Source: a virus (Duplodnaviria > Caudoviricetes). From it: 64,000 bases of DNA. The notes under the pieces are model-generated. The model had not been told where the DNA came from. It made no database searches and was given only the letters and a program-made list of their open reading frames with translations. This document shows, piece after piece, positions 1 through 64,000 of this stretch (its first letter is position 1; every line of letters starts with the position of its first letter). The DNA is taken from the IMG/VR virus record IMGVR_UViG_3300047576_000028, positions 1 to 64,000 of that record, one strand, 5' to 3'. The position numbers and the translations under genes were made by a program.

Positions 1-25
1 AAGCAGTGGTATCAACGCAGAGTAC
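1..25 (+). other. SMART/SMARTer template-switch adapter (library artefact)
   Basis: Exact AAGCAGTGGTATCAACGCAGAGTAC at the contig start. Confidence 0.97.
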
Positions 26-37
26 TTCCGTGAAGCG

Positions 38-628
38 ATGGCCTTGCTTGAAGCGGCGGACGAAAAGCCCCTCACCGGGACAGTTGAAGTTGATGAGACT
101 TACATCGGCTCTAAGAAGTATGACGCACGTCGCAAGCGCGGACCCTACGAAAAGGAGCCGGTATTCGGCATGATCGAACGCGGCGGAAAGGCCCGCACCT
201 ATCACGTAGCGAAAGTAAACCGCCAGACCGTGATTAGCAAGATTGAGGATCACATCGACATAACCGCCGATGCGGTCTATACCGATGACAGCCCGATCTA
301 CAACAAGATGCCCGGTAACGTACAGAAGCACGAAAGCGTCAATCACTCCGCAAAGGAATGGGTGCGCGGCGATGTCCACACCGGAACGATTGATGGTTAC
401 TGGGGACTGCTGAAGCGGGGCATCATAGGCAGCTTCCACCAAGTCTCGATAAAGCATCTGCATCGTTACCTCAGCGAGTTCCAGTTCCGCTGGAACAATC
501 GGGAATCGCAACAGATGTTTGCGCTGGTCATCGCGGCGCTCGTAATAGGCTCCGCGCTTCCGTATGCGCAACTGATTGGCAAGGCCACTGCTATGACTCC
601 GGCTCCTGAATCATCTGAGGCTCAGTAG
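38..628 (+). mobile_element. IS1595-family (ISXO2-like) DDE transposase, 5'-truncated at the adapter
   Basis: VEVDETYIG, VYTDD, HESVNHS..EWVRGDVHTGTIDGYWGLLKRGIIGSFHQVSIKHLHRYLSEFQFRWNNR motifs. Confidence 0.93.
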
Positions 629-749
629 ACTCCACTTCGGGGCGCTCCTTCTTGGGGCGTCCCTTTCCCTCAAATGTTTTCATTGGCATAGGTGGCAGAG
701 CCAACAGGGCCTTTATCACTTTCTCGAATTGCGTCTTTTCAACTTTCAT
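591..749 (-). CDS. Small IS-associated hypothetical protein (MKVEKTQFEKVIKALLALPP...)
   Basis: ATG at 749 with upstream AAAGGA; converges on the transposase. Confidence 0.45.
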   Translation of the reverse strand: MKVEKTQFEKVIKALLALPPMPMKTFEGKGRPKKERPEVESTEPQMIQEPES

Positions 750-813
750 AGCATCCAATCCTTTTAGCAAAGGAGTTACAACCATGACACGCCAAACATC
801 CTCTAGTAACACC

Positions 814-897
814 GGAGGGCGTCTGGCCGGTGTCAGGAGCCGTCCTATAAACGGCTAGTCCGTTACGGACGCGGTTCGACTCCGCCGCCCTCTGCCA
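814..897 (+). tRNA. Non-canonical 8/4 allo-tRNA-like gene, anticodon UAU, G73, encoded CCA
   Basis: 8-bp acceptor GGAGGGCG/CGCCCTCT; D stem around a CGGT loop; anticodon arm GCCGT-CCTATAA-ACGGC; long variable arm GTCCG-TTA-CGGAC; 4-bp T stem GCGG-TTCGACT-CCGC; ends GCCA. Confidence 0.85.
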
Positions 898-899
898 AT

Positions 900-1886
900 T
901 CACTGTACATCGATCTGCCCGTTATAGCCTGGACAGGAGTTCCAGGAGTTAACGTAATGCTCGATCATGCCATCTTTCTTAATGGCGCGCCAACCCATAA
1001 AAGTGGCGCAAAAGTGAGCCTCATGCTTTCCTACGGAATCTAAAAATCTACAAGCGCCAATGACCATCACAAACTGTTTGCGGTCTGCGAGTGCCTGCTT
1101 TATCTCTGGGGTTGCCTTTTGTCCTGAGGGTTCATTCGCCACGTTCAAGAATGGGGGCGCATTAGGAACTACGCAATTCTTCTCTGGGCGTTTCGGAACA
1201 CCAGAAATGATTTTGGCATATTCTGCCTTCCAGTCACTAATAGCTGCACCCTCGGAGATTTCCGACTCGCTTGAAATTAACAGCATCTTACCGAATGGTT
1301 GCGGATTGCAAGCAAGATCAGTTCCGCGATTAACCCAGTTGATATTTAGCGTCATCGGTACTCCGACCGGGAAAGGATCTCCTGGATAATATCCGGTAAC
1401 GTCCGCCTGAATGTAAGCACTCGTGGTTGGTTTCTGAGTCTTCGGTATCGTCGGGATAGGTTTGTTATTGGCTTCCGATAACTGTTTTTGCAAATCGTTC
1501 ACATTGGCGCGTAGCCGATTCCGATCTCTAACTAGATCCTCATGGTCTCGGCTTATAACAGCGGGAATAGCAGCCGCAAATACCAAGATCAGCAAGACAG
1601 CCAACCCAAAAAGCGTAGCGCCCAATGTTTGAGTCAGAGTCTTTCCGCCTGCGGAGGTCAACACCTTCCACCTCCACCAACCCTTGCCGAGTGTGAAGCG
1701 CGCGGCAAGAGCGAACACCACAAGAGCGAGTAGGAAGTCCCTAATGATCGAAAACGTAGTAGCTGAGTTCCACGACAGAAATACCGGCCACGCGCGGGCG
1801 CAAAGGTGCCCAATGTGCGTCGCGGCAGAGACGGATGAAAAGTTAGAGGGCAGCACCACAACCCATTGTGGTCCCCAAACCGCCAC
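900..1886 (-). CDS. Membrane-anchored hypothetical protein (IS passenger); true start uncertain
   Basis: Two hydrophobic helices, a coiled coil, then a beta-rich C-terminal domain. Confidence 0.6.
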   Translation of the reverse strand: MAVWGPQWVVVLPSNFSSVSAATHIGHLCARAWPVFLSWNSATTFSIIRDFLLALVVFALAARFTLGKGWWRWKVLTSAGGKTLTQTLGATLFGLAVLLILVFAAAIPAVISRDHEDLVRDRNRLRANVNDLQKQLSEANNKPIPTIPKTQKPTTSAYIQADVTGYYPGDPFPVGVPMTLNINWVNRGTDLACNPQPFGKMLLISSESEISEGAAISDWKAEYAKIISGVPKRPEKNCVVPNAPPFLNVANEPSGQKATPEIKQALADRKQFVMVIGACRFLDSVGKHEAHFCATFMGWRAIKKDGMIEHYVNSWNSCPGYNGQIDVQ

Positions 1887-1899
1887 TTTGTCAAGTAGC

Positions 1900-2293
1900 T
1901 AGTAACGGATTCGCCGCCATGCACTCACAACCAAGCGGTTACCTCGGGTTTTTCCAGAACCAGGGATTATCGCCTTTCGACGCCCTGAACCCAGGTATGG
2001 CCCGTTAGCATGCCCGTCTTCCCTGCTGCCCTTTACTGCGCCTCACGACCTGCCCCCAGTTTTCAGTGTGGGATTCCGTTAATGGGCGGGCGGCTTGCGA
2101 GTGCCGCCCACCGGGTGTTTGTCCTTGGCTGCCTCTCGGCTCGCTCCGATTGTTACTGCCCCAAGGATCTTCTTTGTGGCTGTTCTTTTGGAGACCGCGC
2201 CACCAGCCTCCTGTCCTTTTGGCGTCTATCCGGTGTCAACCATCAAAATTCCAAAGGCCCCTACCGGGCCCGCCCTTCTGCCTTTACGGCATT
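1900..2293 (-). ncRNA. Putative ~390-nt structured ncRNA, family unrecognised
   Basis: No minus-strand ORF of 60 aa or more lies within it; several helices and GNRA-type loops; strong promoter upstream; 5' part repeated elsewhere. Confidence 0.55.
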
Positions 2294-2299
2294 GGCTAC

Positions 2300-2328
2300 A
2301 GCATATTATAAATCGTGGGCAATGTCAA
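2300..2328 (-). promoter_or_regulatory. Sigma70-type promoter TTGACA-N17-TATGCT
   Basis: Minus strand reads TTGACA ttgcccacgatttataa TATGCT. Confidence 0.7.
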
Positions 2329-2425
2329 GCACAACTTTTGGCGGGTAGTGCGCTATTTGTGTGTGCTTGATTCAAAACGGCATAGGCGATCTTCGGGTCA
2401 GCGCCCTAATTTATTGGCATGGCAA

Positions 2426-2480
2426 TTCAAGTTCTACCCGTTAGTTCTCCAACTCCATCTGCCTCAGCCGGAGACGCCGG
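2426..2480 (+). repeat. 55-bp exact copy of 46749-46803 (3' end of the prohead protease gene)
   Basis: TTCAAGTTCTACCCG...GAGACGCCGG identical at both sites. Confidence 0.95.
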
Positions 2481-2666
2481 CGCCCAACACTACCGACCAT
2501 CATTGCAAGGTGGTTTCCAGGTAATCCAGATACTTCTTGAGGCTGGCCACGAACTCCTTGCGGATGGCAGAATCGAAACGGACGCGGGCGAATACGACCC
2601 TGTCATCCTCCCTGCCCACGGGCGTAGATATTTCCTCCGGCGCTGTCATTTCGCGATCAGTGTCAT

Positions 2667-3122
2667 TCATGCCGATGGGTACCACTCACCAGCAAACAGC
2701 AATTCCTGTTGGGCGACCTCACACCGTTGCACGTGGTCCGGGTCCACGAAGCCATGCGGGCCGGGAAGATTCCAGTTCAGCCCACTAACAAGCCCGTGCT
2801 TGGCCGCGAGGTCCGCGAGGAACTGCCAGTCGCCTGCCCAGGAGGCAGCGCCCATGATGATCTTCGCAAAATCGCAGGCTAGGCCATAATGGTGAGTCCC
2901 GACCGTTCGCAGTTGCGTGGCCCTCTGCGAGAATAGCATCTCCTGTCGCTCCGCGCTACGGAATGTTTCAGTGACGATCAGCGAAATTCCAAGCGATTTC
3001 GCATCCGCAATAATATTCGCCACCGCTATTCTCGTAAAATGCTCGAGCAGGGCCACGTCGCGACACTCTACGGGCGAGTGGAAACGCGGATCTGGCTGAA
3101 TTACGTCGGTGTAGAAGCTCAT
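2667..3122 (-). CDS. Endolysin, peptidase M15 (L-Ala-D-Glu peptidase-like)
   Basis: ETFRSAERQEML, THHYGLACDF and DPDHVQ zinc-peptidase motifs. Confidence 0.88.
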   Translation of the reverse strand: MSFYTDVIQPDPRFHSPVECRDVALLEHFTRIAVANIIADAKSLGISLIVTETFRSAERQEMLFSQRATQLRTVGTHHYGLACDFAKIIMGAASWAGDWQFLADLAAKHGLVSGLNWNLPGPHGFVDPDHVQRCEVAQQELLFAGEWYPSA

Positions 3123-3370
3123 CCTAGCGCCGCCTTCAGCATGGACTCAATGCGGCCCATCGAAATAATGAAAGGTTTGTCGAAAACCGTGACGGTGAGA
3201 GTAAGGGCGATTGGATCGTACTCCGCGTTCGCCACAATCCCGTGTCCGGTGATGTGCATCTGGTTAGGGCCAGTAGCCGCTAGGAAAGCGCCGTCCTTTG
3301 CCAAATCCGCTTCAAGCCCGGCGATCTGGGATGGTGTGATGTTGGAGATGGTGAATGTTTGGGGTGTCAT
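3119..3370 (-). CDS. Hypothetical protein
   Basis: ATGA overlap with the endolysin. Confidence 0.6.
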   Translation of the reverse strand: MTPQTFTISNITPSQIAGLEADLAKDGAFLAATGPNQMHITGHGIVANAEYDPIALTLTVTVFDKPFIISMGRIESMLKAALG

Positions 3371-3589
3371 ATTTAGGGGGATTATACAGTTACCACATAC
3401 AAACCAGTCACCGGATATACGTTAGCTCCCGTAGCGGGAATTGCCGTCCTTCTTGCAATTCGGTACGTAGAGAGTCCAGAGGAACTAGAAAGTGGCACGA
3501 GCAAGCAAATCCAGTTTGTCCTGACCCCTCCGCAATGCCTAGAAATTGCGGAGGCAATGACCAGACAGGCAGAACGCCTACGTGGGGAG

Positions 3590-3772
3590 CGGTTGCGGCT
3601 AACGGATGCGTTCTCCAAGAAGATCGAGTATCATGTGGCATCGTTGGCAATCCAGTACGTATACTATAACTTCGTCAGGATTCATCAGACCCTTCGGGTG
3701 ACTCCGGCTATGGCAGCGCGGGTGACTGATCGGCTATGGTCGGTTGAAGATATCGTTACTCTCATGAAATGA
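3590..3772 (+). pseudogene. C-terminal fragment of an IS1-like transposase
   Basis: RLTDAFSKKIEYH...YYNFVRIHQTLRVTPAMAA..TDRLWSVEDIV; the N-terminus is replaced by unrelated sequence. Confidence 0.85.
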
Positions 3773-4766
3773 TCGTGCGCTTGGCCAGTTCACGTCTTAT
3801 GATATCCACAAGCCCACGCGGAACGCGCGGCCTTCCCTCGTCTTCCCACGCCTTCCTGATTATTGCAACAGACTCATCGGCCAAGATCGCAGCGTCGTCT
3901 TTAGCTCCAGGAACGGGAATCTTTACCTGCGTATAATGCCCTACGCCAGAAGCGGATTCAGAAACAAATTTAGCCTCACAGACGTGATAGAGAACCCGCG
4001 CCAGCTCCATCTCTGAATTAAAGGAATGACTCAGCAGAGTGTTGGCCACGCCGTATTCTCCGATCCCGATAGCCGCCCATCCGGTAACGTCATAATTAAA
4101 GGCAACGCCTGGATTTCTCACTGTGAATATATGGCCGTCCATGTTCCAATCGAAACCACCGATGATAACCTCAAACCCAAGGTCAACCTTTTTAAGTTCC
4201 TCGGCCAAGTGCGGTTGCCACTCCGGCTTTTCGGTAAACGTTTTCCAGGTCAGCCCGACTGGGAATAAAACTACGGATTCAGCATGTCGTGCCCATTGGC
4301 TCCGATACGCTATCGTTACGCAATGCGAGACTGCCTCTAACGTATTTTCTTCGTCAGGCAGCCTGGACAGCAAGAGCGTGGCTGCTTCAATTATTGGCGC
4401 TACATGGCCAAGGCTGCTCGCGGCAATCATCGCCCACCATGACTGACCTATCGGGAACAGTTTACCAGCGGTCCTGTCTCCAGAAAACTGCTCAGTGGAC
4501 AGCATACTGTCGCACACCAAGACTAAAGATTTCCCAACATCAGCAAGCGCTGCGATGCAGACCGTCATATACCTGCGATCATACATCAACTGTATTGCTT
4601 TGCGGGCTTCTGGGCGGTTTTGCCACCCAGGCGGGTCTGCATACACCACGCTGGAATGTGGGTCGTGCCAAGGGGCCGGTCCCCCCACGTAGGACCCGGC
4701 GGACCTGCCCATATAAGGCCCCCGAACGCCTGGTGTGGTTGCTGGGTGATATGATTGCGTTGCCAT
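3762..4766 (-). CDS. Proteasome-beta/Ntn-hydrolase-like protein 1 (core starts at Met-Thr, 4568)
   Basis: MTVCIAA..D..K N-terminus, EVIIGGFD, GHIFTV, WAAIGIG, GVG. Confidence 0.72.
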   Translation of the reverse strand: MATQSYHPATTPGVRGPYMGRSAGSYVGGPAPWHDPHSSVVYADPPGWQNRPEARKAIQLMYDRRYMTVCIAALADVGKSLVLVCDSMLSTEQFSGDRTAGKLFPIGQSWWAMIAASSLGHVAPIIEAATLLLSRLPDEENTLEAVSHCVTIAYRSQWARHAESVVLFPVGLTWKTFTEKPEWQPHLAEELKKVDLGFEVIIGGFDWNMDGHIFTVRNPGVAFNYDVTGWAAIGIGEYGVANTLLSHSFNSEMELARVLYHVCEAKFVSESASGVGHYTQVKIPVPGAKDDAAILADESVAIIRKAWEDEGRPRVPRGLVDIIRRELAKRTIIS

Positions 4767-4889
4767 GGCTGAAACCGTAACGTGTCCGAAATGCGGTGCT
4801 GAAGGCGAATATCTCAGAACGTGTTGCAGGAAGTGCGGCGACTACATCCCCGCCCTAGTTGCGAAGGCAGAAACGGCGGCGGGGCAGCC

Positions 4890-5885
4890 TTATGGTTTAC
4901 GGATTGACGGCCATTGAGTAATGCTTCCTTCGTTGATAAGTTCGATAACCCCACGGGGAACGCTAGGAGCGCCATAACCATCCCACGCCTTCCTCACATC
5001 GTCTATCAATCCAGGACGATGTTGGCTGAAAATAGAACCAAATTGCATCACGTACAGATAGGTGTCTCTCCCAATTCCACTACGTTCCGCCATAAACTTA
5101 GAAGCACATAGCGCAAACACTGTTTCCGATAGAGATTTGTCTGTCGCCTGCTGGAAATAGTATAGCATCGCATCAGCGGCGTACATTCCCGACCCGATAC
5201 AGCAGAAACCGGGTTTGTCAAACGTGCGGTCTATTCCCGGATCGCTCACCGTAAAGATGTGCGCCCTTCCGGCCCCGTCGAATCCGAACACCAAGAACTC
5301 GCACCCAACTTTAACCGCATCCATGTTTTCGCAAAGCGAAGCAAATATCTTATCCGTAAACCTTCGCTTACCAGACTTCTGGAACGTATCCATATTAAGA
5401 CCATATCCAGAAAGAACCGCATCTGTCTTCATCTCAACCAAATGCTGCTGGTAAGCCTTCTTAAAAGCCACCCTAGCGGTCGCTACAGTGTTAGCGCGAT
5501 GGTGCATGTACTTTGATGCCCGTTGGATTATCGGCAACGCTTGCGTGATATCATCTCCTGAAATCATCGCTAACCAGTCCCTAGCGAACGGCTCCATTTT
5601 CAGAGTGCATCCATCAGCCGAAATAGTAGAACCGGAAACCATCGTATCGGATATCGTGACGATGTAGTCGCCGGTAATTGCAGCCGCACAGAGCGTCATG
5701 CGCTTCTCCTTGGATATTCTCCAAGGATACCGCGTATACTTGACCGTTTGTGGATCGGGACGCCTGACGGGGCGCGGAACGGGCCGCTGTATCGCTGGCC
5801 GGTGGAAGGCCTGTGGACGGATCTCCGGCTTGCCCCGGAATGACCGGCGGGTTGTGTACGGTGATAGCGGGGAAGACTCCATCAC
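4890..5885 (-). CDS. Proteasome-beta/Ntn-hydrolase-like protein 2 (core starts at Met-Thr, 5699)
   Basis: MTLCAAA..SD..K, EFLVFGFD, AHIFTV, CIGSG, GIG. Confidence 0.75.
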   Translation of the reverse strand: MMESSPLSPYTTRRSFRGKPEIRPQAFHRPAIQRPVPRPVRRPDPQTVKYTRYPWRISKEKRMTLCAAAITGDYIVTISDTMVSGSTISADGCTLKMEPFARDWLAMISGDDITQALPIIQRASKYMHHRANTVATARVAFKKAYQQHLVEMKTDAVLSGYGLNMDTFQKSGKRRFTDKIFASLCENMDAVKVGCEFLVFGFDGAGRAHIFTVSDPGIDRTFDKPGFCCIGSGMYAADAMLYYFQQATDKSLSETVFALCASKFMAERSGIGRDTYLYVMQFGSIFSQHRPGLIDDVRKAWDGYGAPSVPRGVIELINEGSITQWPSIRKP

Positions 5886-5929
5886 CGCAATCCTCCCGCC
5901 AAACTGGGGTGGGTTTTTCCGCTCATAAA

Positions 5930-5948
5930 TTCAAACTGACCCACTACC
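5930..5948 (+). mobile_element. Right terminal inverted repeat of the IS1-like element
   Basis: TTCAAACTGACCCACTACC (reverse complement GGTAGTGGGTCAGTTTGAA), downstream of the transposase fragment and cargo. Confidence 0.75.
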
Positions 5949-6155
5949 GAAAATAGAACCAAATTGCATCGGGACGGAAGTCAAATCGCTCAGACACCAG
6001 TTGACAGCTACAATAAAGACGACGAGCAACAATACTCCCAAGGCAAGGTAGCGTCCATAATGGCGGGTAGTTGATACGACCGAGAAAAGCACAAGGCCAA
6101 TTCCTAATGAACCGGAAACAACAGCTAAACATAAATGAAGCAATCTATACACCAT
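5931..6155 (-). CDS. Small two-TM membrane protein; 3' end supplied by a copied segment and the IS end
   Basis: Hydrophobic helices; ends MQFGSIFGSGSV. Confidence 0.5.
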   Translation of the reverse strand: MVYRLLHLCLAVVSGSLGIGLVLFSVVSTTRHYGRYLALGVLLLVVFIVAVNWCLSDLTSVPMQFGSIFGSGSV

Positions 6156-6484
6156 CAGTTGCCGTCCTTAATGCAGTGCCAGGTTGTGAGCCACAGTTCC
6201 AGCAATGGCCGTAGCCACCGAGGATTTCCGGGAGCGCGATGGCCAACATCGGAGCGCCATGCCGACCCTCGGACCACAATCGACTGCCAGGGGATCGGCA
6301 GATCGTGCGGCGCTGGGCTGATGGCTGCGGCGCGGTAGGCGGCCTGGAGCATATCGCGTTCGCGCAAGTCTGGCCCGCGGTCTCGGGCATGCTGGAAAAT
6401 CGCATCACGCCTCTCCGCTTCTGCCTGAGACTCCGTGCGCGCCAGAAACGCAGAAAGTGTTTCGCGTTCAGTCCTTCCTACCAC
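6155..6484 (-). CDS. Hypothetical protein
   Basis: Tightly coupled ORF in the lysis region. Confidence 0.45.
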   Translation of the reverse strand: MVGRTERETLSAFLARTESQAEAERRDAIFQHARDRGPDLRERDMLQAAYRAAAISPAPHDLPIPWQSIVVRGSAWRSDVGHRAPGNPRWLRPLLELWLTTWHCIKDGN

Positions 6485-6825
6485 TTGGCGATTGTCCTTG
6501 GATTGGGCACGTAGAGTGCCTTGCCGGGCGGCTCCGCTGCCGCATGCGCCTGGGCCGGAGGTGAAGCCGCCGCAAGGCTCGCCACCACAACAGGGTCAGC
6601 CACCTTCACCAATCCAGCTTGCTGAACATCGCCACCGGTCACATGGGAATCCTTGGCGTTGATGCCAAGCGCCGCCAGCCCGCCAACCGCCGCAAACATT
6701 GCCACCGCCGCTATCCATTGCGGGAAATGGATGGATAGCGGCGGTTGGGACGCGAACAGAACGAAGGACGCAGCGGCAGAGACGGCAGCAGAGATAGTGG
6801 TCTTTTGATTTGCGCCGATGGTCAC
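6478..6825 (-). CDS. Holin-like two-TM protein
   Basis: NQKTT...two TM helices...LGINAKD pattern; near the endolysin. Confidence 0.6.
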   Translation of the reverse strand: MTIGANQKTTISAAVSAAASFVLFASQPPLSIHFPQWIAAVAMFAAVGGLAALGINAKDSHVTGGDVQQAGLVKVADPVVVASLAAASPPAQAHAAAEPPGKALYVPNPRTIAKW

Positions 6826-7052
6826 GACCCCACCACGGGCGGAGTCAGCGCCAACTGGGCCACATCGTTAGGCCCTACAGTCCCCAAAACAGTCGCGATG
6901 GCCCCAGCAAGAGTTAGTGCTTCAGCGGCACTTATGTTCGGGTTTTGCGTTCGTATCCCGATAAAAGCGTTCCACAAGGCAATGCCACCTGGAATTGCGG
7001 CGACGATGCCCTGTAGTACGTCGAGTCCGACAGTGACTGTAGTGGTCTCCAT
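6822..7052 (-). CDS. Small hydrophobic hypothetical protein
   Basis: GTGA overlap with the holin-like gene. Confidence 0.55.
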   Translation of the reverse strand: METTTVTVGLDVLQGIVAAIPGGIALWNAFIGIRTQNPNISAAEALTLAGAIATVLGTVGPNDVAQLALTPPVVGS

Positions 7053-7059
7053 AATAACG

Positions 7060-7500
7060 TTACGCGGCCTGCGCTACGACCGGCGGCTTAGGCGTTGCCG
7101 CCACTTGTGCCTGCAACTGTGCCTCAAACTCCGCTACGGCATTGGAAATAGCTACAGCCCCATTGACGATAGCCGGGATCATGTTCAGCGCCGCTGGCGA
7201 CAACCCCACATTCTTCCCGATAATCGCTATGACCGATTCCAAGTTTGGAGTTTGCGCCTGCAAGATGGCGATTGCGGACTGTTGTTTGGCCTGCCCTTGT
7301 TGCACGCCGGTTATCAAGGTCTCCATCGCATTGGTTGCGCCGAATGCGATAGGAATGATCTCTGCCGCCAGAGGCCCGAACACAGGGATAGTATCGACGA
7401 TAGGAAGCAATGCATTGACTTCCGGCGCGACCGCCTGGATGCCGCCAAGGACGTTCCCGACAACCGATTCGACCTTGAGGAGAACGGATTTGAAACTAAA
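7060..7500 (-). CDS. Amphipathic hypothetical protein; original start apparently lost at the IS remnant
   Basis: Frame stays open upstream of the TTG at 7410 (SFKSVLLKVESVVGNVLGG...). Confidence 0.6.
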   Translation of the reverse strand, partial: FSFKSVLLKVESVVGNVLGGIQAVAPEVNALLPIVDTIPVFGPLAAEIIPIAFGATNAMETLITGVQQGQAKQQSAIAILQAQTPNLESVIAIIGKNVGLSPAALNMIPAIVNGAVAISNAVAEFEAQLQAQVAATPKPPVVAQAA

Positions 7501-7528
7501 AGCCCCCGGCTTTAGCCGTGGAGTTCAC
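7496..7528 (+). mobile_element. IS200/IS605 right-end remnant A
   Basis: CTAAAAGCCCCCGGCTTTAGCCGTGGAGTTCAC; terminal TCAC supplies the TGA of 7525..8022. Confidence 0.8.
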
Positions 7529-8022
7529 TGGCGCACCTTTGATCCAACCTTTACCGTTCGCTTCGCCAGCGATGTCACCTGCGATTTCTCGGCAGCCGTG
7601 GCGACCGGAGTTTGTGGGGTGAAATAGGCGACAATGACTTGCAGCGCCGCATTGAACGCGGAGAGATATTGCTGGGCCTGCGGACTGAACAGTGAGATGT
7701 TCACCTGCCCGATGCACTTGGTAACGGACAACGCCTCAACAGCCCCGCCTGCATTCGCTTGTACAGCAACTTCGATACAGGCTAATGCCGAGTTTAACAA
7801 AGCTCCGCCTGCCTGCACTTCCGATTTGACGTTAGCCGGGATATTGGGGAGCGCTGCCACCAGAGCCTCGCCAGCTTCGACGCCTAGCGTTACATCAGCC
7901 ACGATCTGGCTAGGCGTAGGGGCGGGCGGAGTTGGGCCGGTGGACGTTGAGGCGCAGCCGACCATGAGCATTGCGCCGCACAAGGCGAGCGCGAGAAGTT
8001 GTACGTTGATTCGGTTCTTCAT
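7525..8022 (-). CDS. Lipoprotein (possible spanin or lysis accessory)
   Basis: Signal peptide with an LMVGC lipobox. Confidence 0.7.
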   Translation of the reverse strand: MKNRINVQLLALALCGAMLMVGCASTSTGPTPPAPTPSQIVADVTLGVEAGEALVAALPNIPANVKSEVQAGGALLNSALACIEVAVQANAGGAVEALSVTKCIGQVNISLFSPQAQQYLSAFNAALQVIVAYFTPQTPVATAAEKSQVTSLAKRTVKVGSKVRQ

Positions 8023-8063
8023 GATTCTTAGCTTGACCCTCGTTTTCGGTTCTTCATGATTCT
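8010..8063. repeat. 19-bp direct duplication around a 16-bp IS-derived insert
   Basis: TTCGGTTCTTCATGATTCT at 8010 and 8045; 8026-8045 equals 54631-54650. Confidence 0.9.
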
Positions 8064-8311
8064 CCTTTTTGTTGAGGCTGCACCACTATCCGCGCCGACA
8101 AGCACGATTACCAGACAACTTGCCAGCTTCGGTTTGTATGGATTCCTGCTTCCCGCTCAACCGCTGCCACTGCCCGTCCTAAGCAATCGTAAACGCCGAA
8201 GTAGAATGGGTTTACCACCAAGGCCCTCCAATTCCCATTGACTTCAATCACACCGCCCACCAGCAATCCGTCGATGTAGCACTGACGCACCGAACAGGAC
8301 ATCTTGCGCCA

Positions 8312-8445
8312 GTGACACTCCCCACGGCTAAAGCCAGGGGATTCTCGCTTCAACACCGGACCGCCTCCAGATGCGGAGGTCTTACATCGGCTCCACGAGC
8401 GTTTAGCCTCTCGGCGTGCCCCGCCGCGAGACCTTCATTTCGATT
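8312..8445 (-). ncRNA. Orphan TnpB omega-RNA (reRNA) scaffold / IS605-type right end B
   Basis: Encodes a TnpB-tail-like RNEGLAAGHAERLNARGADVRP and ends GAATCCCCTGGCTTTAGCCGTGGGGAGTGTCAC. Confidence 0.75.
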
Positions 8446-8451
8446 CATAGT

Positions 8452-8844
8452 TTACTTCGATTCCTTTGGCTTCGCGGGCATACAGATCGGCTCACCTGTC
8501 GGGCTGGAAATAGCATCCGCACCGCATACCGCGCGCATCTCCGCCTGCATGGCCATCACGGCTTCTTGAGCCGTCTTCAACGCTTCCTGCGCTTGCTGGT
8601 AGCGCACTTGTCCGGCGAGGGCTTCGGCGTTCACGCGCCAGAATTTCGCTCGGAGTTCTGCGTTAATTTGCGGGGCCGCTGCCGTGACGGAAGGCTCGGG
8701 CTTAGCGGGAGTTTGGGCATGAACGCCATACGGCAATCTGCCAGCCAGAAAGGCACAGAAAAAAACAATTGCGGCAAACGTAATGAATCCGATGTAGTTC
8801 CGGATTCTCTCAAGTCTCTCAATCACTTCGCCTCCGTCAACCAC
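8452..8844 (-). CDS. Membrane-anchored coiled-coil protein
   Basis: TM helix, Ala/Gln coiled coil, two C-terminal Cys. Confidence 0.6.
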   Translation of the reverse strand: MVDGGEVIERLERIRNYIGFITFAAIVFFCAFLAGRLPYGVHAQTPAKPEPSVTAAAPQINAELRAKFWRVNAEALAGQVRYQQAQEALKTAQEAVMAMQAEMRAVCGADAISSPTGEPICMPAKPKESK

Positions 8845-8996
8845 CGAAAAATGCGCACAAAGGTCGCACCGTCCATCGGATGTCCGCGCTCGACCCTACT
8901 GTACGTCGCAGCATTCAGGCCGATTTGCTTCGCGGCTTCGCGAACACCAAGATCGGATACTCGCCGCCATTTTCTAAGCACATCCCCTAACCGCAT
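8823..8996 (-). CDS. XRE/Cro-family HTH regulator
   Basis: LRKWRR..LGVREAAKQIGLNAATYSRVERG. Confidence 0.85.
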   Translation of the reverse strand: MRLGDVLRKWRRVSDLGVREAAKQIGLNAATYSRVERGHPMDGATFVRIFRWLTEAK

Positions 8997-9004
8997 GCGA
9001 TACA

Positions 9005-9034
9005 AAACTAGCACAGACGCGACGGGCTTGTCAA
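9005..9034 (-). promoter_or_regulatory. Promoter TTGACA-N18-TAGTTT for the HTH gene (nearly leaderless)
   Basis: Consensus -35; ATG 8 nt after the -10. Confidence 0.5.
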
Positions 9035-9250
9035 GGGGTAATGTTCCGGCTTTGGAAGCGACCTTTTATTCTTTCTACTTCCGGGTCTTTTTCTATTTCT
9101 ATTTCTATTTCACTGTGAGCACGCGCAGGCGCGCCCGCGCGCACACGCGAGGATTCAGGCTCAGCAAATTCTAAATTATGCTCCTCATTTGCTGGAGCTT
9201 TGCTGCCATTTTGCTCAGCAAACTTGGCCCAAATTGTTAACGCATTGCCC
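9035..9250 (-). pseudogene. Fragment resembling the iteron region of a phage replication initiator
   Basis: Start-less frame FAEQNGSKAPANEE..FAEPESSRVRAGAPARAHSEIEIEIEK; TTTGCTGAGC repeats; GAAATA x3. Confidence 0.45.
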
Positions 9251-9252
9251 GC

Positions 9253-10764
9253 CTACGGGATCGTTGCCTTCCCAGTAACCGCCGTGACTCCCTGAATGTT
9301 CGTCCTCGCCCCTCGGCTGAGCAATGCATAGAGCCGCGAAGATCCGTTGATCGCCAATCCTGCCAAGGCGGCTGCTTGACTGCCGATTGCCGCGTTGTCG
9401 GCGGCTTGATTGCTTGAATAGAAAAATAACGGCGCGGTAAAGAACGGAGAAAACTCGCGAATGCTATTGGCCCCGGCCCATGGGATCATCGTTGACAACC
9501 ACGCGTTAAATAACCCGGTCTGCGTCGGGCTCCAGAGAATATCGTACTGCCCGAGAATATCCTTGCTTTGATATGAGAGCCCGCTAGCCGGACACCAGAA
9601 AGGCGCGTCGGTCTGGCCTATGTCGAGAGGCTTGCCGGTAGTATGGGCGCGCGTGACGAAGCCGTGCGGGCCTGCGTCAGTCCCGCCGAAAGGACCGGTA
9701 ACCGCAGCCATTTCCGCCGCGTAATAGTATTGGCCGGGAAAGGTTGTGTTAGTCAATCCGGGAGTGCAGTTGCCCTGAAAAAGATCAATGACGTAGAAGT
9801 CCAATGCGGCGTAAGTCGCGCTCGCCGGGTTAGTCCAATCGAACCAATAGGCATCGTCGAACTGTTGCGGCCAGCTTAGGCCAGTGCCAGACGCCCCGAT
9901 TGTCAGGCCGTTGTTATTGACGGCCTTGAGGAGCGCGGTCTCGTAGACTAGGAAACCGGAAATATCGGATACGCTGAATACCTGAACGCCAGACATGCCG
10001 GCGGTCGGCTCCTCCAACTCCGTAAACCGGCTGATGGCAGGCCACCGCTTGATTGCCGCCGCGTGCAAGGGGCTGATGCACGCTTGGAACTGAGCGATGG
10101 TGATTACGGGGCTGGCAATTGTGCCCGCTACCCACGGGCTGCTCCCCAAGCCGCACGCTTGCAGTTCATCGGATAACTGTGGGTCGCCCGCGTGAATCGT
10201 CAAACCATGCGCCGTCATGTAGGCGAAAGTCAGGTCGTAATAATGGAGCGCCCAGCAGTGCGGGTTGGCCGTGGAGTTTCCAAGCGGCGTCTCATTGACC
10301 ATCAGGTACGGTGAGTGCGTCTGCCCGCTCGGACAATCCCCTGGAATGTCGTAGGCTCCCGCGCCTGGGGCAAGCGAGTACTCGTAGCTGGATGCTTCCG
10401 CCAACTGCCACAGGTTATAGTTTTGGGTTGTAGCACCCGCTTGGGCCATCAACGTGGCGTATTGCACGCAGTATGGGCCGTTCAGCGCGACGGAGGTACT
10501 CATCTCCGCGCCTTCGCACGGCCAATTCTGCCCGGCCAGCGTTACGGCGTGCTGCCGCGTGCCCGCTATGGACGACGAGATCGACTGGAGGCTCTTGCCG
10601 TTGTTCAGCAGCATCGCGCTGAGCGTAGGGTTGTAGGTATTGGCTCCGACGCCAAGCACCTGGATCGCCGCGCAGCCGGATTGGTTGTACAAAGTACACG
10701 GGGAGACCGCCATCACCGCAAGCGCCGCGATGAGCAGAAGCGCAACCGCCAGTAGTCGTTTCAT
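9253..10764 (-). CDS. Secreted protein, possibly glycoside-hydrolase-like
   Basis: Sec signal peptide; ELEEP and DFYVIDLF segments suggest a TIM barrel. Confidence 0.55.
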   Translation of the reverse strand: MKRLLAVALLLIAALAVMAVSPCTLYNQSGCAAIQVLGVGANTYNPTLSAMLLNNGKSLQSISSSIAGTRQHAVTLAGQNWPCEGAEMSTSVALNGPYCVQYATLMAQAGATTQNYNLWQLAEASSYEYSLAPGAGAYDIPGDCPSGQTHSPYLMVNETPLGNSTANPHCWALHYYDLTFAYMTAHGLTIHAGDPQLSDELQACGLGSSPWVAGTIASPVITIAQFQACISPLHAAAIKRWPAISRFTELEEPTAGMSGVQVFSVSDISGFLVYETALLKAVNNNGLTIGASGTGLSWPQQFDDAYWFDWTNPASATYAALDFYVIDLFQGNCTPGLTNTTFPGQYYYAAEMAAVTGPFGGTDAGPHGFVTRAHTTGKPLDIGQTDAPFWCPASGLSYQSKDILGQYDILWSPTQTGLFNAWLSTMIPWAGANSIREFSPFFTAPLFFYSSNQAADNAAIGSQAAALAGLAINGSSRLYALLSRGARTNIQGVTAVTGKATIP

Positions 10765-10811
10765 AATTTTCTAGTTACAAAGCCGCCGGTTTCAGCCGTG
10801 CGGTTGCTTAC
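10765..10811 (+). mobile_element. IS200/IS605 mini-element C at an ATGA junction
   Basis: TCAT|...AAAGCCGCCGGTTTCAGCCGTGCGGTTGCTTAC; removal restores CCA-TGA/ATG overlap. Confidence 0.7.
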
Positions 10812-13800
10812 GGTATAGCTGTCAATTGCCACGGCCCGAGCGCGATAGTGACGCTCGAAGAGTTCTCGTAACGGATGCGATAGTACATAGCCCGCGCCGG
10901 AATAGCGGGTACCGTGATTGTGCAGCCTGAAGTGCAGGCCAGCCCGGTCGCGGACTCACTGACGAATACGAACGGTGTGTTGCCGGTCGGAATGGCCGCG
11001 GTTACGGACTGGCATCCGTCGTTCCGCGTGGTGCAATTGTATGTGCCGCCCTGAGCGTACTCCATGTAACCGAAATCGACGGCTGCCCTGGTCGCTATCG
11101 AGGTAGGTCCTGGTGAAACCTTTATCGCTATTGGCTCGTAAGCGGCTCGGTTGACCGAATCGAACGCCGGATATGGCGGCAGCGTTAGTTCCCACATGTC
11201 GGCGCGCTGATACTCTGGAAACTCGCGACGGTATAGCAGTGCTTCATTCCCCGGAGTGGATTGATTGTTCTCGAATCCGTACACCATGTGGAACCACTGT
11301 TCGGATAGCGACAGGCTCCTGCTGTACGCGCCCTGGTGGTCGGTGGCGCCCAATCCGAACTGCATTATCGAATCGCCATTGAGTGCGACATTGCCCATAC
11401 ATATGTCGTTGCCTACGCCAAGCGGATTAGATCCGTGAATGCCAGAGCCACCGCACGAAGGGGCTGTAACTCCGGGACAGTTTACAAAAACCTCGCCAAC
11501 CGTCGAACCGCTCTGGCACTCATTTACATTCCGCGCGAAGCAATACTCGTAAGAGGCGCCGGCGGTCCCGTTGATGCTGGAGCTAGGCCCACTCACGTCC
11601 ACCAAAGGGTGGGAGCCGCAACTGACGGCGGTAGCCATAAGTTTGCGATTGATAGGGACGTAAGAACCGGTACCCTGGATATCATCCGGGTCTGTAACGT
11701 TCGCTGGAGTCATGCTGTATAACTGCCCTGACACCAACGTAAATGCCTGTTCGTTTTGGCCACCCTGAATCGGCAGGTTGTCGAATCCCTGGGTAATTTC
11801 ATGCGGCGATGAGTTGGCCCCAGGTGGGTTTGGGTGGCTTCCGCCGTCGAATCCCCACGGGTGGCCATAGGTCGCACTGAAGGGCGGGTTGACCGCCGCA
11901 AAGTTCACGCCAGCGGCTTGATAGGGTGTTATATTGGCAAACGGGAAAGATAAAATTCCAGGTATATACCCAAGGACCGTCTGGTAACACGATGGCCATC
12001 CCCAGATAGCCTCCTGCCACGCCGGACAGTTCGTGTTGACTGCTTCAGAGCCATTGCTCCAATAGCCATGCGACTGCGTATTGTTAGTATCCTGCAAGAA
12101 GCAGTTCCCAAGTGGGTCTGGGGCACCACCGCAGCCGGTGAGCGGATTCCAGAAGACCGTGATGCCGGTATTTGCCGTTTCTGCGCCAATCGGCAGGCTG
12201 GATTGATAGCTCTGCCAGTCGAGGGTGGCCGTACCGGCCGCGATGGCCGTTTCAGTGCCGTAAGTGGCTCGCTGGAACACAAAGTTTCCAGGTGTCGTGA
12301 AAATTCCAGGTGAAGTGTAATTTTTAATGCGAAGCGTTAGCAGTTCATTGCCGCCCGTAAAGCTACATGAACCGGAACCGCCAACAATACACGCCGTATC
12401 GCCAATCTGCGTGGTGCGAAGTTCTCCCGGCGTACCTTTCAGGATGCTGCCAGCGGTATAATATGGCTCGTATCCAGTCACGCTAGCATACGTGTAGCTG
12501 TTCATCTGAATGGCGATACAGTCCGCGACAGAAGATAGCGTGGCATCGAAGGTGTTGCACTTCGCCGGCCCGGTCGAAGGGATACCAGATCCAGTAAGCG
12601 TTGTGGTGGTAATAGGCGAATATGGATTACAGTCGATCTGAAACCAACCGGTCTCTCCGGTCTGCGAAAGCGCGTGAAGAGAAAAGCCGACAAGCGCCCC
12701 TTGCCCAGTAGCCACCGCCCCCTGTGGAGTGTTGTACGTCGTAATTTCGCCGACGATGCGCGGTCCACTAGAAAGTCCAGCATGGGCCGGGTTGTAGTCG
12801 CCTGGATCGAAAGCTACGATAATCCCTGGTGAGTCCCCACCGTATACGAAACAACCAAAGGCGTAGATGCCTAACGAGACGCCGCCGTTGAAGCAATTAG
12901 CGCCACCGCCGCCGATTGGGTTCGCATTGTAGTAACTAGCCTGAAACGTACCGTCAAGGGCTGCCACCTGATCGAATACGCTTTCGGCCATGGTAGTTTG
13001 TGGGGTCAGATTCGTGAATGCCAGCCCATTGTTGTACGTGACGGAATATGTTGTGGGGCTATTTTGTGTAGCATTCTGTATCTGAGAGTTCCCACCTTGC
13101 GCGATCGTTGGTTGGGAGATGACGCCGGCCGTGAACGGAGCCGTCGCATTGGACGGATTAAATACGCCCTGAATCACCAGCGGGCTTCCGCTTGATGAGT
13201 CGTTTGCTAGATTATCGAAAGTGAACTGTGCTTGCGTTTGGTCGATGTCCGCGGAATTGCCTGTCGGGTACGAAAAGCCAGTCCATGGATTCGGCCCGCT
13301 GCTTGATGTGCCGGTGTATGCAAAATAGGCGCTCAGTGCTGGATTACCTGGGTCAACCCACATGACCCCACCATATCCGCACCAATATCCCATGCCGGCA
13401 GATGCGCCGGATAGACCGTTGCTCGTCAACGTATTCATACACGCCCCGCCGGTTCCGTTGTCGGGGTAATACGGGAAGCCGGATTCAAGCACGGACATCT
13501 CAGCGTGTTGCAGGTAGATTGTACTGCTGTCCGTTGGCGGCCCGGATCGCCAAAGCATCACGCCGAAATTATTCTCGCACCAATTTACCGTGCCAGTAGG
13601 AGGAGTGCCAGATAGTGTGACGGCATTTCCGTTAGTGAACGACGCTATCTGATATTCCGTCGAGGTCGTGCTCGCGGGCGGATCGATGCATGCCGTACCC
13701 GAACTCGAGATTCGCATGCTACCATTGCCGCCATTTATCCAATAGAGGCTGAAACAGTCGCTCCCTGCCTGGCAACTTGGGTTGGACTGATTCGTTAGAG

Positions 13801-16594
13801 TGTAGACGCCGCCAGACAGCGTGATCGTGCCACTCCCGTAATGGGGGGCGGATTCAAAAGTATTGAACCGCGGGTTGGAATCCAGCAACCACGGAAGCAC
13901 GCCCAGATTCGCGGTATTATATGAGCCGAATGTGTACGTCGTCGGAGTGGTTGTTAACGTAGCTTGCTGGGTTGCCGTTGCACACGATTGGCCTCCATTC
14001 AGTGACAGGCACGCATTGAGCGTCGGGAAACCGGTAGCAGAAACATATGCCGTAATGGCAAATGACAACTGATCGATCGACCATGCCGTATTGCCGTAAC
14101 CGCTACCGCCATACCCGGCGTTCCACGGACCAGCCGCATTGGTGAGTGGGGGTCTCACCACAAGTACGCTAGATGTGTCGCCAGCCGTCGCGTAGCCACT
14201 AGTACCTACGACATTGCATGGAGTAGTCCACGCGCCGCCAGTATCGCATGGCGTACCAATGTGCGCTTGGTTGAACGCCGAGTCCATCGCGAAGTTAGCC
14301 CACGCGCCCCATTTATTACCACGCGTGCCAACGGCATAATTGACAGTTCCCTGTTGCGGATCGTTGTAAGTCTCTGCGGTTCCGTTGCCAAGCGCTTCGG
14401 GCAAAGGCTGCGTGCCAGGGTTGTTAGGATCAACCAAGTACGGCTCGCCATATGTCTCGCCGAGCGAGATATTGGACGTGGTTCCGACCGTATAAGCAAC
14501 ACTCGATCCGCACGTGACGCTGACGTAGTAGGTGCGTAACGGCTGTAGAGATCGGCTGTAATGACGGTAAGTGTCGGAACCGGCGGCGTTCGCTAGTTGG
14601 GCAGTGCGCGCGCCGAGCACGAAGGTGCGTTGCGTGCCGGATGACAGACTGCCGGGCCGATTGTCGGACGAAGAGCCGGTGAATAGCGCAGCGCTTATGT
14701 CATTGACGTAAGGTGCGGTTGGGACGCCGTTGGTTGCGTTGAGGCTCGCCAATACCGTGCACACGCCACCCGTGGTCGTGTTGTAGTTGATAATCAACTG
14801 CTGTGGGAGCGGCGTCACCGTGACGTTGGTTATGGCCGGGACTTCATAAGCCCCGATGGCCGGGACGGTAGGGCGCAACAGCCCATCGTGGTCGCGGAGC
14901 GTATTGTTGGCTCCGTAGACGCTTGGGGAGCCGAGCGCTATACCGGCATTCTGGGCGCCGCTCGCGGGGCCGATATGGAAGTCGGCAGTAGCGGGCGAGA
15001 CAAACGCCGGGACGGCATTGACCGTGCCGGTGATCTCGGTCAGGTTGAGCACAGGAGCGCCCGTGCCGTACATCAGGTTGTTGGTCCCATAGACCCACGA
15101 ACAAATTTGCAAGTCGGTGCAAGGCTCGTCGGTGGTCGGGTCCCAGACGACCAAGTACGGAACGCCCAATGGGAACAGCGTCGTCGGGACGGCGTCGATA
15201 ATATTGTTGCGGAGGTGCGCGGCGATGACCGGAGCGCCAACCGGCTCGTCTCCGTTGTAGGCGAACCCATTGTTATCGCTGCCGTAGGGAGGCGTTGTGA
15301 ACGTGCCGCACGAATGCATCGTGTTGCCGAAGATCTCGATGGTCCCGCTCCCATTCGGCCCGTTTTCCGTCGATGCCGGGATATTGATGCAGTTCCACCC
15401 GCCGGTGTCTTCCGGGTTGGCGGGCCCCTTGCCGGCGTTATAAACGACGTTGTTGTAGACGGTGACAGGCCCCTGGGATGGATCGACCGTGTCTACGATA
15501 ATACCGTCGCACTGTGTGTCGTGGATCGTGTTGTCATGGATTGAAATGTCGTATTGATCGTGGCCCGTGGGATCGGAAGAGCCGCCCGAGCCGAGCGGGG
15601 AGGAATGCACTTGCACGCCGCGGCAGCCATGCACATTCTCGACCAGGTTCCAGCCCATGTCGATATCGTTGCTGTCGGTGGAGAAGTAGACTCCCTGGAA
15701 CAGCGCCGAGGCACCCGCGGTCCCGGCGTTGTAGACGTGATTGCCGTAGAAAAAGATGTTACTGGCTTGGGAAGTCTCAAAGCACGATCCGCCCCCGGCC
15801 GACCCACTAGTATAGGGGCATGTGATATCGCTGCCGATGAAGCGATATCCGCCAACACTTGGGCTGTCACCAACTTCCACTGGAGAAATACCCCGGAAAC
15901 TGATGCCCGCCAGCACCCAGTTACCCTGACAGTCACTCGCTCTCAGCCCCCAAGATGGATCGCTTGCTCCCGTTGGACTGCCGATGGTTACCGTGGCCCC
16001 CGGATAGGCCACCAACGCCCGCGGATTACCGGTGGCTGAACACCAGTTTCCCTGGCCGCCGCCCGATAGCAAAAACGCGGCGTCCCAGCCTGTGCCATCG
16101 TCGGTGGATTGCGTCACGCCGTTCAGTGCATACGTGATATCGCCGTTCGCCATAGAGTTGCGGGCCTTGAGGAGGGTCGCCCATGGAGCCGCATAGGACC
16201 CCGCCGCGCCATCGCTGCCGGTAGTCGCGACGAAATAGATATTGCCGGACGCAACCGCGAATGGCAAGGTATTGGAGGCTAAGCCGTTGACTGTGACGAC
16301 GATATTGCCGGTCGCGGCGCTTGCTCCAAGCTGGCACGTAATCTGCTGATACCAGAGGTGGGATACGCCCCAGATGACGCAGTTGGTCATTGCGCCGCCT
16401 CCGACCGTGATGGTGGAGGAGCCTTGGGAAGCGCCAAAGAAATTGCCGTAGACCGAGACGTAGGCCCCGTTTCCGCCCTGGCCTCCGGTGTTCGGGCCGC
16501 TGATGAGGTCGCTAAAGAATAGGACTGGGCTTTGAGCGCAGAGCGTTGTAGAAATACAGGCTAATAAAAGCGCGAAGAGAATGATATTTTTCAT
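10808..16594 (-). CDS. 1928-aa secreted protein: IPT/TIG domain, right-handed beta-helix (depolymerase-like) and a large beta-rich region
   Basis: Signal peptide; YVSVYGNFFG..GNIVVTVNGLASN; repeated N-x-I/V-x-N rungs. Confidence 0.7.
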   Translation of the reverse strand: MKNIILFALLLACISTTLCAQSPVLFFSDLISGPNTGGQGGNGAYVSVYGNFFGASQGSSTITVGGGAMTNCVIWGVSHLWYQQITCQLGASAATGNIVVTVNGLASNTLPFAVASGNIYFVATTGSDGAAGSYAAPWATLLKARNSMANGDITYALNGVTQSTDDGTGWDAAFLLSGGGQGNWCSATGNPRALVAYPGATVTIGSPTGASDPSWGLRASDCQGNWVLAGISFRGISPVEVGDSPSVGGYRFIGSDITCPYTSGSAGGGSCFETSQASNIFFYGNHVYNAGTAGASALFQGVYFSTDSNDIDMGWNLVENVHGCRGVQVHSSPLGSGGSSDPTGHDQYDISIHDNTIHDTQCDGIIVDTVDPSQGPVTVYNNVVYNAGKGPANPEDTGGWNCINIPASTENGPNGSGTIEIFGNTMHSCGTFTTPPYGSDNNGFAYNGDEPVGAPVIAAHLRNNIIDAVPTTLFPLGVPYLVVWDPTTDEPCTDLQICSWVYGTNNLMYGTGAPVLNLTEITGTVNAVPAFVSPATADFHIGPASGAQNAGIALGSPSVYGANNTLRDHDGLLRPTVPAIGAYEVPAITNVTVTPLPQQLIINYNTTTGGVCTVLASLNATNGVPTAPYVNDISAALFTGSSSDNRPGSLSSGTQRTFVLGARTAQLANAAGSDTYRHYSRSLQPLRTYYVSVTCGSSVAYTVGTTSNISLGETYGEPYLVDPNNPGTQPLPEALGNGTAETYNDPQQGTVNYAVGTRGNKWGAWANFAMDSAFNQAHIGTPCDTGGAWTTPCNVVGTSGYATAGDTSSVLVVRPPLTNAAGPWNAGYGGSGYGNTAWSIDQLSFAITAYVSATGFPTLNACLSLNGGQSCATATQQATLTTTPTTYTFGSYNTANLGVLPWLLDSNPRFNTFESAPHYGSGTITLSGGVYTLTNQSNPSCQAGSDCFSLYWINGGNGSMRISSSGTACIDPPASTTSTEYQIASFTNGNAVTLSGTPPTGTVNWCENNFGVMLWRSGPPTDSSTIYLQHAEMSVLESGFPYYPDNGTGGACMNTLTSNGLSGASAGMGYWCGYGGVMWVDPGNPALSAYFAYTGTSSSGPNPWTGFSYPTGNSADIDQTQAQFTFDNLANDSSSGSPLVIQGVFNPSNATAPFTAGVISQPTIAQGGNSQIQNATQNSPTTYSVTYNNGLAFTNLTPQTTMAESVFDQVAALDGTFQASYYNANPIGGGGANCFNGGVSLGIYAFGCFVYGGDSPGIIVAFDPGDYNPAHAGLSSGPRIVGEITTYNTPQGAVATGQGALVGFSLHALSQTGETGWFQIDCNPYSPITTTTLTGSGIPSTGPAKCNTFDATLSSVADCIAIQMNSYTYASVTGYEPYYTAGSILKGTPGELRTTQIGDTACIVGGSGSCSFTGGNELLTLRIKNYTSPGIFTTPGNFVFQRATYGTETAIAAGTATLDWQSYQSSLPIGAETANTGITVFWNPLTGCGGAPDPLGNCFLQDTNNTQSHGYWSNGSEAVNTNCPAWQEAIWGWPSCYQTVLGYIPGILSFPFANITPYQAAGVNFAAVNPPFSATYGHPWGFDGGSHPNPPGANSSPHEITQGFDNLPIQGGQNEQAFTLVSGQLYSMTPANVTDPDDIQGTGSYVPINRKLMATAVSCGSHPLVDVSGPSSSINGTAGASYEYCFARNVNECQSGSTVGEVFVNCPGVTAPSCGGSGIHGSNPLGVGNDICMGNVALNGDSIMQFGLGATDHQGAYSRSLSLSEQWFHMVYGFENNQSTPGNEALLYRREFPEYQRADMWELTLPPYPAFDSVNRAAYEPIAIKVSPGPTSIATRAAVDFGYMEYAQGGTYNCTTRNDGCQSVTAAIPTGNTPFVFVSESATGLACTSGCTITVPAIPARAMYYRIRYENSSSVTIALGPWQLTAIP

Positions 16595-16675
16595 AAGGGC
16601 CTTTCGCGCGGGAAACCCGCTGCCTTCAGCATGACTCAGCTAAAAGCCGCCGCCTTTAGGCGCGCGGTAGTTTAC
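16595..16675 (+). mobile_element. IS200/IS605 mini-element D at an ATGA junction
   Basis: TCAT|...GAAACCCGCTGCCTTCAGC...AAGCCGCCGCCTTTAGGCGCGCGGTAGTTTAC; removal restores CAA-TGA/ATG overlap. Confidence 0.75.
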
Positions 16676-19600
16676 TGACAAGTCCAATTCGTGCCGTTCG
16701 ATACCGCCATATGCCCACTACCTCCGCCCGTGCAGGTCGCTGCTGTCGTGCAATTATTGCAGTACACGAAGATGCCGGCCGCTGGGACAGATCCGAGCGC
16801 TGCGAACGCGACGGAAGCCGGGTACGGAACACCGATAGTACTGAGGCTGCCGGTTTCGGTTATGGTGACCGGCTGTCCAGAACCGCTAGCCGCCAGCACC
16901 TTAATACCCTGGTACGCCTGAAAGTCTAAACCGCCAGTGGCATCCCAAACCCCTGCCGTAGTTAGCGATGTCCACTTATAGATCGGGATTGTGTTGACCG
17001 GGAATCCGGTAAGCCCGGTGACAATGGACGTAGAACCACCGGTGCAAGAAGTGATCGTAAGCGTATCCGTGCCGCACACGAACGTTCCGTTGGGCAGAAT
17101 GTAGTTATAGAGCGTTCCGGTAGCAGAGCCGCTACTCAAGACAGCTACCACGTCGGTAGTGTATTCGTACACTTGGTTGCCAACCATCTTGTTGACGTAA
17201 GAGGTGGACGACATGCCAGTTCCGAATGTTAATGTCGTCGCATTGGTCTTGACACCGGCGAAGTCCGATGCGGAGGACAAGAACGAGATTCCGCCGCCCC
17301 CGCCGCAAGCGACCCAACTTGGTACGCCAGACGACGCTTCTTGCAGGCAATTCGTGCCAGAGTTATTGCCCGCTAATGTCTGCCAAACACTTCCGTTGAA
17401 GTAGCCGATATCACCCGCCCTAGTCACCGCAATCGGCGCGATCGAAGTAGCGCCGGAGAATATCGCCAGACCGCCAGATCCGGGGCTGCCGGTAGTCGTG
17501 ACAGTTCCGGAGCCGCCAATGGTGGCGGGTGCCCAATGCGACGCACCGGCAGACCACTGGAGGACCTGTCCGTTAGTCGGAGTATTAGTGGAAATATTGT
17601 TTCCTTGGATTGCCGTCACCGTGGAGGTCTCGACAAACCCGCTGACATCGCCGCCCATCATCTGATTCCAAACGGAGTTGAATCCGGTTGGCGGCGCGGT
17701 GATTTGATTGGAGTATCCGCCGAGGGTCACGATATTGATTGTCAGACCAGTGCCGGTGCCGGTTATTGCCGTAGTCGCCACCCCAGAAGCCACCGCATAG
17801 TTGGTGCCCCAATTAGTCAAAACGTATGTCACGACCGCGCCGGGGCTTGCGCTGGTTGTGAGCACCGTCCCGAGCGCCGAGTTGGCGGGGTTTCCGCCGT
17901 TCACAGAAAAGGTATCGCCTGGATTGTACGTTGAAGTTCCGCCAGAGCCTAACGTTGATGTTGCTATTCTGGCGACTGACTGCAAAGCCAAGGTGCCGTA
18001 CACGCTCGGATTCCCGAGGTACGCTCCCCACCGGTCGGTTGAAGTTCCGAGAGACCCGGAATTAGCCACCAAGTAATCATGTTGCGGAACCAGCGCATAA
18101 CCGATGACGTTGACGGACGGAAACGGCACCTGCGCTGTAGAGCCGGGCGAACCAGCGGAATAGCCCAGGAACTGCACCGCGCAAGGAGCGGCGTTTCCGG
18201 TTCCCGCTCCGCACCCGATCTGGACAGCGCCGCCGCCCACGTTAGCCCCGACAGCGGAAACTCCCTGAATTAGAATTGTAGAAGGCGCGAGGCTGAAAGC
18301 CCCGGTCATTCCAGAATACGGACCGATGCCCCATTGGTTGCCTAATCCGTCCTGCATCTGGATAGTGCCGACAGAAAGCAACGTTGTCAAGACTGGAGTG
18401 CCAGAGCATCCGCTCCCGGATACTGTCGCGGTCGTGGGATTGGTTGTGTAGTTGACGCCGCCACTTGATAGGGTCAGGAGCGAACCGGCAGATAAGGTAC
18501 CGCTGGAAGTGAATACGGCTCCGGTGCCGCCTCCGCCCGTGATGGTAAACGTGCAAGCCGCCCCGAAGGTGACGCCGCTTTGATAGTAGGCAGCGGCCAT
18601 CGCTGCCCCGTTGGTCCCGACCGTTAAGCCGCCGCCGATTGCAGCGGTGCTCGAATCTGCGAAGGCAGTAACGCTGGCCGGGAGAGCGCCGCTATCCATG
18701 CACGCTGGGGATACGAACGCCGTACAGTCTATCGCTATACTCGGAATCCCCGTGCCGCCTGTATTATAGACCATTCCGGTTCCGAGCGCGGACATAAGCA
18801 CGCCGTTCAGCCCAGCGGAGGTTCCGGTTGTGGGCTGATTTAGCGTGGGGAAATTAGTTAACAATGCGGCGCTGACTGCGGGAAGTTGCGCGCTGCCGTT
18901 AAGTTGCACTAGATTGTTGGCCGCCGCGCCCACCGTATATGAGGTGCCATATGAAGATCCCGTGGAGTTACAGACTCCCGCCCCGCAATAAGCGGACGGT
19001 ACCGAGTTTGCCAGAGAAACGAGGGCAACGCCGCCGCTATATGTTACGACTACACCCGTGCCTGCCGCCACATTTCCAGCGCCAATCTGCGTGGCTGATG
19101 CGGTCGCAATGGACAGGTTGACGCTACCGCCTAGCGCTACGCTACCGCCTAGACTCAAAGGAGATTGCGGCGCAATAGTAAAGGAACTGTTCGCCAGCAT
19201 TGCATTAGTGACAAGCGCGGAAGTCCCTGTCGTTACTACAGTCCCGTTAACTGCCGGGAAGGTAGAGGTTCCCGTACCTGCACTCGCCAGCGTGGTGCTC
19301 CCAAGTTGCAAGCCCGCAAATGTCGGGCTGCTCGCGGTACCGATGCTTTGCACTGTGCCAATCGTGCAAGTGCCCGTCAGCGCGACCGGCGCGCAACCGG
19401 AAACCGTTGTTTGATTGGCTGTAGCGGCAACCGTCAGGCTCCCAGCCTCATAGGTTACCGCGCCCGCACCGGAAATACTCGTGACGACCGGGATCATTCC
19501 GATAGAGCCAGGAACTGCTGGGTAGGCTATGCCATTAACATTCGAGGCATTGTTCGTTCCCGTGCCGCTAAACGTTAGCGATCCACCGGTCCCTATTGTG

Positions 19601-21756
19601 AGCGGTGCCGTATTTGTTCCGGTCAGAATTCCGGAAAACGCCACGCTGCCAGCCGTGCCGCCAGTTGTTCCGCACACCCATGCGCTGCCATTCCAGTTCA
19701 AGTGCTGTCCGCCGGCGTCCGGGCAGGACGGCACGACTAAATATGCCGCCGTATTCGCCGCCGTAATGACCGGCACGCCACTAGTAGCCGGACTGGACGG
19801 ATACGACACCCCGTTCACCGAGGTGACCGTTAGCGCACCGAAGGTGCCGGACACATTCCCCCCAGCGCTGCTTGTGCTGGATAGGAGCGACTGATCGCTA
19901 CCGTAGTAGAAATGCAGCGTCCCTGCTTGATTACTGACCTGACCGTTGGCTGGGCTGGTGACCGCAACGCCGCTGGGTATTGTGAATGATGGGTTGGTCG
20001 TCGTGCTCGCGGCGAACGCAGCCGTCCCTGGAAATGTGAATGGGTTTGCGATGCCCAAGATCGCGGTCCCGCCGCTGTACGTTTCAGTTAATTGCCCAGC
20101 CGTAATCGCGACGTTTCCGGCCCCAAGCTGCGATGCGCTGGCGGTTTGGATGCCAATCGTCACATTCCCCGTGAGCGCCTGGGACCCTCCGGTCAATGGC
20201 GATTGGGCGATGACATTCAACCCAGAAAGCACGAACGACTGAGCGGATGAGCCATTGTAAAAGTATGGCACGTTGGATGCCGCCCAAATCATGCCAGCGG
20301 TAGGAGCGCTGGGAGCAGTTCCATTGGGCAACACCAGCGACGGGCTGCCCGTGGTGCTTGCCGCTAAGGTCGCCGCGCCTGGAAGTATCAGCGGATTCGC
20401 AAAACCCACTGTGGCGCTGCCAGAGCCGTAGGAAATGGCGGTCTGATTGGCAGTTGGCAGCACATTGCCGATTCCGATTTGGATTCCGCTTGCTGTCTGA
20501 ATAAATCCGTTCGCCAAAGTACCGCCCGAACCGGTTTCAGGAATTGCATTAGCGGTTGGCGTCAAGGTGAATGGTGGTCCAAGCACCAGCGTGTTGGCCA
20601 CCGCGCTCCAAGCGGCTATGGCGTTCGCACCGGTAATGCCAGCCGCGTGCACATTCCCTCCGCCGCTTCCGGGCACAAATCCGCCGTCAACGAGATCGCC
20701 ATTTGCGCCTACGAGGATTACATTTCCGGGCGTGTAGGTGCCGGTTCCAGTAGCAACTAAGTTGCCCGTCCCAGTAGGATGCGCCAGCGTCGTCACCGTT
20801 CCACCGGCGACGCTGGCGATGACGCCGGAAAAGGCAGGCATTACAACTGGAGACGCGAAGCCGGTTCCGAGTAATTGCAGCACAGCGCTAGGCATTGCTC
20901 CGCTAGACACCGGGAAGCCTTGCCCAAGCGAGGTGCCAGTCCCGTTTGCCCATGAAGCGAGATAGCCCGTGGTGGTCGTCGATGGCCCGATAATACTTCC
21001 GGTAGCACATTTCACTCCCGCATCGGTTACTGCACCGTTTGTATTTTGCAGGCAATCCCCATTCACGAACGCGCCGGTACCCACCATAGTGATCGAACCA
21101 GAGCCGCTAGGATTAGCGAACGACGTGACTCCAGCCGCACTCTGAACGACGCCGGTCAATGGCTGGATGAAACTCCAATCGAGCACGCCTGACAGATTCG
21201 TTTCCGGGATGACGTTTGGCCCTGCTGTGACGACCAATGGGAAGCCTGGAGTAAGCGCGGGATATTGCCCCCACGCCGGGACATAGCCGCTCATCGCCGC
21301 AGTCGGGGCCGTTACCGCTTGGCTGATAGTTGCATAGGGCGCTGGCTGAATCACGCCTTGCAACACGCACGTCACAACCCCGCCGATTGACGGGCAATAA
21401 GGCAATGAGGCCGTCGCTGGAATACTCCACACTTGCGTGAATGACGTAGGGTACGGCGGCTGGCAAAACCCGCTAATAGCGTACGACGTTCCATTGAGAT
21501 TCGGCGGAAGGTAACCGTTTACAATGCCATTCTGCACCGCCCATTTGACCGTTACGGGAAAGAACGTCGTACCGGATATCGAAACCGTGGTTCCATTGCT
21601 CTGCCCCGAAATCGATAGCGTGCAATTAGCCTTCAGTGGAGATCCGGGAACGGTTGGATCTCCAGCACTAAAATATGCTGAATCGACGATGTGTGTGAGC
21701 GCTTGCTGCCCGAAAGCAGGCAATGCAATGGCGATGATAATTAGGAGTTTGCGCAT
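16672..21756 (-). CDS. 1694-aa Gly/Thr/Ser-rich fibre-like protein with a signal peptide
   Basis: MRKLLIIIAIALPAFGQ; fibre motifs ANNLVQLNGSAQLPAV, PTNGQVLQW, SNGTNW. Confidence 0.7.
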   Translation of the reverse strand: MRKLLIIIAIALPAFGQQALTHIVDSAYFSAGDPTVPGSPLKANCTLSISGQSNGTTVSISGTTFFPVTVKWAVQNGIVNGYLPPNLNGTSYAISGFCQPPYPTSFTQVWSIPATASLPYCPSIGGVVTCVLQGVIQPAPYATISQAVTAPTAAMSGYVPAWGQYPALTPGFPLVVTAGPNVIPETNLSGVLDWSFIQPLTGVVQSAAGVTSFANPSGSGSITMVGTGAFVNGDCLQNTNGAVTDAGVKCATGSIIGPSTTTTGYLASWANGTGTSLGQGFPVSSGAMPSAVLQLLGTGFASPVVMPAFSGVIASVAGGTVTTLAHPTGTGNLVATGTGTYTPGNVILVGANGDLVDGGFVPGSGGGNVHAAGITGANAIAAWSAVANTLVLGPPFTLTPTANAIPETGSGGTLANGFIQTASGIQIGIGNVLPTANQTAISYGSGSATVGFANPLILPGAATLAASTTGSPSLVLPNGTAPSAPTAGMIWAASNVPYFYNGSSAQSFVLSGLNVIAQSPLTGGSQALTGNVTIGIQTASASQLGAGNVAITAGQLTETYSGGTAILGIANPFTFPGTAAFAASTTTNPSFTIPSGVAVTSPANGQVSNQAGTLHFYYGSDQSLLSSTSSAGGNVSGTFGALTVTSVNGVSYPSSPATSGVPVITAANTAAYLVVPSCPDAGGQHLNWNGSAWVCGTTGGTAGSVAFSGILTGTNTAPLTIGTGGSLTFSGTGTNNASNVNGIAYPAVPGSIGMIPVVTSISGAGAVTYEAGSLTVAATANQTTVSGCAPVALTGTCTIGTVQSIGTASSPTFAGLQLGSTTLASAGTGTSTFPAVNGTVVTTGTSALVTNAMLANSSFTIAPQSPLSLGGSVALGGSVNLSIATASATQIGAGNVAAGTGVVVTYSGGVALVSLANSVPSAYCGAGVCNSTGSSYGTSYTVGAAANNLVQLNGSAQLPAVSAALLTNFPTLNQPTTGTSAGLNGVLMSALGTGMVYNTGGTGIPSIAIDCTAFVSPACMDSGALPASVTAFADSSTAAIGGGLTVGTNGAAMAAAYYQSGVTFGAACTFTITGGGGTGAVFTSSGTLSAGSLLTLSSGGVNYTTNPTTATVSGSGCSGTPVLTTLLSVGTIQMQDGLGNQWGIGPYSGMTGAFSLAPSTILIQGVSAVGANVGGGAVQIGCGAGTGNAAPCAVQFLGYSAGSPGSTAQVPFPSVNVIGYALVPQHDYLVANSGSLGTSTDRWGAYLGNPSVYGTLALQSVARIATSTLGSGGTSTYNPGDTFSVNGGNPANSALGTVLTTSASPGAVVTYVLTNWGTNYAVASGVATTAITGTGTGLTINIVTLGGYSNQITAPPTGFNSVWNQMMGGDVSGFVETSTVTAIQGNNISTNTPTNGQVLQWSAGASHWAPATIGGSGTVTTTGSPGSGGLAIFSGATSIAPIAVTRAGDIGYFNGSVWQTLAGNNSGTNCLQEASSGVPSWVACGGGGGISFLSSASDFAGVKTNATTLTFGTGMSSTSYVNKMVGNQVYEYTTDVVAVLSSGSATGTLYNYILPNGTFVCGTDTLTITSCTGGSTSIVTGLTGFPVNTIPIYKWTSLTTAGVWDATGGLDFQAYQGIKVLAASGSGQPVTITETGSLSTIGVPYPASVAFAALGSVPAAGIFVYCNNCTTAATCTGGGSGHMAVSNGTNWTCQ

Positions 21757-21758
21757 GG

Positions 21759-21953
21759 TTAGCCTTTTGGATCTTGCGGTTTTGGGTCGGGGATATCGAA
21801 GCCGTCCCGCTTGCCGAAATCGAATACGCTGTTCTGTTGCGGCAGATTGGCGTCACGCAGCGCTATCCGCATCTGCATCTGCATGGCGGTCCAATATGGC
21901 GCAAAGAGGGCTTCCAGTTCAAAGTGGACTGCTGGGGAAAATGTTATTCGCAT
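21759..21953 (-). CDS. Hypothetical protein
   Basis: AAGGAG-type spacing, coupled to the next gene. Confidence 0.45.
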   Translation of the reverse strand: MRITFSPAVHFELEALFAPYWTAMQMQMRIALRDANLPQQNSVFDFGKRDGFDIPDPKPQDPKG

Positions 21954-22031
21954 AAGGAGTTTACCCTATATACACAACGTGGGTATTCGTGCAATTCTAA
22001 TGGTGGTGGTTCCCCAATGGGTTGCCATCCG

Positions 22032-22095
22032 CGCGGGGCGGGATGCCGGGTTCAGTCCTATTCCTCCAGGGCCAACTCAGGCCCCGCCCTGAAAC
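22032..22095 (+). promoter_or_regulatory. Conserved leader hairpin, copy 1 (copy 2 at 25571-25623)
   Basis: CGCGGG..GGGATGCCGGGTT..AGTC..AACTCAGGC..GCCC.GAAAC with compensatory changes. Confidence 0.55.
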
Positions 22096-22109
22096 CGGGC
22101 CGCATGTTC

Positions 22110-22139
22110 TTGACGTACACCGCATACATGGTGTACAGT
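22110..22139 (+). promoter_or_regulatory. Promoter TTGACG-N18-TACAGT with a GTACACC/GGTGTAC operator
   Basis: ATG at 22147 follows directly (leaderless). Confidence 0.6.
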
Positions 22140-22146
22140 ACTTGCA

Positions 22147-22392
22147 ATGGCTAAAGATCTCATGGTTTTACTGGCGACATCCGAACTGGCACGGATTTTG
22201 CTTGCTTTCGCCCTCTCGGCGGGGTGCGCGTTCGGGCACTTCCTCGGCCAGTACTCATACAGCAAGACCCTCCCGCTGCCGCGCACCCGCAAGCAACGGC
22301 TAATGCGAATGTGTTCCGTCGCTGGGCCTACGGCTTTGCTGCTGGCCGTAGGATTCGCATTTACTTGGTTTCTTATGAGCATCCCGGAGTAA
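22147..22392 (+). CDS. Two-TM membrane moron
   Basis: Own promoter; stop codon supplied by mini-element E. Confidence 0.55.
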   Translation: MAKDLMVLLATSELARILLAFALSAGCAFGHFLGQYSYSKTLPLPRTRKQRLMRMCSVAGPTALLLAVGFAFTWFLMSIPE

Positions 22393-22523
22393 GCAACCCC
22401 ACGGCTAAAGCCGGGGGCTTTTAGATTCCACATGCGAAAGATCAAAACACTTCGCTGCGGTTCGAGTCGGCTTACTCCGGCCATGCCGGACGACGCCAGC
22501 CTGACTGCTCAGATCCAGAAGTG
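22389..22523 (-). mobile_element. IS200/IS605 mini-element E (omega-RNA-like core)
   Basis: About 105 bp near-identical to 52494-52599; ends GGGGTTGCTTAC; preceded by TCAC. Confidence 0.85.
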
Positions 22524-22722
22524 GTGATTAGCGCAGCCTGCGGAGACGTGGATGCTCATAGTGGATTCGGCTAGCAGATCCTCGTCCTCCGAATCCCATT
22601 CAACCGGAGCAATGTCGGGTTCGGCTTCGCGCACACGGAGAGCAAGGCCGCGTCTTGCCCAGGCATAGGCATTAACGGCTGCACGAAGACCGTCAATCAT
22701 CTCCGCCAGCACGCCCGGATAA

Positions 22723-22753
22723 GCTTGACATTCCTCCCGTAGTCAAGCATAAT
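22723..22753 (+). promoter_or_regulatory. Promoter TTGACA-N17-CATAAT overlapped by a GCTTGAC/GTCAAGC inverted repeat
   Basis: Near-consensus hexamers. Confidence 0.7.
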
Positions 22754-23213
22754 GTTTACCAAAATCATTTTAAGCGGAGCGTATACCCAAATGCAAATAC
22801 AGGAAAGACAAGACCGGGGTCAGCGAAACTTGGACTTAGTTCGCCTAATCTTGTACGCTATAGAACAAGATCAAAAGTTCGATGCCCTGTGGAAGTGCGA
22901 AAAGTGCGATTTCTTTATTGGTTATCCAGAGGAATTAGGAATCTTAGGTCACTCTCGCGAAGAATTTCAATATCACCTAAGATTACTTACAGAAGCCGGG
23001 CTAGTAGCTTCTGGTGGCAGCGGCCCGTTGCTCTCAGGTGAGCGGCCCGTACGCGGATTGACCTGGGACGGGCATGAGTTTTTGGAAAACATCAAGACCG
23101 ATTGGATATGGGAGAAGGTAAAGAAACAGGCTTCTGGCTTAACCGGTGTTGGCATGAAGGTTCTGGCAACGCTTGCCGAAGCCGAAGTGAAGCGACATTT
23201 AGGGATCGGTTAA
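22752..23213 (+). CDS. DUF2513-like winged-helix protein
   Basis: RNLDLVRLIL...YHLRLLTEAGLV...LTWDGHEFLENIK..WEKVK. Confidence 0.8.
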   Translation: MFTKIILSGAYTQMQIQERQDRGQRNLDLVRLILYAIEQDQKFDALWKCEKCDFFIGYPEELGILGHSREEFQYHLRLLTEAGLVASGGSGPLLSGERPVRGLTWDGHEFLENIKTDWIWEKVKKQASGLTGVGMKVLATLAEAEVKRHLGIG

Positions 23214-24339
23214 TTTCACCGCTGGCATTTCGGAACTTGATGGACTACTCAGCCCTTTACGCTGCTCCAGAAGACGAACTACGTTCAAACCTACTGAGTC
23301 GGCCTCGTCTGGCGCAAATGCTACTCCAATTGGGCCACCAATCGGGACAAATTCAAAGTACTCCATCAATACCTGATGCACAGCCTGGCAAATTTCCAAG
23401 GGCGTGGCGATGATGACATCGGCTTCCACGGAGCACGCTGGGCGGCGGATTGTCAATGGCTGGCACATTTCATATCCTAGCTAACGGAACACTACCTTCA
23501 TTTTGACATGCGCGGGAAACTGTGTCAAGATGGCTTGGTAGTGCCTGAAACCGCACGGTGTGCTCCCGTGAAAATCTCCGCGCCGCTCTCGCCCTGGTGG
23601 ATGACCTCATCGGCCAACAGTGCATGAGCGCCGCCGCCGTCATGGGGCGCAAGGGCGGTAGTTCTCTTGCCGCAACACGCGGGCCGGAATACTTCCGCAA
23701 GTCGGCCGCCCGCCGCAAGACCCACGCCGGGGGCAGGCCGCGCAAGCAAGTCGAGTGAACTACCTTTCCAGTCCTTCGGTACTCAGCAAGAGCGAGATTT
23801 TTTCTCCCCCATGGTGAGCGCTTAGGCTACCGATAAAGGCCCTAACGTAATCGCGCAACGTGCTGTCGAAATGCCCCTGCAAACCGGACATTCAATTAGC
23901 CCTATAAGACGGAGATCGCGTTGCGATCCAAGATTCGCCTGAACGGGCACCTTGACCTGGGCCTTGCATTCCTGGTTTGAGCATTCTACAATCACGGCTT
24001 CCAAATCCGACAGGGAAGCGATCAGTTCTTTCCTCATGGAAACCATAGTAGTCCTTTTTGTATTGGATTTCCCTTTCAGAGAAGCACTCGGCAGTCAGTT
24101 TGCTAGACATTTCTAGAGCCTAGGAAATTGGGACGATTTGGGAAATTCCCAACTCTTCCCAATCTGTCCCGATGTTCCTGAGCCCGCCAACCGCCACCTT
24201 TCAGGCACTACCGATGGCTTTGGGGGCGGCTCAGCCGCGCGCTAGCGTTGCCTTTGGAGCCATGTTCTCAGCAAACCTCCCTCCTTGGGCCGCCCCTTCT
24301 TTCCCAGAAACCAGTGCGACATTGCATAATTCAGATGGC

Positions 24340-25476
24340 CTAGCTTGCGGACTGCAATAACCCGGCCGCCGAAATAAGATTCGCCAAGAAGTTGTAGCCG
24401 GTGTCGTTTACGATGGGCATCTCGCCCAGCACCGTAATCTCGCCGCCACTGGTATATGCCGATCCAGGAGCGCTGCCATTGCTCAGCGTGATTGTCGTGG
24501 CCGTCAGAGCCGTAATGGTCGAATTCTGGTTGTACGCGCTGGGCGTTACGGATGTGATAGCCATTAACTGCCCGCAAGCCATGCCGACCGTTGTCGAAAC
24601 CGTGACTACCATTGGAGCGGCATTCGTAATGCCAGTGATGACCCGGCTGTCCCCGTAGAGCACGATTCCGGTGCCTTGCGTCACTTGAGCCAGCGCGTTC
24701 ATGTCAGAGCCAATGTCCGCGAGGATTGCCGTGAACGATGGGAGGTAGTTCAGCGCCGTATCGGAGTTAGCGAGCACGGCCTGAAGCAGCGCGCCCGCCC
24801 CGCCGCTGGTATCGACAATTGAGATCATGCCGTTGCCCGTGCCGCTGGCATTGACCGTATTGGGCATCTGGGACGTGCTGGGCGCGATGGTTGAGCCGTA
24901 GCCGCTGCCAACCTGCGACATAGCCAGCGATCCGCCACCGGTCGAGGCACCGCTGATACACAGACCGGTGATGTCCAGATGGCAGCCGGTACCGGTGCCG
25001 CCAGTCGTCGCCACATTGGATGCGATGGCGTAGCCGAAACCGACCTGCGCCCCCGCGCCGGTGAAGTTGACCGTTGCGACCGCATTACTGGCTCCAAGCG
25101 TGGCAACGTACGCGATTCCGCCTGTGCCGCCAGCCACGGGAAGGAGATCTCCCACAGCATAGCCCGTCCCGGCAGCGCCGGAGTGCGGCACGGCGATATC
25201 GAGGCCAAACGACAGCGTAACCACCGCCTGCACCTGCGAGGCCGCATTCGGGACGCCCAGCCCCGGCGCGATGACACACGTTGTTGTCGTATTGTTGAAG
25301 GCGTGGCCGCCCGCCAGCACGTTCACCGAGGCGATGCCGTTTTGCAGATACCCGGCTGACAGTTCACTCAAGAGCGCGCCGAAGTTCACTAGGTCGATGT
25401 TTAGCAGGTTGAGTAGCTTGGCCTTTGTCTTCAGCGTGTGATCCAGAGTGTTTCTCGTTATCGCATTGATTGGCAT
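24340..25476 (-). CDS. Putative virion accessory protein with Gly-rich beta modules
   Basis: GTGYAVGDLL..GGTGG..GTGCHLDIT module; ITGITNAAPMVVTV domain. Confidence 0.65.
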   Translation of the reverse strand: MPINAITRNTLDHTLKTKAKLLNLLNIDLVNFGALLSELSAGYLQNGIASVNVLAGGHAFNNTTTTCVIAPGLGVPNAASQVQAVVTLSFGLDIAVPHSGAAGTGYAVGDLLPVAGGTGGIAYVATLGASNAVATVNFTGAGAQVGFGYAIASNVATTGGTGTGCHLDITGLCISGASTGGGSLAMSQVGSGYGSTIAPSTSQMPNTVNASGTGNGMISIVDTSGGAGALLQAVLANSDTALNYLPSFTAILADIGSDMNALAQVTQGTGIVLYGDSRVITGITNAAPMVVTVSTTVGMACGQLMAITSVTPSAYNQNSTITALTATTITLSNGSAPGSAYTSGGEITVLGEMPIVNDTGYNFLANLISAAGLLQSAS

Positions 25477-25570
25477 GGGGTTTACGTTACCTTCGCTTTA
25501 TGTTCGTCGGGTATATTCCGTCTTGCGTCCGTGCGCTTAGTCGTCGTATCATGGGTTTGTCGTTCTACCA

Positions 25571-25623
25571 CGCGGGCCGGGATGCCGGGTTAGTCTAGTA
25601 AACTCAGGCGCTCGGCCCGAAAC
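25571..25623 (+). promoter_or_regulatory. Conserved leader hairpin, copy 2
   Basis: Downstream of TTGCGT-N18-TATCAT, upstream of AGGAGAG and the ATG at 25642. Confidence 0.55.
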
Positions 25624-25641
25624 AAATGCAGGAGAGTTGAA

Positions 25642-26010
25642 ATGCTGAAACGGATTGCTGTAGTTTTCGCCATCGCCGCTGGTTGCGCGTTCGGGCAGAC
25701 AATCTTGGTATCTTCCAAAGTGCTGGCTGTGCCTGCTGGCCTCACACCCGTAACTGCTGCCAATATCGGCGTGCTGGTCGTGGTGCAAACATCTGTTGGA
25801 TCAATCGGGAAGATTGAGATTCGCCTCGACTATTACGACGGTGCCGGGGCCGTCCATGAGGTTCGCCAAACCGTGAGCCGCACACAGACCGTCGGCGGGT
25901 TCGATCCTTCTCCAATCCCGGTATTGTTTGCCGTCCAGGTTGCCAGCATTGCCGCAGTCTACGTCGAAGGCTTCAGTCCATCATTAGTACCACAACAGCC
26001 TGTGGACTAG
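25642..26010 (+). CDS. Secreted hypothetical moron
   Basis: Signal peptide ending AAGCAFG-Q; RBS present. Confidence 0.65.
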   Translation: MLKRIAVVFAIAAGCAFGQTILVSSKVLAVPAGLTPVTAANIGVLVVVQTSVGSIGKIEIRLDYYDGAGAVHEVRQTVSRTQTVGGFDPSPIPVLFAVQVASIAAVYVEGFSPSLVPQQPVD

Positions 26011-29000
26011 CCATTGATTAGCCCGTGTGTCTGAAGGTCCGTAATAAGTGCCCCAAGGGTTTCGGCCACAGTGCTCAGCGTGGCTGTGGCAGTGTTGAGA
26101 GTTCCACGGCTCACAGAGCCGGACACGGCGTTCCATCCAGTCTGCTGACCCGCAAGTACCTGTTCGTAATCTATGAAAATGTGGGAATTGCCAAACCCGG
26201 CGGTGATTAGCTGGATACCACCGCTGCTCTCGTACAGCAATGCCAACTCCGTAGCCTCACCCGCCGCAATGGTGATTACGACACTATTTACCAATGTCGT
26301 AACGTTATCTGTGAGGGTCACATTAAGCCCCGCACTAACTGATACGCAAGTAAGCTCAGAGACCAGAGACGTTGAGTGCCCGCCCACACCCGTACCGGAC
26401 GCCGACGTTGCCACGTAGCCATTGGTGAGGTCTATTAGCCCGCCCGTAGTGCTGTTGTACACCGAGACCGCCACGCCGGCGCTGTTCAGGCTGATTGTGT
26501 ACGGCCCGTTTGTGCAGACGATTTCCGGCGCATAGAAGGCAATCGCCGCCGTGACAATGCCACCAACAAGTTGTATGAAGACACCATTCGCCGCATCAAC
26601 GGTATCCGCGTTTAGTGATCCGATGGTAATGTTCCCGGCCGCCGCGCCAGACGCGAAACTTGAAGACTCCAGGGTTGCCAGTTCCATTAGGCCGTTGCTG
26701 ATGGATGTGTTGGCGTAATACTGATTCAGGATGGCCTGATCGGCGATCACGACATCTCCGCCACTCAGGCTGAGCGGCCCGCCCGTGCTGACTATCTGAT
26801 TGCCAAATCCGTCGTTCGCCAATCCGGCCCCAACGGGACCATAGAGCACGACATTGTTGATCCAGATAGTCCCGGCCGTTGAGCAGATAAATTCGGCGGC
26901 GACGTAACTAGCATTTGATGGCGCTATTCCAGCGGCAGTGTACAAGCCCCACGAGGTTCCGGGCGTAACAAGGGATGGGGTGCCACTTACAAAGCCACCC
27001 GTTGAATTGAAGAACGAGACGTACACGTACAGGTTGCCGCCGCCGCCAGACGACGGCTTGCACGCGGCAACGGACAGCGGGAACGCCTGCCCCGGCTTGC
27101 ACTCCGTTAAATTACAGACAATGCCCTGCGTTCCGTAAACGCAATTTATGAGCTTTAATGCATTCGTGCCAGACGTGTATGCCGACCCGGTACCACCGGA
27201 GGAGTTTGCCAGCGAGTCTACATACGCCACCGAAGTCGCAATTGGGACCCTCCCGGTAAGGTAGTTAGGCGCTGAAGACTGACACCAATCTCCCACGGTA
27301 GGCTCCGTCGTACTTCCAGGCGGGGCGGCTCCAACCGTAATTGCAAAGATGCCGTCCGCAACCAAGTTATTCGAGACGCCAATGGAAATGAGATTCCCGA
27401 AACTATCTACCGCCGTGCCAGCGCCTGTAGGTATAAGCGTCGCGAAGGTGATGTCGTCGATCCGATAATTACCGACATTACCAGCGCCGCCCCCATTGGC
27501 CGCGTAGAACAAGGCTTGAACCGCCCCCGTAGGCGCGGTCACGACCTGGGTAATGGCCGTCCACGAGGTGACGATTGGATACGGAAGGGGAGATGTGGAG
27601 AATACCGAACCGCTGGAATTGACCCAGGCAACGGTCATGGTCATCTGGCCGTAAGTGGTGGTGGTCCCTGCATCGCACTCAACAAATGCGGCCATTACGT
27701 ATTGCGCGCCCGCATCGACAGAGAACACGTAGACCACGCCATTTTGCGCGACTTGGTATACCTGTGTTGCGGTCCCGGCCGCAATTTGCAAGCAGTGAGC
27801 GCTGCCGTTATATCCCGGCGAAACCAAACTGGCGCTGCCACTGAGCGCCCAGCACGCCCCCACTGTTCCTAGCGGCTGTTGATCGAAGTTCCCGTTCTGC
27901 ACCATGTCGCCGAGCGCGCCAGGGGTACCGGAACTCTGAATTGGATAACCGCTGCCACCAGAATATCCAGGACCAAGACTGGTTGCCGCTATCCGGTTGG
28001 CGGCAATACTACCAAGCGTCTGCAATTCGACCGTGCCAAGAATAACCGTTGGTGTGGTGGATGCGATCCAAGGATTCAAGACAAACGCGGCGGTTTCCCC
28101 GACAACAAACACCATGTACGCGGTAGGTGCGCCCATTTGATACGGAGAGGATACCGACTGCGTTTGCGAAGGTTCGATCGATCCGGCCCATTGGTCGCTT
28201 CCGGCCCCCGCTACATCGACGACAAACTTAGAATACGCGGCCCCGCCATAGGTTACTGAGGCGGTCACCCCAGTGTGCGCCGGGTGCGCCCCTGGAGACC
28301 TCGTGATCGTCCACAGCGCCAGCCAGTCTCCGGTTCCATATAGCAGCGCTTGCGATAGGCTTTGAATCGTGAACGCTTCTGCGTTAGAGGTCCCGGCGTC
28401 GATGATTATAGTGTCGCCGTTCGGCGAGTTGGCGGTAGAATCCTGGATCAGTCCAAAGCGCGCCTCCATCGTGGCGAGCGTTATGCCGGTTCCGGGCGTG
28501 ACGCCGGTTTGCAGCGTGCCGGTTGTCGTGCCGGTGATTGTAATTTGATTCAGCGCGCCCGCTACCAAGCAATACAGCAGCCCGTTTACCGAAGCTCCCG
28601 ATGCTGGACTGGCAAGCGCCGGATTGAATAACGGGCCAGCGGTCCACGTTACGGTTTTGCCGTCCGAGGCGACGGTTATCTGCTGCGGGACTGCCCACGG
28701 CGTGACGTATACTTGTACCGTGCCGCCTGCATACCCGGAAGTCTCGCTGGGAATGGCAGTTGTCCCGGACAGGCCCGGACCAGGAGCCGCCAACACCGCA
28801 AACGGGCAGAGAAACACATTACTCTGAAACCACTTTGGATCGGATGGCGGCGTAGCCTTGACGATTAGCTGCCAGCACTCATCCGCCGTTTGGCCGCCGC
28901 TTGCCGCATTGAAGTAGCGGGCGGTGGCAGTCACGCCAGTTACTTCACCCACCGGTCCAGTTGCCCCAACGGCTGTAATGTTGATTACGCTACTCGGCGT

Positions 29001-29558
29001 ACTGGCTGTTTTCGAAAGACTGTCCGTCACGGTTACGACGAACGTAAACGTCCCAACTGCGGTAGGAACGCCTTCAATCAGGCCATTCAATAGACCCGGA
29101 CTTGTAGACAGGCTTAGCCCGGCAGGCAGCGCTCCGCTTGTCACTGCGAACGTGAATGGCGGGGTCCCGCCCGCGATAAACAACACCCCGGTATAAACGT
29201 CGCCAATGACCCCGGTCGCCGGAGGAGAGGCAATCGTAAAGCCCGTTACCATGATGGTGATGGCTTCAGTTGCGGTGGCGCTGGCTGAGTCTGTTACTTT
29301 CGCCGTAAACGTTACAGGCCCGACTGTCGTAGGCGTGCCGGTAATGGCTCCGGTCGAACTATTTAGGCTCAGACCGGCTGGCAAGCTACCGACCGAAATT
29401 GAATAGGTATAGGGAGCGGCGCCGCCGATGGCCTGAAGGGACTGCGAATACGCTACCCCAACCCTAGCGCTTACGCCAGGGAAAGGCAACAGTGTCAACG
29501 ACACGGTACCGCTTGCGCCTGACGGAGGGAACTTAGATATGATCGTTGCTGTAGCCAT
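26007..29558 (-). CDS. Tail fibre / receptor-binding protein with two Ig-like and two carbohydrate-binding-like modules
   Basis: GSLPAGLSL..GAITGTPT repeats; VQNGNFD..W jelly-roll starts; LITDLQTHGLI C-terminus. Confidence 0.75.
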   Translation of the reverse strand: MATATIISKFPPSGASGTVSLTLLPFPGVSARVGVAYSQSLQAIGGAAPYTYSISVGSLPAGLSLNSSTGAITGTPTTVGPVTFTAKVTDSASATATEAITIMVTGFTIASPPATGVIGDVYTGVLFIAGGTPPFTFAVTSGALPAGLSLSTSPGLLNGLIEGVPTAVGTFTFVVTVTDSLSKTASTPSSVINITAVGATGPVGEVTGVTATARYFNAASGGQTADECWQLIVKATPPSDPKWFQSNVFLCPFAVLAAPGPGLSGTTAIPSETSGYAGGTVQVYVTPWAVPQQITVASDGKTVTWTAGPLFNPALASPASGASVNGLLYCLVAGALNQITITGTTTGTLQTGVTPGTGITLATMEARFGLIQDSTANSPNGDTIIIDAGTSNAEAFTIQSLSQALLYGTGDWLALWTITRSPGAHPAHTGVTASVTYGGAAYSKFVVDVAGAGSDQWAGSIEPSQTQSVSSPYQMGAPTAYMVFVVGETAAFVLNPWIASTTPTVILGTVELQTLGSIAANRIAATSLGPGYSGGSGYPIQSSGTPGALGDMVQNGNFDQQPLGTVGACWALSGSASLVSPGYNGSAHCLQIAAGTATQVYQVAQNGVVYVFSVDAGAQYVMAAFVECDAGTTTTYGQMTMTVAWVNSSGSVFSTSPLPYPIVTSWTAITQVVTAPTGAVQALFYAANGGGAGNVGNYRIDDITFATLIPTGAGTAVDSFGNLISIGVSNNLVADGIFAITVGAAPPGSTTEPTVGDWCQSSAPNYLTGRVPIATSVAYVDSLANSSGGTGSAYTSGTNALKLINCVYGTQGIVCNLTECKPGQAFPLSVAACKPSSGGGGNLYVYVSFFNSTGGFVSGTPSLVTPGTSWGLYTAAGIAPSNASYVAAEFICSTAGTIWINNVVLYGPVGAGLANDGFGNQIVSTGGPLSLSGGDVVIADQAILNQYYANTSISNGLMELATLESSSFASGAAAGNITIGSLNADTVDAANGVFIQLVGGIVTAAIAFYAPEIVCTNGPYTISLNSAGVAVSVYNSTTGGLIDLTNGYVATSASGTGVGGHSTSLVSELTCVSVSAGLNVTLTDNVTTLVNSVVITIAAGEATELALLYESSGGIQLITAGFGNSHIFIDYEQVLAGQQTGWNAVSGSVSRGTLNTATATLSTVAETLGALITDLQTHGLING

Positions 29559-32500
29559 TACGCGTTCACTCTGAAAGTGAAACTAGCTCCCTGAATAGAT
29601 CCGGTCCAGGAGGTGCTGCCGTCGAGGAAGGTGTCGCCTGAGTAAGTATTGACCGTTACAGTGTTAGCGCTTGAATCGTTTTTCGAAACCGTGAATTCCT
29701 GATTTGGAATGCTAGAGAATAGCAGGCAGTTGTACACAACGTTACCACCAGAACAGTCTGCCTCAATATTGCTGTCCCACGCATTCATAGTTGATGTGCC
29801 TGCGGTAATCAGGCGCGTTCCACCGGCTCCGAATAGATATATCATTTGCTTCGGGTGACAGAAATCCGGCGCGGTATTCCCGTTGATATCAAGTGTTCTA
29901 ACCGTGAACAGCCACACTTGATTCGAAAGGTTCTGCATGTTCGGCACCGCTATAGTCACCACGCCGCCGGTCTTGTTGGGAGTCTGGTACGAAGGTGTCT
30001 TCCATTCCGCTGCAGTCGCAGGCTTTACGACAATCACCACATCACCGTCGTTCGGTTGTTGCTGCCACGTGCCTAATAGGTTCACCGTGATATTGTTAGT
30101 CCCGGATACGCTGGCTATGGGCTGCACGTCGCCAGCGTCCACTCCTGTCATCATTACCGCCAGGTGCCCAGCTTCTATTCCGGTGTCGCCGGTTGGATAA
30201 TACCCGTTGGCAATACTAGGATCGGTGTAAGAACTGGCCGTGAATGTCGCGTCGTACAGTGGCCCTACAAGATCTCCTATAGCCAGTAAACTGGTGAGGC
30301 TTGGCAGTTGGCCCCCAACCGAATTCTGGCCGATTGTCAGCACCATATTGCCACCGCCGCTTCCCACCGCGCTACTCGCGCTGATTGGCATATTCAGGAT
30401 TTGTATCGGCACTGCTGGATCGTAATGGGCAAGCAGCGTGAGTGTATAGCCAGCCCACTGGTTAGTAGTCATTGTGCTGGGAGAGTAGACCGTTACCGTT
30501 CCCGGCGATTCCAGATACGTACCCGTAACGGCCTGTATTTGTTCCGCCCAAGGCCCGGAATGCACAACCTGCTGCCAGACAATTCCAAACTTGTTGAATA
30601 CAGTGTCGGGGCCGCCCGGCGTCGATGCATTAAACGATGTGATGGTCGCGGTCGTTGCACCGCCTGTAACCGTCTGCTGGTAATGCATTTGGTTCTGAGC
30701 TAGTTGCTGGCCCTGGTCTACCAACGTCGCAACTTGCGGCGCTGAGAGTGACTGCAACGCCATATATAGATCGCCGCTATCGGTACCAGATCCCCACTGA
30801 ATCGTTAGCTCGATAGACCCAGTGTCCGTGGCGGATGTTAACGAGGCGATGTTAAACTGAGCGCCAGAGCCAGACCCGCCAATACCGTTCACAATTCCCA
30901 ATGAGTATCCATAGCCAGGATCTCCAACGGAAATAGAGGTGATTGGACCAACACTTGTGCCGGTAATTCCAGTTACTACGACAAAGGCGTTCTGGGACCC
31001 TCCTACGAGATAGATTTGGTCTCCGAGGCGGTAGTTAATCCCCGCGCTCACTATCGCTGGAGGAGGCGCTACGCCTACGCCAACCCCTCCAGGTACATCG
31101 ACGATTACCAGATCACGGTAAGACGTATTGGCGTACGGCCCGCTATCGGCGTTGAATGCGGATAGGCCAATTGCATACTGCCCGGCCGGCACAGAGCCTC
31201 CAACGGCGGATGGCATTGCCGTGATATAAGCCCCGTCAAGTTCGTCATCCAGGGCATTGATGACGGGCACGCCTGTAATCTGAATGTCCGCAGAACTGAA
31301 CCCTCCGTCTCCGTCCGCCACATAGACCGGAAGGATTCCGAAGTTCCCCTGTCCAGCAGTTCCCGCCGTGTAGAGCGCATCTCCGCTGAGCGGGGCGATG
31401 CCTCCAGGACTCCATGGGAATGGAACGGCTTGGTTTACTCCGTAGCCGGGCAGCACGGCTTGCGCATATCCCTGTGGGCTTAGTTCTTCGGTAATGTCCC
31501 ACGGGTAGATGTTGGCATTCGACTGCTGTACGTCAATTTCGGTATACAGCACGAGGGCGTTGTTCTTTTGCGCGTCTGCCCGGAACCTGACAGCCCGCAC
31601 CTCCAGTACTTCATTGCTCCACGCCAGCGGCGGGAAGGTGGCGGCGATTACGTCGAGCGGTACGAACTGGTATCCGGCCATATTCAGCGTGAGCGTGCCG
31701 CTCCAGACTCCGTAAGCGCCCTGATTACGCCGACGGAGTAATTCGATCTTCGCGATGCGCTGAGCCGCAGACGAACTCAGCGTAAACGGAAGGTGAATGT
31801 CTAGGTAACGCCGCTGTCCGAGGTCCAGGGCTAAGTTGATGTCTCCACCGTATTGCGATGGACCGGCATAGCCGTGAAGCGTATCCTGCGCGTAATACGG
31901 AAAGTCGGATGGCTGGTACTTGTTGGCCGCAGATATATACGTGCCCTTGACGGCGTTGTACAGGTCTCTAGTGCCAATTCCATTCCAACGCACCGGGCCA
32001 GCCGCCATCTGCAAGACATTGATTTGCGGTATCGTATAGCCAGCCACAACTGGCGATCCAGAAGGGAAGCCTATGGGTGCCCAGTAACCGGGCTGGAAGG
32101 AATACAGGCCACCCGTGTAGAGAAACCTTCCGGCGCATGACGTGAGAAGATTCTGTAAAATCTCTCCGCGTCGCAAACTGAGGTCAAACCTGCCATCGCA
32201 CTGGTACTTCGGCTCCGTACCACCAGCAGCCAAATTGACCGGCTGGTCGCACACATCGGCGGACACCGTAAGCGCCGTTACGTCGATGTTCTTGTACGGC
32301 TGCACGCTGCCGCCCGGAGTCAAATACGGAGCCGCGCATCCCCAAGTGGGGTCCGCTAAGTAGTCCGCAATACATAGGGCGGCGTTGTTGCTGTAGACCG
32401 CCGAACTCGCCGGCCCGGTAAGCTCTGTTATTTTGATAGTACAGCCAAAGCCGTGCTGCGTTCCCCCGTTGTTCCCGGAAGTGGTCGTTATACCCGTCTG

Positions 32501-33991
32501 GTATCCGTAACCGGGATAAGTAAGACGCACGCCCACCACCGCGCCGCTAGAATTCACGCCCTCTATTTCGAATCTTCCAAGCGCGCCACCGTCCAGCGAC
32601 AATTCTTCGAATTGAGCGTACCCGCTGCCTCCGTTGACGATCGATATTGTACTCACGCCAGAAGCGATTCCGCCGAGTACGGTTACGTTAAACGTCGCGC
32701 CTGAGCCAGAGCCGCCGCTCGATGACGCGACGCCGAGTGAGTAACCGTAACCGGTGTCCGTAACTGCCCATGAGGTTGGGTTACCCAATCCATCCACGCC
32801 CGTAAGCGTCATGGTGCCGCCAGATCCGCCGCCCAGTGTAAGCACGTCGCCAAAGCTGTAACCGCCAGCGCCAGCCGATTGCAGCGTCACTGACTTGAGT
32901 CCAGTCAGGGCGCCAAGTCGCGGATCGTAGATATTATTCTTACCTCGGACCAAGAATGACACTTGCGGGATGCCGCCTGCGAAGATATTGGCATCATACG
33001 TCAGGCGCACAAAAGCGGCGGTCTTGCCCTGCATCGAGGCATAATTAGTCCACGGGTTGGGTGAACCGGAACTCTGCCCAGGGCTGTTCCCGGCATTCTC
33101 TGGATACTGCGGGCTTACTAATAGCGTGCCGTCGCCCGGACCCGCCTCGGCACCCTGCCATGGGGTGCCAGAGACCATTCCGGCAAACGTCTGCCCTAAG
33201 GTTTGATTGCCGAGCATATACTCGACATAAACGTTGCGCCCGAACAGACTCCATTGCGTACCTATCCATCCGGTCGCACCAGATACTCCGGGGGTTACCG
33301 TGACAGGCTGGCCGCCGTTGAGTACCGTGAACGTGATACTTACGCCAGACACTCGTGACAATGTCGCGACGATGAAGTTACCGTTCAGGCTGGTATACTC
33401 GTCAGCAATAGACCCGCCAGGTCCCTCTACTTGATAAATGCGGATCGGAAAGCCAACCTGAATCGCCGGTATATCGTAATGGGACGACACTACCGTTACA
33501 ACGTCGTTAGCCCTGGTGATGGAATCGCCACTTGCTAGTTGTATGCGCGTTTGGGCCGGGCTATAGCTGGTGCCACCAATGGCAGGCCATGTGTTAGGGA
33601 GAAGGTTGGGGGTTACCGCCGTAGGGTCTATAGACACAACAGCCTGATTGAACAGCATCGTATCGACGCTCAAGACTGGGTGCGCGCAGAGCACAAAAAC
33701 CATGTCGAGCATTTGGTTATTGTGACCCCAGTTGTATATGTAGACCAAGGTGCCACCGAGTTTGCCTTGCCCGTAGAGTACATCCCACGTCTTGATCGGG
33801 TTGCGTATAGCGCTTCCCGTTCCGGGTTTGCGGTCTCCAGCTATCAGCGTACCTATCCCGCTAGCGGCAAGCCCAATTCCGGCCGATATCATATAGCCGG
33901 ATGCCGGGTTAAATTCGCTAGTGAGCGCGCCGACGACGACCAGGCCGATGCCGCCGATTGTTTTGAGAATACCAGTATCTTGGGATGTCAT
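29558..33991 (-). CDS. Tail tip / central fibre protein (gpJ-like)
   Basis: VLYGQGKLGG, GIPQVSFLVRGK, YSNNAALCIADYL, YNAVKGTY, AQRIAKIEL. Confidence 0.88.
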   Translation of the reverse strand: MTSQDTGILKTIGGIGLVVVGALTSEFNPASGYMISAGIGLAASGIGTLIAGDRKPGTGSAIRNPIKTWDVLYGQGKLGGTLVYIYNWGHNNQMLDMVFVLCAHPVLSVDTMLFNQAVVSIDPTAVTPNLLPNTWPAIGGTSYSPAQTRIQLASGDSITRANDVVTVVSSHYDIPAIQVGFPIRIYQVEGPGGSIADEYTSLNGNFIVATLSRVSGVSITFTVLNGGQPVTVTPGVSGATGWIGTQWSLFGRNVYVEYMLGNQTLGQTFAGMVSGTPWQGAEAGPGDGTLLVSPQYPENAGNSPGQSSGSPNPWTNYASMQGKTAAFVRLTYDANIFAGGIPQVSFLVRGKNNIYDPRLGALTGLKSVTLQSAGAGGYSFGDVLTLGGGSGGTMTLTGVDGLGNPTSWAVTDTGYGYSLGVASSSGGSGSGATFNVTVLGGIASGVSTISIVNGGSGYAQFEELSLDGGALGRFEIEGVNSSGAVVGVRLTYPGYGYQTGITTTSGNNGGTQHGFGCTIKITELTGPASSAVYSNNAALCIADYLADPTWGCAAPYLTPGGSVQPYKNIDVTALTVSADVCDQPVNLAAGGTEPKYQCDGRFDLSLRRGEILQNLLTSCAGRFLYTGGLYSFQPGYWAPIGFPSGSPVVAGYTIPQINVLQMAAGPVRWNGIGTRDLYNAVKGTYISAANKYQPSDFPYYAQDTLHGYAGPSQYGGDINLALDLGQRRYLDIHLPFTLSSSAAQRIAKIELLRRRNQGAYGVWSGTLTLNMAGYQFVPLDVIAATFPPLAWSNEVLEVRAVRFRADAQKNNALVLYTEIDVQQSNANIYPWDITEELSPQGYAQAVLPGYGVNQAVPFPWSPGGIAPLSGDALYTAGTAGQGNFGILPVYVADGDGGFSSADIQITGVPVINALDDELDGAYITAMPSAVGGSVPAGQYAIGLSAFNADSGPYANTSYRDLVIVDVPGGVGVGVAPPPAIVSAGINYRLGDQIYLVGGSQNAFVVVTGITGTSVGPITSISVGDPGYGYSLGIVNGIGGSGSGAQFNIASLTSATDTGSIELTIQWGSGTDSGDLYMALQSLSAPQVATLVDQGQQLAQNQMHYQQTVTGGATTATITSFNASTPGGPDTVFNKFGIVWQQVVHSGPWAEQIQAVTGTYLESPGTVTVYSPSTMTTNQWAGYTLTLLAHYDPAVPIQILNMPISASSAVGSGGGNMVLTIGQNSVGGQLPSLTSLLAIGDLVGPLYDATFTASSYTDPSIANGYYPTGDTGIEAGHLAVMMTGVDAGDVQPIASVSGTNNITVNLLGTWQQQPNDGDVVIVVKPATAAEWKTPSYQTPNKTGGVVTIAVPNMQNLSNQVWLFTVRTLDINGNTAPDFCHPKQMIYLFGAGGTRLITAGTSTMNAWDSNIEADCSGGNVVYNCLLFSSIPNQEFTVSKNDSSANTVTVNTYSGDTFLDGSTSWTGSIQGASFTFRVNA

Positions 33992-34626
33992 ACAGCGGTG
34001 GCACCTAGAGCTATCAGCGCGGTCTCGTGGCGAGACGCGAACGACGGGCTATTGGTGGCGTTGGAGTTGGCCGTGGTGCCCCAATTGATCGTAGTCTCTT
34101 GCACAGAATTGACAAAATTGAAGCCGACATCTCCCGGCCAATCCATTTGCTGATCCTGCTGCGTGTACCTGCGGTCCACCGGTACGTTGAGTGTGACTAG
34201 CAGGTTCTCGCAGTTGATGTCTATGGTGGCGCTCGTTGCGGATAGTCGTACGTTAGGTTGATCTGTTACGCCAGACCACAACAGTACCGGACTGTTTACT
34301 GGCGCCCCGCCAGACATGGCAGCTAGCCAGATTTGCACCGGCAGCCCTAGTTGCAGATCATTGAGAGACTCGCTCAGCAGCGTTGGGTCGATGCCGCTAA
34401 GCGATATAATTACGCCGCGCGCCTCTACCGTAGAGCCTTCCTCAATTTGTTGCCCAAGCGACAGGAAACTTCCCATGCCGGTCCATGTCAACGAATTCCA
34501 GCTTACCGGCCCCGCTCCGGTCCACATGTTAGCGGTGCCGGTCGAGAACGTCATTTGGACAAATATGGCTGGCTCGAAAGACGCGGAGATAGCTGCCAGC
34601 ATCGCGCTGGTCATGCTACGGGGCAT
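33988..34626 (-). CDS. Minor tail / baseplate hub protein
   Basis: WTGMGSFLS, ISLSGID, RRYTQQDQQ..PGDVGFNFV. Confidence 0.8.
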   Translation of the reverse strand: MPRSMTSAMLAAISASFEPAIFVQMTFSTGTANMWTGAGPVSWNSLTWTGMGSFLSLGQQIEEGSTVEARGVIISLSGIDPTLLSESLNDLQLGLPVQIWLAAMSGGAPVNSPVLLWSGVTDQPNVRLSATSATIDINCENLLVTLNVPVDRRYTQQDQQMDWPGDVGFNFVNSVQETTINWGTTANSNATNSPSFASRHETALIALGATAV

Positions 34627-34811
34627 TGTGGCCTTCCATATACTCTTCCAGGTCTCCCCACGGCCCATTGCCGCACTTCTGGCATGCGCCATCTACGATT
34701 GCCACACCGCATGAGCGGCAGATAGGCCCGAGACGCGCGCGCGGACGCACAAGGCAGTAAGCCAAGTGCGCAACTCCACACACAGCCGGAAGTATGAGCC
34801 AGAAACGCAAA

Positions 34812-35435
34812 TCAGTAAGCCTCGCGCGCGTCGATTGAGATACCGTACATTTTGGTCTCGCGGACACTGTGCTTCCCGGAATTTTCTTTAAGCCGCCACA
34901 GGCCGGTAGTATTAGACACAATCACGGTATCACCATTGTTAGGAGACACGCGCAGGCTAGGATACAGTCCGAGTGTGCCGCCGCTCAAAGAGGTGACGCG
35001 GTAAAGGTATCCAATCGACATGCTCGGGACGTTTACCTGTATCCAGTCCGCAACCCGCAACCCGCTACCGCCAGAGGTAATGAGCGAGAAGCCTGTCTGA
35101 TTAGCGCCGTTAACTATGTACGTTCCTGTGATCGTTCCCTGCGTCGATGTGTTGAGCGGGTCGCCAAGCTGAAAGAGGTTCAGAATGCCCTGTAGCGATT
35201 CCATCCACGCGACGAATGCCAGCGCTTGCGCGTTACTCATCGATTGAAACGTGAATGATACCTCACGAGGACCAGCTCCCCAATATTGCGTCTGTTGCTG
35301 TCCGGTGAAGGGATTCGTTAACTCTCCGACGATATCGTTCCTCATCCATTCCATCGTTCGCGGCACTATCGCGTGTCCATTGGCGATGACGGATGGAAGA
35401 TTAAGTACGGTCCCGCCAAGATAGGTTGTAGGCAT
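34812..35435 (-). CDS. Distal tail protein
   Basis: NPFTGQQQTQYW, LQG..NLFQLGDP; follows the tape measure gene. Confidence 0.8.
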   Translation of the reverse strand: MPTTYLGGTVLNLPSVIANGHAIVPRTMEWMRNDIVGELTNPFTGQQQTQYWGAGPREVSFTFQSMSNAQALAFVAWMESLQGILNLFQLGDPLNTSTQGTITGTYIVNGANQTGFSLITSGGSGLRVADWIQVNVPSMSIGYLYRVTSLSGGTLGLYPSLRVSPNNGDTVIVSNTTGLWRLKENSGKHSVRETKMYGISIDAREAY

Positions 35436-35439
35436 TTAT

Positions 35440-37860
35440 CTATCTGCGAGGCATGCGGCGAGACCGCTCAGTAGTGGCGGACACGGCGCTCGCGATTGCG
35501 GAGTTCTGGACGCCAGACATCAATGCGCGCACGCGCCCTTCAACGCCAATATCCGCGCCGCGAAGATCTAGATTCCAGACGTGCGTATCGCCCCCCATTT
35601 TCGATGCTGGAATAACGGTTCCAGAGGTGCGCGGCGTAAAATACTCCTGTCCAGATTCCTGCCAGCCGTAAATCTTGCCGGGGACTACGTCGCCGCCAGA
35701 AGCCATCCAGCCGCCCACTTCAGAGTCGCCCATTTCAGAAGAGAAGCCAACTCCAGAAGCGGCACTCGTGCCTGTAGAAGAAGCGGAAGTTCCTAAAGCG
35801 GCACTCGCGCCTGTAGAAGAAGCGGAAGTTCCTGCGCCCTGTAATAGGCGTCGGAAGAATTGCAAGAATTTCAAGTCGATTGAGGTACCGTACAATTGCG
35901 TACTGCCACCCGCGCTAGACGCTTCTGAAGTCCACGGCGATGCACTTACCGTCGGGCCGCCTGAACCTTGAGCATTCACAAGCTCCACATACAACGCCGT
36001 GGGCCGTGATTGCCCGGTACGATTTAGCTTAATGCCTAATGCCGTGCCTACCCTACCAAGACCTTGCTGCGCAAGAGATTTGACGCTGCTCGTGACCATC
36101 GATTCGCCAATACCTTCAAACGTCTTTCCAAACGTCTTTCCGACATCGCCTTTCTTAATCTGTCCAGTAAGCAGCTTGCCAAGATCCTCAGATACGCGGT
36201 CCAACGCGGAATGCATCGCCTGATAGAAGATCTCACCGGCCTCCTCCGAATTGTGCTGCATGTCCATAAAGAACGATTTGACATTGTGCTGGGCGGGATT
36301 CAGTTCGGCGACCTGTTTCGCCATCTCTATATTCAATTTCAGGATTGCGTGATCGCGCGTGTCGATGGCTAATTTGGTTTCGAGTACCGTATTCCACTCA
36401 TGCATTTGCTCATAATAACGAGCCATAATGGCCGCGTATTCAACGTCCTGCTGCTTCGCTAACGTACCGGTTTTGTCGCTGGGATTGCCCGCAATCCCAA
36501 TCATATGAACATCAGCGGCGGTCCTGTCCTGTTTGGCTTCCTTGTTGATACGATTTATTTCATCGGCTACCTTCGTCGCTTGCTTGCCCCACTCTTCCGT
36601 CAAGTGCAAGCCTTCGCGGACCTGCACATTGATGTACTTCAAGAGGCCCTCTCTATCTTGAAGAGCGATTTTCTCTTGAAGCTCGTAACTCTCATTCATC
36701 AGCTTGCGGCTTTGTTCGGCTTCGGTATTCAGGACATTCTCGCGCTTGATCCGATACTCCTCGGCTATTCTCTCTACCAGTATTCCGTGATAATTTCCCT
36801 CTGTCTTCAGGTCCGCAATCCTTTGCTTTTCAGCCGCATCCACCGCTTGCATAGCGGTCAGTTGCTTCTCTTGAGCTTTGGCAATTTCGTCGTCCGCTTG
36901 CTTGACGGATTCCTTGTATTTCTTGGCGGCAGAGGCTCCGGCCTCTAGTCCGGCCGTTTCTGCATCTTTCTTCGCTGCCGCTGTTTGGAGGTTGATTAAA
37001 TCCCGCATCCGGTCTATGGCGGTGTTCGTGGCCTGCAACGCGCGAAGCGATTTCGTTTCGTCTATTCCTGGCCGCATGAAGGTGCCCTCAGCCGGAGATA
37101 ACGGAGACGCTGACATCGACACGCTAGTCGGTTTAGCCAGGCGGTTGGCTGTTTGGATCATGTCCTTTACCACAGCACTCGCCTGATTCAGAATTACCAG
37201 TTGATCTGCTGGATTGTTCGTACCGCCAAGAGCCTCTCTGATCTTCTGGAGATATTCATCAAGTTCGTCGGTGCCCCCAACTCCTAAAAGCTGCTTAAAC
37301 CACCCGACGCTTTCCTTCTTAATGACCTCATCCACCTTGCTTATGTCCTTATCCAGTTCCTCTCCTAACTTTTTCCCTGCCGCCACTGCCTCATCCAACT
37401 GTAACTTAAACACGTTCTCGTGCTTGCCGAGCAACTTGGCGATCTGGTTATCAAGCTTATCGTTGTGAACTTGCAAATCCGCTACAGACAATTCCATCGG
37501 CGCGGTAACTTCCCGAAAGGCGTCGGCTGCTTTCCTGGCGCTCTCCTCGGTCTTTTTGAAAAAGTCCACCACCTTGCCAGCCAGGCTAACAATCATGCCG
37601 GCGAAGGCGATACCGCCGATCAGCGGGAATGCGGCTTGCAGTGCTGGTCCAAGGTGAAGCGTCTGTGCAAGGAAACGGGCTACGCCGCGCGTATTGTTCC
37701 CAAGGTTGCCTTCCAACTCACGCAACGCTACGGTAGTAGGAGCCATCGCGCCTGCACCGCTGGCGCCAAAAGAACGCAATGCGCCCTTGCACTGTTCCAG
37801 CTGGGCATTCATTTTTGCAGTCCCGGCGGTTATATCGATACTGATCGTAGCTGCGCGCAT
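35440..37860 (-). CDS. Tail tape measure protein
   Basis: Long helical protein; ASGGDVVPGKIY..ESGQEYFTP..G.VIP C-terminal motif. Confidence 0.88.
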   Translation of the reverse strand: MRAATISIDITAGTAKMNAQLEQCKGALRSFGASGAGAMAPTTVALRELEGNLGNNTRGVARFLAQTLHLGPALQAAFPLIGGIAFAGMIVSLAGKVVDFFKKTEESARKAADAFREVTAPMELSVADLQVHNDKLDNQIAKLLGKHENVFKLQLDEAVAAGKKLGEELDKDISKVDEVIKKESVGWFKQLLGVGGTDELDEYLQKIREALGGTNNPADQLVILNQASAVVKDMIQTANRLAKPTSVSMSASPLSPAEGTFMRPGIDETKSLRALQATNTAIDRMRDLINLQTAAAKKDAETAGLEAGASAAKKYKESVKQADDEIAKAQEKQLTAMQAVDAAEKQRIADLKTEGNYHGILVERIAEEYRIKRENVLNTEAEQSRKLMNESYELQEKIALQDREGLLKYINVQVREGLHLTEEWGKQATKVADEINRINKEAKQDRTAADVHMIGIAGNPSDKTGTLAKQQDVEYAAIMARYYEQMHEWNTVLETKLAIDTRDHAILKLNIEMAKQVAELNPAQHNVKSFFMDMQHNSEEAGEIFYQAMHSALDRVSEDLGKLLTGQIKKGDVGKTFGKTFEGIGESMVTSSVKSLAQQGLGRVGTALGIKLNRTGQSRPTALYVELVNAQGSGGPTVSASPWTSEASSAGGSTQLYGTSIDLKFLQFFRRLLQGAGTSASSTGASAALGTSASSTGTSAASGVGFSSEMGDSEVGGWMASGGDVVPGKIYGWQESGQEYFTPRTSGTVIPASKMGGDTHVWNLDLRGADIGVEGRVRALMSGVQNSAIASAVSATTERSRRMPRR
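35757..35833. repeat. 39-bp in-frame tandem duplication in the tape measure gene
   Basis: AAGCGGCACTCG(T/C)GCCTGTAGAAGAAGCGGAAGTTCCT twice. Confidence 0.9.
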
Positions 37861-37863
37861 AAC

Positions 37864-38415
37864 TTACGCTACCTTATCAAACTCTGCCGCTACACTCGCC
37901 CAGCTTGTGCCCGTGACTAGCGTCTCTTCGAGTGACCGCACAAATGCCTCGACCGCGTCATCTGCCGACTCGAATGCAGCGGGCCGCATAAATGGATGCG
38001 GAGGGACAATTCCCAACACTTTACCGACGTAGTTTTTCATTCGATCAGCCCACTTGGCGCCGTGTGCGATCATTCGATGACCGTACTCAACGAACCGGGC
38101 TACATCGCCGTATTTGCCAAAGTTAATCGAGGCTACACCGCCGTCCTCGGCAAAGTAAATATCCGTTCGGATATGAAGTGATAAACTGCCGGGATAGGCA
38201 AACATCCCAGCCGGATATTCAGCGACCGGCGTCCATCTCTCCAAAGCATTAAAGACAGGTACGGCGGCCGCTACTAGGGCGCGGGCGAATCCAATCTTTC
38301 GTACGTCTCCAGGCACGCGATCCAGCATCGCACACGCCTCCTCAATGCCGCTAATCTGGATGCCAAATCCCTCATTCTCGCCAATGACCGCGCCGGTTCC
38401 CGTTAGGTATGGCAT
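37864..38415 (-). CDS. HK97 gp10-like tail component
   Basis: ARFVEYGH and PPHPFMRPAAFE. Confidence 0.85.
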   Translation of the reverse strand: MPYLTGTGAVIGENEGFGIQISGIEEACAMLDRVPGDVRKIGFARALVAAAVPVFNALERWTPVAEYPAGMFAYPGSLSLHIRTDIYFAEDGGVASINFGKYGDVARFVEYGHRMIAHGAKWADRMKNYVGKVLGIVPPHPFMRPAAFESADDAVEAFVRSLEETLVTGTSWASVAAEFDKVA

Positions 38416-38812
38416 TATCCTTCCGCCTTTGGATTCACCGTGACAATCGGGGAATTCGGCTGCTTCCTCATCTCGTCAACCCAAGCGCGCACGTCCCGCT
38501 CTACCTGCTTGCGATTGATGCGGTCGCGTTTACCGCGCTCGGATGGTTCCTTGTCATCGTTGCCGCGTCCCAACATATCATTCGGCGTCAACTGTTTCTT
38601 TGGAGCGTGAAAACTCCAGTTGGCAACGGTTGCTGCGATCAGCCCGGTCAGGAATTCCTGATGCTCAACCATTTCGGCATATGTATCGATCAGGACGTAG
38701 AACTGGTGGGGCGTCAACTCCAAGAATTCCGCGTCCGTTAACCGCAGCAGCACGCGCGCCTGCGACCAGAAACGCTCCCATAATTCTAGGTGACTGAGGC
38801 TCCGCTGTTTTC
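38415..38812 (-). CDS. Tail assembly chaperone, frameshifted (gpGT-like) part
   Basis: The -1 frame of the chaperone is open from ~38878; EFLELTPHQFY motif; weak slippery GAAAAC at 38807-38812. Confidence 0.65.
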
Positions 38813-39217
38813 GGCCTGCGGATCGGCCTCGGGAGGGACCGTTTTCTCGAATGAGACCCCGTAGGAAGTGAGCAAGGCTTCATGGATACCTCCAGCCGCC
38901 CCCTCGGCCATCGCTATCTCCAGGAGGTTGCCCGCTTCCTCAAGTGTAATGCCGGGGATTAACTTGCCCTTATCGTCGCGAGTTGGGCCGTGCGCTTTTT
39001 GGAGTGCAGCATACAGCAGTGCGCGAAACTGGGATGCTGACATGTCTCCCACGATCGCCGCTTTCATCCCGCCCAAAAGGTTTAGGCCGGTTAGTTTTTC
39101 CGCTTCCGATATGGCATTGAATTTGAACGCCAAATCGTAGGACTTCCCGCCGATGACGACCGGCACGAAGTTAACGGCGGGCATCGCGCCGGTTCCTTCA
39201 ACTGTCCGTTTGCTCAT
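38786..39217 (-). CDS. Tail assembly chaperone (gpG-like)
   Basis: YDLAFKFNAISEAEKLTG, FRALLYAAL; follows the tail tube gene. Confidence 0.8.
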   Translation of the reverse strand: MSKRTVEGTGAMPAVNFVPVVIGGKSYDLAFKFNAISEAEKLTGLNLLGGMKAAIVGDMSASQFRALLYAALQKAHGPTRDDKGKLIPGITLEEAGNLLEIAMAEGAAGGIHEALLTSYGVSFEKTVPPEADPQAENSGASVT

Positions 39218-39222
39218 GGGTT

Positions 39223-39705
39223 TTAGGTACCTAGCGCCTCTACTATGGGTCCGCTGATCTTTAGCGAGTACTGCGTTTTGATCGTTTTGTCTGGCTTGAT
39301 ATTGCCGATGTTGTTGAACTCCTCGACCATGGCGTAAAAAAACAACTGGTCTCCAGTTGTGCTCTGCCACGCAGCGATTGGCATCCTGACATTGTAAAGC
39401 ACTACGGTTGGCGGGACGCCATTGAATGACGCCTTGACGAGAACCTGACCGGCATCATTCGATACGCGATTCATGACTCCGCTCATCTTTCCTGGCGTAA
39501 GAATCGTAGGGATGAACTCTTCCGCCGTCGATTGCAGGTTCGTGGCGTCATCCGATTTGTTTTGGACTCCCTGTTGAGTGAAGTCGGATACTTCACCGAC
39601 TAACGTGAACGATGCCGAGGAGCTTGAGCTTGTTACCAACAGGCTGTTGGCTATCAATACGAGCGTTTGGTTTCCACTCTGCGCTTTAGTCTTTAGGTAA
39701 GACAT
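39223..39705 (-). CDS. Major tail (tube) protein
   Basis: VGEVSDF, DATNLQS..EFIPT..PG, LKISG. Confidence 0.82.
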   Translation of the reverse strand: MSYLKTKAQSGNQTLVLIANSLLVTSSSSSASFTLVGEVSDFTQQGVQNKSDDATNLQSTAEEFIPTILTPGKMSGVMNRVSNDAGQVLVKASFNGVPPTVVLYNVRMPIAAWQSTTGDQLFFYAMVEEFNNIGNIKPDKTIKTQYSLKISGPIVEALGT

Positions 39706-39732
39706 CTGATATCACCTCTGTGTGGTTTAGAA

Positions 39733-40452
39733 CTAGACGTGTACTAATCGTGGATCGCATGGCAGTTCCGTCCATTGCGGTCCAATACTGAAACGACAAC
39801 TTGAGTTACCACTGTGGTTGGATGCGACAACGTACTCTTCGCCATCAACGGCAACCGCTTCACCTGCGGCTAACGCTTCCGCCCAGAATGCATCGTCCTC
39901 GGAATTCTGAATAGCAGGGAAAGGGTGCCGCCGCCACCAGTCGCGGCGATAGCACTGTGTCAAGCCGGGGGCATAATCGTGTGGACCTTGCCATCTAAAC
40001 CACTGCGACATCGGCTTGCTGCGCCCAGACTGATCGGTCGGATTACGGCGCGGCATGTAGGTTTCCGTAACCACGCGCATAGGTCTATCTTCATGGGCCA
40101 GCATTGCGTGGTAGCCAGTTACCGATTTGCCGCTGGCTTCGAGCGTATCAATCTGATGAGCGATGCGGCGCGGACTGGAGATATCGTCTGAGTCAAAATG
40201 AACAATATAGACGCCGTGCGCAAGAGCGCAAGCTAGATTCCTCTTTTCTCCGACCGTAGTATGCTTCAGCGACAAATACGTCGCCCCGTCCAGTCCTTCG
40301 TCGTGGCGCGGAAAACTGGGGTCGTCAAGATCATCAACCACTACCAACTCCGTGTTGGGCCACGTACTCTCATGGAACGACTCGACCGCCCGGCGCGCCA
40401 TCTCCAGCCTGCCTTTGGTGGGAATAATCGCGGTTACTAAGGGACAGTTCAT
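39733..40452 (-). CDS. Glycosyltransferase family 2
   Basis: LVTAIIPT, ELVVVDD, GEKRN, HFDSDD, SEDD. Confidence 0.88.
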   Translation of the reverse strand: MNCPLVTAIIPTKGRLEMARRAVESFHESTWPNTELVVVDDLDDPSFPRHDEGLDGATYLSLKHTTVGEKRNLACALAHGVYIVHFDSDDISSPRRIAHQIDTLEASGKSVTGYHAMLAHEDRPMRVVTETYMPRRNPTDQSGRSKPMSQWFRWQGPHDYAPGLTQCYRRDWWRRHPFPAIQNSEDDAFWAEALAAGEAVAVDGEEYVVASNHSGNSSCRFSIGPQWTELPCDPRLVHV

Positions 40453-40607
40453 TGAGGTCTACGGGGAGGTTGCGCGATCTCGCAGGGCTGGCGAAACTCC
40501 AAGTTGAGCCGAGCGAAAATCAAGACTAGCTCGCCGTTGCCTGCGCCGCCAGAACGCCATAAACAACTCCCGAACTGTGCGCATTGTCTCCATCGTTTCT
40601 CCTATCT

Positions 40608-41015
40608 TCAGATCTGGCTGTACCGGCATTCATATTCTAAGGATCGGACGTAGGAACGGTTCGCATCTGAATAACCGTCAATGAACGCTTCCTTGCGAAA
40701 GATGCCCTGCACTACGGTGGCGTCCGTATCGGGAAGGGTACCGGCGAACCCTCCGCGCAATACATTATCTATCGCGTAGGCGAGCGAGATCGCGTTTGCC
40801 ATAGTGTAGCCGTGACAGTCTACTTGAATCTCAAGAACAGTAAGGCCATCCTGTCCCTCAAGTACGTAGGTCGCTTCCGAAATGATAGCCCGCACCGTCC
40901 ATGCCGAGGAGGCTGTAGCGGAAATCTGGTTGGGCGGCAGTTGCACCATGAAGCCAGGAGCCGGTTGCGCTCCTAACCCTTCCTCAATCAGGAGTTGCAG
41001 TCCAGCTTCTATCAC
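40608..41015 (-). CDS. Tail terminator / completion protein (DUF3168-like)
   Basis: IQVDCHG...LAYAIDNVL; gene position. Confidence 0.75.
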   Translation of the reverse strand: MIEAGLQLLIEEGLGAQPAPGFMVQLPPNQISATASSAWTVRAIISEATYVLEGQDGLTVLEIQVDCHGYTMANAISLAYAIDNVLRGGFAGTLPDTDATVVQGIFRKEAFIDGYSDANRSYVRSLEYECRYSQI

Positions 41016-41093
41016 TAAGTTTTCTCCGAGAAGCCCCTGATATTTTGCATGTGGAATCTAAAAGCCCCTGGCTTTAGCCGTGGAGTTGCTTAC
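41016..41093 (+). mobile_element. IS200/IS605 mini-element F at a GTGA junction (internally deleted copy of G)
   Basis: TCAC|TAAGTTTTCTCCGAGAAGCCCCTGA..GGAGTTGCTTAC; removal restores AAG-TGA/GTG overlap. Confidence 0.88.
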
Positions 41094-41302
41094 TTGGTGG
41101 CAATCCTGAAGCCAGCATCGAGTATCAGGAACTCGCAGCCAGTGCGGGCCTTGGCTCCAGCCAAATAGGTCTCAATATCGGACAGTGATTCTTTGTCCAA
41201 TGGTTCCGCGCATTCGATGACGTACACGCCGCCGCGCTTCAACTGTATTGGCTGTTCTCCGGGAGGACCGCGGCGCAGCCAGTCCCACAGACGCTTGCGC
41301 AT
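41090..41302 (-). CDS. Hypothetical protein
   Basis: Coupled to the head-closure gene; stop supplied by element F. Confidence 0.6.
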   Translation of the reverse strand: MRKRLWDWLRRGPPGEQPIQLKRGGVYVIECAEPLDKESLSDIETYLAGAKARTGCEFLILDAGFRIATK

Positions 41303-41664
41303 TAGGTAGCACCGCCGATAGCGAGACAGGTCAGCCGCGTTATCACATTCACCTCGTGTTCGTTCTCAACAGATTGGACTATCCACTGTCCACTAGGAGT
41401 TTGTAGTCTGCAACCTCCGATGAAGACTGGGTTATACCACATTGTACACTCCATAATCGAAATGGATATGTCTTGCCCTGCTTTCACCAGATCCGTGCCG
41501 TGCATGTATTCCACTTGCGCCATTACCATGGTCGGATTGTCACCAGGTCCCCAAGTGACAACGCCTCCAGATATCGGGTCAGTCCCCGGAATCGCCACTA
41601 GAAGCGTGACAGGAGTGCGAAATTTTCCAGGATTACAAACAGGCCAACTAGTCTTGCGCGGCAT
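41302..41664 (-). CDS. Head closure / head-tail adaptor (SPP1 gp16-like)
   Basis: NPGKFRTPVTL; gene position. Confidence 0.75.
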   Translation of the reverse strand: MPRKTSWPVCNPGKFRTPVTLLVAIPGTDPISGGVVTWGPGDNPTMVMAQVEYMHGTDLVKAGQDISISIMECTMWYNPVFIGGCRLQTPSGQWIVQSVENEHEVNVITRLTCLAIGGAT

Positions 41665-41667
41665 CGG

Positions 41668-42690
41668 CTATATCCACAGGCGATTGCTGCCGAACAAGGC
41701 TGCGACGGCAAATGGCGGCTCTGCCACGAACCTGATGGCGTCATACGGCACCCTGTCCGTGAACCATTGATTGACAAGCAGAGTCATGCCTTGCGCGATA
41801 CTGGTCTTCACTACCGGGGCAGACGCTGTGGTCAGTGCCGTGACATTGAAGGTAGCGCCAGCGCCATATCCGCCAGTCGTGATGTAGGGCGTGCTTATCG
41901 AATTGACGGCGTACAGCGAACCTGGATCGTATATGCTCCACGTCAATGGGTTACCGACGCTATCCACCGTGAGAAGCTGCAATGTACCACCATATCCTCC
42001 ACCATTAGTCACGCCGTTATCATTGGCATCATACACGCGCTCTGCCGGTGACAGAAATAATAGGTCTCCAACTTGATAACCTCCGGCTCCAGGAGATACC
42101 AACGTAACTGCCGAGATCCCAGTCTGGACATACCACCAAGGGATGAAACCGCTCAGGAATCCTACATGAATGGCGGATGAGGGCCAGAGGTTAGTCACGG
42201 GCCATCCAGTACTCGGCGGTGAAGGATAGATAATGCCCGGCTCCTTCCACGAGTCCACGATGTAGTCTGGCACTCCACCAGCCGCCACAGAGGCGGGCGT
42301 GCCTTGCACCAGATTGTGCAATACACCGCAAGAATCGTAGTAGTAGGCGTACTGCACAGATACTAGCGGGGCCGGTAGTTGTATGGCGTTGAGGTTGGCC
42401 GGGATATTATTCAGTAGGCGGTAAGCATCGGAGGGCCAGGACCCAAAGTAGGGATTGGCGATTGAGCAAGGGTCGAACATCGGTATACCGGGCCACTGGT
42501 CAATCGCAAGATCCCACTGTTTCAGCGTCATCTGACGCCCATTCCAGATTTCCGCCATCATGCGCGCCGCTACAATCAGACCGCCAATGTATTGATCCTG
42601 ATCCGTTAGCGTCGTGTAGCGTAACTGTGCTTTCGCCTGCGACACTTGAACCGCTTCAACACCTGAATCGGAGATGAGTTTAAGATTCAT
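41668..42690 (-). CDS. Head-tail connector (HK97 gp6-like) with an inserted beta module
   Basis: EAVQVSQAKAQLR..LIVAAR..AE; IAQGMTLLVNQWFTDR. Confidence 0.82.
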   Translation of the reverse strand: MNLKLISDSGVEAVQVSQAKAQLRYTTLTDQDQYIGGLIVAARMMAEIWNGRQMTLKQWDLAIDQWPGIPMFDPCSIANPYFGSWPSDAYRLLNNIPANLNAIQLPAPLVSVQYAYYYDSCGVLHNLVQGTPASVAAGGVPDYIVDSWKEPGIIYPSPPSTGWPVTNLWPSSAIHVGFLSGFIPWWYVQTGISAVTLVSPGAGGYQVGDLLFLSPAERVYDANDNGVTNGGGYGGTLQLLTVDSVGNPLTWSIYDPGSLYAVNSISTPYITTGGYGAGATFNVTALTTASAPVVKTSIAQGMTLLVNQWFTDRVPYDAIRFVAEPPFAVAALFGSNRLWI

Positions 42691-42698
42691 CCATCAGC

Positions 42699-42998
42699 CT
42701 ACGGTCGCTTATCAGGCGGATACTTCGCGACTCTTTGAGTGACCACGGGCCTCTCGCTCGATGGAATGGAGACCTCGGCTAGAGGTTGAATAGCCTTTTC
42801 TTCAATCGGCGTCGTTGGAGGTGGCGCAATTACCACGGCGACCCCAGCCATCACCAATTGGGCGGCGCGGGCCGCTGGAAATCCAGCCTTCTCGCCTGCA
42901 TTATAAATATCACAGTGACGGAGAAATTCCACCGTTACCACCGGTGAGCCAACTGCCTTCTTGCCTGGCCACGCGAAGGCCATATCTTCACCTGTCAT
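42699..42998 (-). CDS. Small head-module protein
   Basis: VEFL..YNAGEKAGF..AAQLV..GVAV. Confidence 0.6.
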   Translation of the reverse strand: MTGEDMAFAWPGKKAVGSPVVTVEFLRHCDIYNAGEKAGFPAARAAQLVMAGVAVVIAPPPTTPIEEKAIQPLAEVSIPSSERPVVTQRVAKYPPDKRP

Positions 42999-44509
42999 GC
43001 CGCCTCCTTGATGTCGTCAATTATCTTGGCCCAAATAGTCGTTCCCGGAATCACGACAACTCCTTCTAACTCTTCCTGGACTGCCTGGGCTACGCCGGGA
43101 AACTGAATGTCATGCCCGCATATTAAAAACTTCGCCTTGTGTTTCCACGCGCGTATATCCGTAAGCACCTCTGGATAAGTATGGCCCCCGTCGATAAACA
43201 CCATGTCTACATCGGGAACGTCCTGCTCGGGTAGTCCGCTGGCCGCCTCGATACTTGACTTCTTCACGATATGAAGGTTTTCGAAGGAACCTACATTATT
43301 GAGAAACTGCCCAAAGACATCCCCAGTGACCGCCTCCTTGTGCGATGTATTTCGTTCGTCTTCGGACCCCAGCCAATGATCCACGGCGTAGACCGGCCCA
43401 TCGCAATTAGAGAGAAGAGCGAATGTCGAGCGCCCCTTCCAGCATCCGATCTCCGCTATGGAATGAACCTGTCGCGCGGCTCCGGCCAGAAAGTCAAGTT
43501 CCGGCTTCGACATCCACCCCTCAATCTGGGCGGCATCCGTGATGTAACCGTTCTGCTTGGCTACCAGGGGAGCGTCGTCAGCGCCCGTGCCGTACATCAG
43601 GTTGTTGGTCCCATAGACCCACGGACAAATTTGCAAGTCGGTGCAAGGCGTCACAGGCGTAGGAATTATCGCCTCTGGTTTCTCAGCCACTAAAATGGTC
43701 TTTACATCGCCGTAATAGCGGTACTGTCCGTGATGAGCTAACTTAATCTGCGGGTCTATCCAGACCTTCCCCCCGATGCGCTGCCATAGCCTGGAGAATC
43801 CCCAATCCTCCGACAGGTAATTGCGCTCCGTAGAGCGGGCGCACAGGATCTTGAGAGCCGCTTCCATGTTGGTAAATACGGACGAAGACCACAAGGGAAC
43901 CCGGCCAACCCTATCATCTTCGCCATCGATGAAGCAGTCGAACAGCAGATATTCGAATGGCGCTTCGTTCTCAGGTCGCGAACTGCGCAATTTGCAGCGG
44001 CGCTCTGGATAAGCCAGCATCATCTTGACGATGGCGGATCTTCGGACCATCAGGAATCCGGTAGGGGCGTCCTGGACCTCCAGGTAACCGGTAGCCGGAT
44101 GCTGGTTTACGTGCTTGTCGGACCCTGGCGGGAAATTGACATTGAACTCGATTGGGAGCCCCTTCTTGGGGTAGATGCCGCCAGCCACCTCGATATCCTC
44201 GTGCTGAGTGGCGGCCAAGAGCCGCAAGGCGCTTTCAGATTCAAACTCGATATCCCCGTCAATGAAGAATAGGTGCGTGTAGGGGCCTGCCATGAAGCTG
44301 GCTACCATGGCATTGCGGGCGCGGGTGATTAGGCTATCGCCGGGGACAAAAGCGGGGGTATGTTTGATGCCACCGAGCGCCAGCACGTTGGATAAACGTA
44401 ACAGCGAGTGGTTATAGGCCGTGTGGGTTTGCCCGCCATAGGCCGGGGTGGCAATGAATAGGTTTGTTGCTGGATCGATTGTCATGATGGTAAAGCAAGC
44501 GGAAGTCAA
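42995..44509 (-). CDS. GT-A glycosyltransferase fused to a class I SAM methyltransferase
   Basis: IATPAYGG, SLITRARN, FFIDGDI, YLSEDW; then EIGCWKGRST, MVFIDGGHTY, GHD. Confidence 0.88.
   Translation of the reverse strand: MTSACFTIMTIDPATNLFIATPAYGGQTHTAYNHSLLRLSNVLALGGIKHTPAFVPGDSLITRARNAMVASFMAGPYTHLFFIDGDIEFESESALRLLAATQHEDIEVAGGIYPKKGLPIEFNVNFPPGSDKHVNQHPATGYLEVQDAPTGFLMVRRSAIVKMMLAYPERRCKLRSSRPENEAPFEYLLFDCFIDGEDDRVGRVPLWSSSVFTNMEAALKILCARSTERNYLSEDWGFSRLWQRIGGKVWIDPQIKLAHHGQYRYYGDVKTILVAEKPEAIIPTPVTPCTDLQICPWVYGTNNLMYGTGADDAPLVAKQNGYITDAAQIEGWMSKPELDFLAGAARQVHSIAEIGCWKGRSTFALLSNCDGPVYAVDHWLGSEDERNTSHKEAVTGDVFGQFLNNVGSFENLHIVKKSSIEAASGLPEQDVPDVDMVFIDGGHTYPEVLTDIRAWKHKAKFLICGHDIQFPGVAQAVQEELEGVVVIPGTTIWAKIIDDIKEAA
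43580..43649. repeat. 70-bp in-frame copy of 15056-15125 (69/70 identical)
   Basis: Both proteins contain PCTDLQIC(S/P)WVYGTNNLMYGTGA. Confidence 0.95.
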
Positions 44510-44542
44510 GGGCCGAGCGTTACTTAACCCGGCCCTGAACCA

Positions 44543-45100
44543 TTAGTACACTATGGGATTGGGAGCGAAGTGAGGGCTTGGTGCGGGTCCCGTTGCCGGG
44601 ACGACCGCCTGTGCCGCGAGGGGCGCGGAGCTTACTCCGGCAGGAGGCAGTTCCGCCTGACCTCCGAATATCATGACGACCGGAAACACGTTGGCAGTAT
44701 CGGTTCCGGCTCCAGACATCGTTGGCAGGTATGCCACCCGTAGAAATTGCTGGGCGCTGTCAATAGCCACGTCTAGTTGCGCAGAGCCGTAAGCTGCTGC
44801 CGCCGTACCTGTCGCAACCAATATAGAAGCGGTATTGCCGACGTTGACCCACGAAGAGGCGTTACTATAATTCGAGGTCGTCTGGAGAACCGCCGCGATA
44901 GTCAGCGTATTACCGTTGACCTGATTTTGCGCGAAAGGGAAGACCACGGCGACGGATAGAGGCCCCCCCATGGCGTTGAGGTCAATGGAGGTCCCATTGA
45001 CAAGTGCGTTATTGCCCGACCCGCCTGCGGTCACGTTCGTCGATACTCCAGCGACCGCCGTGGCGATATAGGCGCCAATGTTAGTTCTTGTGCTGGTCAT
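44543..45100 (-). CDS. Putative capsid decoration protein
   Basis: Beta-rich; directly after the major capsid gene. Confidence 0.6.
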   Translation of the reverse strand: MTSTRTNIGAYIATAVAGVSTNVTAGGSGNNALVNGTSIDLNAMGGPLSVAVVFPFAQNQVNGNTLTIAAVLQTTSNYSNASSWVNVGNTASILVATGTAAAAYGSAQLDVAIDSAQQFLRVAYLPTMSGAGTDTANVFPVVMIFGGQAELPPAGVSSAPLAAQAVVPATGPAPSPHFAPNPIVY

Positions 45101-45137
45101 GTTATCTTTTTTCTCCTTGTTTGTTTTTGGACGCTGG

Positions 45138-46514
45138 TTAGTAGTTCACCGCCTGAGCGACGGCAATGGACTGGTCGTACCGCATGACGAAGTCGTTCTC
45201 CTCGATCACGCGAATCACGGTCTGGTCTTGCGCGAAGGCGGATACGGTATTCCCGCCCGCGTCCACGTAGGCCGCTTCGGTCGAGACATCGAGCACCAGG
45301 TTAGCGCCTTCACCAATGACGGCATCTGGCATGTTGACGAAGTACCACTCGGAGGCCGATGTGCCGGAAGTGCCGGTCGCTCCAGCCGTAGCGCCGGACA
45401 GATTGATGGGGATCTGCGAGGTATACGAGAATCCATAACCAAGCAGGTTAGCGGATGCCGGGTCCAAAGACATTTCCGGGAAAGCGTACTGCCCGGTCGT
45501 GGGGTTACGCAGGGTCTTCAGGTAAATCATTGAGCGGGGTGAAAAGAACCAGTGCCCAGTATTCAGGGTTACCTGAACGTTGGCGGCCAAGAGCAAGCCG
45601 ATAGCGTTGCCCAGATCTGAGGTGATGTGGGTAATGTCGAGGGTCGTGGTCGAACTGACCGGATTGATGAAATTCCCCGGTACTGCCCAGTTGCGCATGC
45701 CCTTTGGGGCGTATTGGGTGCCAGCGCCGCGCAGGAAGTTGTAGTCTTCGGTTTGCGCTACGGCCCGGATCAAGTCGGCCCTAATGACGGCGTCGGTATT
45801 GGGATTGGCATAGCGGATCAGGTCGTTCGAAATCGGAATCAGCGCTGCCAGTTTCTTGGCGGTCAGCTTAACGTTGCCCAACTGCTGCTGGGTAGCCGGA
45901 ATGTTCGTGTTCTCACCGATGTAGGAAGCGCTCGCACCGCCAGTAATTTTGGGCAGCGAAAGGTTTCCATTCGGCAAGGGCAGAACGCGCGGTTCGGCAG
46001 CCCGGACTACGCTGGCAGGACGCAGGAATTCGATAAACTCCTCCGACAGCATAGTAGGGACCGCGAAACCGCCCCCAGTGGCGATGGAGACCGAAAGGGC
46101 GCGGGCAACCTCAGGGTCATGGAGGGTTTGCTCTGCCCATTCGGCAGCGGCGCGTCGATCCCGGCTGAAGCCGATGGCGCGCACGCAGTTGATGAAGCCT
46201 TGGCCTTTGGCGCGTTTCGCCACCTGTCCCGCTACTTCGACATGGTGACCATCGCCGAGGGCCTGTTGGTTGGTTACGGCGAGTTCGGCATCCGCCTTCA
46301 TCTGCCGTTCCTCGCGTTCGACACGGGCAAGCAAACTTGCGGCTTCGGTATGCTTACGGTCGTAAATGGTTTGCTCACCAGGTATAACCGTACCGTCGGC
46401 GGCTTTGGTGTCTAGCGTGAAGTCGCGGTTAACGGCTTCCGCCGTGTCAATCATTGCACGGGCTTCCTTGATAAGCGCAGCCCGCTGTTGCCGTAAAACA
46501 ATTGTATTCGGCAT
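45138..46514 (-). CDS. Major capsid protein, HK97 fold
   Basis: Coiled-coil delta domain, GGFAVP, YIGEN, KKLAALIPISNDL, AFAQDQTVIR. Confidence 0.95.
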   Translation of the reverse strand: MPNTIVLRQQRAALIKEARAMIDTAEAVNRDFTLDTKAADGTVIPGEQTIYDRKHTEAASLLARVEREERQMKADAELAVTNQQALGDGHHVEVAGQVAKRAKGQGFINCVRAIGFSRDRRAAAEWAEQTLHDPEVARALSVSIATGGGFAVPTMLSEEFIEFLRPASVVRAAEPRVLPLPNGNLSLPKITGGASASYIGENTNIPATQQQLGNVKLTAKKLAALIPISNDLIRYANPNTDAVIRADLIRAVAQTEDYNFLRGAGTQYAPKGMRNWAVPGNFINPVSSTTTLDITHITSDLGNAIGLLLAANVQVTLNTGHWFFSPRSMIYLKTLRNPTTGQYAFPEMSLDPASANLLGYGFSYTSQIPINLSGATAGATGTSGTSASEWYFVNMPDAVIGEGANLVLDVSTEAAYVDAGGNTVSAFAQDQTVIRVIEENDFVMRYDQSIAVAQAVNY

Positions 46515-46670
46515 TCGGTCCTATTCCTTTTGGATTTAGATTCCGCCGTTTGTAGCAGGCGGGCCGCATGGTGACGTTCTAGGGAAAAGCCCCAGATTTG
46601 GAGGCAGGGTCCATCCGACCCTGTTTGATGCAGGAACTTGTATTATACTACGCCCAAACGCCGAAATCAT

Positions 46671-46753
46671 ATCAGTTCGCGAGAGAAACCGCTGGCTTTA
46701 GCCATGCGGAGGGCCCACCGTAAACGGAGGGATTGCTCGGCGTTATCGTTCAA
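46671..46753 (+). mobile_element. IS200/IS605 left-end-like remnant I
   Basis: TCAT|..TTCGCGAGAGAAACCGCTGGCTTTAGCCATGCGGAGG resembles the left end of D; right boundary (TTCAA) uncertain. Confidence 0.55.
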
Positions 46754-46763
46754 GTTCTACCCG

Positions 46764-48434
46764 TTAGTTCTCCAACTCCATCTGCCTCAGCCGGAGACGC
46801 CGGAACCGGTGGGGGCTAATTTTGCTTGCCTCTACTCCTGTCAACTGGTCACCAGAACGGACCTCCACGCTGGTTCCAACGTATGCCGGATCGGACACCA
46901 CGCTCAACCGGCGCACGAGAATTTTGGTCAGCGTGCGGACCTGTTGGCCGTTAGCGTCAGTTGAGATCTGCTGTCCGTCAGGCAACACGCGAAAGCTGAA
47001 ACTGCCTTGCGTCACGTCGCCGCGCTCCATCGAGATACGCAGGTCCTTGTACCACTGAGCGTCTTCAGGCGGGTTGGCGTCCATGAGCACGCCACGGTCG
47101 TCGATGGATGCCTTGAGGGTACCGGCAGCAACACGGCCTAGTATATGATCCGAATTGTGGTTGTAGTCGGCCCTGAGATCCACGTCGAAAGTAATGGCTC
47201 CCGGTGCAATGATCTCGCGGAAGGTCGAAGCGCCCCTGGTATCGCCGCCCATTTCCAATGAAAACTCCCCAAAGCGAATCGGGTAGCCGACAATATGCCC
47301 GTCCCCAGCCGCCCGAAACTCGCACTTGAATGATCGCGTCTCGTCCCCGGCGCGCCGGTCTGTTCGCGCCTCTTCCCCTTCGGTCTGGCCCTTAAGGGCT
47401 GTCGCCATTGAGGCGCAGTGGTCCGCGCAGCGCGTTGCAACGTCGCCGCAAGCCCGAATCATCTCATGCCCGTGGTCGCCGCCACAAGTGCCCGCCAATG
47501 CGCGGCACGCCGATGCTGTAAGGCCATGCGCCTCCGCCGTCAGCGGAGAACCACGCTGGGACAGGTCTCCGCACAGCCCTACGGTCCCCATAGCATCGCG
47601 CAACGAACTGTGGAGGTTCTTGGGCATCGTAGAATCGCCGTACATCGTGTCTGCGTACTCGCCAGCCCCCCTACACGCCCCGTAGCAGCGCCGCAACTCA
47701 CGGTAGGTCTGCTCTACCCCAGGAGCCTCGTTCGGGTCCTTCGCTACCATAGCCCGCTCAATGAAGTCCCTATGCAATCGCAGCATGGCCCGAAGTTCAG
47801 CCCGCGCCGGGGGCATGGAGCGCTCTGCCTGGATCGGGCACTTCTTGCAGTTCGGGTCGTCGCAGCCCTTGCCGGTACAGACATCGCAGTTGCCCTCCAT
47901 GCAGTTCTGGCAACCGCATGAGCAACCTACGCCAGCATCGGATGAGTCGGTCGCCGCCCGCTTATGATCCTTTGCCGGGTTCGACCGGCCGGCCTGAATC
48001 GGGCAATCATCGCAATTAGGGTCATTGCATTCGGTATTGCAGCATGACCCGCACAACCCCATTAAACAAGGCGCGCAGTCACAATTACAGGACCCCTCGC
48101 TCCGCTTGGAAGAGGCGATGTAGGTGACGCCTTTGTCCTGCCAACGATATTCCCAGTCTCCGTCGGCATTCTTCGATTCGGAAGGCAGATCCCATGCTTG
48201 GGCGGCATAGATTTTCTTCAGTTTGGCAAGGGCCTCCGCTTTTGAGGGACCCGCGTATTTGTTGCCACGATATCCATTAGTCAAAGCCGCGAACGCCGCG
48301 CCGCACAGTCGATGGTCTGGATTGCCAGATGCATCGGTATATGGAAGATGAGTTTTACCGTCGCTATCGGTGACCAAAAACTTCACCGCGCGCTCCTCGG
48401 AAGGCGACTTCCTGCCGATGTCTAATACTGCCAT
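46764..48434 (-). CDS. HK97-type prohead protease with a large Cys-rich N-terminal extension
   Basis: IVGYPIRF, FREIIAPGA, YNHN..ILGR, RGDVTQGSFSF, LSVVSDPAY. Confidence 0.9.
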   Translation of the reverse strand: MAVLDIGRKSPSEERAVKFLVTDSDGKTHLPYTDASGNPDHRLCGAAFAALTNGYRGNKYAGPSKAEALAKLKKIYAAQAWDLPSESKNADGDWEYRWQDKGVTYIASSKRSEGSCNCDCAPCLMGLCGSCCNTECNDPNCDDCPIQAGRSNPAKDHKRAATDSSDAGVGCSCGCQNCMEGNCDVCTGKGCDDPNCKKCPIQAERSMPPARAELRAMLRLHRDFIERAMVAKDPNEAPGVEQTYRELRRCYGACRGAGEYADTMYGDSTMPKNLHSSLRDAMGTVGLCGDLSQRGSPLTAEAHGLTASACRALAGTCGGDHGHEMIRACGDVATRCADHCASMATALKGQTEGEEARTDRRAGDETRSFKCEFRAAGDGHIVGYPIRFGEFSLEMGGDTRGASTFREIIAPGAITFDVDLRADYNHNSDHILGRVAAGTLKASIDDRGVLMDANPPEDAQWYKDLRISMERGDVTQGSFSFRVLPDGQQISTDANGQQVRTLTKILVRRLSVVSDPAYVGTSVEVRSGDQLTGVEASKISPHRFRRLRLRQMELEN

Positions 48435-48469
48435 CTTGTTCTCCTTTTAAGCCCTAACTCCGCACGCCG

Positions 48470-48937
48470 TTAGCGCGTTATCTTTGCAGAAATGTACTCC
48501 GGCTCTCCGATAGACGTAAGCAGCCGAATCTGCTGTTCCAGCCATCCAATGCGCTCCTCAGAATCCTTGAGCAGATGTTCGAAAAGATTGCGCGTCGTAT
48601 CATCCCGCGCATTCACCGCTACCTGAACAGCATCCTCGGAAGGGTCCTTGAACGCCATCTCAGCCGCTAACTCCGCAGTAAAGATGTCCCCGATAGTATT
48701 GCGCTGAACAATAGGGCCGATGACGGTGTCTATGGTGCCTCCAAGCAATAGAAGCCGCTTCTTGAACTCCGCCATCCATTCGTGGGTGTCATCGCCGAAC
48801 TTGCCAATGTGCTTTGCCACTCTCTTGATCCCCATGAACTGAAGGACCGATCTGTCGGCGCGATACTGCACGTGCAGTTGCGTGGCTGACTTCAGCGCTA
48901 CTTGAAGTGTTGCTATTACCGATGGGTTGCCCTGCAT
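48470..48937 (-). CDS. Bacterioferritin-like protein with a degenerate ferroxidase centre
   Basis: MQGNPSVI.., RLLLLGG, DDTTRNLFEHLLKDSEERIGWLEQQIRLL..IG..Y aligns with Bfr over its length. Confidence 0.8.
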   Translation of the reverse strand: MQGNPSVIATLQVALKSATQLHVQYRADRSVLQFMGIKRVAKHIGKFGDDTHEWMAEFKKRLLLLGGTIDTVIGPIVQRNTIGDIFTAELAAEMAFKDPSEDAVQVAVNARDDTTRNLFEHLLKDSEERIGWLEQQIRLLTSIGEPEYISAKITR

Positions 48938-48993
48938 TTGACGGCTCCTTGTGGGGTTATTGCCCAGCGGTTGCGGGGCAGTTGTTTGCCGGT

Positions 48994-50493
48994 TCAGTTA
49001 GTACTCATTGGACCTTTGCCATGTCCGGTATCATACGGCGGAGTTTTCTTTACCTTAACTGGGTGGCTTCCGTTTTGCGCTACAACAACCGGATCGTCGG
49101 ACACGGGAGCGTCAACCGTCTTTGGCGTTGGCTTCTTGCCATTGTTGGTGGGGGCTGCATTTGGGGGAGTTTTGCCATCCTCTCCCTCGTCTTCGCCCTG
49201 CGGCGGCATGACCTTCCCGCCCATGCCGTTCTCAAAGATGTACTTAACGGTCGCCATCGCTCCGTTCATATACTTACCGTCCATCTCTGGGTCTGGGTCT
49301 GGATTGAATCCGTCTATACTTCGCGCTTCATTTGGACTGATCTCACCGCACGCTATCAAGGTTTGGTTGCGCCGTGACATACTCAACACATCTCCCCGCA
49401 GTAGGGCGGATAGATCATGACGGCAGGTGATGGCGTCATTATTGCCGAGCACCGTTATGTTACATTTCTGCTCAATACGCTCCATTGCGGGAGCGATGGT
49501 GTGCTTGGCGAAGTAAATATCGCCCTGCTCTGCCGAAGCGTAGGTAGCGGTACCAGGGGCCGCCATCATGAATGCGGGCATGTCGAACACACGGCACAAC
49601 TCAAGGACTTGAAAATTCCGTCCCTCGATAAACTGGGCATCTTCGGGCGACATTTTCATCTCGTGGAGTTTCATGCCGCCGTACATCAATGCGACCTTCC
49701 CGGCTTCGTCGAGCGCTCCAGTGTTTTCGCGCCATGTCGCCATGAACTTGTCGCGGTCGTCGATCATGCCGGGTATTTCGATCCAATAAGGCGGCTTTCC
49801 ACCGTGCTTCAGGAAGCGCCCGAAGTACTCTTCCTGGCCTAGCCCCAGGCCGACAGCCTGCCGCATGAGCGTTATCGGAGAGAAGCCCATTAAGCCATCG
49901 AAGCCGAGATAGGGGATATGGAGGATGTCCTGCCATGGGTAAATTCCAGGCCGCACCGGCACGCTGTACGGATTGTGCGGAAAGTATCTGTAGACCAATT
50001 CTCCACCAATAGCAGTTCGCAATACTTGTACATACCCCGGCTCAAGCGGCCAGATATTCCGTAACCTGCCTGCCCCATCCCACTCCAGATAGTTGTAGGA
50101 GTTCCCCCAGAGCAACAAACTTGCCACCATTTGTTCGCGCCATTGGAAGCTGGACATCTCGCTATTTGGCTCTTCCTTCAGCATTCGATAGCGGTAGTCG
50201 TTTATGGCTGGGGTTTTGGTATCGCTGTTCTTGCCGGTGTTGATAAAGGTAATCAAGGGGCACGAGGCTACCGCTTTGGCGATCTTGGACACACAGCCAT
50301 ACACCGTAGCCATCGTCATGGCTGTGGCGGGACTGACAGGACGCCCGGTATACGTGGACGCTCCTGTACTTAGCAGGTTGTAGATCGCGCTGCCAATCTT
50401 GGCGTTGCCGAAGTCGCGGCGTTCGAACACAGGTGGTCCGTTAAGGATGTCGTGTCCGTTACGCTGTGTTAGCGTGCCCAACGTTTCAATCAT
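48994..50493 (-). CDS. Portal protein, HK97 family
   Basis: TVYGCVSKIA, LLLWGNSY, ILHIP..GFDGLMGFSPI, DAQFIE, LLRGD, SPNEAR. Confidence 0.95.
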   Translation of the reverse strand: MIETLGTLTQRNGHDILNGPPVFERRDFGNAKIGSAIYNLLSTGASTYTGRPVSPATAMTMATVYGCVSKIAKAVASCPLITFINTGKNSDTKTPAINDYRYRMLKEEPNSEMSSFQWREQMVASLLLWGNSYNYLEWDGAGRLRNIWPLEPGYVQVLRTAIGGELVYRYFPHNPYSVPVRPGIYPWQDILHIPYLGFDGLMGFSPITLMRQAVGLGLGQEEYFGRFLKHGGKPPYWIEIPGMIDDRDKFMATWRENTGALDEAGKVALMYGGMKLHEMKMSPEDAQFIEGRNFQVLELCRVFDMPAFMMAAPGTATYASAEQGDIYFAKHTIAPAMERIEQKCNITVLGNNDAITCRHDLSALLRGDVLSMSRRNQTLIACGEISPNEARSIDGFNPDPDPEMDGKYMNGAMATVKYIFENGMGGKVMPPQGEDEGEDGKTPPNAAPTNNGKKPTPKTVDAPVSDDPVVVAQNGSHPVKVKKTPPYDTGHGKGPMSTN

Positions 50494-50504
50494 GTTTCCC
50501 TAAT

Positions 50505-51200
50505 CTAGAGCGGTACCGACATCAGTCCCCATTTTGGCGTGGGGATAGAAGCCTGAAGCCGGCGCAGCGCGATGATAGTCGCGACCACACCATCGATCCG
50601 TTTGCTGCTTTTCTGGCGGTTAGGTTTTACCGGCTTGATATTCGCCGCCGATTCGTCTTGGGCTATTGCTGTACAGTCCACATTCCACCGCAGGACTTGA
50701 TGCCCACTGTGAACCAACTTGCCGGACAGCACCAAAGACTCAAAATACTTGCTTGGGGCGCTCAGTGAAATGTAGCCCTGGCCCACGTCAACTACTTCGA
50801 TATCAACGTTAGCCAAATCCGATACGGTGTCGCGCGCGCCGTGGCGATCAAAACCGATTTGCTTGATGTCGAATATCTTATCCAGTTCCTTGATGCGCTC
50901 ACGGCAGTATCCCCAATCGGTAACCGGCCCAGGGGTCAGTTCTACAAGTCCTTGCTTGGCCCATAGGTCATACCGTACATTGTCTTTCTTGGACCGTTCC
51001 AGCAAGCCGTCTTCCGGTATCCAAAACCATACATGCACGTAGACCGATTGTTTGATGAGCCAGACTAACGAGAACGCAGTGAGATCGGAGACGGCGGCTA
51101 AATCGAGGCCCCCGTAACATGGATATTTAACCAGTTGCTCGCAGAACTTCTGCCCGTCCGGATCTCTAGTGATTAGCGGAGTTGCTGCTGGTGCGGCCAT
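50505..51200 (-). CDS. terL: Terminase large subunit, nuclease half
   Basis: CYGGLDLA..DLTA, IGFDRHGA, VGQGY, KRIDGVVA. Confidence 0.9.
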   Translation of the reverse strand: MAAPAATPLITRDPDGQKFCEQLVKYPCYGGLDLAAVSDLTAFSLVWLIKQSVYVHVWFWIPEDGLLERSKKDNVRYDLWAKQGLVELTPGPVTDWGYCRERIKELDKIFDIKQIGFDRHGARDTVSDLANVDIEVVDVGQGYISLSAPSKYFESLVLSGKLVHSGHQVLRWNVDCTAIAQDESAANIKPVKPNRQKSSKRIDGVVATIIALRRLQASIPTPKWGLMSVPL

Positions 51201-51256
51201 TAACTTGTTGTTTGCGCAGAGCCTTCACTTTGGCCTTCCTGCGCTTTGTGCGTCCC

Positions 51257-52237
51257 TTACCCATTTGACGCCGCGATGGGTTGCCCGTCCCACTTACAGG
51301 CATCCCAGTCTATCATGGGTATCCAACAGGAAGCACTGTTAACCCACTGCGACAAATGTAGTTGTTGAAAGTCGCGTTGCAGGCGCGGGGTCCTAACCGC
51401 CCGTTCAAACTCTTCCTCCAGGATCTCCATATTGACAGTAATCCCAAGGGCCGGATTCGCCAACGGCCACAGGGACTTGTCTGTCCAGTCTGCTTCCCTG
51501 GGGACCTCGTAGATCATCGGAAGGTAAGTGGGGTCTTCAAACACTGCAGGCACGAACTTCCCATCTTTATCCCTTGTCGGCGTGATGTTCTTAGCGTAAA
51601 GATATTCCTGCCCGCACATCGTCTCTTCGTCCACACCAGCCGTGGTTATGTATACCTCAAGCGGTTGCCTACGTGCGCCGCGTCCGGTAGTTAGTGCCTT
51701 GCGAAGGTCTTCTTCCCGAGCACCCCACACATGGAATTCGTCGTAGAGGATAGTGCTTGGATTCGAGCCGTGCTTGGCCTTTCCCTCAGACGACAAAGCC
51801 TTAAACATACCCTTGTTCTTGCGATGTCGAATCTCCTTCCGATATGGGATCACTTGTAGTAGATCCGGCAATTCCTCGTGCGCCATCACCATCTCGGAAG
51901 CCGCTTCATACAGCTTGCTACTTTGCTCTGAGGTTTTGGCGGCTGCGTATATCTCCTGATAAGGTTCCGGGTCCATGACTAGTAGGTCTAAGCCAAGTGC
52001 TGCGCATGACTGCGTTTTGGAATTTTTCCTGCCCACAGATAAGAAAGCCGTTCTGTATAGTCGCGTGCCATCCGCGCGCTTCCACCCTAACAGGTTTCCG
52101 ATCAACTTCTTTTGAAATGGCATCAGCCGAAACGGCTCCGGCTTGCCGCTCTGCGTGGACTTAGTAAGGGTTAGCGACTCGATAAAGGCGAAGTCCAGCA
52201 GCACGCTGGTGTCGAAGTATATGCCGTCGATGTCCAT
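51257..52237 (-). CDS. terL: Terminase large subunit, ATPase half
   Basis: LMPFQK, Walker A GRKNSKT, Walker B ILYDEFH, ITTAG, WPLANPALG. Confidence 0.92.
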   Translation of the reverse strand: MDIDGIYFDTSVLLDFAFIESLTLTKSTQSGKPEPFRLMPFQKKLIGNLLGWKRADGTRLYRTAFLSVGRKNSKTQSCAALGLDLLVMDPEPYQEIYAAAKTSEQSSKLYEAASEMVMAHEELPDLLQVIPYRKEIRHRKNKGMFKALSSEGKAKHGSNPSTILYDEFHVWGAREEDLRKALTTGRGARRQPLEVYITTAGVDEETMCGQEYLYAKNITPTRDKDGKFVPAVFEDPTYLPMIYEVPREADWTDKSLWPLANPALGITVNMEILEEEFERAVRTPRLQRDFQQLHLSQWVNSASCWIPMIDWDACKWDGQPIAASNG

Positions 52238-52278
52238 TAGGCTACCTGGTACTCGTTGGTAGCGCTTAGGCTACCCTT

Positions 52279-52491
52279 TCAGCGCCAGCAACTAAAGCTA
52301 CGCGCTTGATCTAGAGATATCAAGCCGCTACGCAAGGCGCAACGGATTTCTTCGTTTATTTCATCCACGAGATGTGGCGGTACCCAATAGCCTCCATCAG
52401 GTCTGGCCGTTGTGGAAACTGGCTGGTCTACGGCTTTTATTGCTGGGGCGGCCAATAGATACGCGCAGAAAGAACGCCGGGTGTTTTTCAT
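52279..52491 (-). CDS. Hypothetical protein
   Basis: Small ORF upstream of terL. Confidence 0.4.
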   Translation of the reverse strand: MKNTRRSFCAYLLAAPAIKAVDQPVSTTARPDGGYWVPPHLVDEINEEIRCALRSGLISLDQARSFSCWR

Positions 52492-52493
52492 GG

Positions 52494-52658
52494 GTAAGCA
52501 ACTCCACGGCTAAAGCCGGGGGCTTTTAGATTCCACATGCAAAATCTCAAAACATTTCGCTGCGGTTCGAGTCGGCTTACTCCGGCCATGCCGGACGACC
52601 GCGCCGATTCTCCCGTCCTCCCCATGACTGGAGTCAGGGGCTTCTCGGAGAAAACTTG
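52494..52658 (-). mobile_element. IS200/IS605 mini-element G, most complete (165 bp: left end, structured core, right end)
   Basis: TCAC|CAAGTTTTCTCCGAGAAGCCCCTGACTCCAGTCATGGGG...AAGCCCCCGGCTTTAGCCGTGGAGTTGCTTAC. Confidence 0.88.
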
Positions 52659-52757
52659 GTGATTTACTGGGGAATTAAGCATTAGATGCGCTGGGGATCA
52701 GTGCTGCGGGCCTTGTGCCTTCAGAATGTGTACGGTAGTTATGTATATAAGTCCCAT

Positions 52758-53195
52758 TTACTGATTCCACTGGAATACGAGACTAGCGACCGCGCCCGAC
52801 GCACTGGCGTTAAGAAACACGCCGCCCACAAATGCGATGCATGTACTCGATATTGGGTAAGTCACCGGCGCGGCGCTGGCACCCAATACGCCGCTGTAGA
52901 CCGTGTGCCCGTTTCCATCGGTCAGCGTGATGGTCTGACCGGTGCCAATCAGCAGGCCGCCGCACACGTAGATGGTGCTGTCTGGGACATATGCCGGGGG
53001 AGCCGCCGTCGTAGCCTGTGCTACTGTCTGGCTGCATCCCGATCCTGGGCCGATCAAACAAGGCGCTGTTCCGGCCGTCGAAACGGCTTGCAGTCGCATC
53101 TCGGCAGAGTGGTTGAAGGTATTGGCGCGGGTAGTGATGGTTTGCGCGGGAAGGCTCAGCGCGAACGCTAGGCCGGTCAAAATTCGCAGTCTCAT
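52758..53195 (-). CDS. Secreted beta-rich hypothetical protein
   Basis: Signal peptide MRLRILTGLAFALSLPA-Q; ATGA overlap. Confidence 0.6.
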   Translation of the reverse strand: MRLRILTGLAFALSLPAQTITTRANTFNHSAEMRLQAVSTAGTAPCLIGPGSGCSQTVAQATTAAPPAYVPDSTIYVCGGLLIGTGQTITLTDGNGHTVYSGVLGASAAPVTYPISSTCIAFVGGVFLNASASGAVASLVFQWNQ

Positions 53196-53965
53196 GTTTG
53201 AAATACTCCGGCGAACGAACGACGATTTTGGAGGGGAGCAAGCCGAATGCGTGCGCGTGGTGGGCGCGCCATGAGAAGCGCCACGTTTCGCTCGGCCCCT
53301 GAACTCATGTCGGAACAGGCAGATTGGTTGTAGTACATGATGCATTCAGAAATATGCGCCGCCCGCTGCGTACCGCTCATTTCGAGCATGGGCCACATGA
53401 GCGCGCGGTCTTCCGCTACGCGGAAATACTGACCGTAATCGTCGCGTAAATCCATGTCCTCAACGAGACTGTAGAGCCACCGCTTCCATGTCCGTACCGC
53501 CGTGCCTAGCCAGCGATATTGGCGGAAATGCGTCAGGCCGTCAGGGTAAGCGGGCCAACCGCCCTCACCCCATGGGGCACCAGGTTTTGAATACCAACTT
53601 CCATAGGTCATCCAGCAGGCGCGCGATGCATAGGTATCCGCGATTATTTGAAGTGCGTCCGGGCGGCAAAACCAATCGTCGCCGTCAAGCGACACAATAA
53701 CGTCCTCCGGGTCGTCTCCGCAACGCTTAATCGCCGCGATCTGGTTGTACAGCGAATACTTCCTATGCTGGTTAGCCGTTACATGCACACGCGATGCAAG
53801 GGCTGGCGCGGAGGCGGCAATAATGGCCTCTTCGTATGCGCCGTCTCCGCATGGATCTATCGTAACCCAAGCGTCCCAATCGCGATATGTCTGCGTCGCA
53901 AGAGATTCAAGGCACAGTCCGATGACATGCGCGCACGGGCCGCCGTTGACGATAATCCTAAGCAT
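53192..53965 (-). CDS. Glycosyltransferase family 2
   Basis: CLESLATQTY, VSLDGDDW, WMTYGS, AED..LM.PMLEM. Confidence 0.85.
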   Translation of the reverse strand: MLRIIVNGGPCAHVIGLCLESLATQTYRDWDAWVTIDPCGDGAYEEAIIAASAPALASRVHVTANQHRKYSLYNQIAAIKRCGDDPEDVIVSLDGDDWFCRPDALQIIADTYASRACWMTYGSWYSKPGAPWGEGGWPAYPDGLTHFRQYRWLGTAVRTWKRWLYSLVEDMDLRDDYGQYFRVAEDRALMWPMLEMSGTQRAAHISECIMYYNQSACSDMSSGAERNVALLMARPPRARIRLAPLQNRRSFAGVFQT

Positions 53966-53974
53966 TGTGTCTCG

Positions 53975-54130
53975 TTATCTGAAAAGCCCACAGAGGTAGC
54001 AGATCAACACGATGATTAGAATAGTCCCGAGTCCCACGCCGACACCACCTTGCGGTCCCCACTGCCCATTTCCATACCAGCCGCCAAAGCCGCCGAACAA
54101 AATAATCAACAAAAGGATTAACAGGATCAT
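53975..54130 (-). CDS. DUF3309-like small membrane protein (51 aa)
   Basis: MILLILLLIILFGGFGGWYG..WG..GG.G.GLGTILIIVLI. Confidence 0.7.
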   Translation of the reverse strand: MILLILLLIILFGGFGGWYGNGQWGPQGGVGVGLGTILIIVLICYLCGLFR

Positions 54131-54191
54131 ATCAGTTCCTTAACGGCCCGCGAAACAGCCCGTAGCCGCTTCTGGATGGACAAGACGGCCG

Positions 54192-54344
54192 TCACAAACC
54201 AACAACAATGCCGATCAGGACCATCACGAATATGGTCCACGCGCCGCTGCGCCGTGGATATGGCTGGGAAGGCGTATACCAGTGCCAAAGGCCAAAGAAC
54301 AGCCCGGCAACGTAGAACAGCCAGAACCACATTGGCAGCGTCAT
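54192..54344 (-). CDS. Small membrane protein (50 aa)
   Basis: AAAGGAG RBS; MTLPMWFWLFYV... Confidence 0.55.
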   Translation of the reverse strand: MTLPMWFWLFYVAGLFFGLWHWYTPSQPYPRRSGAWTIFVMVLIGIVVGL

Positions 54345-54437
54345 GTTTGTCTCCTTTCTAATTTTGTCTCTCCTGTTTATCCGAATCGCATAAACGCGGC
54401 GACTTGTTCTGCCGCCGCGTTAGTGACGTACGGACCA

Positions 54438-54608
54438 CTACTTCGTAGTGAACACTTGGTGGTCGGTGACCGCCACCACTGTACCATCGTTCGCTACTGG
54501 TTTGCCGTTCGATTTCAGAGCCGCCGGATGCCCCGCTAGGGTATACAACACCGCTCCGGTTGTCTGGCCCTCAACTGTCTTTGCAACGCCGTCTATTGTG
54601 ATCGTCAT
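54438..54608 (-). CDS. Stand-alone multi-ubiquitin-like domain (56 aa)
   Basis: MTITIDGVAKTVEGQTTGAVLYTLAG...VANDGTVVAVTDHQVFTTK. Confidence 0.55.
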   Translation of the reverse strand: MTITIDGVAKTVEGQTTGAVLYTLAGHPAALKSNGKPVANDGTVVAVTDHQVFTTK

Positions 54609-54621
54609 GGATTCAACCTTT

Positions 54622-54727
54622 GGTAGTGGGTCTTAGCTTGACCCTCGTTTATCCTTAAGGGAGTTGAATGTCGTTTGCTCATGGCTGTCTGTTCAACAGT
54701 TTCCAAAGGCCCCTACCGGGCCTGCCC
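54622..54727 (+). repeat. About 106-bp direct repeat (IS1-like end plus ncRNA 5' module); partner at 60886-60990
   Basis: Identical apart from a 1-nt indel; begins GGTAGTGGGTC. Confidence 0.92.
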
Positions 54728-55305
54728 GTCAATTCCAATTATAGCGCGCCCATTTCAGGGGAGTTTTCTTGAAGTGACCGGATTCACGGCAGACGGAGCA
54801 CTTGCGGGTTGACCATGGGCGCAGTAATGGCGTATTCGTCCCCAGCCCTTAACATCGCACTATGGTAGCGCATCAATTCGTAGCCGCGTTCCAAAGATCC
54901 TGTTGAAATTCGCCAGTTCCATGACTTCAGGCGGTTCAGTTCCGGCTCTTTGCCCGCCGTCAGCTTTGCGTTGAACTGAACCCCAAACAGGACCGCCCTG
55001 GATTCACTTCGCGCGGATGTGCCCGGCGTACTTGTTGCGTGAGCAGACCCAGGCGCGTGGACTATATCGTGCTGGCGCAAAATCCGTCTTTCGCGTCATG
55101 CGAACGCCGCAGTCTTCGCACTTATCTCGCTTTCAGCTAGTCGTCGAATTCGCTCATCGCGTCCTCCGTGTCGATTGCGCGCGATCTGCATCTCAAGAGA
55201 CGTGCGTTGTTCCGCGAGGTCGGATGGCGTTCCTGCCGTTCCGCTCCAGTTCCCTCCATGCGATGTCGCAACCACGAATTCTTCTCTCGTCATTGGGATA
55301 TTATA

Positions 55306-55327
55306 CTTTAGCCGTGGAGTTGCTTAC
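55306..55327 (+). mobile_element. IS200/IS605 right-end remnant H
   Basis: CTTTAGCCGTGGAGTTGCTTAC, 12 bp after the TCAT that is the start of ORF 55096..55293. Confidence 0.75.
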
Positions 55328-55345
55328 AAGTCCCTTTACCTTCCA

Positions 55346-55846
55346 TCAAACCGCGTCCGCTAACTGCTGGCGACCGTGGCACTCTTCGCAGATCGCACCG
55401 CGCATCTGCTTCTGGCAGCATCCGCAGAATAACCCAGCCGGTCGCTTTGCGGCTTCAGCCCGCATAAAAAGCGGGTCAGTCAAACGATAAGCCCTCCGAG
55501 AACCAATTCCAGCAGAGATAATCTCGACATGCTTTCGCGCGGCTAAGCGTTGAACGAGTTGGCGGAAGTATCGCCGCGAGAAGCCGGCGGATTCCGCTAA
55601 TAGCCGTTCTCCGGTTCGCACCATCCCGCCGTGGCGTTCGTAAGCCGCTAGAACCCCGTAAATCCTTACGTCTAAGTGCTTTAGCATTTTGTCGCTAAGC
55701 ACAGACCAAGGGATTCGCGAGTAATTAGCAGATACGTTGGTCGCGGACTTTTTAAACCCTTTAGTTCTGCGGTTAGCCATAACTTTCTGTAGCGCCCTCG
55801 GCCAGTGCTTTTGTGTGCCAAAAAAAGTACCACGTAGAATCAACAC
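55346..55846 (-). CDS. Winged-helix (HTH_36-like) DNA-binding protein with a C-terminal Cys cluster; start probably at MANRR
   Basis: YSRIPWSVLSD..L..LDVRIYGVL...LAESAGFSRR...L..GHV-type pattern. Confidence 0.65.
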   Translation of the reverse strand: MLILRGTFFGTQKHWPRALQKVMANRRTKGFKKSATNVSANYSRIPWSVLSDKMLKHLDVRIYGVLAAYERHGGMVRTGERLLAESAGFSRRYFRQLVQRLAARKHVEIISAGIGSRRAYRLTDPLFMRAEAAKRPAGLFCGCCQKQMRGAICEECHGRQQLADAV

Positions 55847-56176
55847 GTTACGAAAGAAGTGGGCGCTACATTAACGCCCACTTTTCTTAAAACATGCGCC
55901 CACGTACAAATAAATACTGGGGTCATCCGGTGCATCGCCTGTGACGCTCAATCGCTTGGTCCGCGTCGTATTCCGCGCGCCGCGCCATTGCGTAGAGGTA
56001 GAATGCTTCTGAGCGTGATGGTGGATCGTCCCGGCAATCTTCGCACACACGGCTGTACATTCTAAACATTACATTCACCCGATGGCACTTCCGGCACGCC
56101 CGCCTCTTGCGCAGTTTTGTTTCGCCGTTCGCAGCCGCTATTGTGTCGATCAGGTACATGGTATTAGTACGATACC

Positions 56177-56713
56177 TTACGCGCCCCTCGCGTTCTTTGC
56201 CGCAATCAGCTTCGCAACCGTCCCCAATTCCTTCGCCGCTGCCTGCCGTATCCCCATGCGCGCTCTAGCAACCGGTGTTGCTCCAATCTTATCCAGCCAC
56301 TTCTCGCAGTTCCGTTGATGGATCTGCGTTCGCTGCATGATTGTGTATTTTGCCTTGGCTTTAGCCGCAGCTTCGGAAGAGGACGCCAAAACCAGTTCAC
56401 CCTCAATCGCCAACTCCTCAATAGCGCCCAGACTATAGGCCGCCATTGCGACCGCGTGCGCATCTGCCCTGCGCAGAACAACACCAGCCGTAGTGATGTC
56501 GGCCACTAGAGTGTGCCACACGTCTTCCGCCGCTGGGCTGAGCCATCCTGGACAAATCAGTTCGCCATCCGAAGGCTTAGCCGTTACGATGTGCCCAGCC
56601 GTATCGCGCTTGATCGCATCTATTCCGACAACAGACGCAAGCTGAGCCTCATGTCGGGCTTCCCGCTCACCGCGTACCGATGTGGGATCGCGAATTGGTC
56701 CTCTCTGTCCCAT
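56177..56713 (-). CDS. terS: Terminase small subunit (P27-like)
   Basis: MGQRGP, CPGWLSPAAEDVW, IGATPVARARM. Confidence 0.85.
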   Translation of the reverse strand: MGQRGPIRDPTSVRGEREARHEAQLASVVGIDAIKRDTAGHIVTAKPSDGELICPGWLSPAAEDVWHTLVADITTAGVVLRRADAHAVAMAAYSLGAIEELAIEGELVLASSSEAAAKAKAKYTIMQRTQIHQRNCEKWLDKIGATPVARARMGIRQAAAKELGTVAKLIAAKNARGA

Positions 56714-56716
56714 CTT

Positions 56717-56780
56717 TTCAGCCAACTACTACAACTGTAATTCAGCCAACTACTACAACTGTAGCATGTTACGTAACATG
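56717..56780 (-). promoter_or_regulatory. terS upstream region: 24-bp tandem repeat, extended -10 and 16-bp perfect palindrome
   Basis: TTCAGCCAACTACTACAACTGTA twice; CATGTTACGTAACATG at 56765-56780; minus strand TG-C-TACAGT. Confidence 0.6.
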
Positions 56781-56867
56781 GTCACACACGAACAAGTGTA
56801 ATCTGAAAATAGTTGGCACGGATTGACGCATGGCGGGTTATGATCCTAAGCGGAGGTGGTTTGAATA

Positions 56868-57368
56868 ATGAAACTGACCGAATGGCTCACTAATAACGGC
56901 TACGCATACTCAGCATATCCACTCGACGACACCTTGATCCAGCTGGACGGAGATTGGATCTCCCCGCATCAGTATGAAGTATTTGTCTCCGACGCGGACA
57001 TCGAGGCCGCCCCCAACGCCGACCCCGAGGTGTCCGGCGCGTATAAGATCACTGATAGCCAGCATGGCACGTATCGCCTAGAGGAGTTTGCGGGAAACGG
57101 GGCCAATGGCATGATCGCCGATTGGCAGGAGTGGGTAGAGTCCCACGATTTGTCGCGCCTGTCCTACGCCCAGGCCGTTGCGCTGGTCGGGGCGGAGACC
57201 GTCAAGGCCGTCGCTGACGAGCAGTGCGATTACAGCGGGCGGCTCATGTCGGACAACTCGGAGCGAGTAGAGTTTACGGCGTCGGTGCCATGCCTGGATG
57301 GCCCGACGAGCCGAAGCCGTCCGCTCCCCCAGCGATACAGGGGCACGAGGAGGAAACGAAAATTATGA
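56868..57368 (+). CDS. Hypothetical protein; C-terminus runs through a leader repeat
   Basis: GGAGG RBS. Confidence 0.6.
   Translation: MKLTEWLTNNGYAYSAYPLDDTLIQLDGDWISPHQYEVFVSDADIEAAPNADPEVSGAYKITDSQHGTYRLEEFAGNGANGMIADWQEWVESHDLSRLSYAQAVALVGAETVKAVADEQCDYSGRLMSDNSERVEFTASVPCLDGPTSRSRPLPQRYRGTRRKRKL
57299..57362 (+). repeat. Gene-leader repeat, copy 1 (copy 2 at 58234-58299)
   Basis: TGGCCCGAC.AGCCGA..GTCCGCT.CCCCCAGCGA..GGGG.ACGAGGAGGAAACGAAA then ATG. Confidence 0.85.
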
Positions 57369-57706
57369 AATACGAATTGATTGGAACGCCCCGCCGCATC
57401 GAGTCGGACAGCGATGAGCATGAAACAGTAATGGTGATCGACCTGCGCCGCGAAGACGGCGCAACGGGAGATGTCTGGATAGCGGCCGGCGTCCCGGACT
57501 ACCTGCGCGGTGCGGCGCAGGCCGCTGGATCTCAGCACGGCTTGCTTGATGTGCGCGTGTTTGGCGATGCCGTAGATATGTGGTGCCCAGAGTCCTTTCA
57601 GATCGCCGATGAGGACGGGGGGTATAGTGGCGTAGCGGCTGATATTATCGCTGCCTGCGGAGATGCTGCGCTCACGGCTCACCGCGCAGCTATGGCTGAC
57701 CTATGA
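57365..57706 (+). CDS. Hypothetical protein
   Basis: ATG follows the GAGGAGG inside the repeat. Confidence 0.65.
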   Translation: MKYELIGTPRRIESDSDEHETVMVIDLRREDGATGDVWIAAGVPDYLRGAAQAAGSQHGLLDVRVFGDAVDMWCPESFQIADEDGGYSGVAADIIAACGDAALTAHRAAMADL

Positions 57707-57981
57707 GCTGCCCGCACTGCGGCCTGGCCCTGACGGGCCAGGAAATCCGGGACCTATATACTGCGCGCGCACCGTTCGCGGAAACCGACCTGACAGGCCA
57801 GCGCATAAACTCCTGGACCGTTTTGCGCCGCTTGGGGAAGACTCCCGCCGGCCATCAGCTATGGCTATGTCGCTGCGATTGCGGCGCGGAGCGTACCATC
57901 AGTACTAATAAGCTCACGCGCACAGACGGCCATCAAAGCCGCCGATGCCGGGAATGCTGGAGAACTGAAAAGGAGAAATAG
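57703..57981 (+). CDS. Small Cys-rich protein resembling the N-terminal domain of HNH/AP2 endonucleases
   Basis: DLTGQRINSWTVL...WLCRCDCG...C..C. Confidence 0.7.
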   Translation: MSCPHCGLALTGQEIRDLYTARAPFAETDLTGQRINSWTVLRRLGKTPAGHQLWLCRCDCGAERTISTNKLTRTDGHQSRRCRECWRTEKEK

Positions 57982-58233
57982 AAATGAAGAAGAATTACGC
58001 GCCCATCGCGCTCCCGGGACTCCTCGGTGGCTACGCTGCCGCCGCTATGTCGAGGGATGGCGGACTTACGCGGCATGATTCTTTGGCGGCAGCGCTCGCC
58101 GCCAGACCGCTGCTGCTGATTACGCAGCACGGGGTATATTACATGGAGTCGGTCGCGCATGGCCGCACACGGGGCCAAGCTGCGCGATTGCTGCGGAGTT
58201 CGCTTGCCTGACCCGGACTGGTAAGCTTTCGAT

Positions 58234-58299
58234 TGGCCCGACCAGCCGAGGAGGTCCGCTTCCCCCAGCGACTTTAAGGGGTACGAGGAGGAAACGAAA
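58234..58299 (+). repeat. Gene-leader repeat, copy 2
   Basis: Same motif as 57299-57362. Confidence 0.85.
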
Positions 58300-58611
58300 A
58301 TGAAGGATATACGGACTGCCGACTACGAGGTAATAGCGCGGCGGCGCGCAAGGCTAGCGGTCGGGTGGGGCTGGACCGGCGTCTACAGGGCGCCTTGCAT
58401 GGCAAAAGCAAAAACGGTGGTCGGCTACAAGGAGCAATTTGTCTTTATCCCACTGGGGTGCGCGGTGGGTGCCGCTGGGTCTACCAGCGAGCGCGCCGCC
58501 GCCCGCATTATAGGCCCTGGGCAAATTGCATTCGAGAATGCTTGCGTTGAGTCGGCCCGCAGTTTCGCGGCCACGGAGCCTCAGTCAACCTCACTTGGCT
58601 CCGGCCAATGA
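58300..58611 (+). CDS. Hypothetical protein
   Basis: ATG follows the RBS inside the repeat. Confidence 0.55.
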   Translation: MKDIRTADYEVIARRRARLAVGWGWTGVYRAPCMAKAKTVVGYKEQFVFIPLGCAVGAAGSTSERAAARIIGPGQIAFENACVESARSFAATEPQSTSLGSGQ

Positions 58612-59648
58612 GACAACCAGATCCAGTTCTGTTCCCGTCCGCGTCCAAAGTGGCGCTGGACGAGCACTACAGGCCCATTGAGCCATACATGCCCGGTTGA
58701 CTCCGCAAGGGGTTGACCGGGCTTTTGCTTTTGGAGGGATACAAAATGCTGATAACCGATAAAGATCTAAGCTCGGGGATACCGTTCCCCTGTCCGCGCG
58801 AAGTCCGCGAGTGGGCAGCGATGGCCGCGCATGTGGCACTGTGGCTTGCTCTGCTGTTCGCCTGCGGGGCGATAGTCTGGATTGCCATGTGGATACCGGA
58901 TTGAGGCGCACTAAGCCCGTGGGGCGTTCGGTCGCCTGGAGGCCCTGATAGCGCGCGCCGGCCGACGCGTGGCCGGCCAAAACACAGAGGCATGGTTAGG
59001 TTATGAGACTTACGCATGTAAAGCCTTAAGAATCAATGCTTCAGACACATAAAGTACTTTGGTACTACGATGAAAGGGCGAAAATGGCAGTACGGTATCA
59101 ATTTCCGGCTCGCTGCAAGCCATTGATTCTAAATGCGCGCTGCGTGCCACGAGAAGTCCGTTGTTTTCATTCATGTACGCCATGTGTTACAACGTTAAAA
59201 CGTCACAGGTAACATTTAACCGGAGGGGTACCGGAGGGGTTATTACAGGTCTCATGTACTGGTATTGGAGCGAAAAACGATTTCTGGATTTCGGTTTTTG
59301 TTCAGAACACCAAATTAGGAGGGTAGGGCCAGAGATGCTTCTCTACAAGCGCTTTGGGACTTATATACATAACTACCGTACACATTCTGAAGGCACAAGG
59401 CCCGCAGCACTGATCCCCAGCGCATCTAATGCTAACTGCTTGATATTGATTCCGGCGTTATGGTCCGGCCAGAGTCGATCTCTTCTTCAAGTCGCCTGAC
59501 GCGCCTGCCGATATCGGCGTCGGCCAACCACCACTTTGCCCACTACACTCCCAATTGGAGCAACAACCATTCCTCCGAGGCAGGTCAAAACTGCGAAGCC
59601 CGCCGATCCGAAGATGAATGTTAAAGGGTTTCTGGCGCACTACACTAA

Positions 59649-60536
59649 CTAGCCGATAGCGATTGCCGTGACTCCCGACTGTGCGTTGTACTGCGCCACG
59701 AGCTGCTGGACTTCGGTCAGGGTAATCGTCGGCTGCAAGTCCGTTCGGGCCACCATCCACGTCGTGGATTGAAATGGAGTGACTGGGGTCACCGACACGA
59801 ACCGCTCATTCGGCAGTAATGCGCGGATCGGGATTGCCAGCGTCACCGCGTTTGCGGGCGCGGCTGTAACCTGTTGATCTTGCACCCAGGACGGCAGCAT
59901 CGTAGGGGGGGTTCCGTAATTGGAAACCGCCATCCAATGTCCAGGTGCTCCGACGCCATCGGCATTCTGGATTACGATTAACGTCTCCGCGAAATCGATG
60001 ACGATGGAGCCGTAAGGCCCTGCCCCAGATATTGTGATGCCCCACATCCGCCGTGTCTCGGTCCCGTAGTTCACGCCGACCATGCCCTGGGGAGTGTTAT
60101 CGACTACGGTCAGGGTTGCGCCCGGATACAGCGGGGCGAGTGCGTTCGCTAGCGTCTGCGCATCGGCTTGCATGCAGAGCTCGCCAACGGGCACCGGGCC
60201 AAGAGGGCCGTATGGACCCTGCTGCTCTGCGACCGTAGGCACCGACACATAGGCGGGGTAGTTGTATGCGCCCGGCAAGTTGACGGCCCCCGCCGCCGGT
60301 GCCGGCACAGCCAACTCGACCGTGTAAGCGGGGGGCGCTGCCGCATCGAACATCAAGTACGGCTGGCCGCTAGGCGCCGGATCGGCCCACCCCTTGATTG
60401 GCAAAGCCGGATTGAACGGCGGAGCTTGGTTGCCTGTAGACGCCATATAAGCAGATCGGGAGGCATAATTCGTAAACAAGTACAGGTCGGAAATCGGATA
60501 CTGCAGCAAGTTGGGCTGCGGCGGTGTCGTTAACAT
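59649..60536 (-). CDS. Pro-rich hypothetical protein
   Basis: AAGGAGAG RBS; 295-aa ORF. Confidence 0.7.
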   Translation of the reverse strand: MLTTPPQPNLLQYPISDLYLFTNYASRSAYMASTGNQAPPFNPALPIKGWADPAPSGQPYLMFDAAAPPAYTVELAVPAPAAGAVNLPGAYNYPAYVSVPTVAEQQGPYGPLGPVPVGELCMQADAQTLANALAPLYPGATLTVVDNTPQGMVGVNYGTETRRMWGITISGAGPYGSIVIDFAETLIVIQNADGVGAPGHWMAVSNYGTPPTMLPSWVQDQQVTAAPANAVTLAIPIRALLPNERFVSVTPVTPFQSTTWMVARTDLQPTITLTEVQQLVAQYNAQSGVTAIAIG

Positions 60537-60619
60537 AAGAGTCTCTCCTTTTTGTTTGTTTTCTCAAGCGGGTTGCCAAGGTATCCGCGCCCCGCGGTGC
60601 CGGGGTGTTGCGGAATTGA

Positions 60620-61052
60620 GGAATTATATACCTGACTACCCCGGCTGAATCTACGCTGTTGCCTCTTGACGGCCCCCGCCGCCGGTGACTCCAAACAAAT
60701 AGACAAATCTCGCTTGTCCGTTGGTCTGTCCGGGGCTTGGATTCTGTAACGCTACTGCCCCTGTATCGGGGCCATTCACGAAAATCAGGCCGCGTTTCCC
60801 AGCCTCTGCGTTGATCACCTCCGTCAGTTCCTTGATTTTATGGTGCATGTTGCCTTTGTGCATGTTTTTCCTTTCCTCAAACCAGGGTAGTGGGTCTTAG
60901 CTTGACCCTCGTTTATCTTAAGGGAGTTGAATGTCGTTTGCTCATGGCTGTCTGTTCAACAGTTTCCAAAGGCCCCTACCGGGCCTGCCCTTCTGCCTTT
61001 ACGGCATTGGCTACAGCATATTAGGATTCGGGTAGTTTACGTATGTAATCCC
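60620..61052. mobile_element. Non-autonomous element bounded by IS1595-like imperfect inverted repeats
   Basis: GGAATTATATACCTGACTACCC versus reverse complement GGGATTACATACGTAAACTACCC. Confidence 0.5.
60886..61023 (+). repeat. Repeat shared with 54622-54727 and with 2249-2308 (59/60 identical)
   Basis: Direct sequence comparison. Confidence 0.92.
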
Positions 61053-61055
61053 CCA

Positions 61056-61385
61056 TCAGAACCCACGCCGGGTTAGCGCGCTATGACACGGGCTGCACAA
61101 CGATTGCAAATTCTTCTCGTCGAACCGCAGGTCTGGCCGCACTTTTAACTTTTCCTTGTGGTGAACTTCGGTCGCCGCTACGATCAAGCCTTTATCCTGA
61201 CAGATAGAGCACAGGGGATTCTTCCACAACCACGCCAGCCGGAACTTCCGCCACGCTCCGCCGTAACCACGCGCTGCCGTTTTCTCTCTCTGCGGTGCAT
61301 CCTTCCTGTGTGCTTCGCAATAACCAGATTCCACTAACTCAGGACAGAACGGGTAGGCGCACGGACGCTTTGGCCTTATTGCCAC
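61056..61385 (-). CDS. Packaging-associated HNH endonuclease (HK97 gp74-like)
   Basis: PKRPCAYPFC, RGYGGAW, LCSIC, ATEVHH, NLQSLCSPCHS. Confidence 0.92.
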   Translation of the reverse strand: MAIRPKRPCAYPFCPELVESGYCEAHRKDAPQREKTAARGYGGAWRKFRLAWLWKNPLCSICQDKGLIVAATEVHHKEKLKVRPDLRFDEKNLQSLCSPCHSALTRRGF

Positions 61386-61424
61386 GTATCGGTTGGTACG
61401 GGGATCGGCATTGTTGTTGCTCCT

Positions 61425-63527
61425 TTAATTAACTATAAAATAGCTCACACACAACGGGTTCGTGGCGATTGTCCCATTGTACGTGACGGTGAAGCTCGTG
61501 GCCGCGGTACGCGCAGTAACGGCCATTCCACCTACCAGAGTCGCGAGTGTGCTGTTGCAGGTCACGCCGAGTTTGGTTCCGAGCGAATCGTCCGAGAGTA
61601 AGAAAATCTGGCTGTTGGCGGTGACTGCGGTAGTGTTGACGGTTAGCGTCACATTAGTGACGCCGGTGGGGATGGCAACGCTTCCAGCAGCAGCGCGGAC
61701 ACAGATGGCTGGAGACGCACTGCTGGAGCAGTTGGTATTTGTATTGTATGTCCCAGCGTTCATCGCACCCCCCCCCGAGCCGTCGATCATCAGACTACCT
61801 GTACCCGTGTTCGCGTTGCTCATATGTGTGTTGCCAGAACCGTCTTGATAGATTATCCCTGTAGTACCGCCAGGGTTAAACATTTGTAAACCGTAGCTGC
61901 TAAAACTAGCAAAGACTGTCGATGCATCCTTTGATTCAAACACCGTTGCATCGGCGTTCAAATAGTTGGACAGATTACTTAGACCCGTAATCGCGCCACT
62001 AGTCACCGACCATGTAGCTACGTAGCCGGACGGACGATACTGGAACCCGGATATGGATGTTGGGTTAGAAACTTCGTTGTAACACTCAGTCTGACCGTTG
62101 TTGTTAGTGGTGCTATATACAGCTTCACAATTCATCAACAGCAAGCGGGGCATAGTCGACAGTTCGCCGCTAGCGTTGCTTCCCAATCCGACGCCGCAGT
62201 CGTCGACCCATCCGCCATCATACACACAATTGGCAAACAGAGACAAAGGGCCATTCTTTGGATCGACCGGCTGCAATAACAGCATCTCCCCAATTCCACC
62301 AGCGGCTATGATCGGTCCTTGGTGTATGACCGCACCTGGGGCTAAATTAGTACTATATAAACCCTTGCTGAGATCCGAGGTAGGCGCGAGAGTTCCAGGA
62401 TAGGCCACGTTCCCCTGCACATTCAGCGCCGCCCCGCAGGCCACATTGGCTTCCCACCCCAACGTCGTCAGATTCCCGCCCGCCGTCACGAGATAGATAT
62501 CCGCCGTGGTACCCGATGGCGCGGACGCGCACGCTGGGGCTGTCACGATATCGTAGTTCGTGCCGTTGACCGTCGCGGCACTCGTCGTCGTGGTGGCCGT
62601 TGTACTGCATGCGGAGTTCGGCCCGTTCACGTTGACGAGACGCAGCGCCGCGCAATACCCGTGCGTGGTGCTGCCCGCCGTGCCGTGTGTGGAGAGCGTG
62701 GGCGCGGTTGGCGCGGCGGTGGACGTGACGTACTGGAAGTTGGAGGCGTCGGGCGTCTGCGAACCTTGCGAACCGCTGCCGGTCATCACAGCGCCGCTGC
62801 CAAGAGAAGCCGCGCTTGTCACTACGGTCGCTGGCAAATCCCCGACAACCAGAGGGCATGGCGCGAAAGATGTAGCCGAACCGCACGTGCCGATGACTTG
62901 ATGCGAAGTCTGGCCGACAGTGGCGCTGAGAACGAGCGACGGCGTCGTGGTGGTGCTGCCGAAGTTGCACGTCAGCCACGATGCGCCGAAGCTGCCGCAG
63001 GTCACGCTGGTAACCGTACCTCCGCCTGAGGCGGCTGGAGGCGTCTGCAATTCCCAATTCGTGCCGTCGTAGATGAGCAGGTACTGCGCGTTCGCCCGAA
63101 TGTCGTTTACGGCGATGGCGGATTGGTTACCAGCTTGCCGGATCGGCGATGCGCCCTGCCCATCGACGTTCAGCGTTTGATTCGCGCCGGATGCATGCGT
63201 GGACGTGAATAATATGGGATATGGCACTTGACCCGTGAAACCGCCCGCGCCGGTCAAGCAGGCCCAATTGATGCTGGCTGTACTCGCGCACGCCTGCGCC
63301 GCTGCTACCACGCCGCCGTCGATAGACATGATTGCGCTGGTGGCCGATCCCGGCCCCGTCGCCGTCACGTCGCCGGTGAGCGCGGTGATACCGGAGCCGC
63401 CCCCGGAAGATGGCGGAAAGGTTTGACCTTGAGCGCGTGCGCCGTCGTACCCCAGCACTCCGACTACGGATGAGCACATCAGGCACCAGAAGAATTGGCG
63501 CAGCAGAAACAGTAGAATTCTACGCAT
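61425..63527 (-). CDS. 700-aa secreted Gly/Thr-rich fibre-like protein
   Basis: N-terminal signal; ITALTGDVTA, LIYDGTNW, GGGTVTSV, TTAVTANSQIFL motifs. Confidence 0.7.
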   Translation of the reverse strand: MRRILLFLLRQFFWCLMCSSVVGVLGYDGARAQGQTFPPSSGGGSGITALTGDVTATGPGSATSAIMSIDGGVVAAAQACASTASINWACLTGAGGFTGQVPYPILFTSTHASGANQTLNVDGQGASPIRQAGNQSAIAVNDIRANAQYLLIYDGTNWELQTPPAASGGGTVTSVTCGSFGASWLTCNFGSTTTTPSLVLSATVGQTSHQVIGTCGSATSFAPCPLVVGDLPATVVTSAASLGSGAVMTGSGSQGSQTPDASNFQYVTSTAAPTAPTLSTHGTAGSTTHGYCAALRLVNVNGPNSACSTTATTTTSAATVNGTNYDIVTAPACASAPSGTTADIYLVTAGGNLTTLGWEANVACGAALNVQGNVAYPGTLAPTSDLSKGLYSTNLAPGAVIHQGPIIAAGGIGEMLLLQPVDPKNGPLSLFANCVYDGGWVDDCGVGLGSNASGELSTMPRLLLMNCEAVYSTTNNNGQTECYNEVSNPTSISGFQYRPSGYVATWSVTSGAITGLSNLSNYLNADATVFESKDASTVFASFSSYGLQMFNPGGTTGIIYQDGSGNTHMSNANTGTGSLMIDGSGGGAMNAGTYNTNTNCSSSASPAICVRAAAGSVAIPTGVTNVTLTVNTTAVTANSQIFLLSDDSLGTKLGVTCNSTLATLVGGMAVTARTAATSFTVTYNGTIATNPLCVSYFIVN

Positions 63528-64000
63528 GGATTATGCCTGATTACAACGCGACTACTGGTAGGATGCGAACCTGTCCTGCGAAACATCCTGAAGTGTTTGT
63601 AAACTCATGATAACACGGCAGAACCGGTACACACGTCCTATTCACGACCCCACGCCGCAATACCTGGCAACCGCTCACCGTTGCTCAACATCGAAGGTTG
63701 CGGGTACGTGAGAAAACCTTCCAATCCTTCGCCATGGCCGAGGTTGCGGTAGCCAGCGCCACCCGTATCCGGCCATGCTGGAAGCATAGCCAGCCGGTCA
63801 GCTAGGCTTGGGCCGTGATGCAGGGAAATACCAGCTTGCGCCGGGCGCGCAGCGCGATGAAAGCAGAACACGATCTGCCCATGCGAGTGGCGTCCCCAAT
63901 TGACAACGCGAAATTCGCCTGCTCCTTTAGCGTAGAGCGCGTCTACGCGCTTCTTTTTCATCCAGGATTCGACGCCATCGGCGTCAAGAATGCGTACTGT

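Follow-up and report, generated by a model that had tools for sequence, protein, structure and literature searches.

I propose that the tRNA encoded at positions 814 to 897 of this phage DNA (the window, a stretch of 64,000 nucleotides) is a functional 8/4 allo-tRNA(UAU), that it is a fixed component of an IS1595 transposon, and that it most likely decodes AUA codons within two genes of that transposon, those of the transposase and of a small ORF, probably as serine. I hold this proposal, taken whole, with moderate confidence. It is built on the fold of the tRNA and its covariation, its position within the insertion sequence, its constancy throughout one transposon clade, the conservation of ATA codons in genes of the element, and the fact that the columns holding those codons are not hydrophobic in character. 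From these I infer that the tRNA is expressed, charged with serine and used by the ribosome, and that the element benefits.

The tRNA gene and the element that carries it

The tRNA has the following parts.

814-897, plus strand: 8/4 allo-tRNA(UAU), as judged by ARAGORN, Rfam, minimum-free-energy fold and covariation
814-821 with 886-893, plus strand: acceptor stem of 8 bp, its first pair the wobble G1-U72
822-837, plus strand: D arm, stem of 6 bp, loop of 4 nt
838-856, plus strand: anticodon arm, stem of 6 bp, loop CCUAUAA
845, plus strand: C33
846-848, plus strand: anticodon UAU
858-870, plus strand: variable arm, stem of 4 bp, loop of 5 nt
871-885, plus strand: T arm, stem of 4 bp, loop UUCGACU
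894, plus strand: G73
895-897, plus strand: encoded CCA

The gene is 84 nt long, and its acceptor stem joins the D arm without a linker. A sequence-only reading had drawn this cloverleaf (8-bp acceptor, 4-bp T stem, Sec-like D arm, variable arm, G73 and CCA), and the minimum-free-energy fold of 814-897 is exactly the same (-39.7 kcal/mol, z -2.4). The UAU anticodon and the C33 that it described are indeed there. It also expected that standard scanners might miss the gene, which they do not. ARAGORN calls it tRNA-Ile(tat) and reports no other tRNA in the window or elsewhere on the 97,001-bp contig. In the window it just passes the threshold of the Rfam tRNA-Sec model (47.4 bits, the gathering score being 47; E 2e-6), in an alignment that lacks both linker nucleotides (8 and 9) and a fifth T pair.

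Neither label fits. A tRNA-Sec has the anticodon UCA and an 8/5 branch of 13 bp, while 814-897 has UAU and an 8/4 branch. A tRNA-Ile belongs to class I, with a 7/5 branch, A73 and either GAU or lysidine-modified CAU, while here there are a long variable arm, G73, an 8/4 branch and U34. What does fit is the description of allo-tRNAs, defined by Mukai et al. (Nucleic Acids Res 2017; PMC5389517) as having 8/4 or 9/3 acceptor branches. The gene has the 12-bp acceptor branch (8-bp acceptor plus 4-bp T stem), the tRNA-Sec-like D arm, the long variable arm, the long anticodon stem, and G73 (either G or U is found at this position in allo-tRNAs) at 894 together with a non-serine anticodon at 846-848. 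It adds one more member to the allo-tRNA(UAU) group already published and does not constitute a new class, and it carries a class-II Ser-type body, with its long variable arm, G73, G2-C71 and A3-U70. A 9/3 reading, in which the Rfam alignment forms a ninth acceptor pair C813-G894, was rejected, as that pair is not conserved in relatives.

The surrounding element occupies the start of the window.

26-628, plus strand: IS1595-family (ISXO2-like DDE) transposase, C-terminal 200 codons (PF12762, E 3.4e-33)
260-262, 425-427, 449-451 and 545-547, plus strand: ATA codons of the transposase, in columns that are ATA in nearly all relatives
591-749, minus strand: small ORF of 52 aa, antisense and overlapping the 3' end of the transposase gene, found by tblastn in related elements
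714-716, minus strand: ATA codon of the small ORF
900-1886, minus strand: cargo ORF of up to 328 aa, start uncertain, with two transmembrane segments predicted from hydropathy
1883-1907, minus strand: right terminal inverted repeat with an inward TTGACA (motif scan)

The Pfam match covers profile positions 2-153 of 153, the N-terminal part of the transposase lying beyond the start of the contig, and the fragment is 94% identical in amino acids to a copy in a Bryobacterales MAG. The cargo ORF, which has no Pfam or PHROGs family and no homologue in the other loci, converges on the 3' end of the tRNA; the small ORF likewise has no Pfam or PHROGs family. The element's right end is at 1907, followed at 1908-1915 by what would be the copy of the target site. 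The right repeat is nearly identical to the right end of the closely related element L002 and is of the type CGT.A.TA.CTACTTGACAA, found at both ends of relatives; at it lies a promoter-like TTGACA-18-CACAAT, directed inward. Only this right repeat is seen in the window, the left end falling beyond the contig start. A second promoter-like sequence, TTGACA-N17-TATGCT at 2300-2335 on the minus strand, faces the right end of the IS across about 390 nt devoid of ORFs and is outside the element as delimited.

The assembly broke inside the IS, which is therefore truncated by assembly and not by decay. The contig opens with a 25-nt PCR primer of the SMART/template-switch type (window 1-25) and closes with its reverse complement (96977-97001), so the contig ends are artificial, both being untrimmed amplification adaptors. 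The possibility that the tRNA is a prophage att site was considered and rejected: its 3' part is not repeated within the 97-kb contig, and the N-terminus of the transposase is absent from the other contig end. Near that end, about 3 kb apart, are two ORFs of 392 aa each (88132-89310 and 91260-92438 of contig G000:C1), equal in length, start and counts of Ile codons. Their match to the C-terminus of the transposase is weak (41% over 49 aa).

Relatives of the element and the constancy of its tRNA

With the transposase fragment as query, 20 loci were found in Acidobacteriota MAGs (Bryobacterales, Terriglobia), and an alignment of full-length transposases brought in 80 loci from soil and peat metagenomes. 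In nearly every member of the clade whose contig is long enough, ARAGORN and a covariance model find a tRNA(UAU) downstream of the transposase. One exception is L012, in which an 8/4 tRNA with an ACC anticodon takes its place. This tRNA (L012 4831-4904) has a short variable region, and the L012 transposase still has six ATA codons; L012 may rely on tRNA(UAU) from other copies.

The limits of the element are clearest in L014 and L015, identical copies of 2,897 bp at two sites of one genome, each with its own 8-bp target duplication and inverted repeats of about 25 bp, the tRNA lying between the repeats. In eleven further elements, 2.1-4.6 kb in length, repeat pairs of the CGTGATTATCTACTTGACAA type enclose the tRNA, which in one of the eleven is on the opposite strand. 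Target duplications of 8 bp are also present at L002, and repeat pairs in 12 elements. The order is left repeat, transposase, small ORF, tRNA, variable cargo, right repeat. The cargo varies among Gp49/HI1420 toxin-antitoxin modules, HicA, IrrE-XRE, DUF3800, Bro-N and P63C; what stays constant is the transposase, the Ser-type tRNA(UAU) and the small ORF. The last (about 50-60 aa, with QFxxV[IL]xALLxxPPMPM and a basic tail) was found by tblastn in 14 related elements in two arrangements, either antisense over the 3' end of the transposase gene or in sense near the right repeat. The tRNA had at first been placed next to an IS1595 transposase. The link to the transposase holds, but the tRNA lies inside the transposon, as a constant passenger.

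Beyond these loci, a search of 151 Acidobacteriota genomes with covariance model R1, in which 30 candidates per genome were scored, gave matches in at least 7 of the 151, mostly weak. Window positions 1-8000 have no blastn match in the phage collection. One exact 17-nt match to the anticodon arm turned up in viral contigs (locus L001) and was set aside as chance, there being no tRNA at that place.

Then there is the covariation. Among 13 homologues of the 8/4 type, 93% of cells pair and double changes occur at 15 of 24 pairs. None of 500 shuffles match the observed pairing and covariation, and slid registers pair at only 42-58%. The sequence-only reading had named loss of the 8/4 pairing in homologues as the result that would count against it; in the event the acceptor stem and the T stem are each 100% paired and each have three pairs with double changes. 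In the D stem, five of six pairs covary. The sixth pair of the anticodon stem, present in the window tRNA, is not conserved among homologues, and the T stem cannot gain a fifth pair, since opposite an invariant C column 64 holds C, U or A. The UAU anticodon is invariant among these homologues.

The same anticodon is found on a different body. In L005, L006, L017, L029 and L031 the tRNA is class II of the canonical 7/5 form, with G73 and UAU, and the best matches to that of L006 in host genomes are the hosts' tRNA-Ser genes. This lends support to the Ser-like identity that had been read from the window sequence. Both bodies, on either strand, retain UAU in the context A37-A38. Two Ser-type bodies with one anticodon in one clade suggest that serine identity combined with the reading of AUA is the property that selection keeps.

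Comparison of the window with L002 shows how the tRNA fares against its surroundings. The two elements differ by about 12%, and the tRNA is their best-conserved segment, 95% identical, while the transposase stands at 89% and the spacer at 84%. The tRNA has four changes in 81 nt, every pair intact, and 49 of the 61 mismatches in the transposase are at third codon positions. Similarity ends right after G73-C74 of the tRNA (window 895, L002 4877) and resumes at the right inverted repeat; in between, the two elements carry different membrane-protein ORFs. The 3' end of the tRNA is thus a junction at which cargo is exchanged. Upstream, 100 nt are conserved only among the window, L002 and L016, a conservation attributable to the antisense small ORF that they encode. 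No sigma-70-like promoter was found upstream of the tRNA.

Most tRNAs of the clade have U33; within it only the window and L002 have C33. C33 prevents the formation of t6A37 by the E. coli enzymes (PMC8887486), for which reason the window copy may be a weaker decoder. C33 appears to be a maintained variant and not a sign of decay, since it is common to the diverged L002, recurs in two unrelated IS1595-borne tRNAs (L043 and L067) and lies in the best-conserved segment of the element.

ATA codons in the genes of the element

The transposases of the tRNA(UAU) clade have 5-7 ATA codons (2-3 in the deepest branches), and these fall at fixed places. Codon 4 (M-N-L-ATA-D) is ATA in 20 of 20, the column KRGx-ATA-GSFH in 18 of 21, and two other columns in 15-16 of 21. 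All four ATA codons of the window transposase lie in shared ATA columns. The true Ile columns of the same transposases are filled with ATC or ATT, almost never ATA. In 11 of 14 elements the small ORF likewise keeps an ATA codon, always at the same site. Meanwhile, ATA accounts for 6% of the Ile codons in host flanking genes.

Lineages without a detected tRNA have few or no such codons. Transposases of the sister clade have 0-1 ATA codons, and no tRNA(UAU) is found in their available sequence. The nested lineage of L026 and L084 has no ATA codons (the L026 transposase is at 5001-5960) and no detected tRNA, Rfam showing none hidden downstream of the L026 transposase. Both TTA codons of that transposase, TTA being rare, occupy columns that were formerly ATA, a reminder of the published allo-tRNA(UAA) that inserts Ser. 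The link of the tRNA is specifically with AUA codons that the element conserves in its own genes.

What amino acid might be meant by these codons? TilS is present in all five hosts tested, so AUA is normally isoleucine in the hosts. A codon-meaning test in the style of Codetta, using an HMM made from unlinked relatives as outgroup, recovered its controls: ATC and ATT as Ile, AGC, TCC and TCG as Ser, and codons for Thr, Val, Lys and Ala correctly. It read ATA in unlinked ATA-rich transposases as Ile. In the linked clade it read ATA as Ala/Ser/Thr, the best residue leading Ile by 18.6 nats and Ser by 5.4 nats. Linked ATA columns have a median hydrophobic mass of 0.19 compared with 0.65-0.73 for others (Mann-Whitney p = 0.002 and 0.001), from an ingroup that is a single clade and has few independent columns (13). 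Within the clade, the partners of ATA are polar, Ser or small in 69% of cases, and the partners in ATC/ATT columns are hydrophobic in 75%. In the conserved VNHS motif, three elements have ATA in place of Ser, where Ile never occurs in the wider family, and at a neighboring site ATA alternates with AGC and TCC.

Against a serine reading, ATC, ATT or ATG takes the place of ATA in some elements at three of the columns; the nearest sister clade is hydrophobic at codon 4 and at two more of the ATA columns; and Phe is the alternative to ATA at the fixed site of the small ORF. Judging from substitution patterns, ATA is evidently no ordinary Ile codon in these genes, but on the choice between Ser and Ile those patterns are mixed. 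I therefore claim no one amino acid: it could be Ser, or a mixture of Ser and Ile at sites that tolerate both.

A parallel comes from more distant IS1595 relatives. L043, L067, L093, L062, L045 and L092 carry class-II tRNAs resembling tRNA-Leu (7/5, A73) with the anticodons UGG, AGG and UUA. Their transposases share a C-terminal site, GKRL[TM]Yxx-L-TxKT, where 44 of 66 family members have Leu. Here the carriers of tRNA-Leu-like tRNAs have CCA (three elements), CCT (one) or TAA (two), and in each case the codon matches the anticodon of the element's own tRNA. In the elements with TAA, the ORF stops at this place unless the codon is suppressed. The three-way match of codon and anticodon would be hard to explain unless the cargo tRNA reads the codon, and so appears to support recoding. 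I offer, tentatively and with less assurance than the proposal for AUA, the more general idea that IS1595 transposons operate a private code, in which a class-II tRNA with a switched anticodon is paired with matching sentinel codons (AUA; CCA, CCT, TAA) at fixed sites in the transposase, so that correct, full-length transposase would be made only where the tRNA is expressed.

A model for the element and its rivals

The model for the window is as follows. A copy of an IS1595 transposon, its left part off the start of the contig, has inserted into a phage genome. Its tRNA would decode AUA kept at fixed sites of the transposase and the small ORF, which would link production or activity of the transposase to a tRNA that the element itself supplies. 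Because SerRS ignores the anticodon, Ser is probably what this tRNA delivers, and it would do so in competition with the host's lysidine-containing tRNA-Ile2. At the sentinel AUA sites the outcome would be Ser, or Ser mixed with Ile. Counting against the model are the lack of a sigma-70-like promoter upstream of the tRNA, the negative suppression results for six allo-tRNA(UAU) bodies in E. coli (PMC5389517), and the presence of TilS in the hosts, so that AUA can be read without the element's tRNA.

A comparison of AUA use between phage and host had been called for, and the phage is the higher, with 9.4 ATA per 1000 codons in its genes and about 2.7 in host flanks. In the phage portal gene, ATA has the behavior of an Ile codon. 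Since the genes of the phage use AUA in this ordinary sense, the phage would gain nothing from a tRNA that inserts Ser. The element resembles a hitch-hiker, one that the phage possibly tolerates owing to the weakness of the C33 copy.

An alternative view is that the tRNA-shaped element, as RNA or DNA, is not used on the ribosome at all and acts as a processing signal for RNase P/Z, as a regulator, or as a site for recombination of cargo cassettes. When Mukai et al. changed UAU to CUA in six allo-tRNA(UAU) bodies to make amber suppressors, none of the six suppressed in E. coli, and they considered that the UAU group may not serve translation (PMC5389517), a view repeated in a review (PMC7609411). 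The C33 of the window copy, and a cargo-swap junction placed exactly after G73-C74, are in the same vein. It is difficult to see, however, why such a role would need UAU and A37-A38 to be retained in bodies of both kinds, 8/4 and 7/5, and regardless of strand, and it leaves unexplained both the conserved ATA codons and the anticodon-codon match of the Leu type. I consider it unlikely, though it withstands the evidence better than the other alternatives.

Perhaps instead the tRNA is cargo for general mistranslation (toxin-like, addictive or anti-phage), placing Ser at AUA throughout the proteome to the detriment of AUA-rich invaders and bearing no special relation to the transposase. Something of this kind, an anti-defence device, was suggested on first reading. 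Ser-inserting allo-tRNAs are toxic in E. coli (PMC5389517), the neighboring cargo is rich in toxin-antitoxin and defence-type genes, and the phage, with its higher ATA content read as Ile, would be vulnerable. That vulnerability is also the difficulty, for the element sits within a phage that such a tRNA would harm, and no evidence for a general anti-defence role was found. General mistranslation predicts neither the conservation of ATA in the element's two constant genes nor the low ATA content of lineages with no detected tRNA, and I judge it quite improbable.

A third possibility is a helper for AUA that accepts isoleucine, charged by IleRS by virtue of UAU and serving AUA-rich mobile DNA such as the phage. 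ARAGORN's label would then be correct, the phage is relatively rich in ATA and uses it as Ile, and some of the ATA columns of the transposase are hydrophobic. Most of them are not, however, and the body, with G73 in place of A73 and a long variable arm, resembles tRNA-Ser or tRNA-Sec. Moreover, ordinary bacterial IleRS reportedly charges U34 tRNA-Ile poorly, according to work on Mycoplasma mobile. C33 should also prevent t6A37, a determinant for IleRS (PMC8887486). The chance of this I put as slim.

That the tRNA is a decaying pseudogene, inactivated by U33C and passively carried by a truncated IS, as the sequence-only reading had allowed because of C33, is very improbable. In its favor, U33 is almost universal, most relatives have it, and degenerate copies of allo-tRNA(UAU) have been described (Mukai et al., PMC5389517), but all stems are intact, C33 is common to L002 across about 12% divergence with no broken pair (and with the tRNA changing less than the transposase), it recurs in independent IS1595-borne tRNAs, and the truncation is due to assembly.

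Significance and known systems

The allo-tRNA(UAU) tRNAs are the largest group of allo-tRNAs and have been without a function since 2017. The present analysis gives them an exact address, as constant passengers of one IS1595 transposon clade, and a partner that can be tested, the conserved AUA codons of the transposase and small ORF. In the paper library searched, no paper links IS1595 to a passenger tRNA, and AUA codons in transposases are absent from both the paper of Mukai et al. (PMC5389517) and the review (PMC7609411). If the coupling is real, a transposon would control or recode its own enzyme with a private tRNA, which would be a mode of self-regulation new to insertion sequences and a naturally occurring ambiguity in a sense codon, AUA standing for Ser or Ile. 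Annotation would also be affected, in that the element's proteins may be mistranslated in silico and the tRNA mislabelled as tRNA-Ile.

The closest known system is the allo-tRNA(UAU) group itself (PMC5389517), UAU being the most abundant anticodon among allo-tRNAs and found in Acidobacteria near transposon and toxin-antitoxin genes. The window tRNA is like its members in its 12-bp branch split 8/4, its Sec-like long D stem and tetraloop, its long variable arm, G73 and UAU, its acidobacterial origin, its neighborhood of transposon and toxin-antitoxin genes, and even the manner of detection, the group having first been found through a tRNA-Sec covariance model. It differs from the published group in C33, in having all stems intact, in its encoded CCA and in lying on a phage contig. 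The earlier paper gives no element boundaries, transposase family or AUA codons in the transposase, and it leans toward a role outside translation (PMC5389517).

Bacterial tRNA-Sec (RF01852) has the same extended acceptor, 6-bp D stem with 4-nt loop, long anticodon stem and long variable arm. It has UCA where the window tRNA has UAU and an 8/5 branch where the latter has 8/4, and the window tRNA is borne by an IS and has no linker nucleotides 8 and 9. With tRNA-Ile2 (CAU with lysidine) or tRNA-Ile(UAU), the window tRNA has in common the codon AUA, but its body is class II and of the Ser type, with G73 and no features of the Ile type.

The broader precedent is that of a dedicated tRNA gating a set of genes by means of a rare or reassigned codon, as seen with tRNAs of phages and mobile elements, with the suppressor tRNAs of recoded phages, and with the tRNA-Leu(UAA) of Streptomyces bldA and its TTA codons. 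Two things set the present case apart from bldA and the phage tRNAs. The unit is an insertion sequence of 2-5 kb whose proposed dependent gene is the transposase itself, and the body of the tRNA and its anticodon belong to different amino acids.

Follow-up and report, generated by a model that had tools for sequence, protein, structure and literature searches.

Probable PATE-like mini-elements and fragments of TnpB-only IS200/IS605 transposons, several of them on gene junctions, in an environmental phage genome

Results

Inventory of elements

The window analysed comprises 64,000 nt of a phage genome of 97,001 bp, which is about 85% complete according to CheckV and about 91% coding. The source of this phage is peat soil, and it is known from peat and permafrost metagenomes. 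All nine hairpin ends reported in the window by the initial annotation were confirmed, with corrected extents (element D, for instance, ends at 16675 and not at 16672), and six further copies were located beyond it by blastn of the whole genome with element G as the query (68471-68540, 74926-75090, 81348-81386, 82478-82583, 94123-94228 and 96042-96206). The load in 97 kb of phage DNA amounts to at least 14 derived ends, fragments or mini-elements, in addition to three tnpB genes. At least two related IS200/IS605 elements are represented, type 1 with the target TCAC and the end TTAC, and type 2 with the target TCAT.

Both ends, no protein gene and dispersed copies, the features that define PATEs, were found in G, J, N, F and D. 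Element G (52494-52658, minus strand, TCAC at 52662-52659) is a full type 1 mini-element composed of a 59-nt left end and a 106-nt right end. G, J and N, each 165 nt long and 97.6-99.4% identical to one another, have a single internal deletion junction in common, which could not have been produced by chance; despite this identical junction they occupy three different TCAC sites, which was counted as evidence of mobility. Element F (41016-41093, plus strand, TCAC at 41012-41015) is a 78-nt type 1 mini-element in which left-end positions 1-25 are fused to the 53 nt that close the right end, and D (16595-16675, plus strand, TCAT at 16591-16594) is an 81-nt internally deleted type 2 mini-element, both ends of which match the TnpB3 element.

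Elements A, B, C, E, H and X each consist of a fragment of one end and are strictly not PATEs. A (7492-7528, plus strand) is a right-end fragment only, with guide AAAG, hairpin CCCCCGGCTTTAGCCGTGGAG and tail TTCAC. B (8312 to about 8390, minus strand) is the right end of a third IS type, with guide GAAT and tail TGTCAC, and is similar to ends of the form ...GAGAAT-hairpin-GGAGTGTCAA that are widespread in other viral contigs; its orientation is opposite to that of A, with which it has the flank TGGCGCA in common, and tblastn detected no TnpB remnants beside either. C (10765-10811, plus strand, TCAT at 10761-10764) is a 47-nt relic with the right-end hairpin only, while E (22389-22494, minus strand) has no left end and comprises the final 106 nt of a type 1 right end, with the last 30 tnpB codons among them. 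X (46671-46713, plus strand, TCAT at 46667-46670) is a type 2 left end only, located in the protease-capsid intergenic region, and H (55306-55327, plus strand) is a 22-nt stub of a type 1 right end, made up of loop, 3' arm and tail TTGCTTAC. A further stub at 54127-54138 (plus strand), at the start codon of ORF 53975-54130, consists of TCAT and 8 nt of a type 2 left end (ATCAGTTC); at this site the left end is longer in contigs from two other peat and permafrost runs, and the strain difference at 54130 was likewise counted as evidence of mobility.

Hairpins, targets and guide pairing

The left hairpin, CCCCTGACTCCAGTCA(T)GGGG, and the right hairpin, CCCCCGGCTTTAGCCG(T)GGAG, each with a bulged T, lie on the same strand and form subterminal imperfect palindromes at both ends, with no terminal inverted repeats, as is characteristic of IS200/IS605 elements. 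Type 1 right ends are laid out as ...AAAG-CCCCCGGCTTTAGCCGTGGGG-TTGCTTAC. The left cleavage site lies 18 nt 5' of the hairpin foot, and the right end stops 8 nt 3' of the foot. As initially described, every intact left junction (8/8) follows TCAC or TCAT, with TCAC before F, G, J and N (4/4 for type 1) and TCAT before C, D, X and the TnpB3 element (4/4). Neither target duplication nor any repeat was found in the flanks of the insertions, and insertion 3' of a tetranucleotide without duplication is again a family trait.

The four bases 5' of the hairpins pair with the cleavage sites (GAAG/TCAC, GAAA/TCAT, AAAG/TTAC and, in one relative, GAAT/TCAA), a complementarity of the IS608 type, for which the pairs T-4:A+17 and T-3:A+16 have been described (PMC3201880, PMC5934647). 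Among 131 distinct related hairpins from other viral contigs, 99 obeyed this guide rule, 43 of them at left ends and 56 at right ends, whereas at control distances the predicted tetranucleotide occurred in only two left and three right ends of the same set. Hairpins, target, guide pairing and tnpB-adjoining ends together bear out the original attribution to IS200/IS605-type ends and gene-less mini-elements.

TnpB genes and the missing transposase

Three tnpB genes lie outside the window in the same genome (70.5-71.7, 81.4-82.6 and 94.1-94.9 kb), so that the label "TnpA/TnpB-less" was accurate as regards tnpB in the window but does not extend to the genome. All three products contain the Pfam OrfB_IS605 domain and a Cas12f1-like TNB domain. 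The genes abut the right ends L, M and a type 2 end, the 3' ends of the tnpB ORFs overlapping the right end, and the mini-elements keep the last 30-31 tnpB codons. The TAM predicted earlier, TCAY, is matched by TCAT at the tnpB-bearing type 2 parent; since the left ends of the type 1 parents are truncated, the type 1 target TCAC is derived from four mini-elements only. TnpB1 (81431-82567) keeps the RuvC D, E and D residues (GVDLG, RMERL, HADIQAAMNIA), in motifs that align with solved TnpB and Cas12f structures, and thus looks like a homing nuclease and not a TldR-like regulator.

No match to the Y1 transposase TnpA (PF01797) was obtained in the 97-kb genome, at its completeness of about 85%. 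This makes the elements non-autonomous and dependent on TnpA supplied in trans, and transposition inside this phage can only be inferred. Non-autonomy without a TnpA of their own is usual for TnpB-only elements and PATEs. Membership of the REP/RAYT group does not fit either, the genome having no Y1 or RAYT gene and the hairpins, unlike REP/RAYT, being joined to tnpB and arranged in left/right pairs.

Gene junctions and protein neutrality

Read on the opposite strand, the target is GTGA or ATGA, that is, a start codon plus A, and the right end reads G-TAA or G-TGA, in agreement with the initial annotation. Element C is placed between the stop of a 1928-aa gene and the ATG of a 503-aa gene, D between a 1694-aa gene and the 1928-aa gene, and F, within the structural module, between a 70-aa and a 135-aa gene. 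In-silico removal of C, D and F restores the stop/start overlaps CCA-TGA, CAA-TGA and AAG-TGA, respectively, and leaves both proteins unchanged, as had been claimed; the last sense codon is altered synonymously for C (CCG to CCA) and D (CAG to CAA) and stays AAG for F. Two fragments also provide stop codons, as proposed: A gives the TGA of ORF 7525-8022 (minus strand), the complement of its end being G-TGA, and E gives the TAA of ORF 22147-22392, a putative gene. Landing on junctions as a general rule was borne out for C, D and F, but such overlaps are occupied by only three of the eight copies with a left junction, and G, X, A, B, E and H lie elsewhere. G has no co-directional junction, and its right end abuts the ATG of ORF 52279-52491.

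The left end carries GGAG 8 nt before the start codon contained in the target, facing outward. Given a target that is a start codon plus A, a right end reading G-TAA and this GGAG on the left end, insertion on a start codon or a stop/start overlap would keep both proteins intact. A Shine-Dalgarno (SD) core 4-10 nt before the start codon was present in 12 of 28 left ends with TCAH targets and in none of 20 with other targets (p = 5e-4), counts that are not fully independent because the left ends are related by descent. An outward ribosome-binding motif on the left ends of TCAH-targeting elements is the new observation of this analysis.

Relatives and empty alleles

The empty sites expected in relatives were recovered in part: at the C site the distant relative L013 has the predicted empty CC-ATGA overlap, but a relative closer than L013 has TAA-G-ATG. 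No record skipping F or G was found when contigs of four peat and permafrost runs were compared with positions 40000-56000. Exact-protein look-ups returned F in two other assemblies and N in five, with no empty allele among these, and no record of the genes beside G and J. IMG/VR relatives of the phage were limited to one short locus ending before the F site; no relative of the 1928-aa protein was found, nor one of the 340-aa protein in a metagenome scan, and GenBank phages have only about 100 nt of the capsid gene in common. The right end itself occurs elsewhere, with TnpB, IscB or no gene, in one Chloroflexi MAG and 15 metagenome contigs; a search for its 24-nt sequence among 401 genomes of the class of this MAG returned only that already known MAG.

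Discussion

With a probability of roughly 0.85, the repeats are PATE-like mini-elements, copies and fragments of at least two TnpB-only IS200/IS605 elements, moved and retained as follows. TnpA from the host, or from an unsampled part of the phage, would move the elements in trans as single strands, GAAG or GAAA 5' of the left hairpin selecting a TCAC or TCAT target and AAAG 5' of the right hairpin choosing TTAC for cleavage at the right end. With a start codon or an ATGA/GTGA overlap as the point of insertion, both proteins would be left intact and probably both still be translated, and purifying selection in a genome that is about 91% coding would retain only junction-neutral and intergenic insertions. 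TnpB1, with guide RNAs from the right ends, probably cuts emptied sites and would thereby favour retention of the elements, a step that we infer.

Survivorship of this kind competes with active targeting, in which the transposase or a guide system prefers start codons or overlaps and reads beyond the 4-nt target. Of eight independent relatives, bacterial or metagenomic, seven are placed precisely at the start codon of an ORF that is 98 codons or longer; four of these ORFs are Pfam-confirmed, and at least two (TsaD and Amdase) begin at the usual N-terminus of their family. Moreover, an ORF of 60 codons or more begins at 21 of 35 pooled TCAH left ends, compared with 6 of 22 at other targets (p = 0.028), and start codons make up only about one-fifth of the tolerable TCAH sites in the phage by a crude count. 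However, the left flanks contain no conserved base outside the tetranucleotide, four bases are what is read in IS608-type recognition (PMC3201880), long ORFs are also opened by about 27-36% of control sites in this GC-rich DNA, and the start codons at G, X and the TnpB3 element are not convincing. The junction enrichment for which the initial annotation had proposed a check does exist (3/8 phage copies on overlaps, p = 0.019 against tolerable sites), but it is so modest that selection on the 4-nt target suffices, and targeting beyond that tetranucleotide is considered unlikely.

Two readings that assign the repeats a function for the phage are less probable still. The mini-elements could be domesticated guide-RNA genes which, with TnpB or a TldR-like protein, repress or tune the late genes that they face, as suggested initially. 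Every right end aims a would-be guide antisense at the 3' end of the upstream gene, and the tnpB genes of the same genome could supply TnpB in trans. TldR-like systems are marked by loss of the RuvC catalytic residues and by a guide that matches a promoter of the host or phage. Here the RuvC residues of TnpB1 are intact, the guide match at occupied sites adjoins TTAC and not a TAM, no guide has a second genome match of at least 11 nt, and the extended -10 promoter of the parent is absent from the mini-elements. With RuvC intact, no second guide match and no parent promoter, nothing is left in favour of late-gene tuning, which we regard as very improbable; guide-RNA output from the mini-elements is itself unproven. 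The 106-nt right-end region retained in them folds well (z = -2.9), no Rfam family matched the elements, and no promoter was detected in the mini-elements. The repeats might instead be the phage's own regulatory cassettes (terminators, RNase sites or promoters) and not mobile DNA, given their location between genes, a UUUU after the right-end hairpin in gene orientation and folding better than shuffles (z = -2.9 and -1.7). Yet the U run is merely the complement of the guide AAAG, and simple scans of the mini-elements yielded no terminator or promoter call. Identical ends flank tnpB genes, the ends occur in unrelated bacterial and viral contigs beside TnpB or IscB, and the guide covaries with the cleavage site; on these grounds the regulatory-cassette reading was rejected and is given hardly any credence.

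The closest known systems belong to the IS200/IS605 family. Like IS608 and ISDra2, which transpose as single strands by peel-and-paste, the phage elements have subterminal imperfect hairpins on one strand at both ends, insert 3' of a tetranucleotide without duplication and follow the 4-nt guide pairing rule; their right-end pair TTAC/AAAG is the left-end pair of IS608, and the distances to the hairpins are similar (left, 18 nt versus 19 nt; right, 8 nt versus 10 nt). They differ in their targets (TCAC or TCAT versus TTAC or TTGAT), in having no tnpA in the elements or the genome, and in being phage-borne. TnpB-only IS605B and IscB-encoding ISC transposons target GT|GA, GT|AA and N|ATGA (PMC4810608), the same targets written on the other strand, with the same GT..A ambiguity between target and element terminus, one end common to TnpB-only and IscB elements (here L017, L023 and L026) and Chloroflexi among the hosts. 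Start codons, stop/start overlaps and ribosome-binding motifs are absent from that work, which concerned cellular genomes and not phages. PATEs, derivatives of IS200/IS605 elements that lack genes, frequently retain a guide RNA that is used in trans (bioRxiv 10.1101/2023.03.14.532601). The phage mini-elements likewise combine a left and a right end without a gene, retain the guide-RNA region next to the right end and presumably rely on other elements for TnpA and TnpB, but they are very small (165 and 78 nt), copies and fragments number at least 14 in the 97 kb of phage DNA, and several lie on junctions. Both the GT|GA and N|ATGA targets and PATEs that bear guide RNAs are already known, and the junction placement is a neat but largely foreseeable outcome of an already described insertion target.

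What goes beyond this is the ribosome-binding motif. It is quite possible, if at slightly less than even odds, that IS200/IS605 lineages targeting TCAH, the complement of ATG, GTG or TTG plus A, evolved translation-invisible ends, with a stop on the right and a spaced outward SD motif on the left. IStrons, IS605-type elements fused to a group I intron, leave the RNA by splicing. They too sit in genes or operons without harm to the host product, but the phage elements have no intron, and damage is avoided by the insertion site together with the stop and SD motifs of the ends. If the proposal is true, it would be a counterpart, at sequence level, of the splicing trick of IStrons: elements would settle on start codons and stop/start overlaps in operons, dense phage operons included, and translationally coupled genes would become uncoupled.

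The load of transposons with RNA-guided nucleases in one environmental phage can be heavy; it is tolerated through a target and two element ends built so that gene junctions outlive the insertion, and the repeated mini-elements are substrates for recombination that may reshape the phage genome. Were the SD motif a real adaptation, annotators should expect elements exactly between stop and start codons, where gene callers otherwise show merely an odd spacer of 50-170 nt, and translation-neutral ends would offer a natural template for the scarless insertion of cargo into operons.

Element copies and their parents

All nine hairpin sites claimed in the initial annotation exist in the sequence, and six further copies were located outside the window when the longest one was compared with the whole genome by blastn. 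In the orientation of the phage genes, a full copy starts G-TAA-GCAAC and continues into the hairpin CUCC(A)CGGC-UAAA-GCCGGGGG; at the far end, a second hairpin, CCCC(A)UGACU-GG-AGUCAGGGG, is followed by CUUCUCGGAGAAAACUUG and, outside the element, by GTGA. Elements inserting after TCAC are termed type 1, those inserting after TCAT type 2, and gene-less deletion derivatives minis. The minis G (52494-52658), J (74926-75090) and N (96042-96206), each of 165 nt, are mutually 97.6-99.4% alike and have one internal junction in common; F (41016-41093, 78 nt) is a further deletion derivative. D (16595-16675) is a type 2 mini, X (46671-46713) a lone type 2 left end, and C (10765-10811) a right-end relic with a type 1-like tail and a type 2-like stem. 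B (8312 to ~8390, minus strand) is the right end of a third type, one seen frequently in other viral contigs. A and B (window 7485-7535 and 8305-8358) represent the right ends of two distinct IS types, inverted to each other ~800 bp apart, with a 165-aa lipoprotein-like gene between them, and the flank TGGCGCA(C/A) comes after each of them. Chance is an unlikely source of this shared flank, which might stem from duplication of a gene 3' end or from guide-directed copying.

A Pfam search revealed three tnpB genes in the phage genome: TnpB1 (81431-82567, 378 aa), TnpB2 (94142-94918), which is 5'-truncated and identical to TnpB1, and TnpB3 (70523-71656), with 35% identity to TnpB1. TnpB1 terminates within right-end copy L and TnpB2 within M, and the 165-nt minis consist of their parent's first 59 nt joined to exactly its last 106 nt, including the final 30-31 tnpB codons. 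The TnpB3 element begins TCAT/CGGTTCCTTTCGCGCGGGAAA-CCGCTGGCTTTAGCCATGCGG and ends ...CCGCCGCCTTTAGGCGCGCGG-TAGTTTAC/ (slashes mark boundaries). The tnpB-bearing parents thus lie in the same genome as the minis; no Y1 transposase was found there.

Three minis with an identical junction occupy three TCAC sites, which implies that transposition followed the deletion event. The start codon of a 51-codon ORF at 54130 bears a longer type 2 left end in contigs of two other runs, where the reference retains only an 8-nt stub; for F, G and N, contigs of other runs and other assemblies yielded no empty allele. In two independent assemblies (L156, L157), the upstream flank of N runs through a mini-element into the flank downstream of J (versus genome 96207+ and 74925-); either recombination between two minis produced a 21-kb deletion variant, or the 165-nt repeat gave rise to a chimeric assembly.

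Target recognition

On the transposon strand, type 1 reads TCAC/CAAGTTTTCTCCGAGAAG-hairpin...AAAG-hairpin-TTGCTTAC/. In IS608, 19 nt separate the left cleavage site TTAC from the hairpin foot 3' of it, and sites are read by the tetranucleotide that lies 5' of each hairpin (AAAG, GAAT), with T-4:A+17 and T-3:A+16 pairs (PMC3201880; PMC5934647). When this pairing rule was applied to the phage elements and their relatives, GAAG was paired with TCAC at type 1 left ends, GAAA with TCAT at type 2 left ends, AAAG with TTAC at right ends and GAAT with TCAA in a metagenomic relative. The left sites differ from the TTAC of IS608, and guide and site covary at the fourth position. An IMG/VR scan matched the 16-nt hairpin core in more than 116 viral contigs; in 98 of these loci, a rule-based finder yielded 131 distinct hairpins, with the predicted tetranucleotide at the expected distance for 43 left and 56 right ends, compared with 2 and 3 at control distances. 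The guide/site pairs and these counts provide strong evidence that the phage elements have IS200/IS605 ends working like those of IS608.

The same right end occurs beside TnpB, beside an oppositely oriented IscB-like gene, or without any gene (in a Chloroflexi MAG, another MAG and 15 metagenome contigs); therefore, one transposase family seems to serve all three kinds of element. In metagenome contigs L017, L023 and L026, the right end ...GGCTTTAGCCGTGGRGTTGCTTAC lies ~300 nt upstream of an oppositely oriented gene beginning MAVFVVDK..KPLMPC..RARLLL, an IscB-like PLMP/RRXRR N-terminus. Two further loci (L006, L015) look like IscB-type guide-RNA-only minis.

Insertion at stop/start junctions

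The proposal that C, D and F sit protein-neutrally in ATGA/GTGA overlaps was borne out by in-silico removal. Excision of C, between the 1928-aa and 503-aa genes, restores CCA-TGA (CCG to CCA, synonymous); that of D, between the 1694-aa and 1928-aa genes, CAA-TGA (CAG to CAA, synonymous); and that of F, between the 70-aa and 135-aa genes, AAG-TGA, with the last sense codon unchanged. Insertion is neutral because the complement of TCAY is RTGA and that of the right-end TTAC is GTAA. Other copies depart from this pattern: N only supplies a stop, J lies only on the GTG of an 89-codon ORF, and G occupies neither a stop nor a start junction, its right end abutting the ATG of a gene in the opposite direction. 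In a relative of the 503-aa gene with 43% identity (L013), the start overlaps the preceding gene as CC-ATGA; a 56%-identical relative (L011) reads TAA-G-ATG at this junction. Together they lend weak support to the predicted empty C site.

Based on crude gene calls (152 genes, 91% coding), the genome holds 564 TCAC sites (48 non-coding, 5 at starts, 0 at overlaps) and 594 TCAT sites (62 non-coding, 35 at starts, 13 at overlaps). Overlaps harbour 3/8 copies, so the supposed junction enrichment stands against all target sites (p = 9e-5) but shrinks to p = 0.019 against tolerable ones; a four-base target combined with purifying selection therefore suffices for the phage data.

Start codons and ribosome-binding motifs in relatives

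In bacteria and metagenomes, 7/8 independent left ends directly border the start of an opposite-strand ORF of at least 98 codons. Pfam-confirmed examples are TsaD, VanZ, DUF433 and an arylmalonate-decarboxylase-like protein, and for at least the TsaD and Amdase-like ORFs the start corresponds to the family's usual N-terminus; in bacteria, the right end mostly does not serve as a stop. Among viral contigs, an ORF of at least 60 codons is opened by 10/19 TCAC/TCAT left ends versus 6/22 for other target classes. In the pooled data, 21/35 left ends of the TCAC/TCAT/TCAA class do so, against the same 6/22 (p = 0.028).

The ribosome-binding motif is more telling than these ORF-opening counts. A Shine-Dalgarno core (GGAG, GAGG or AGGA, read on the gene's strand and 4-10 nt upstream of the start codon in the target) is present in 12/28 distinct left ends of the TCAC/TCAT/TCAA class versus 0/20 with TTAT, TGAC or TTAC targets (p = 5e-4), counts that are not independent, as the left ends are related by ancestry. 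The motif occurs in differing sequence contexts; the type 1 left end places GGAG 8 nt ahead of GTG.

Genomic setting

The viral contig (97,001 bp, 56% G+C, the window being its first 64 kb; CheckV completeness ~85% for the whole contig) encodes a major head protein and a tape-measure protein, and more than 20 peat and permafrost metagenomes contain parts of it. Both contig ends (genome 1-25 and 96977-97001) carry the SMART template-switch oligo sequence (AAGCAGTGGTATCAACGCAGAGTAC), which is a library adaptor and not phage DNA. Window positions 813-897 were called tRNA-Sec-like by Rfam (47.4 bits, barely above threshold) and tRNA-Ile with anticodon UAU by ARAGORN, and look like an unusual long-arm tRNA adjoining a 328-aa ORF.

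Several repeats were also observed. A perfect 79-nt inverted repeat (window 52678-52756 and 59355-59433, 6.6 kb apart) lies immediately beside G. A leader-like repeat of ~110 nt, with TCTTAGCTTGACCCTCGTTT present three times and not related to the IS ends, precedes unrelated small genes (window 54613-54730, 60877-60993, 2249-2315 and 8026-8045). Direct repeats link 15056-15125 with 43580-43649 (70 nt, 99%; inside large, otherwise unrelated genes) and 2426-2480 with 46749-46803 (55 nt, 100%). Beyond the window, two 392-codon ORFs 3.1 kb apart (genome 88132-89310 and 91260-92438), with the same neighbour-ORF pattern, look like a tandem duplication.

TnpB function and relation to known elements

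TnpB1 keeps the RuvC motifs GVDLG, RMERL and HADIQAAMNIA, the latter two aligning with the ME and AD..NIA motifs of its best-matching solved homologue, 8hr5; other structural matches include solved TnpB and Cas12f chains. An extended -10 box precedes tnpB1 and is lacking in the minis, in which simple scans found no promoter or terminator; the elements had no Rfam match. The idea that a TldR-like regulator tunes late genes does not fit: besides the intact RuvC motifs, the phage genome offers no second match of at least 11 nt for the 20-nt flank past each right end, and at occupied sites these 20 nt are preceded by TTAC instead of the target-adjacent motif. As judged from these sequence features, homing or retention, the standard role (Meers et al.), would fit TnpB1.

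PATEs with guide RNAs for use in trans have already been described (Meers et al.), and GT/GA, GT/AA and N/ATGA targets were reported in 2016 for TnpB-only and IscB elements, Chloroflexi included, with no mention of start codons (PMC4810608); read on the other strand, the TCAC/TCAT targets of the phage elements, the complement of RTGA, are of this kind. The literature search found no paper tying the target to start codons or overlaps, although such papers may exist. A reading that goes beyond these descriptions is that the phage elements may be translation-transparent at gene junctions.
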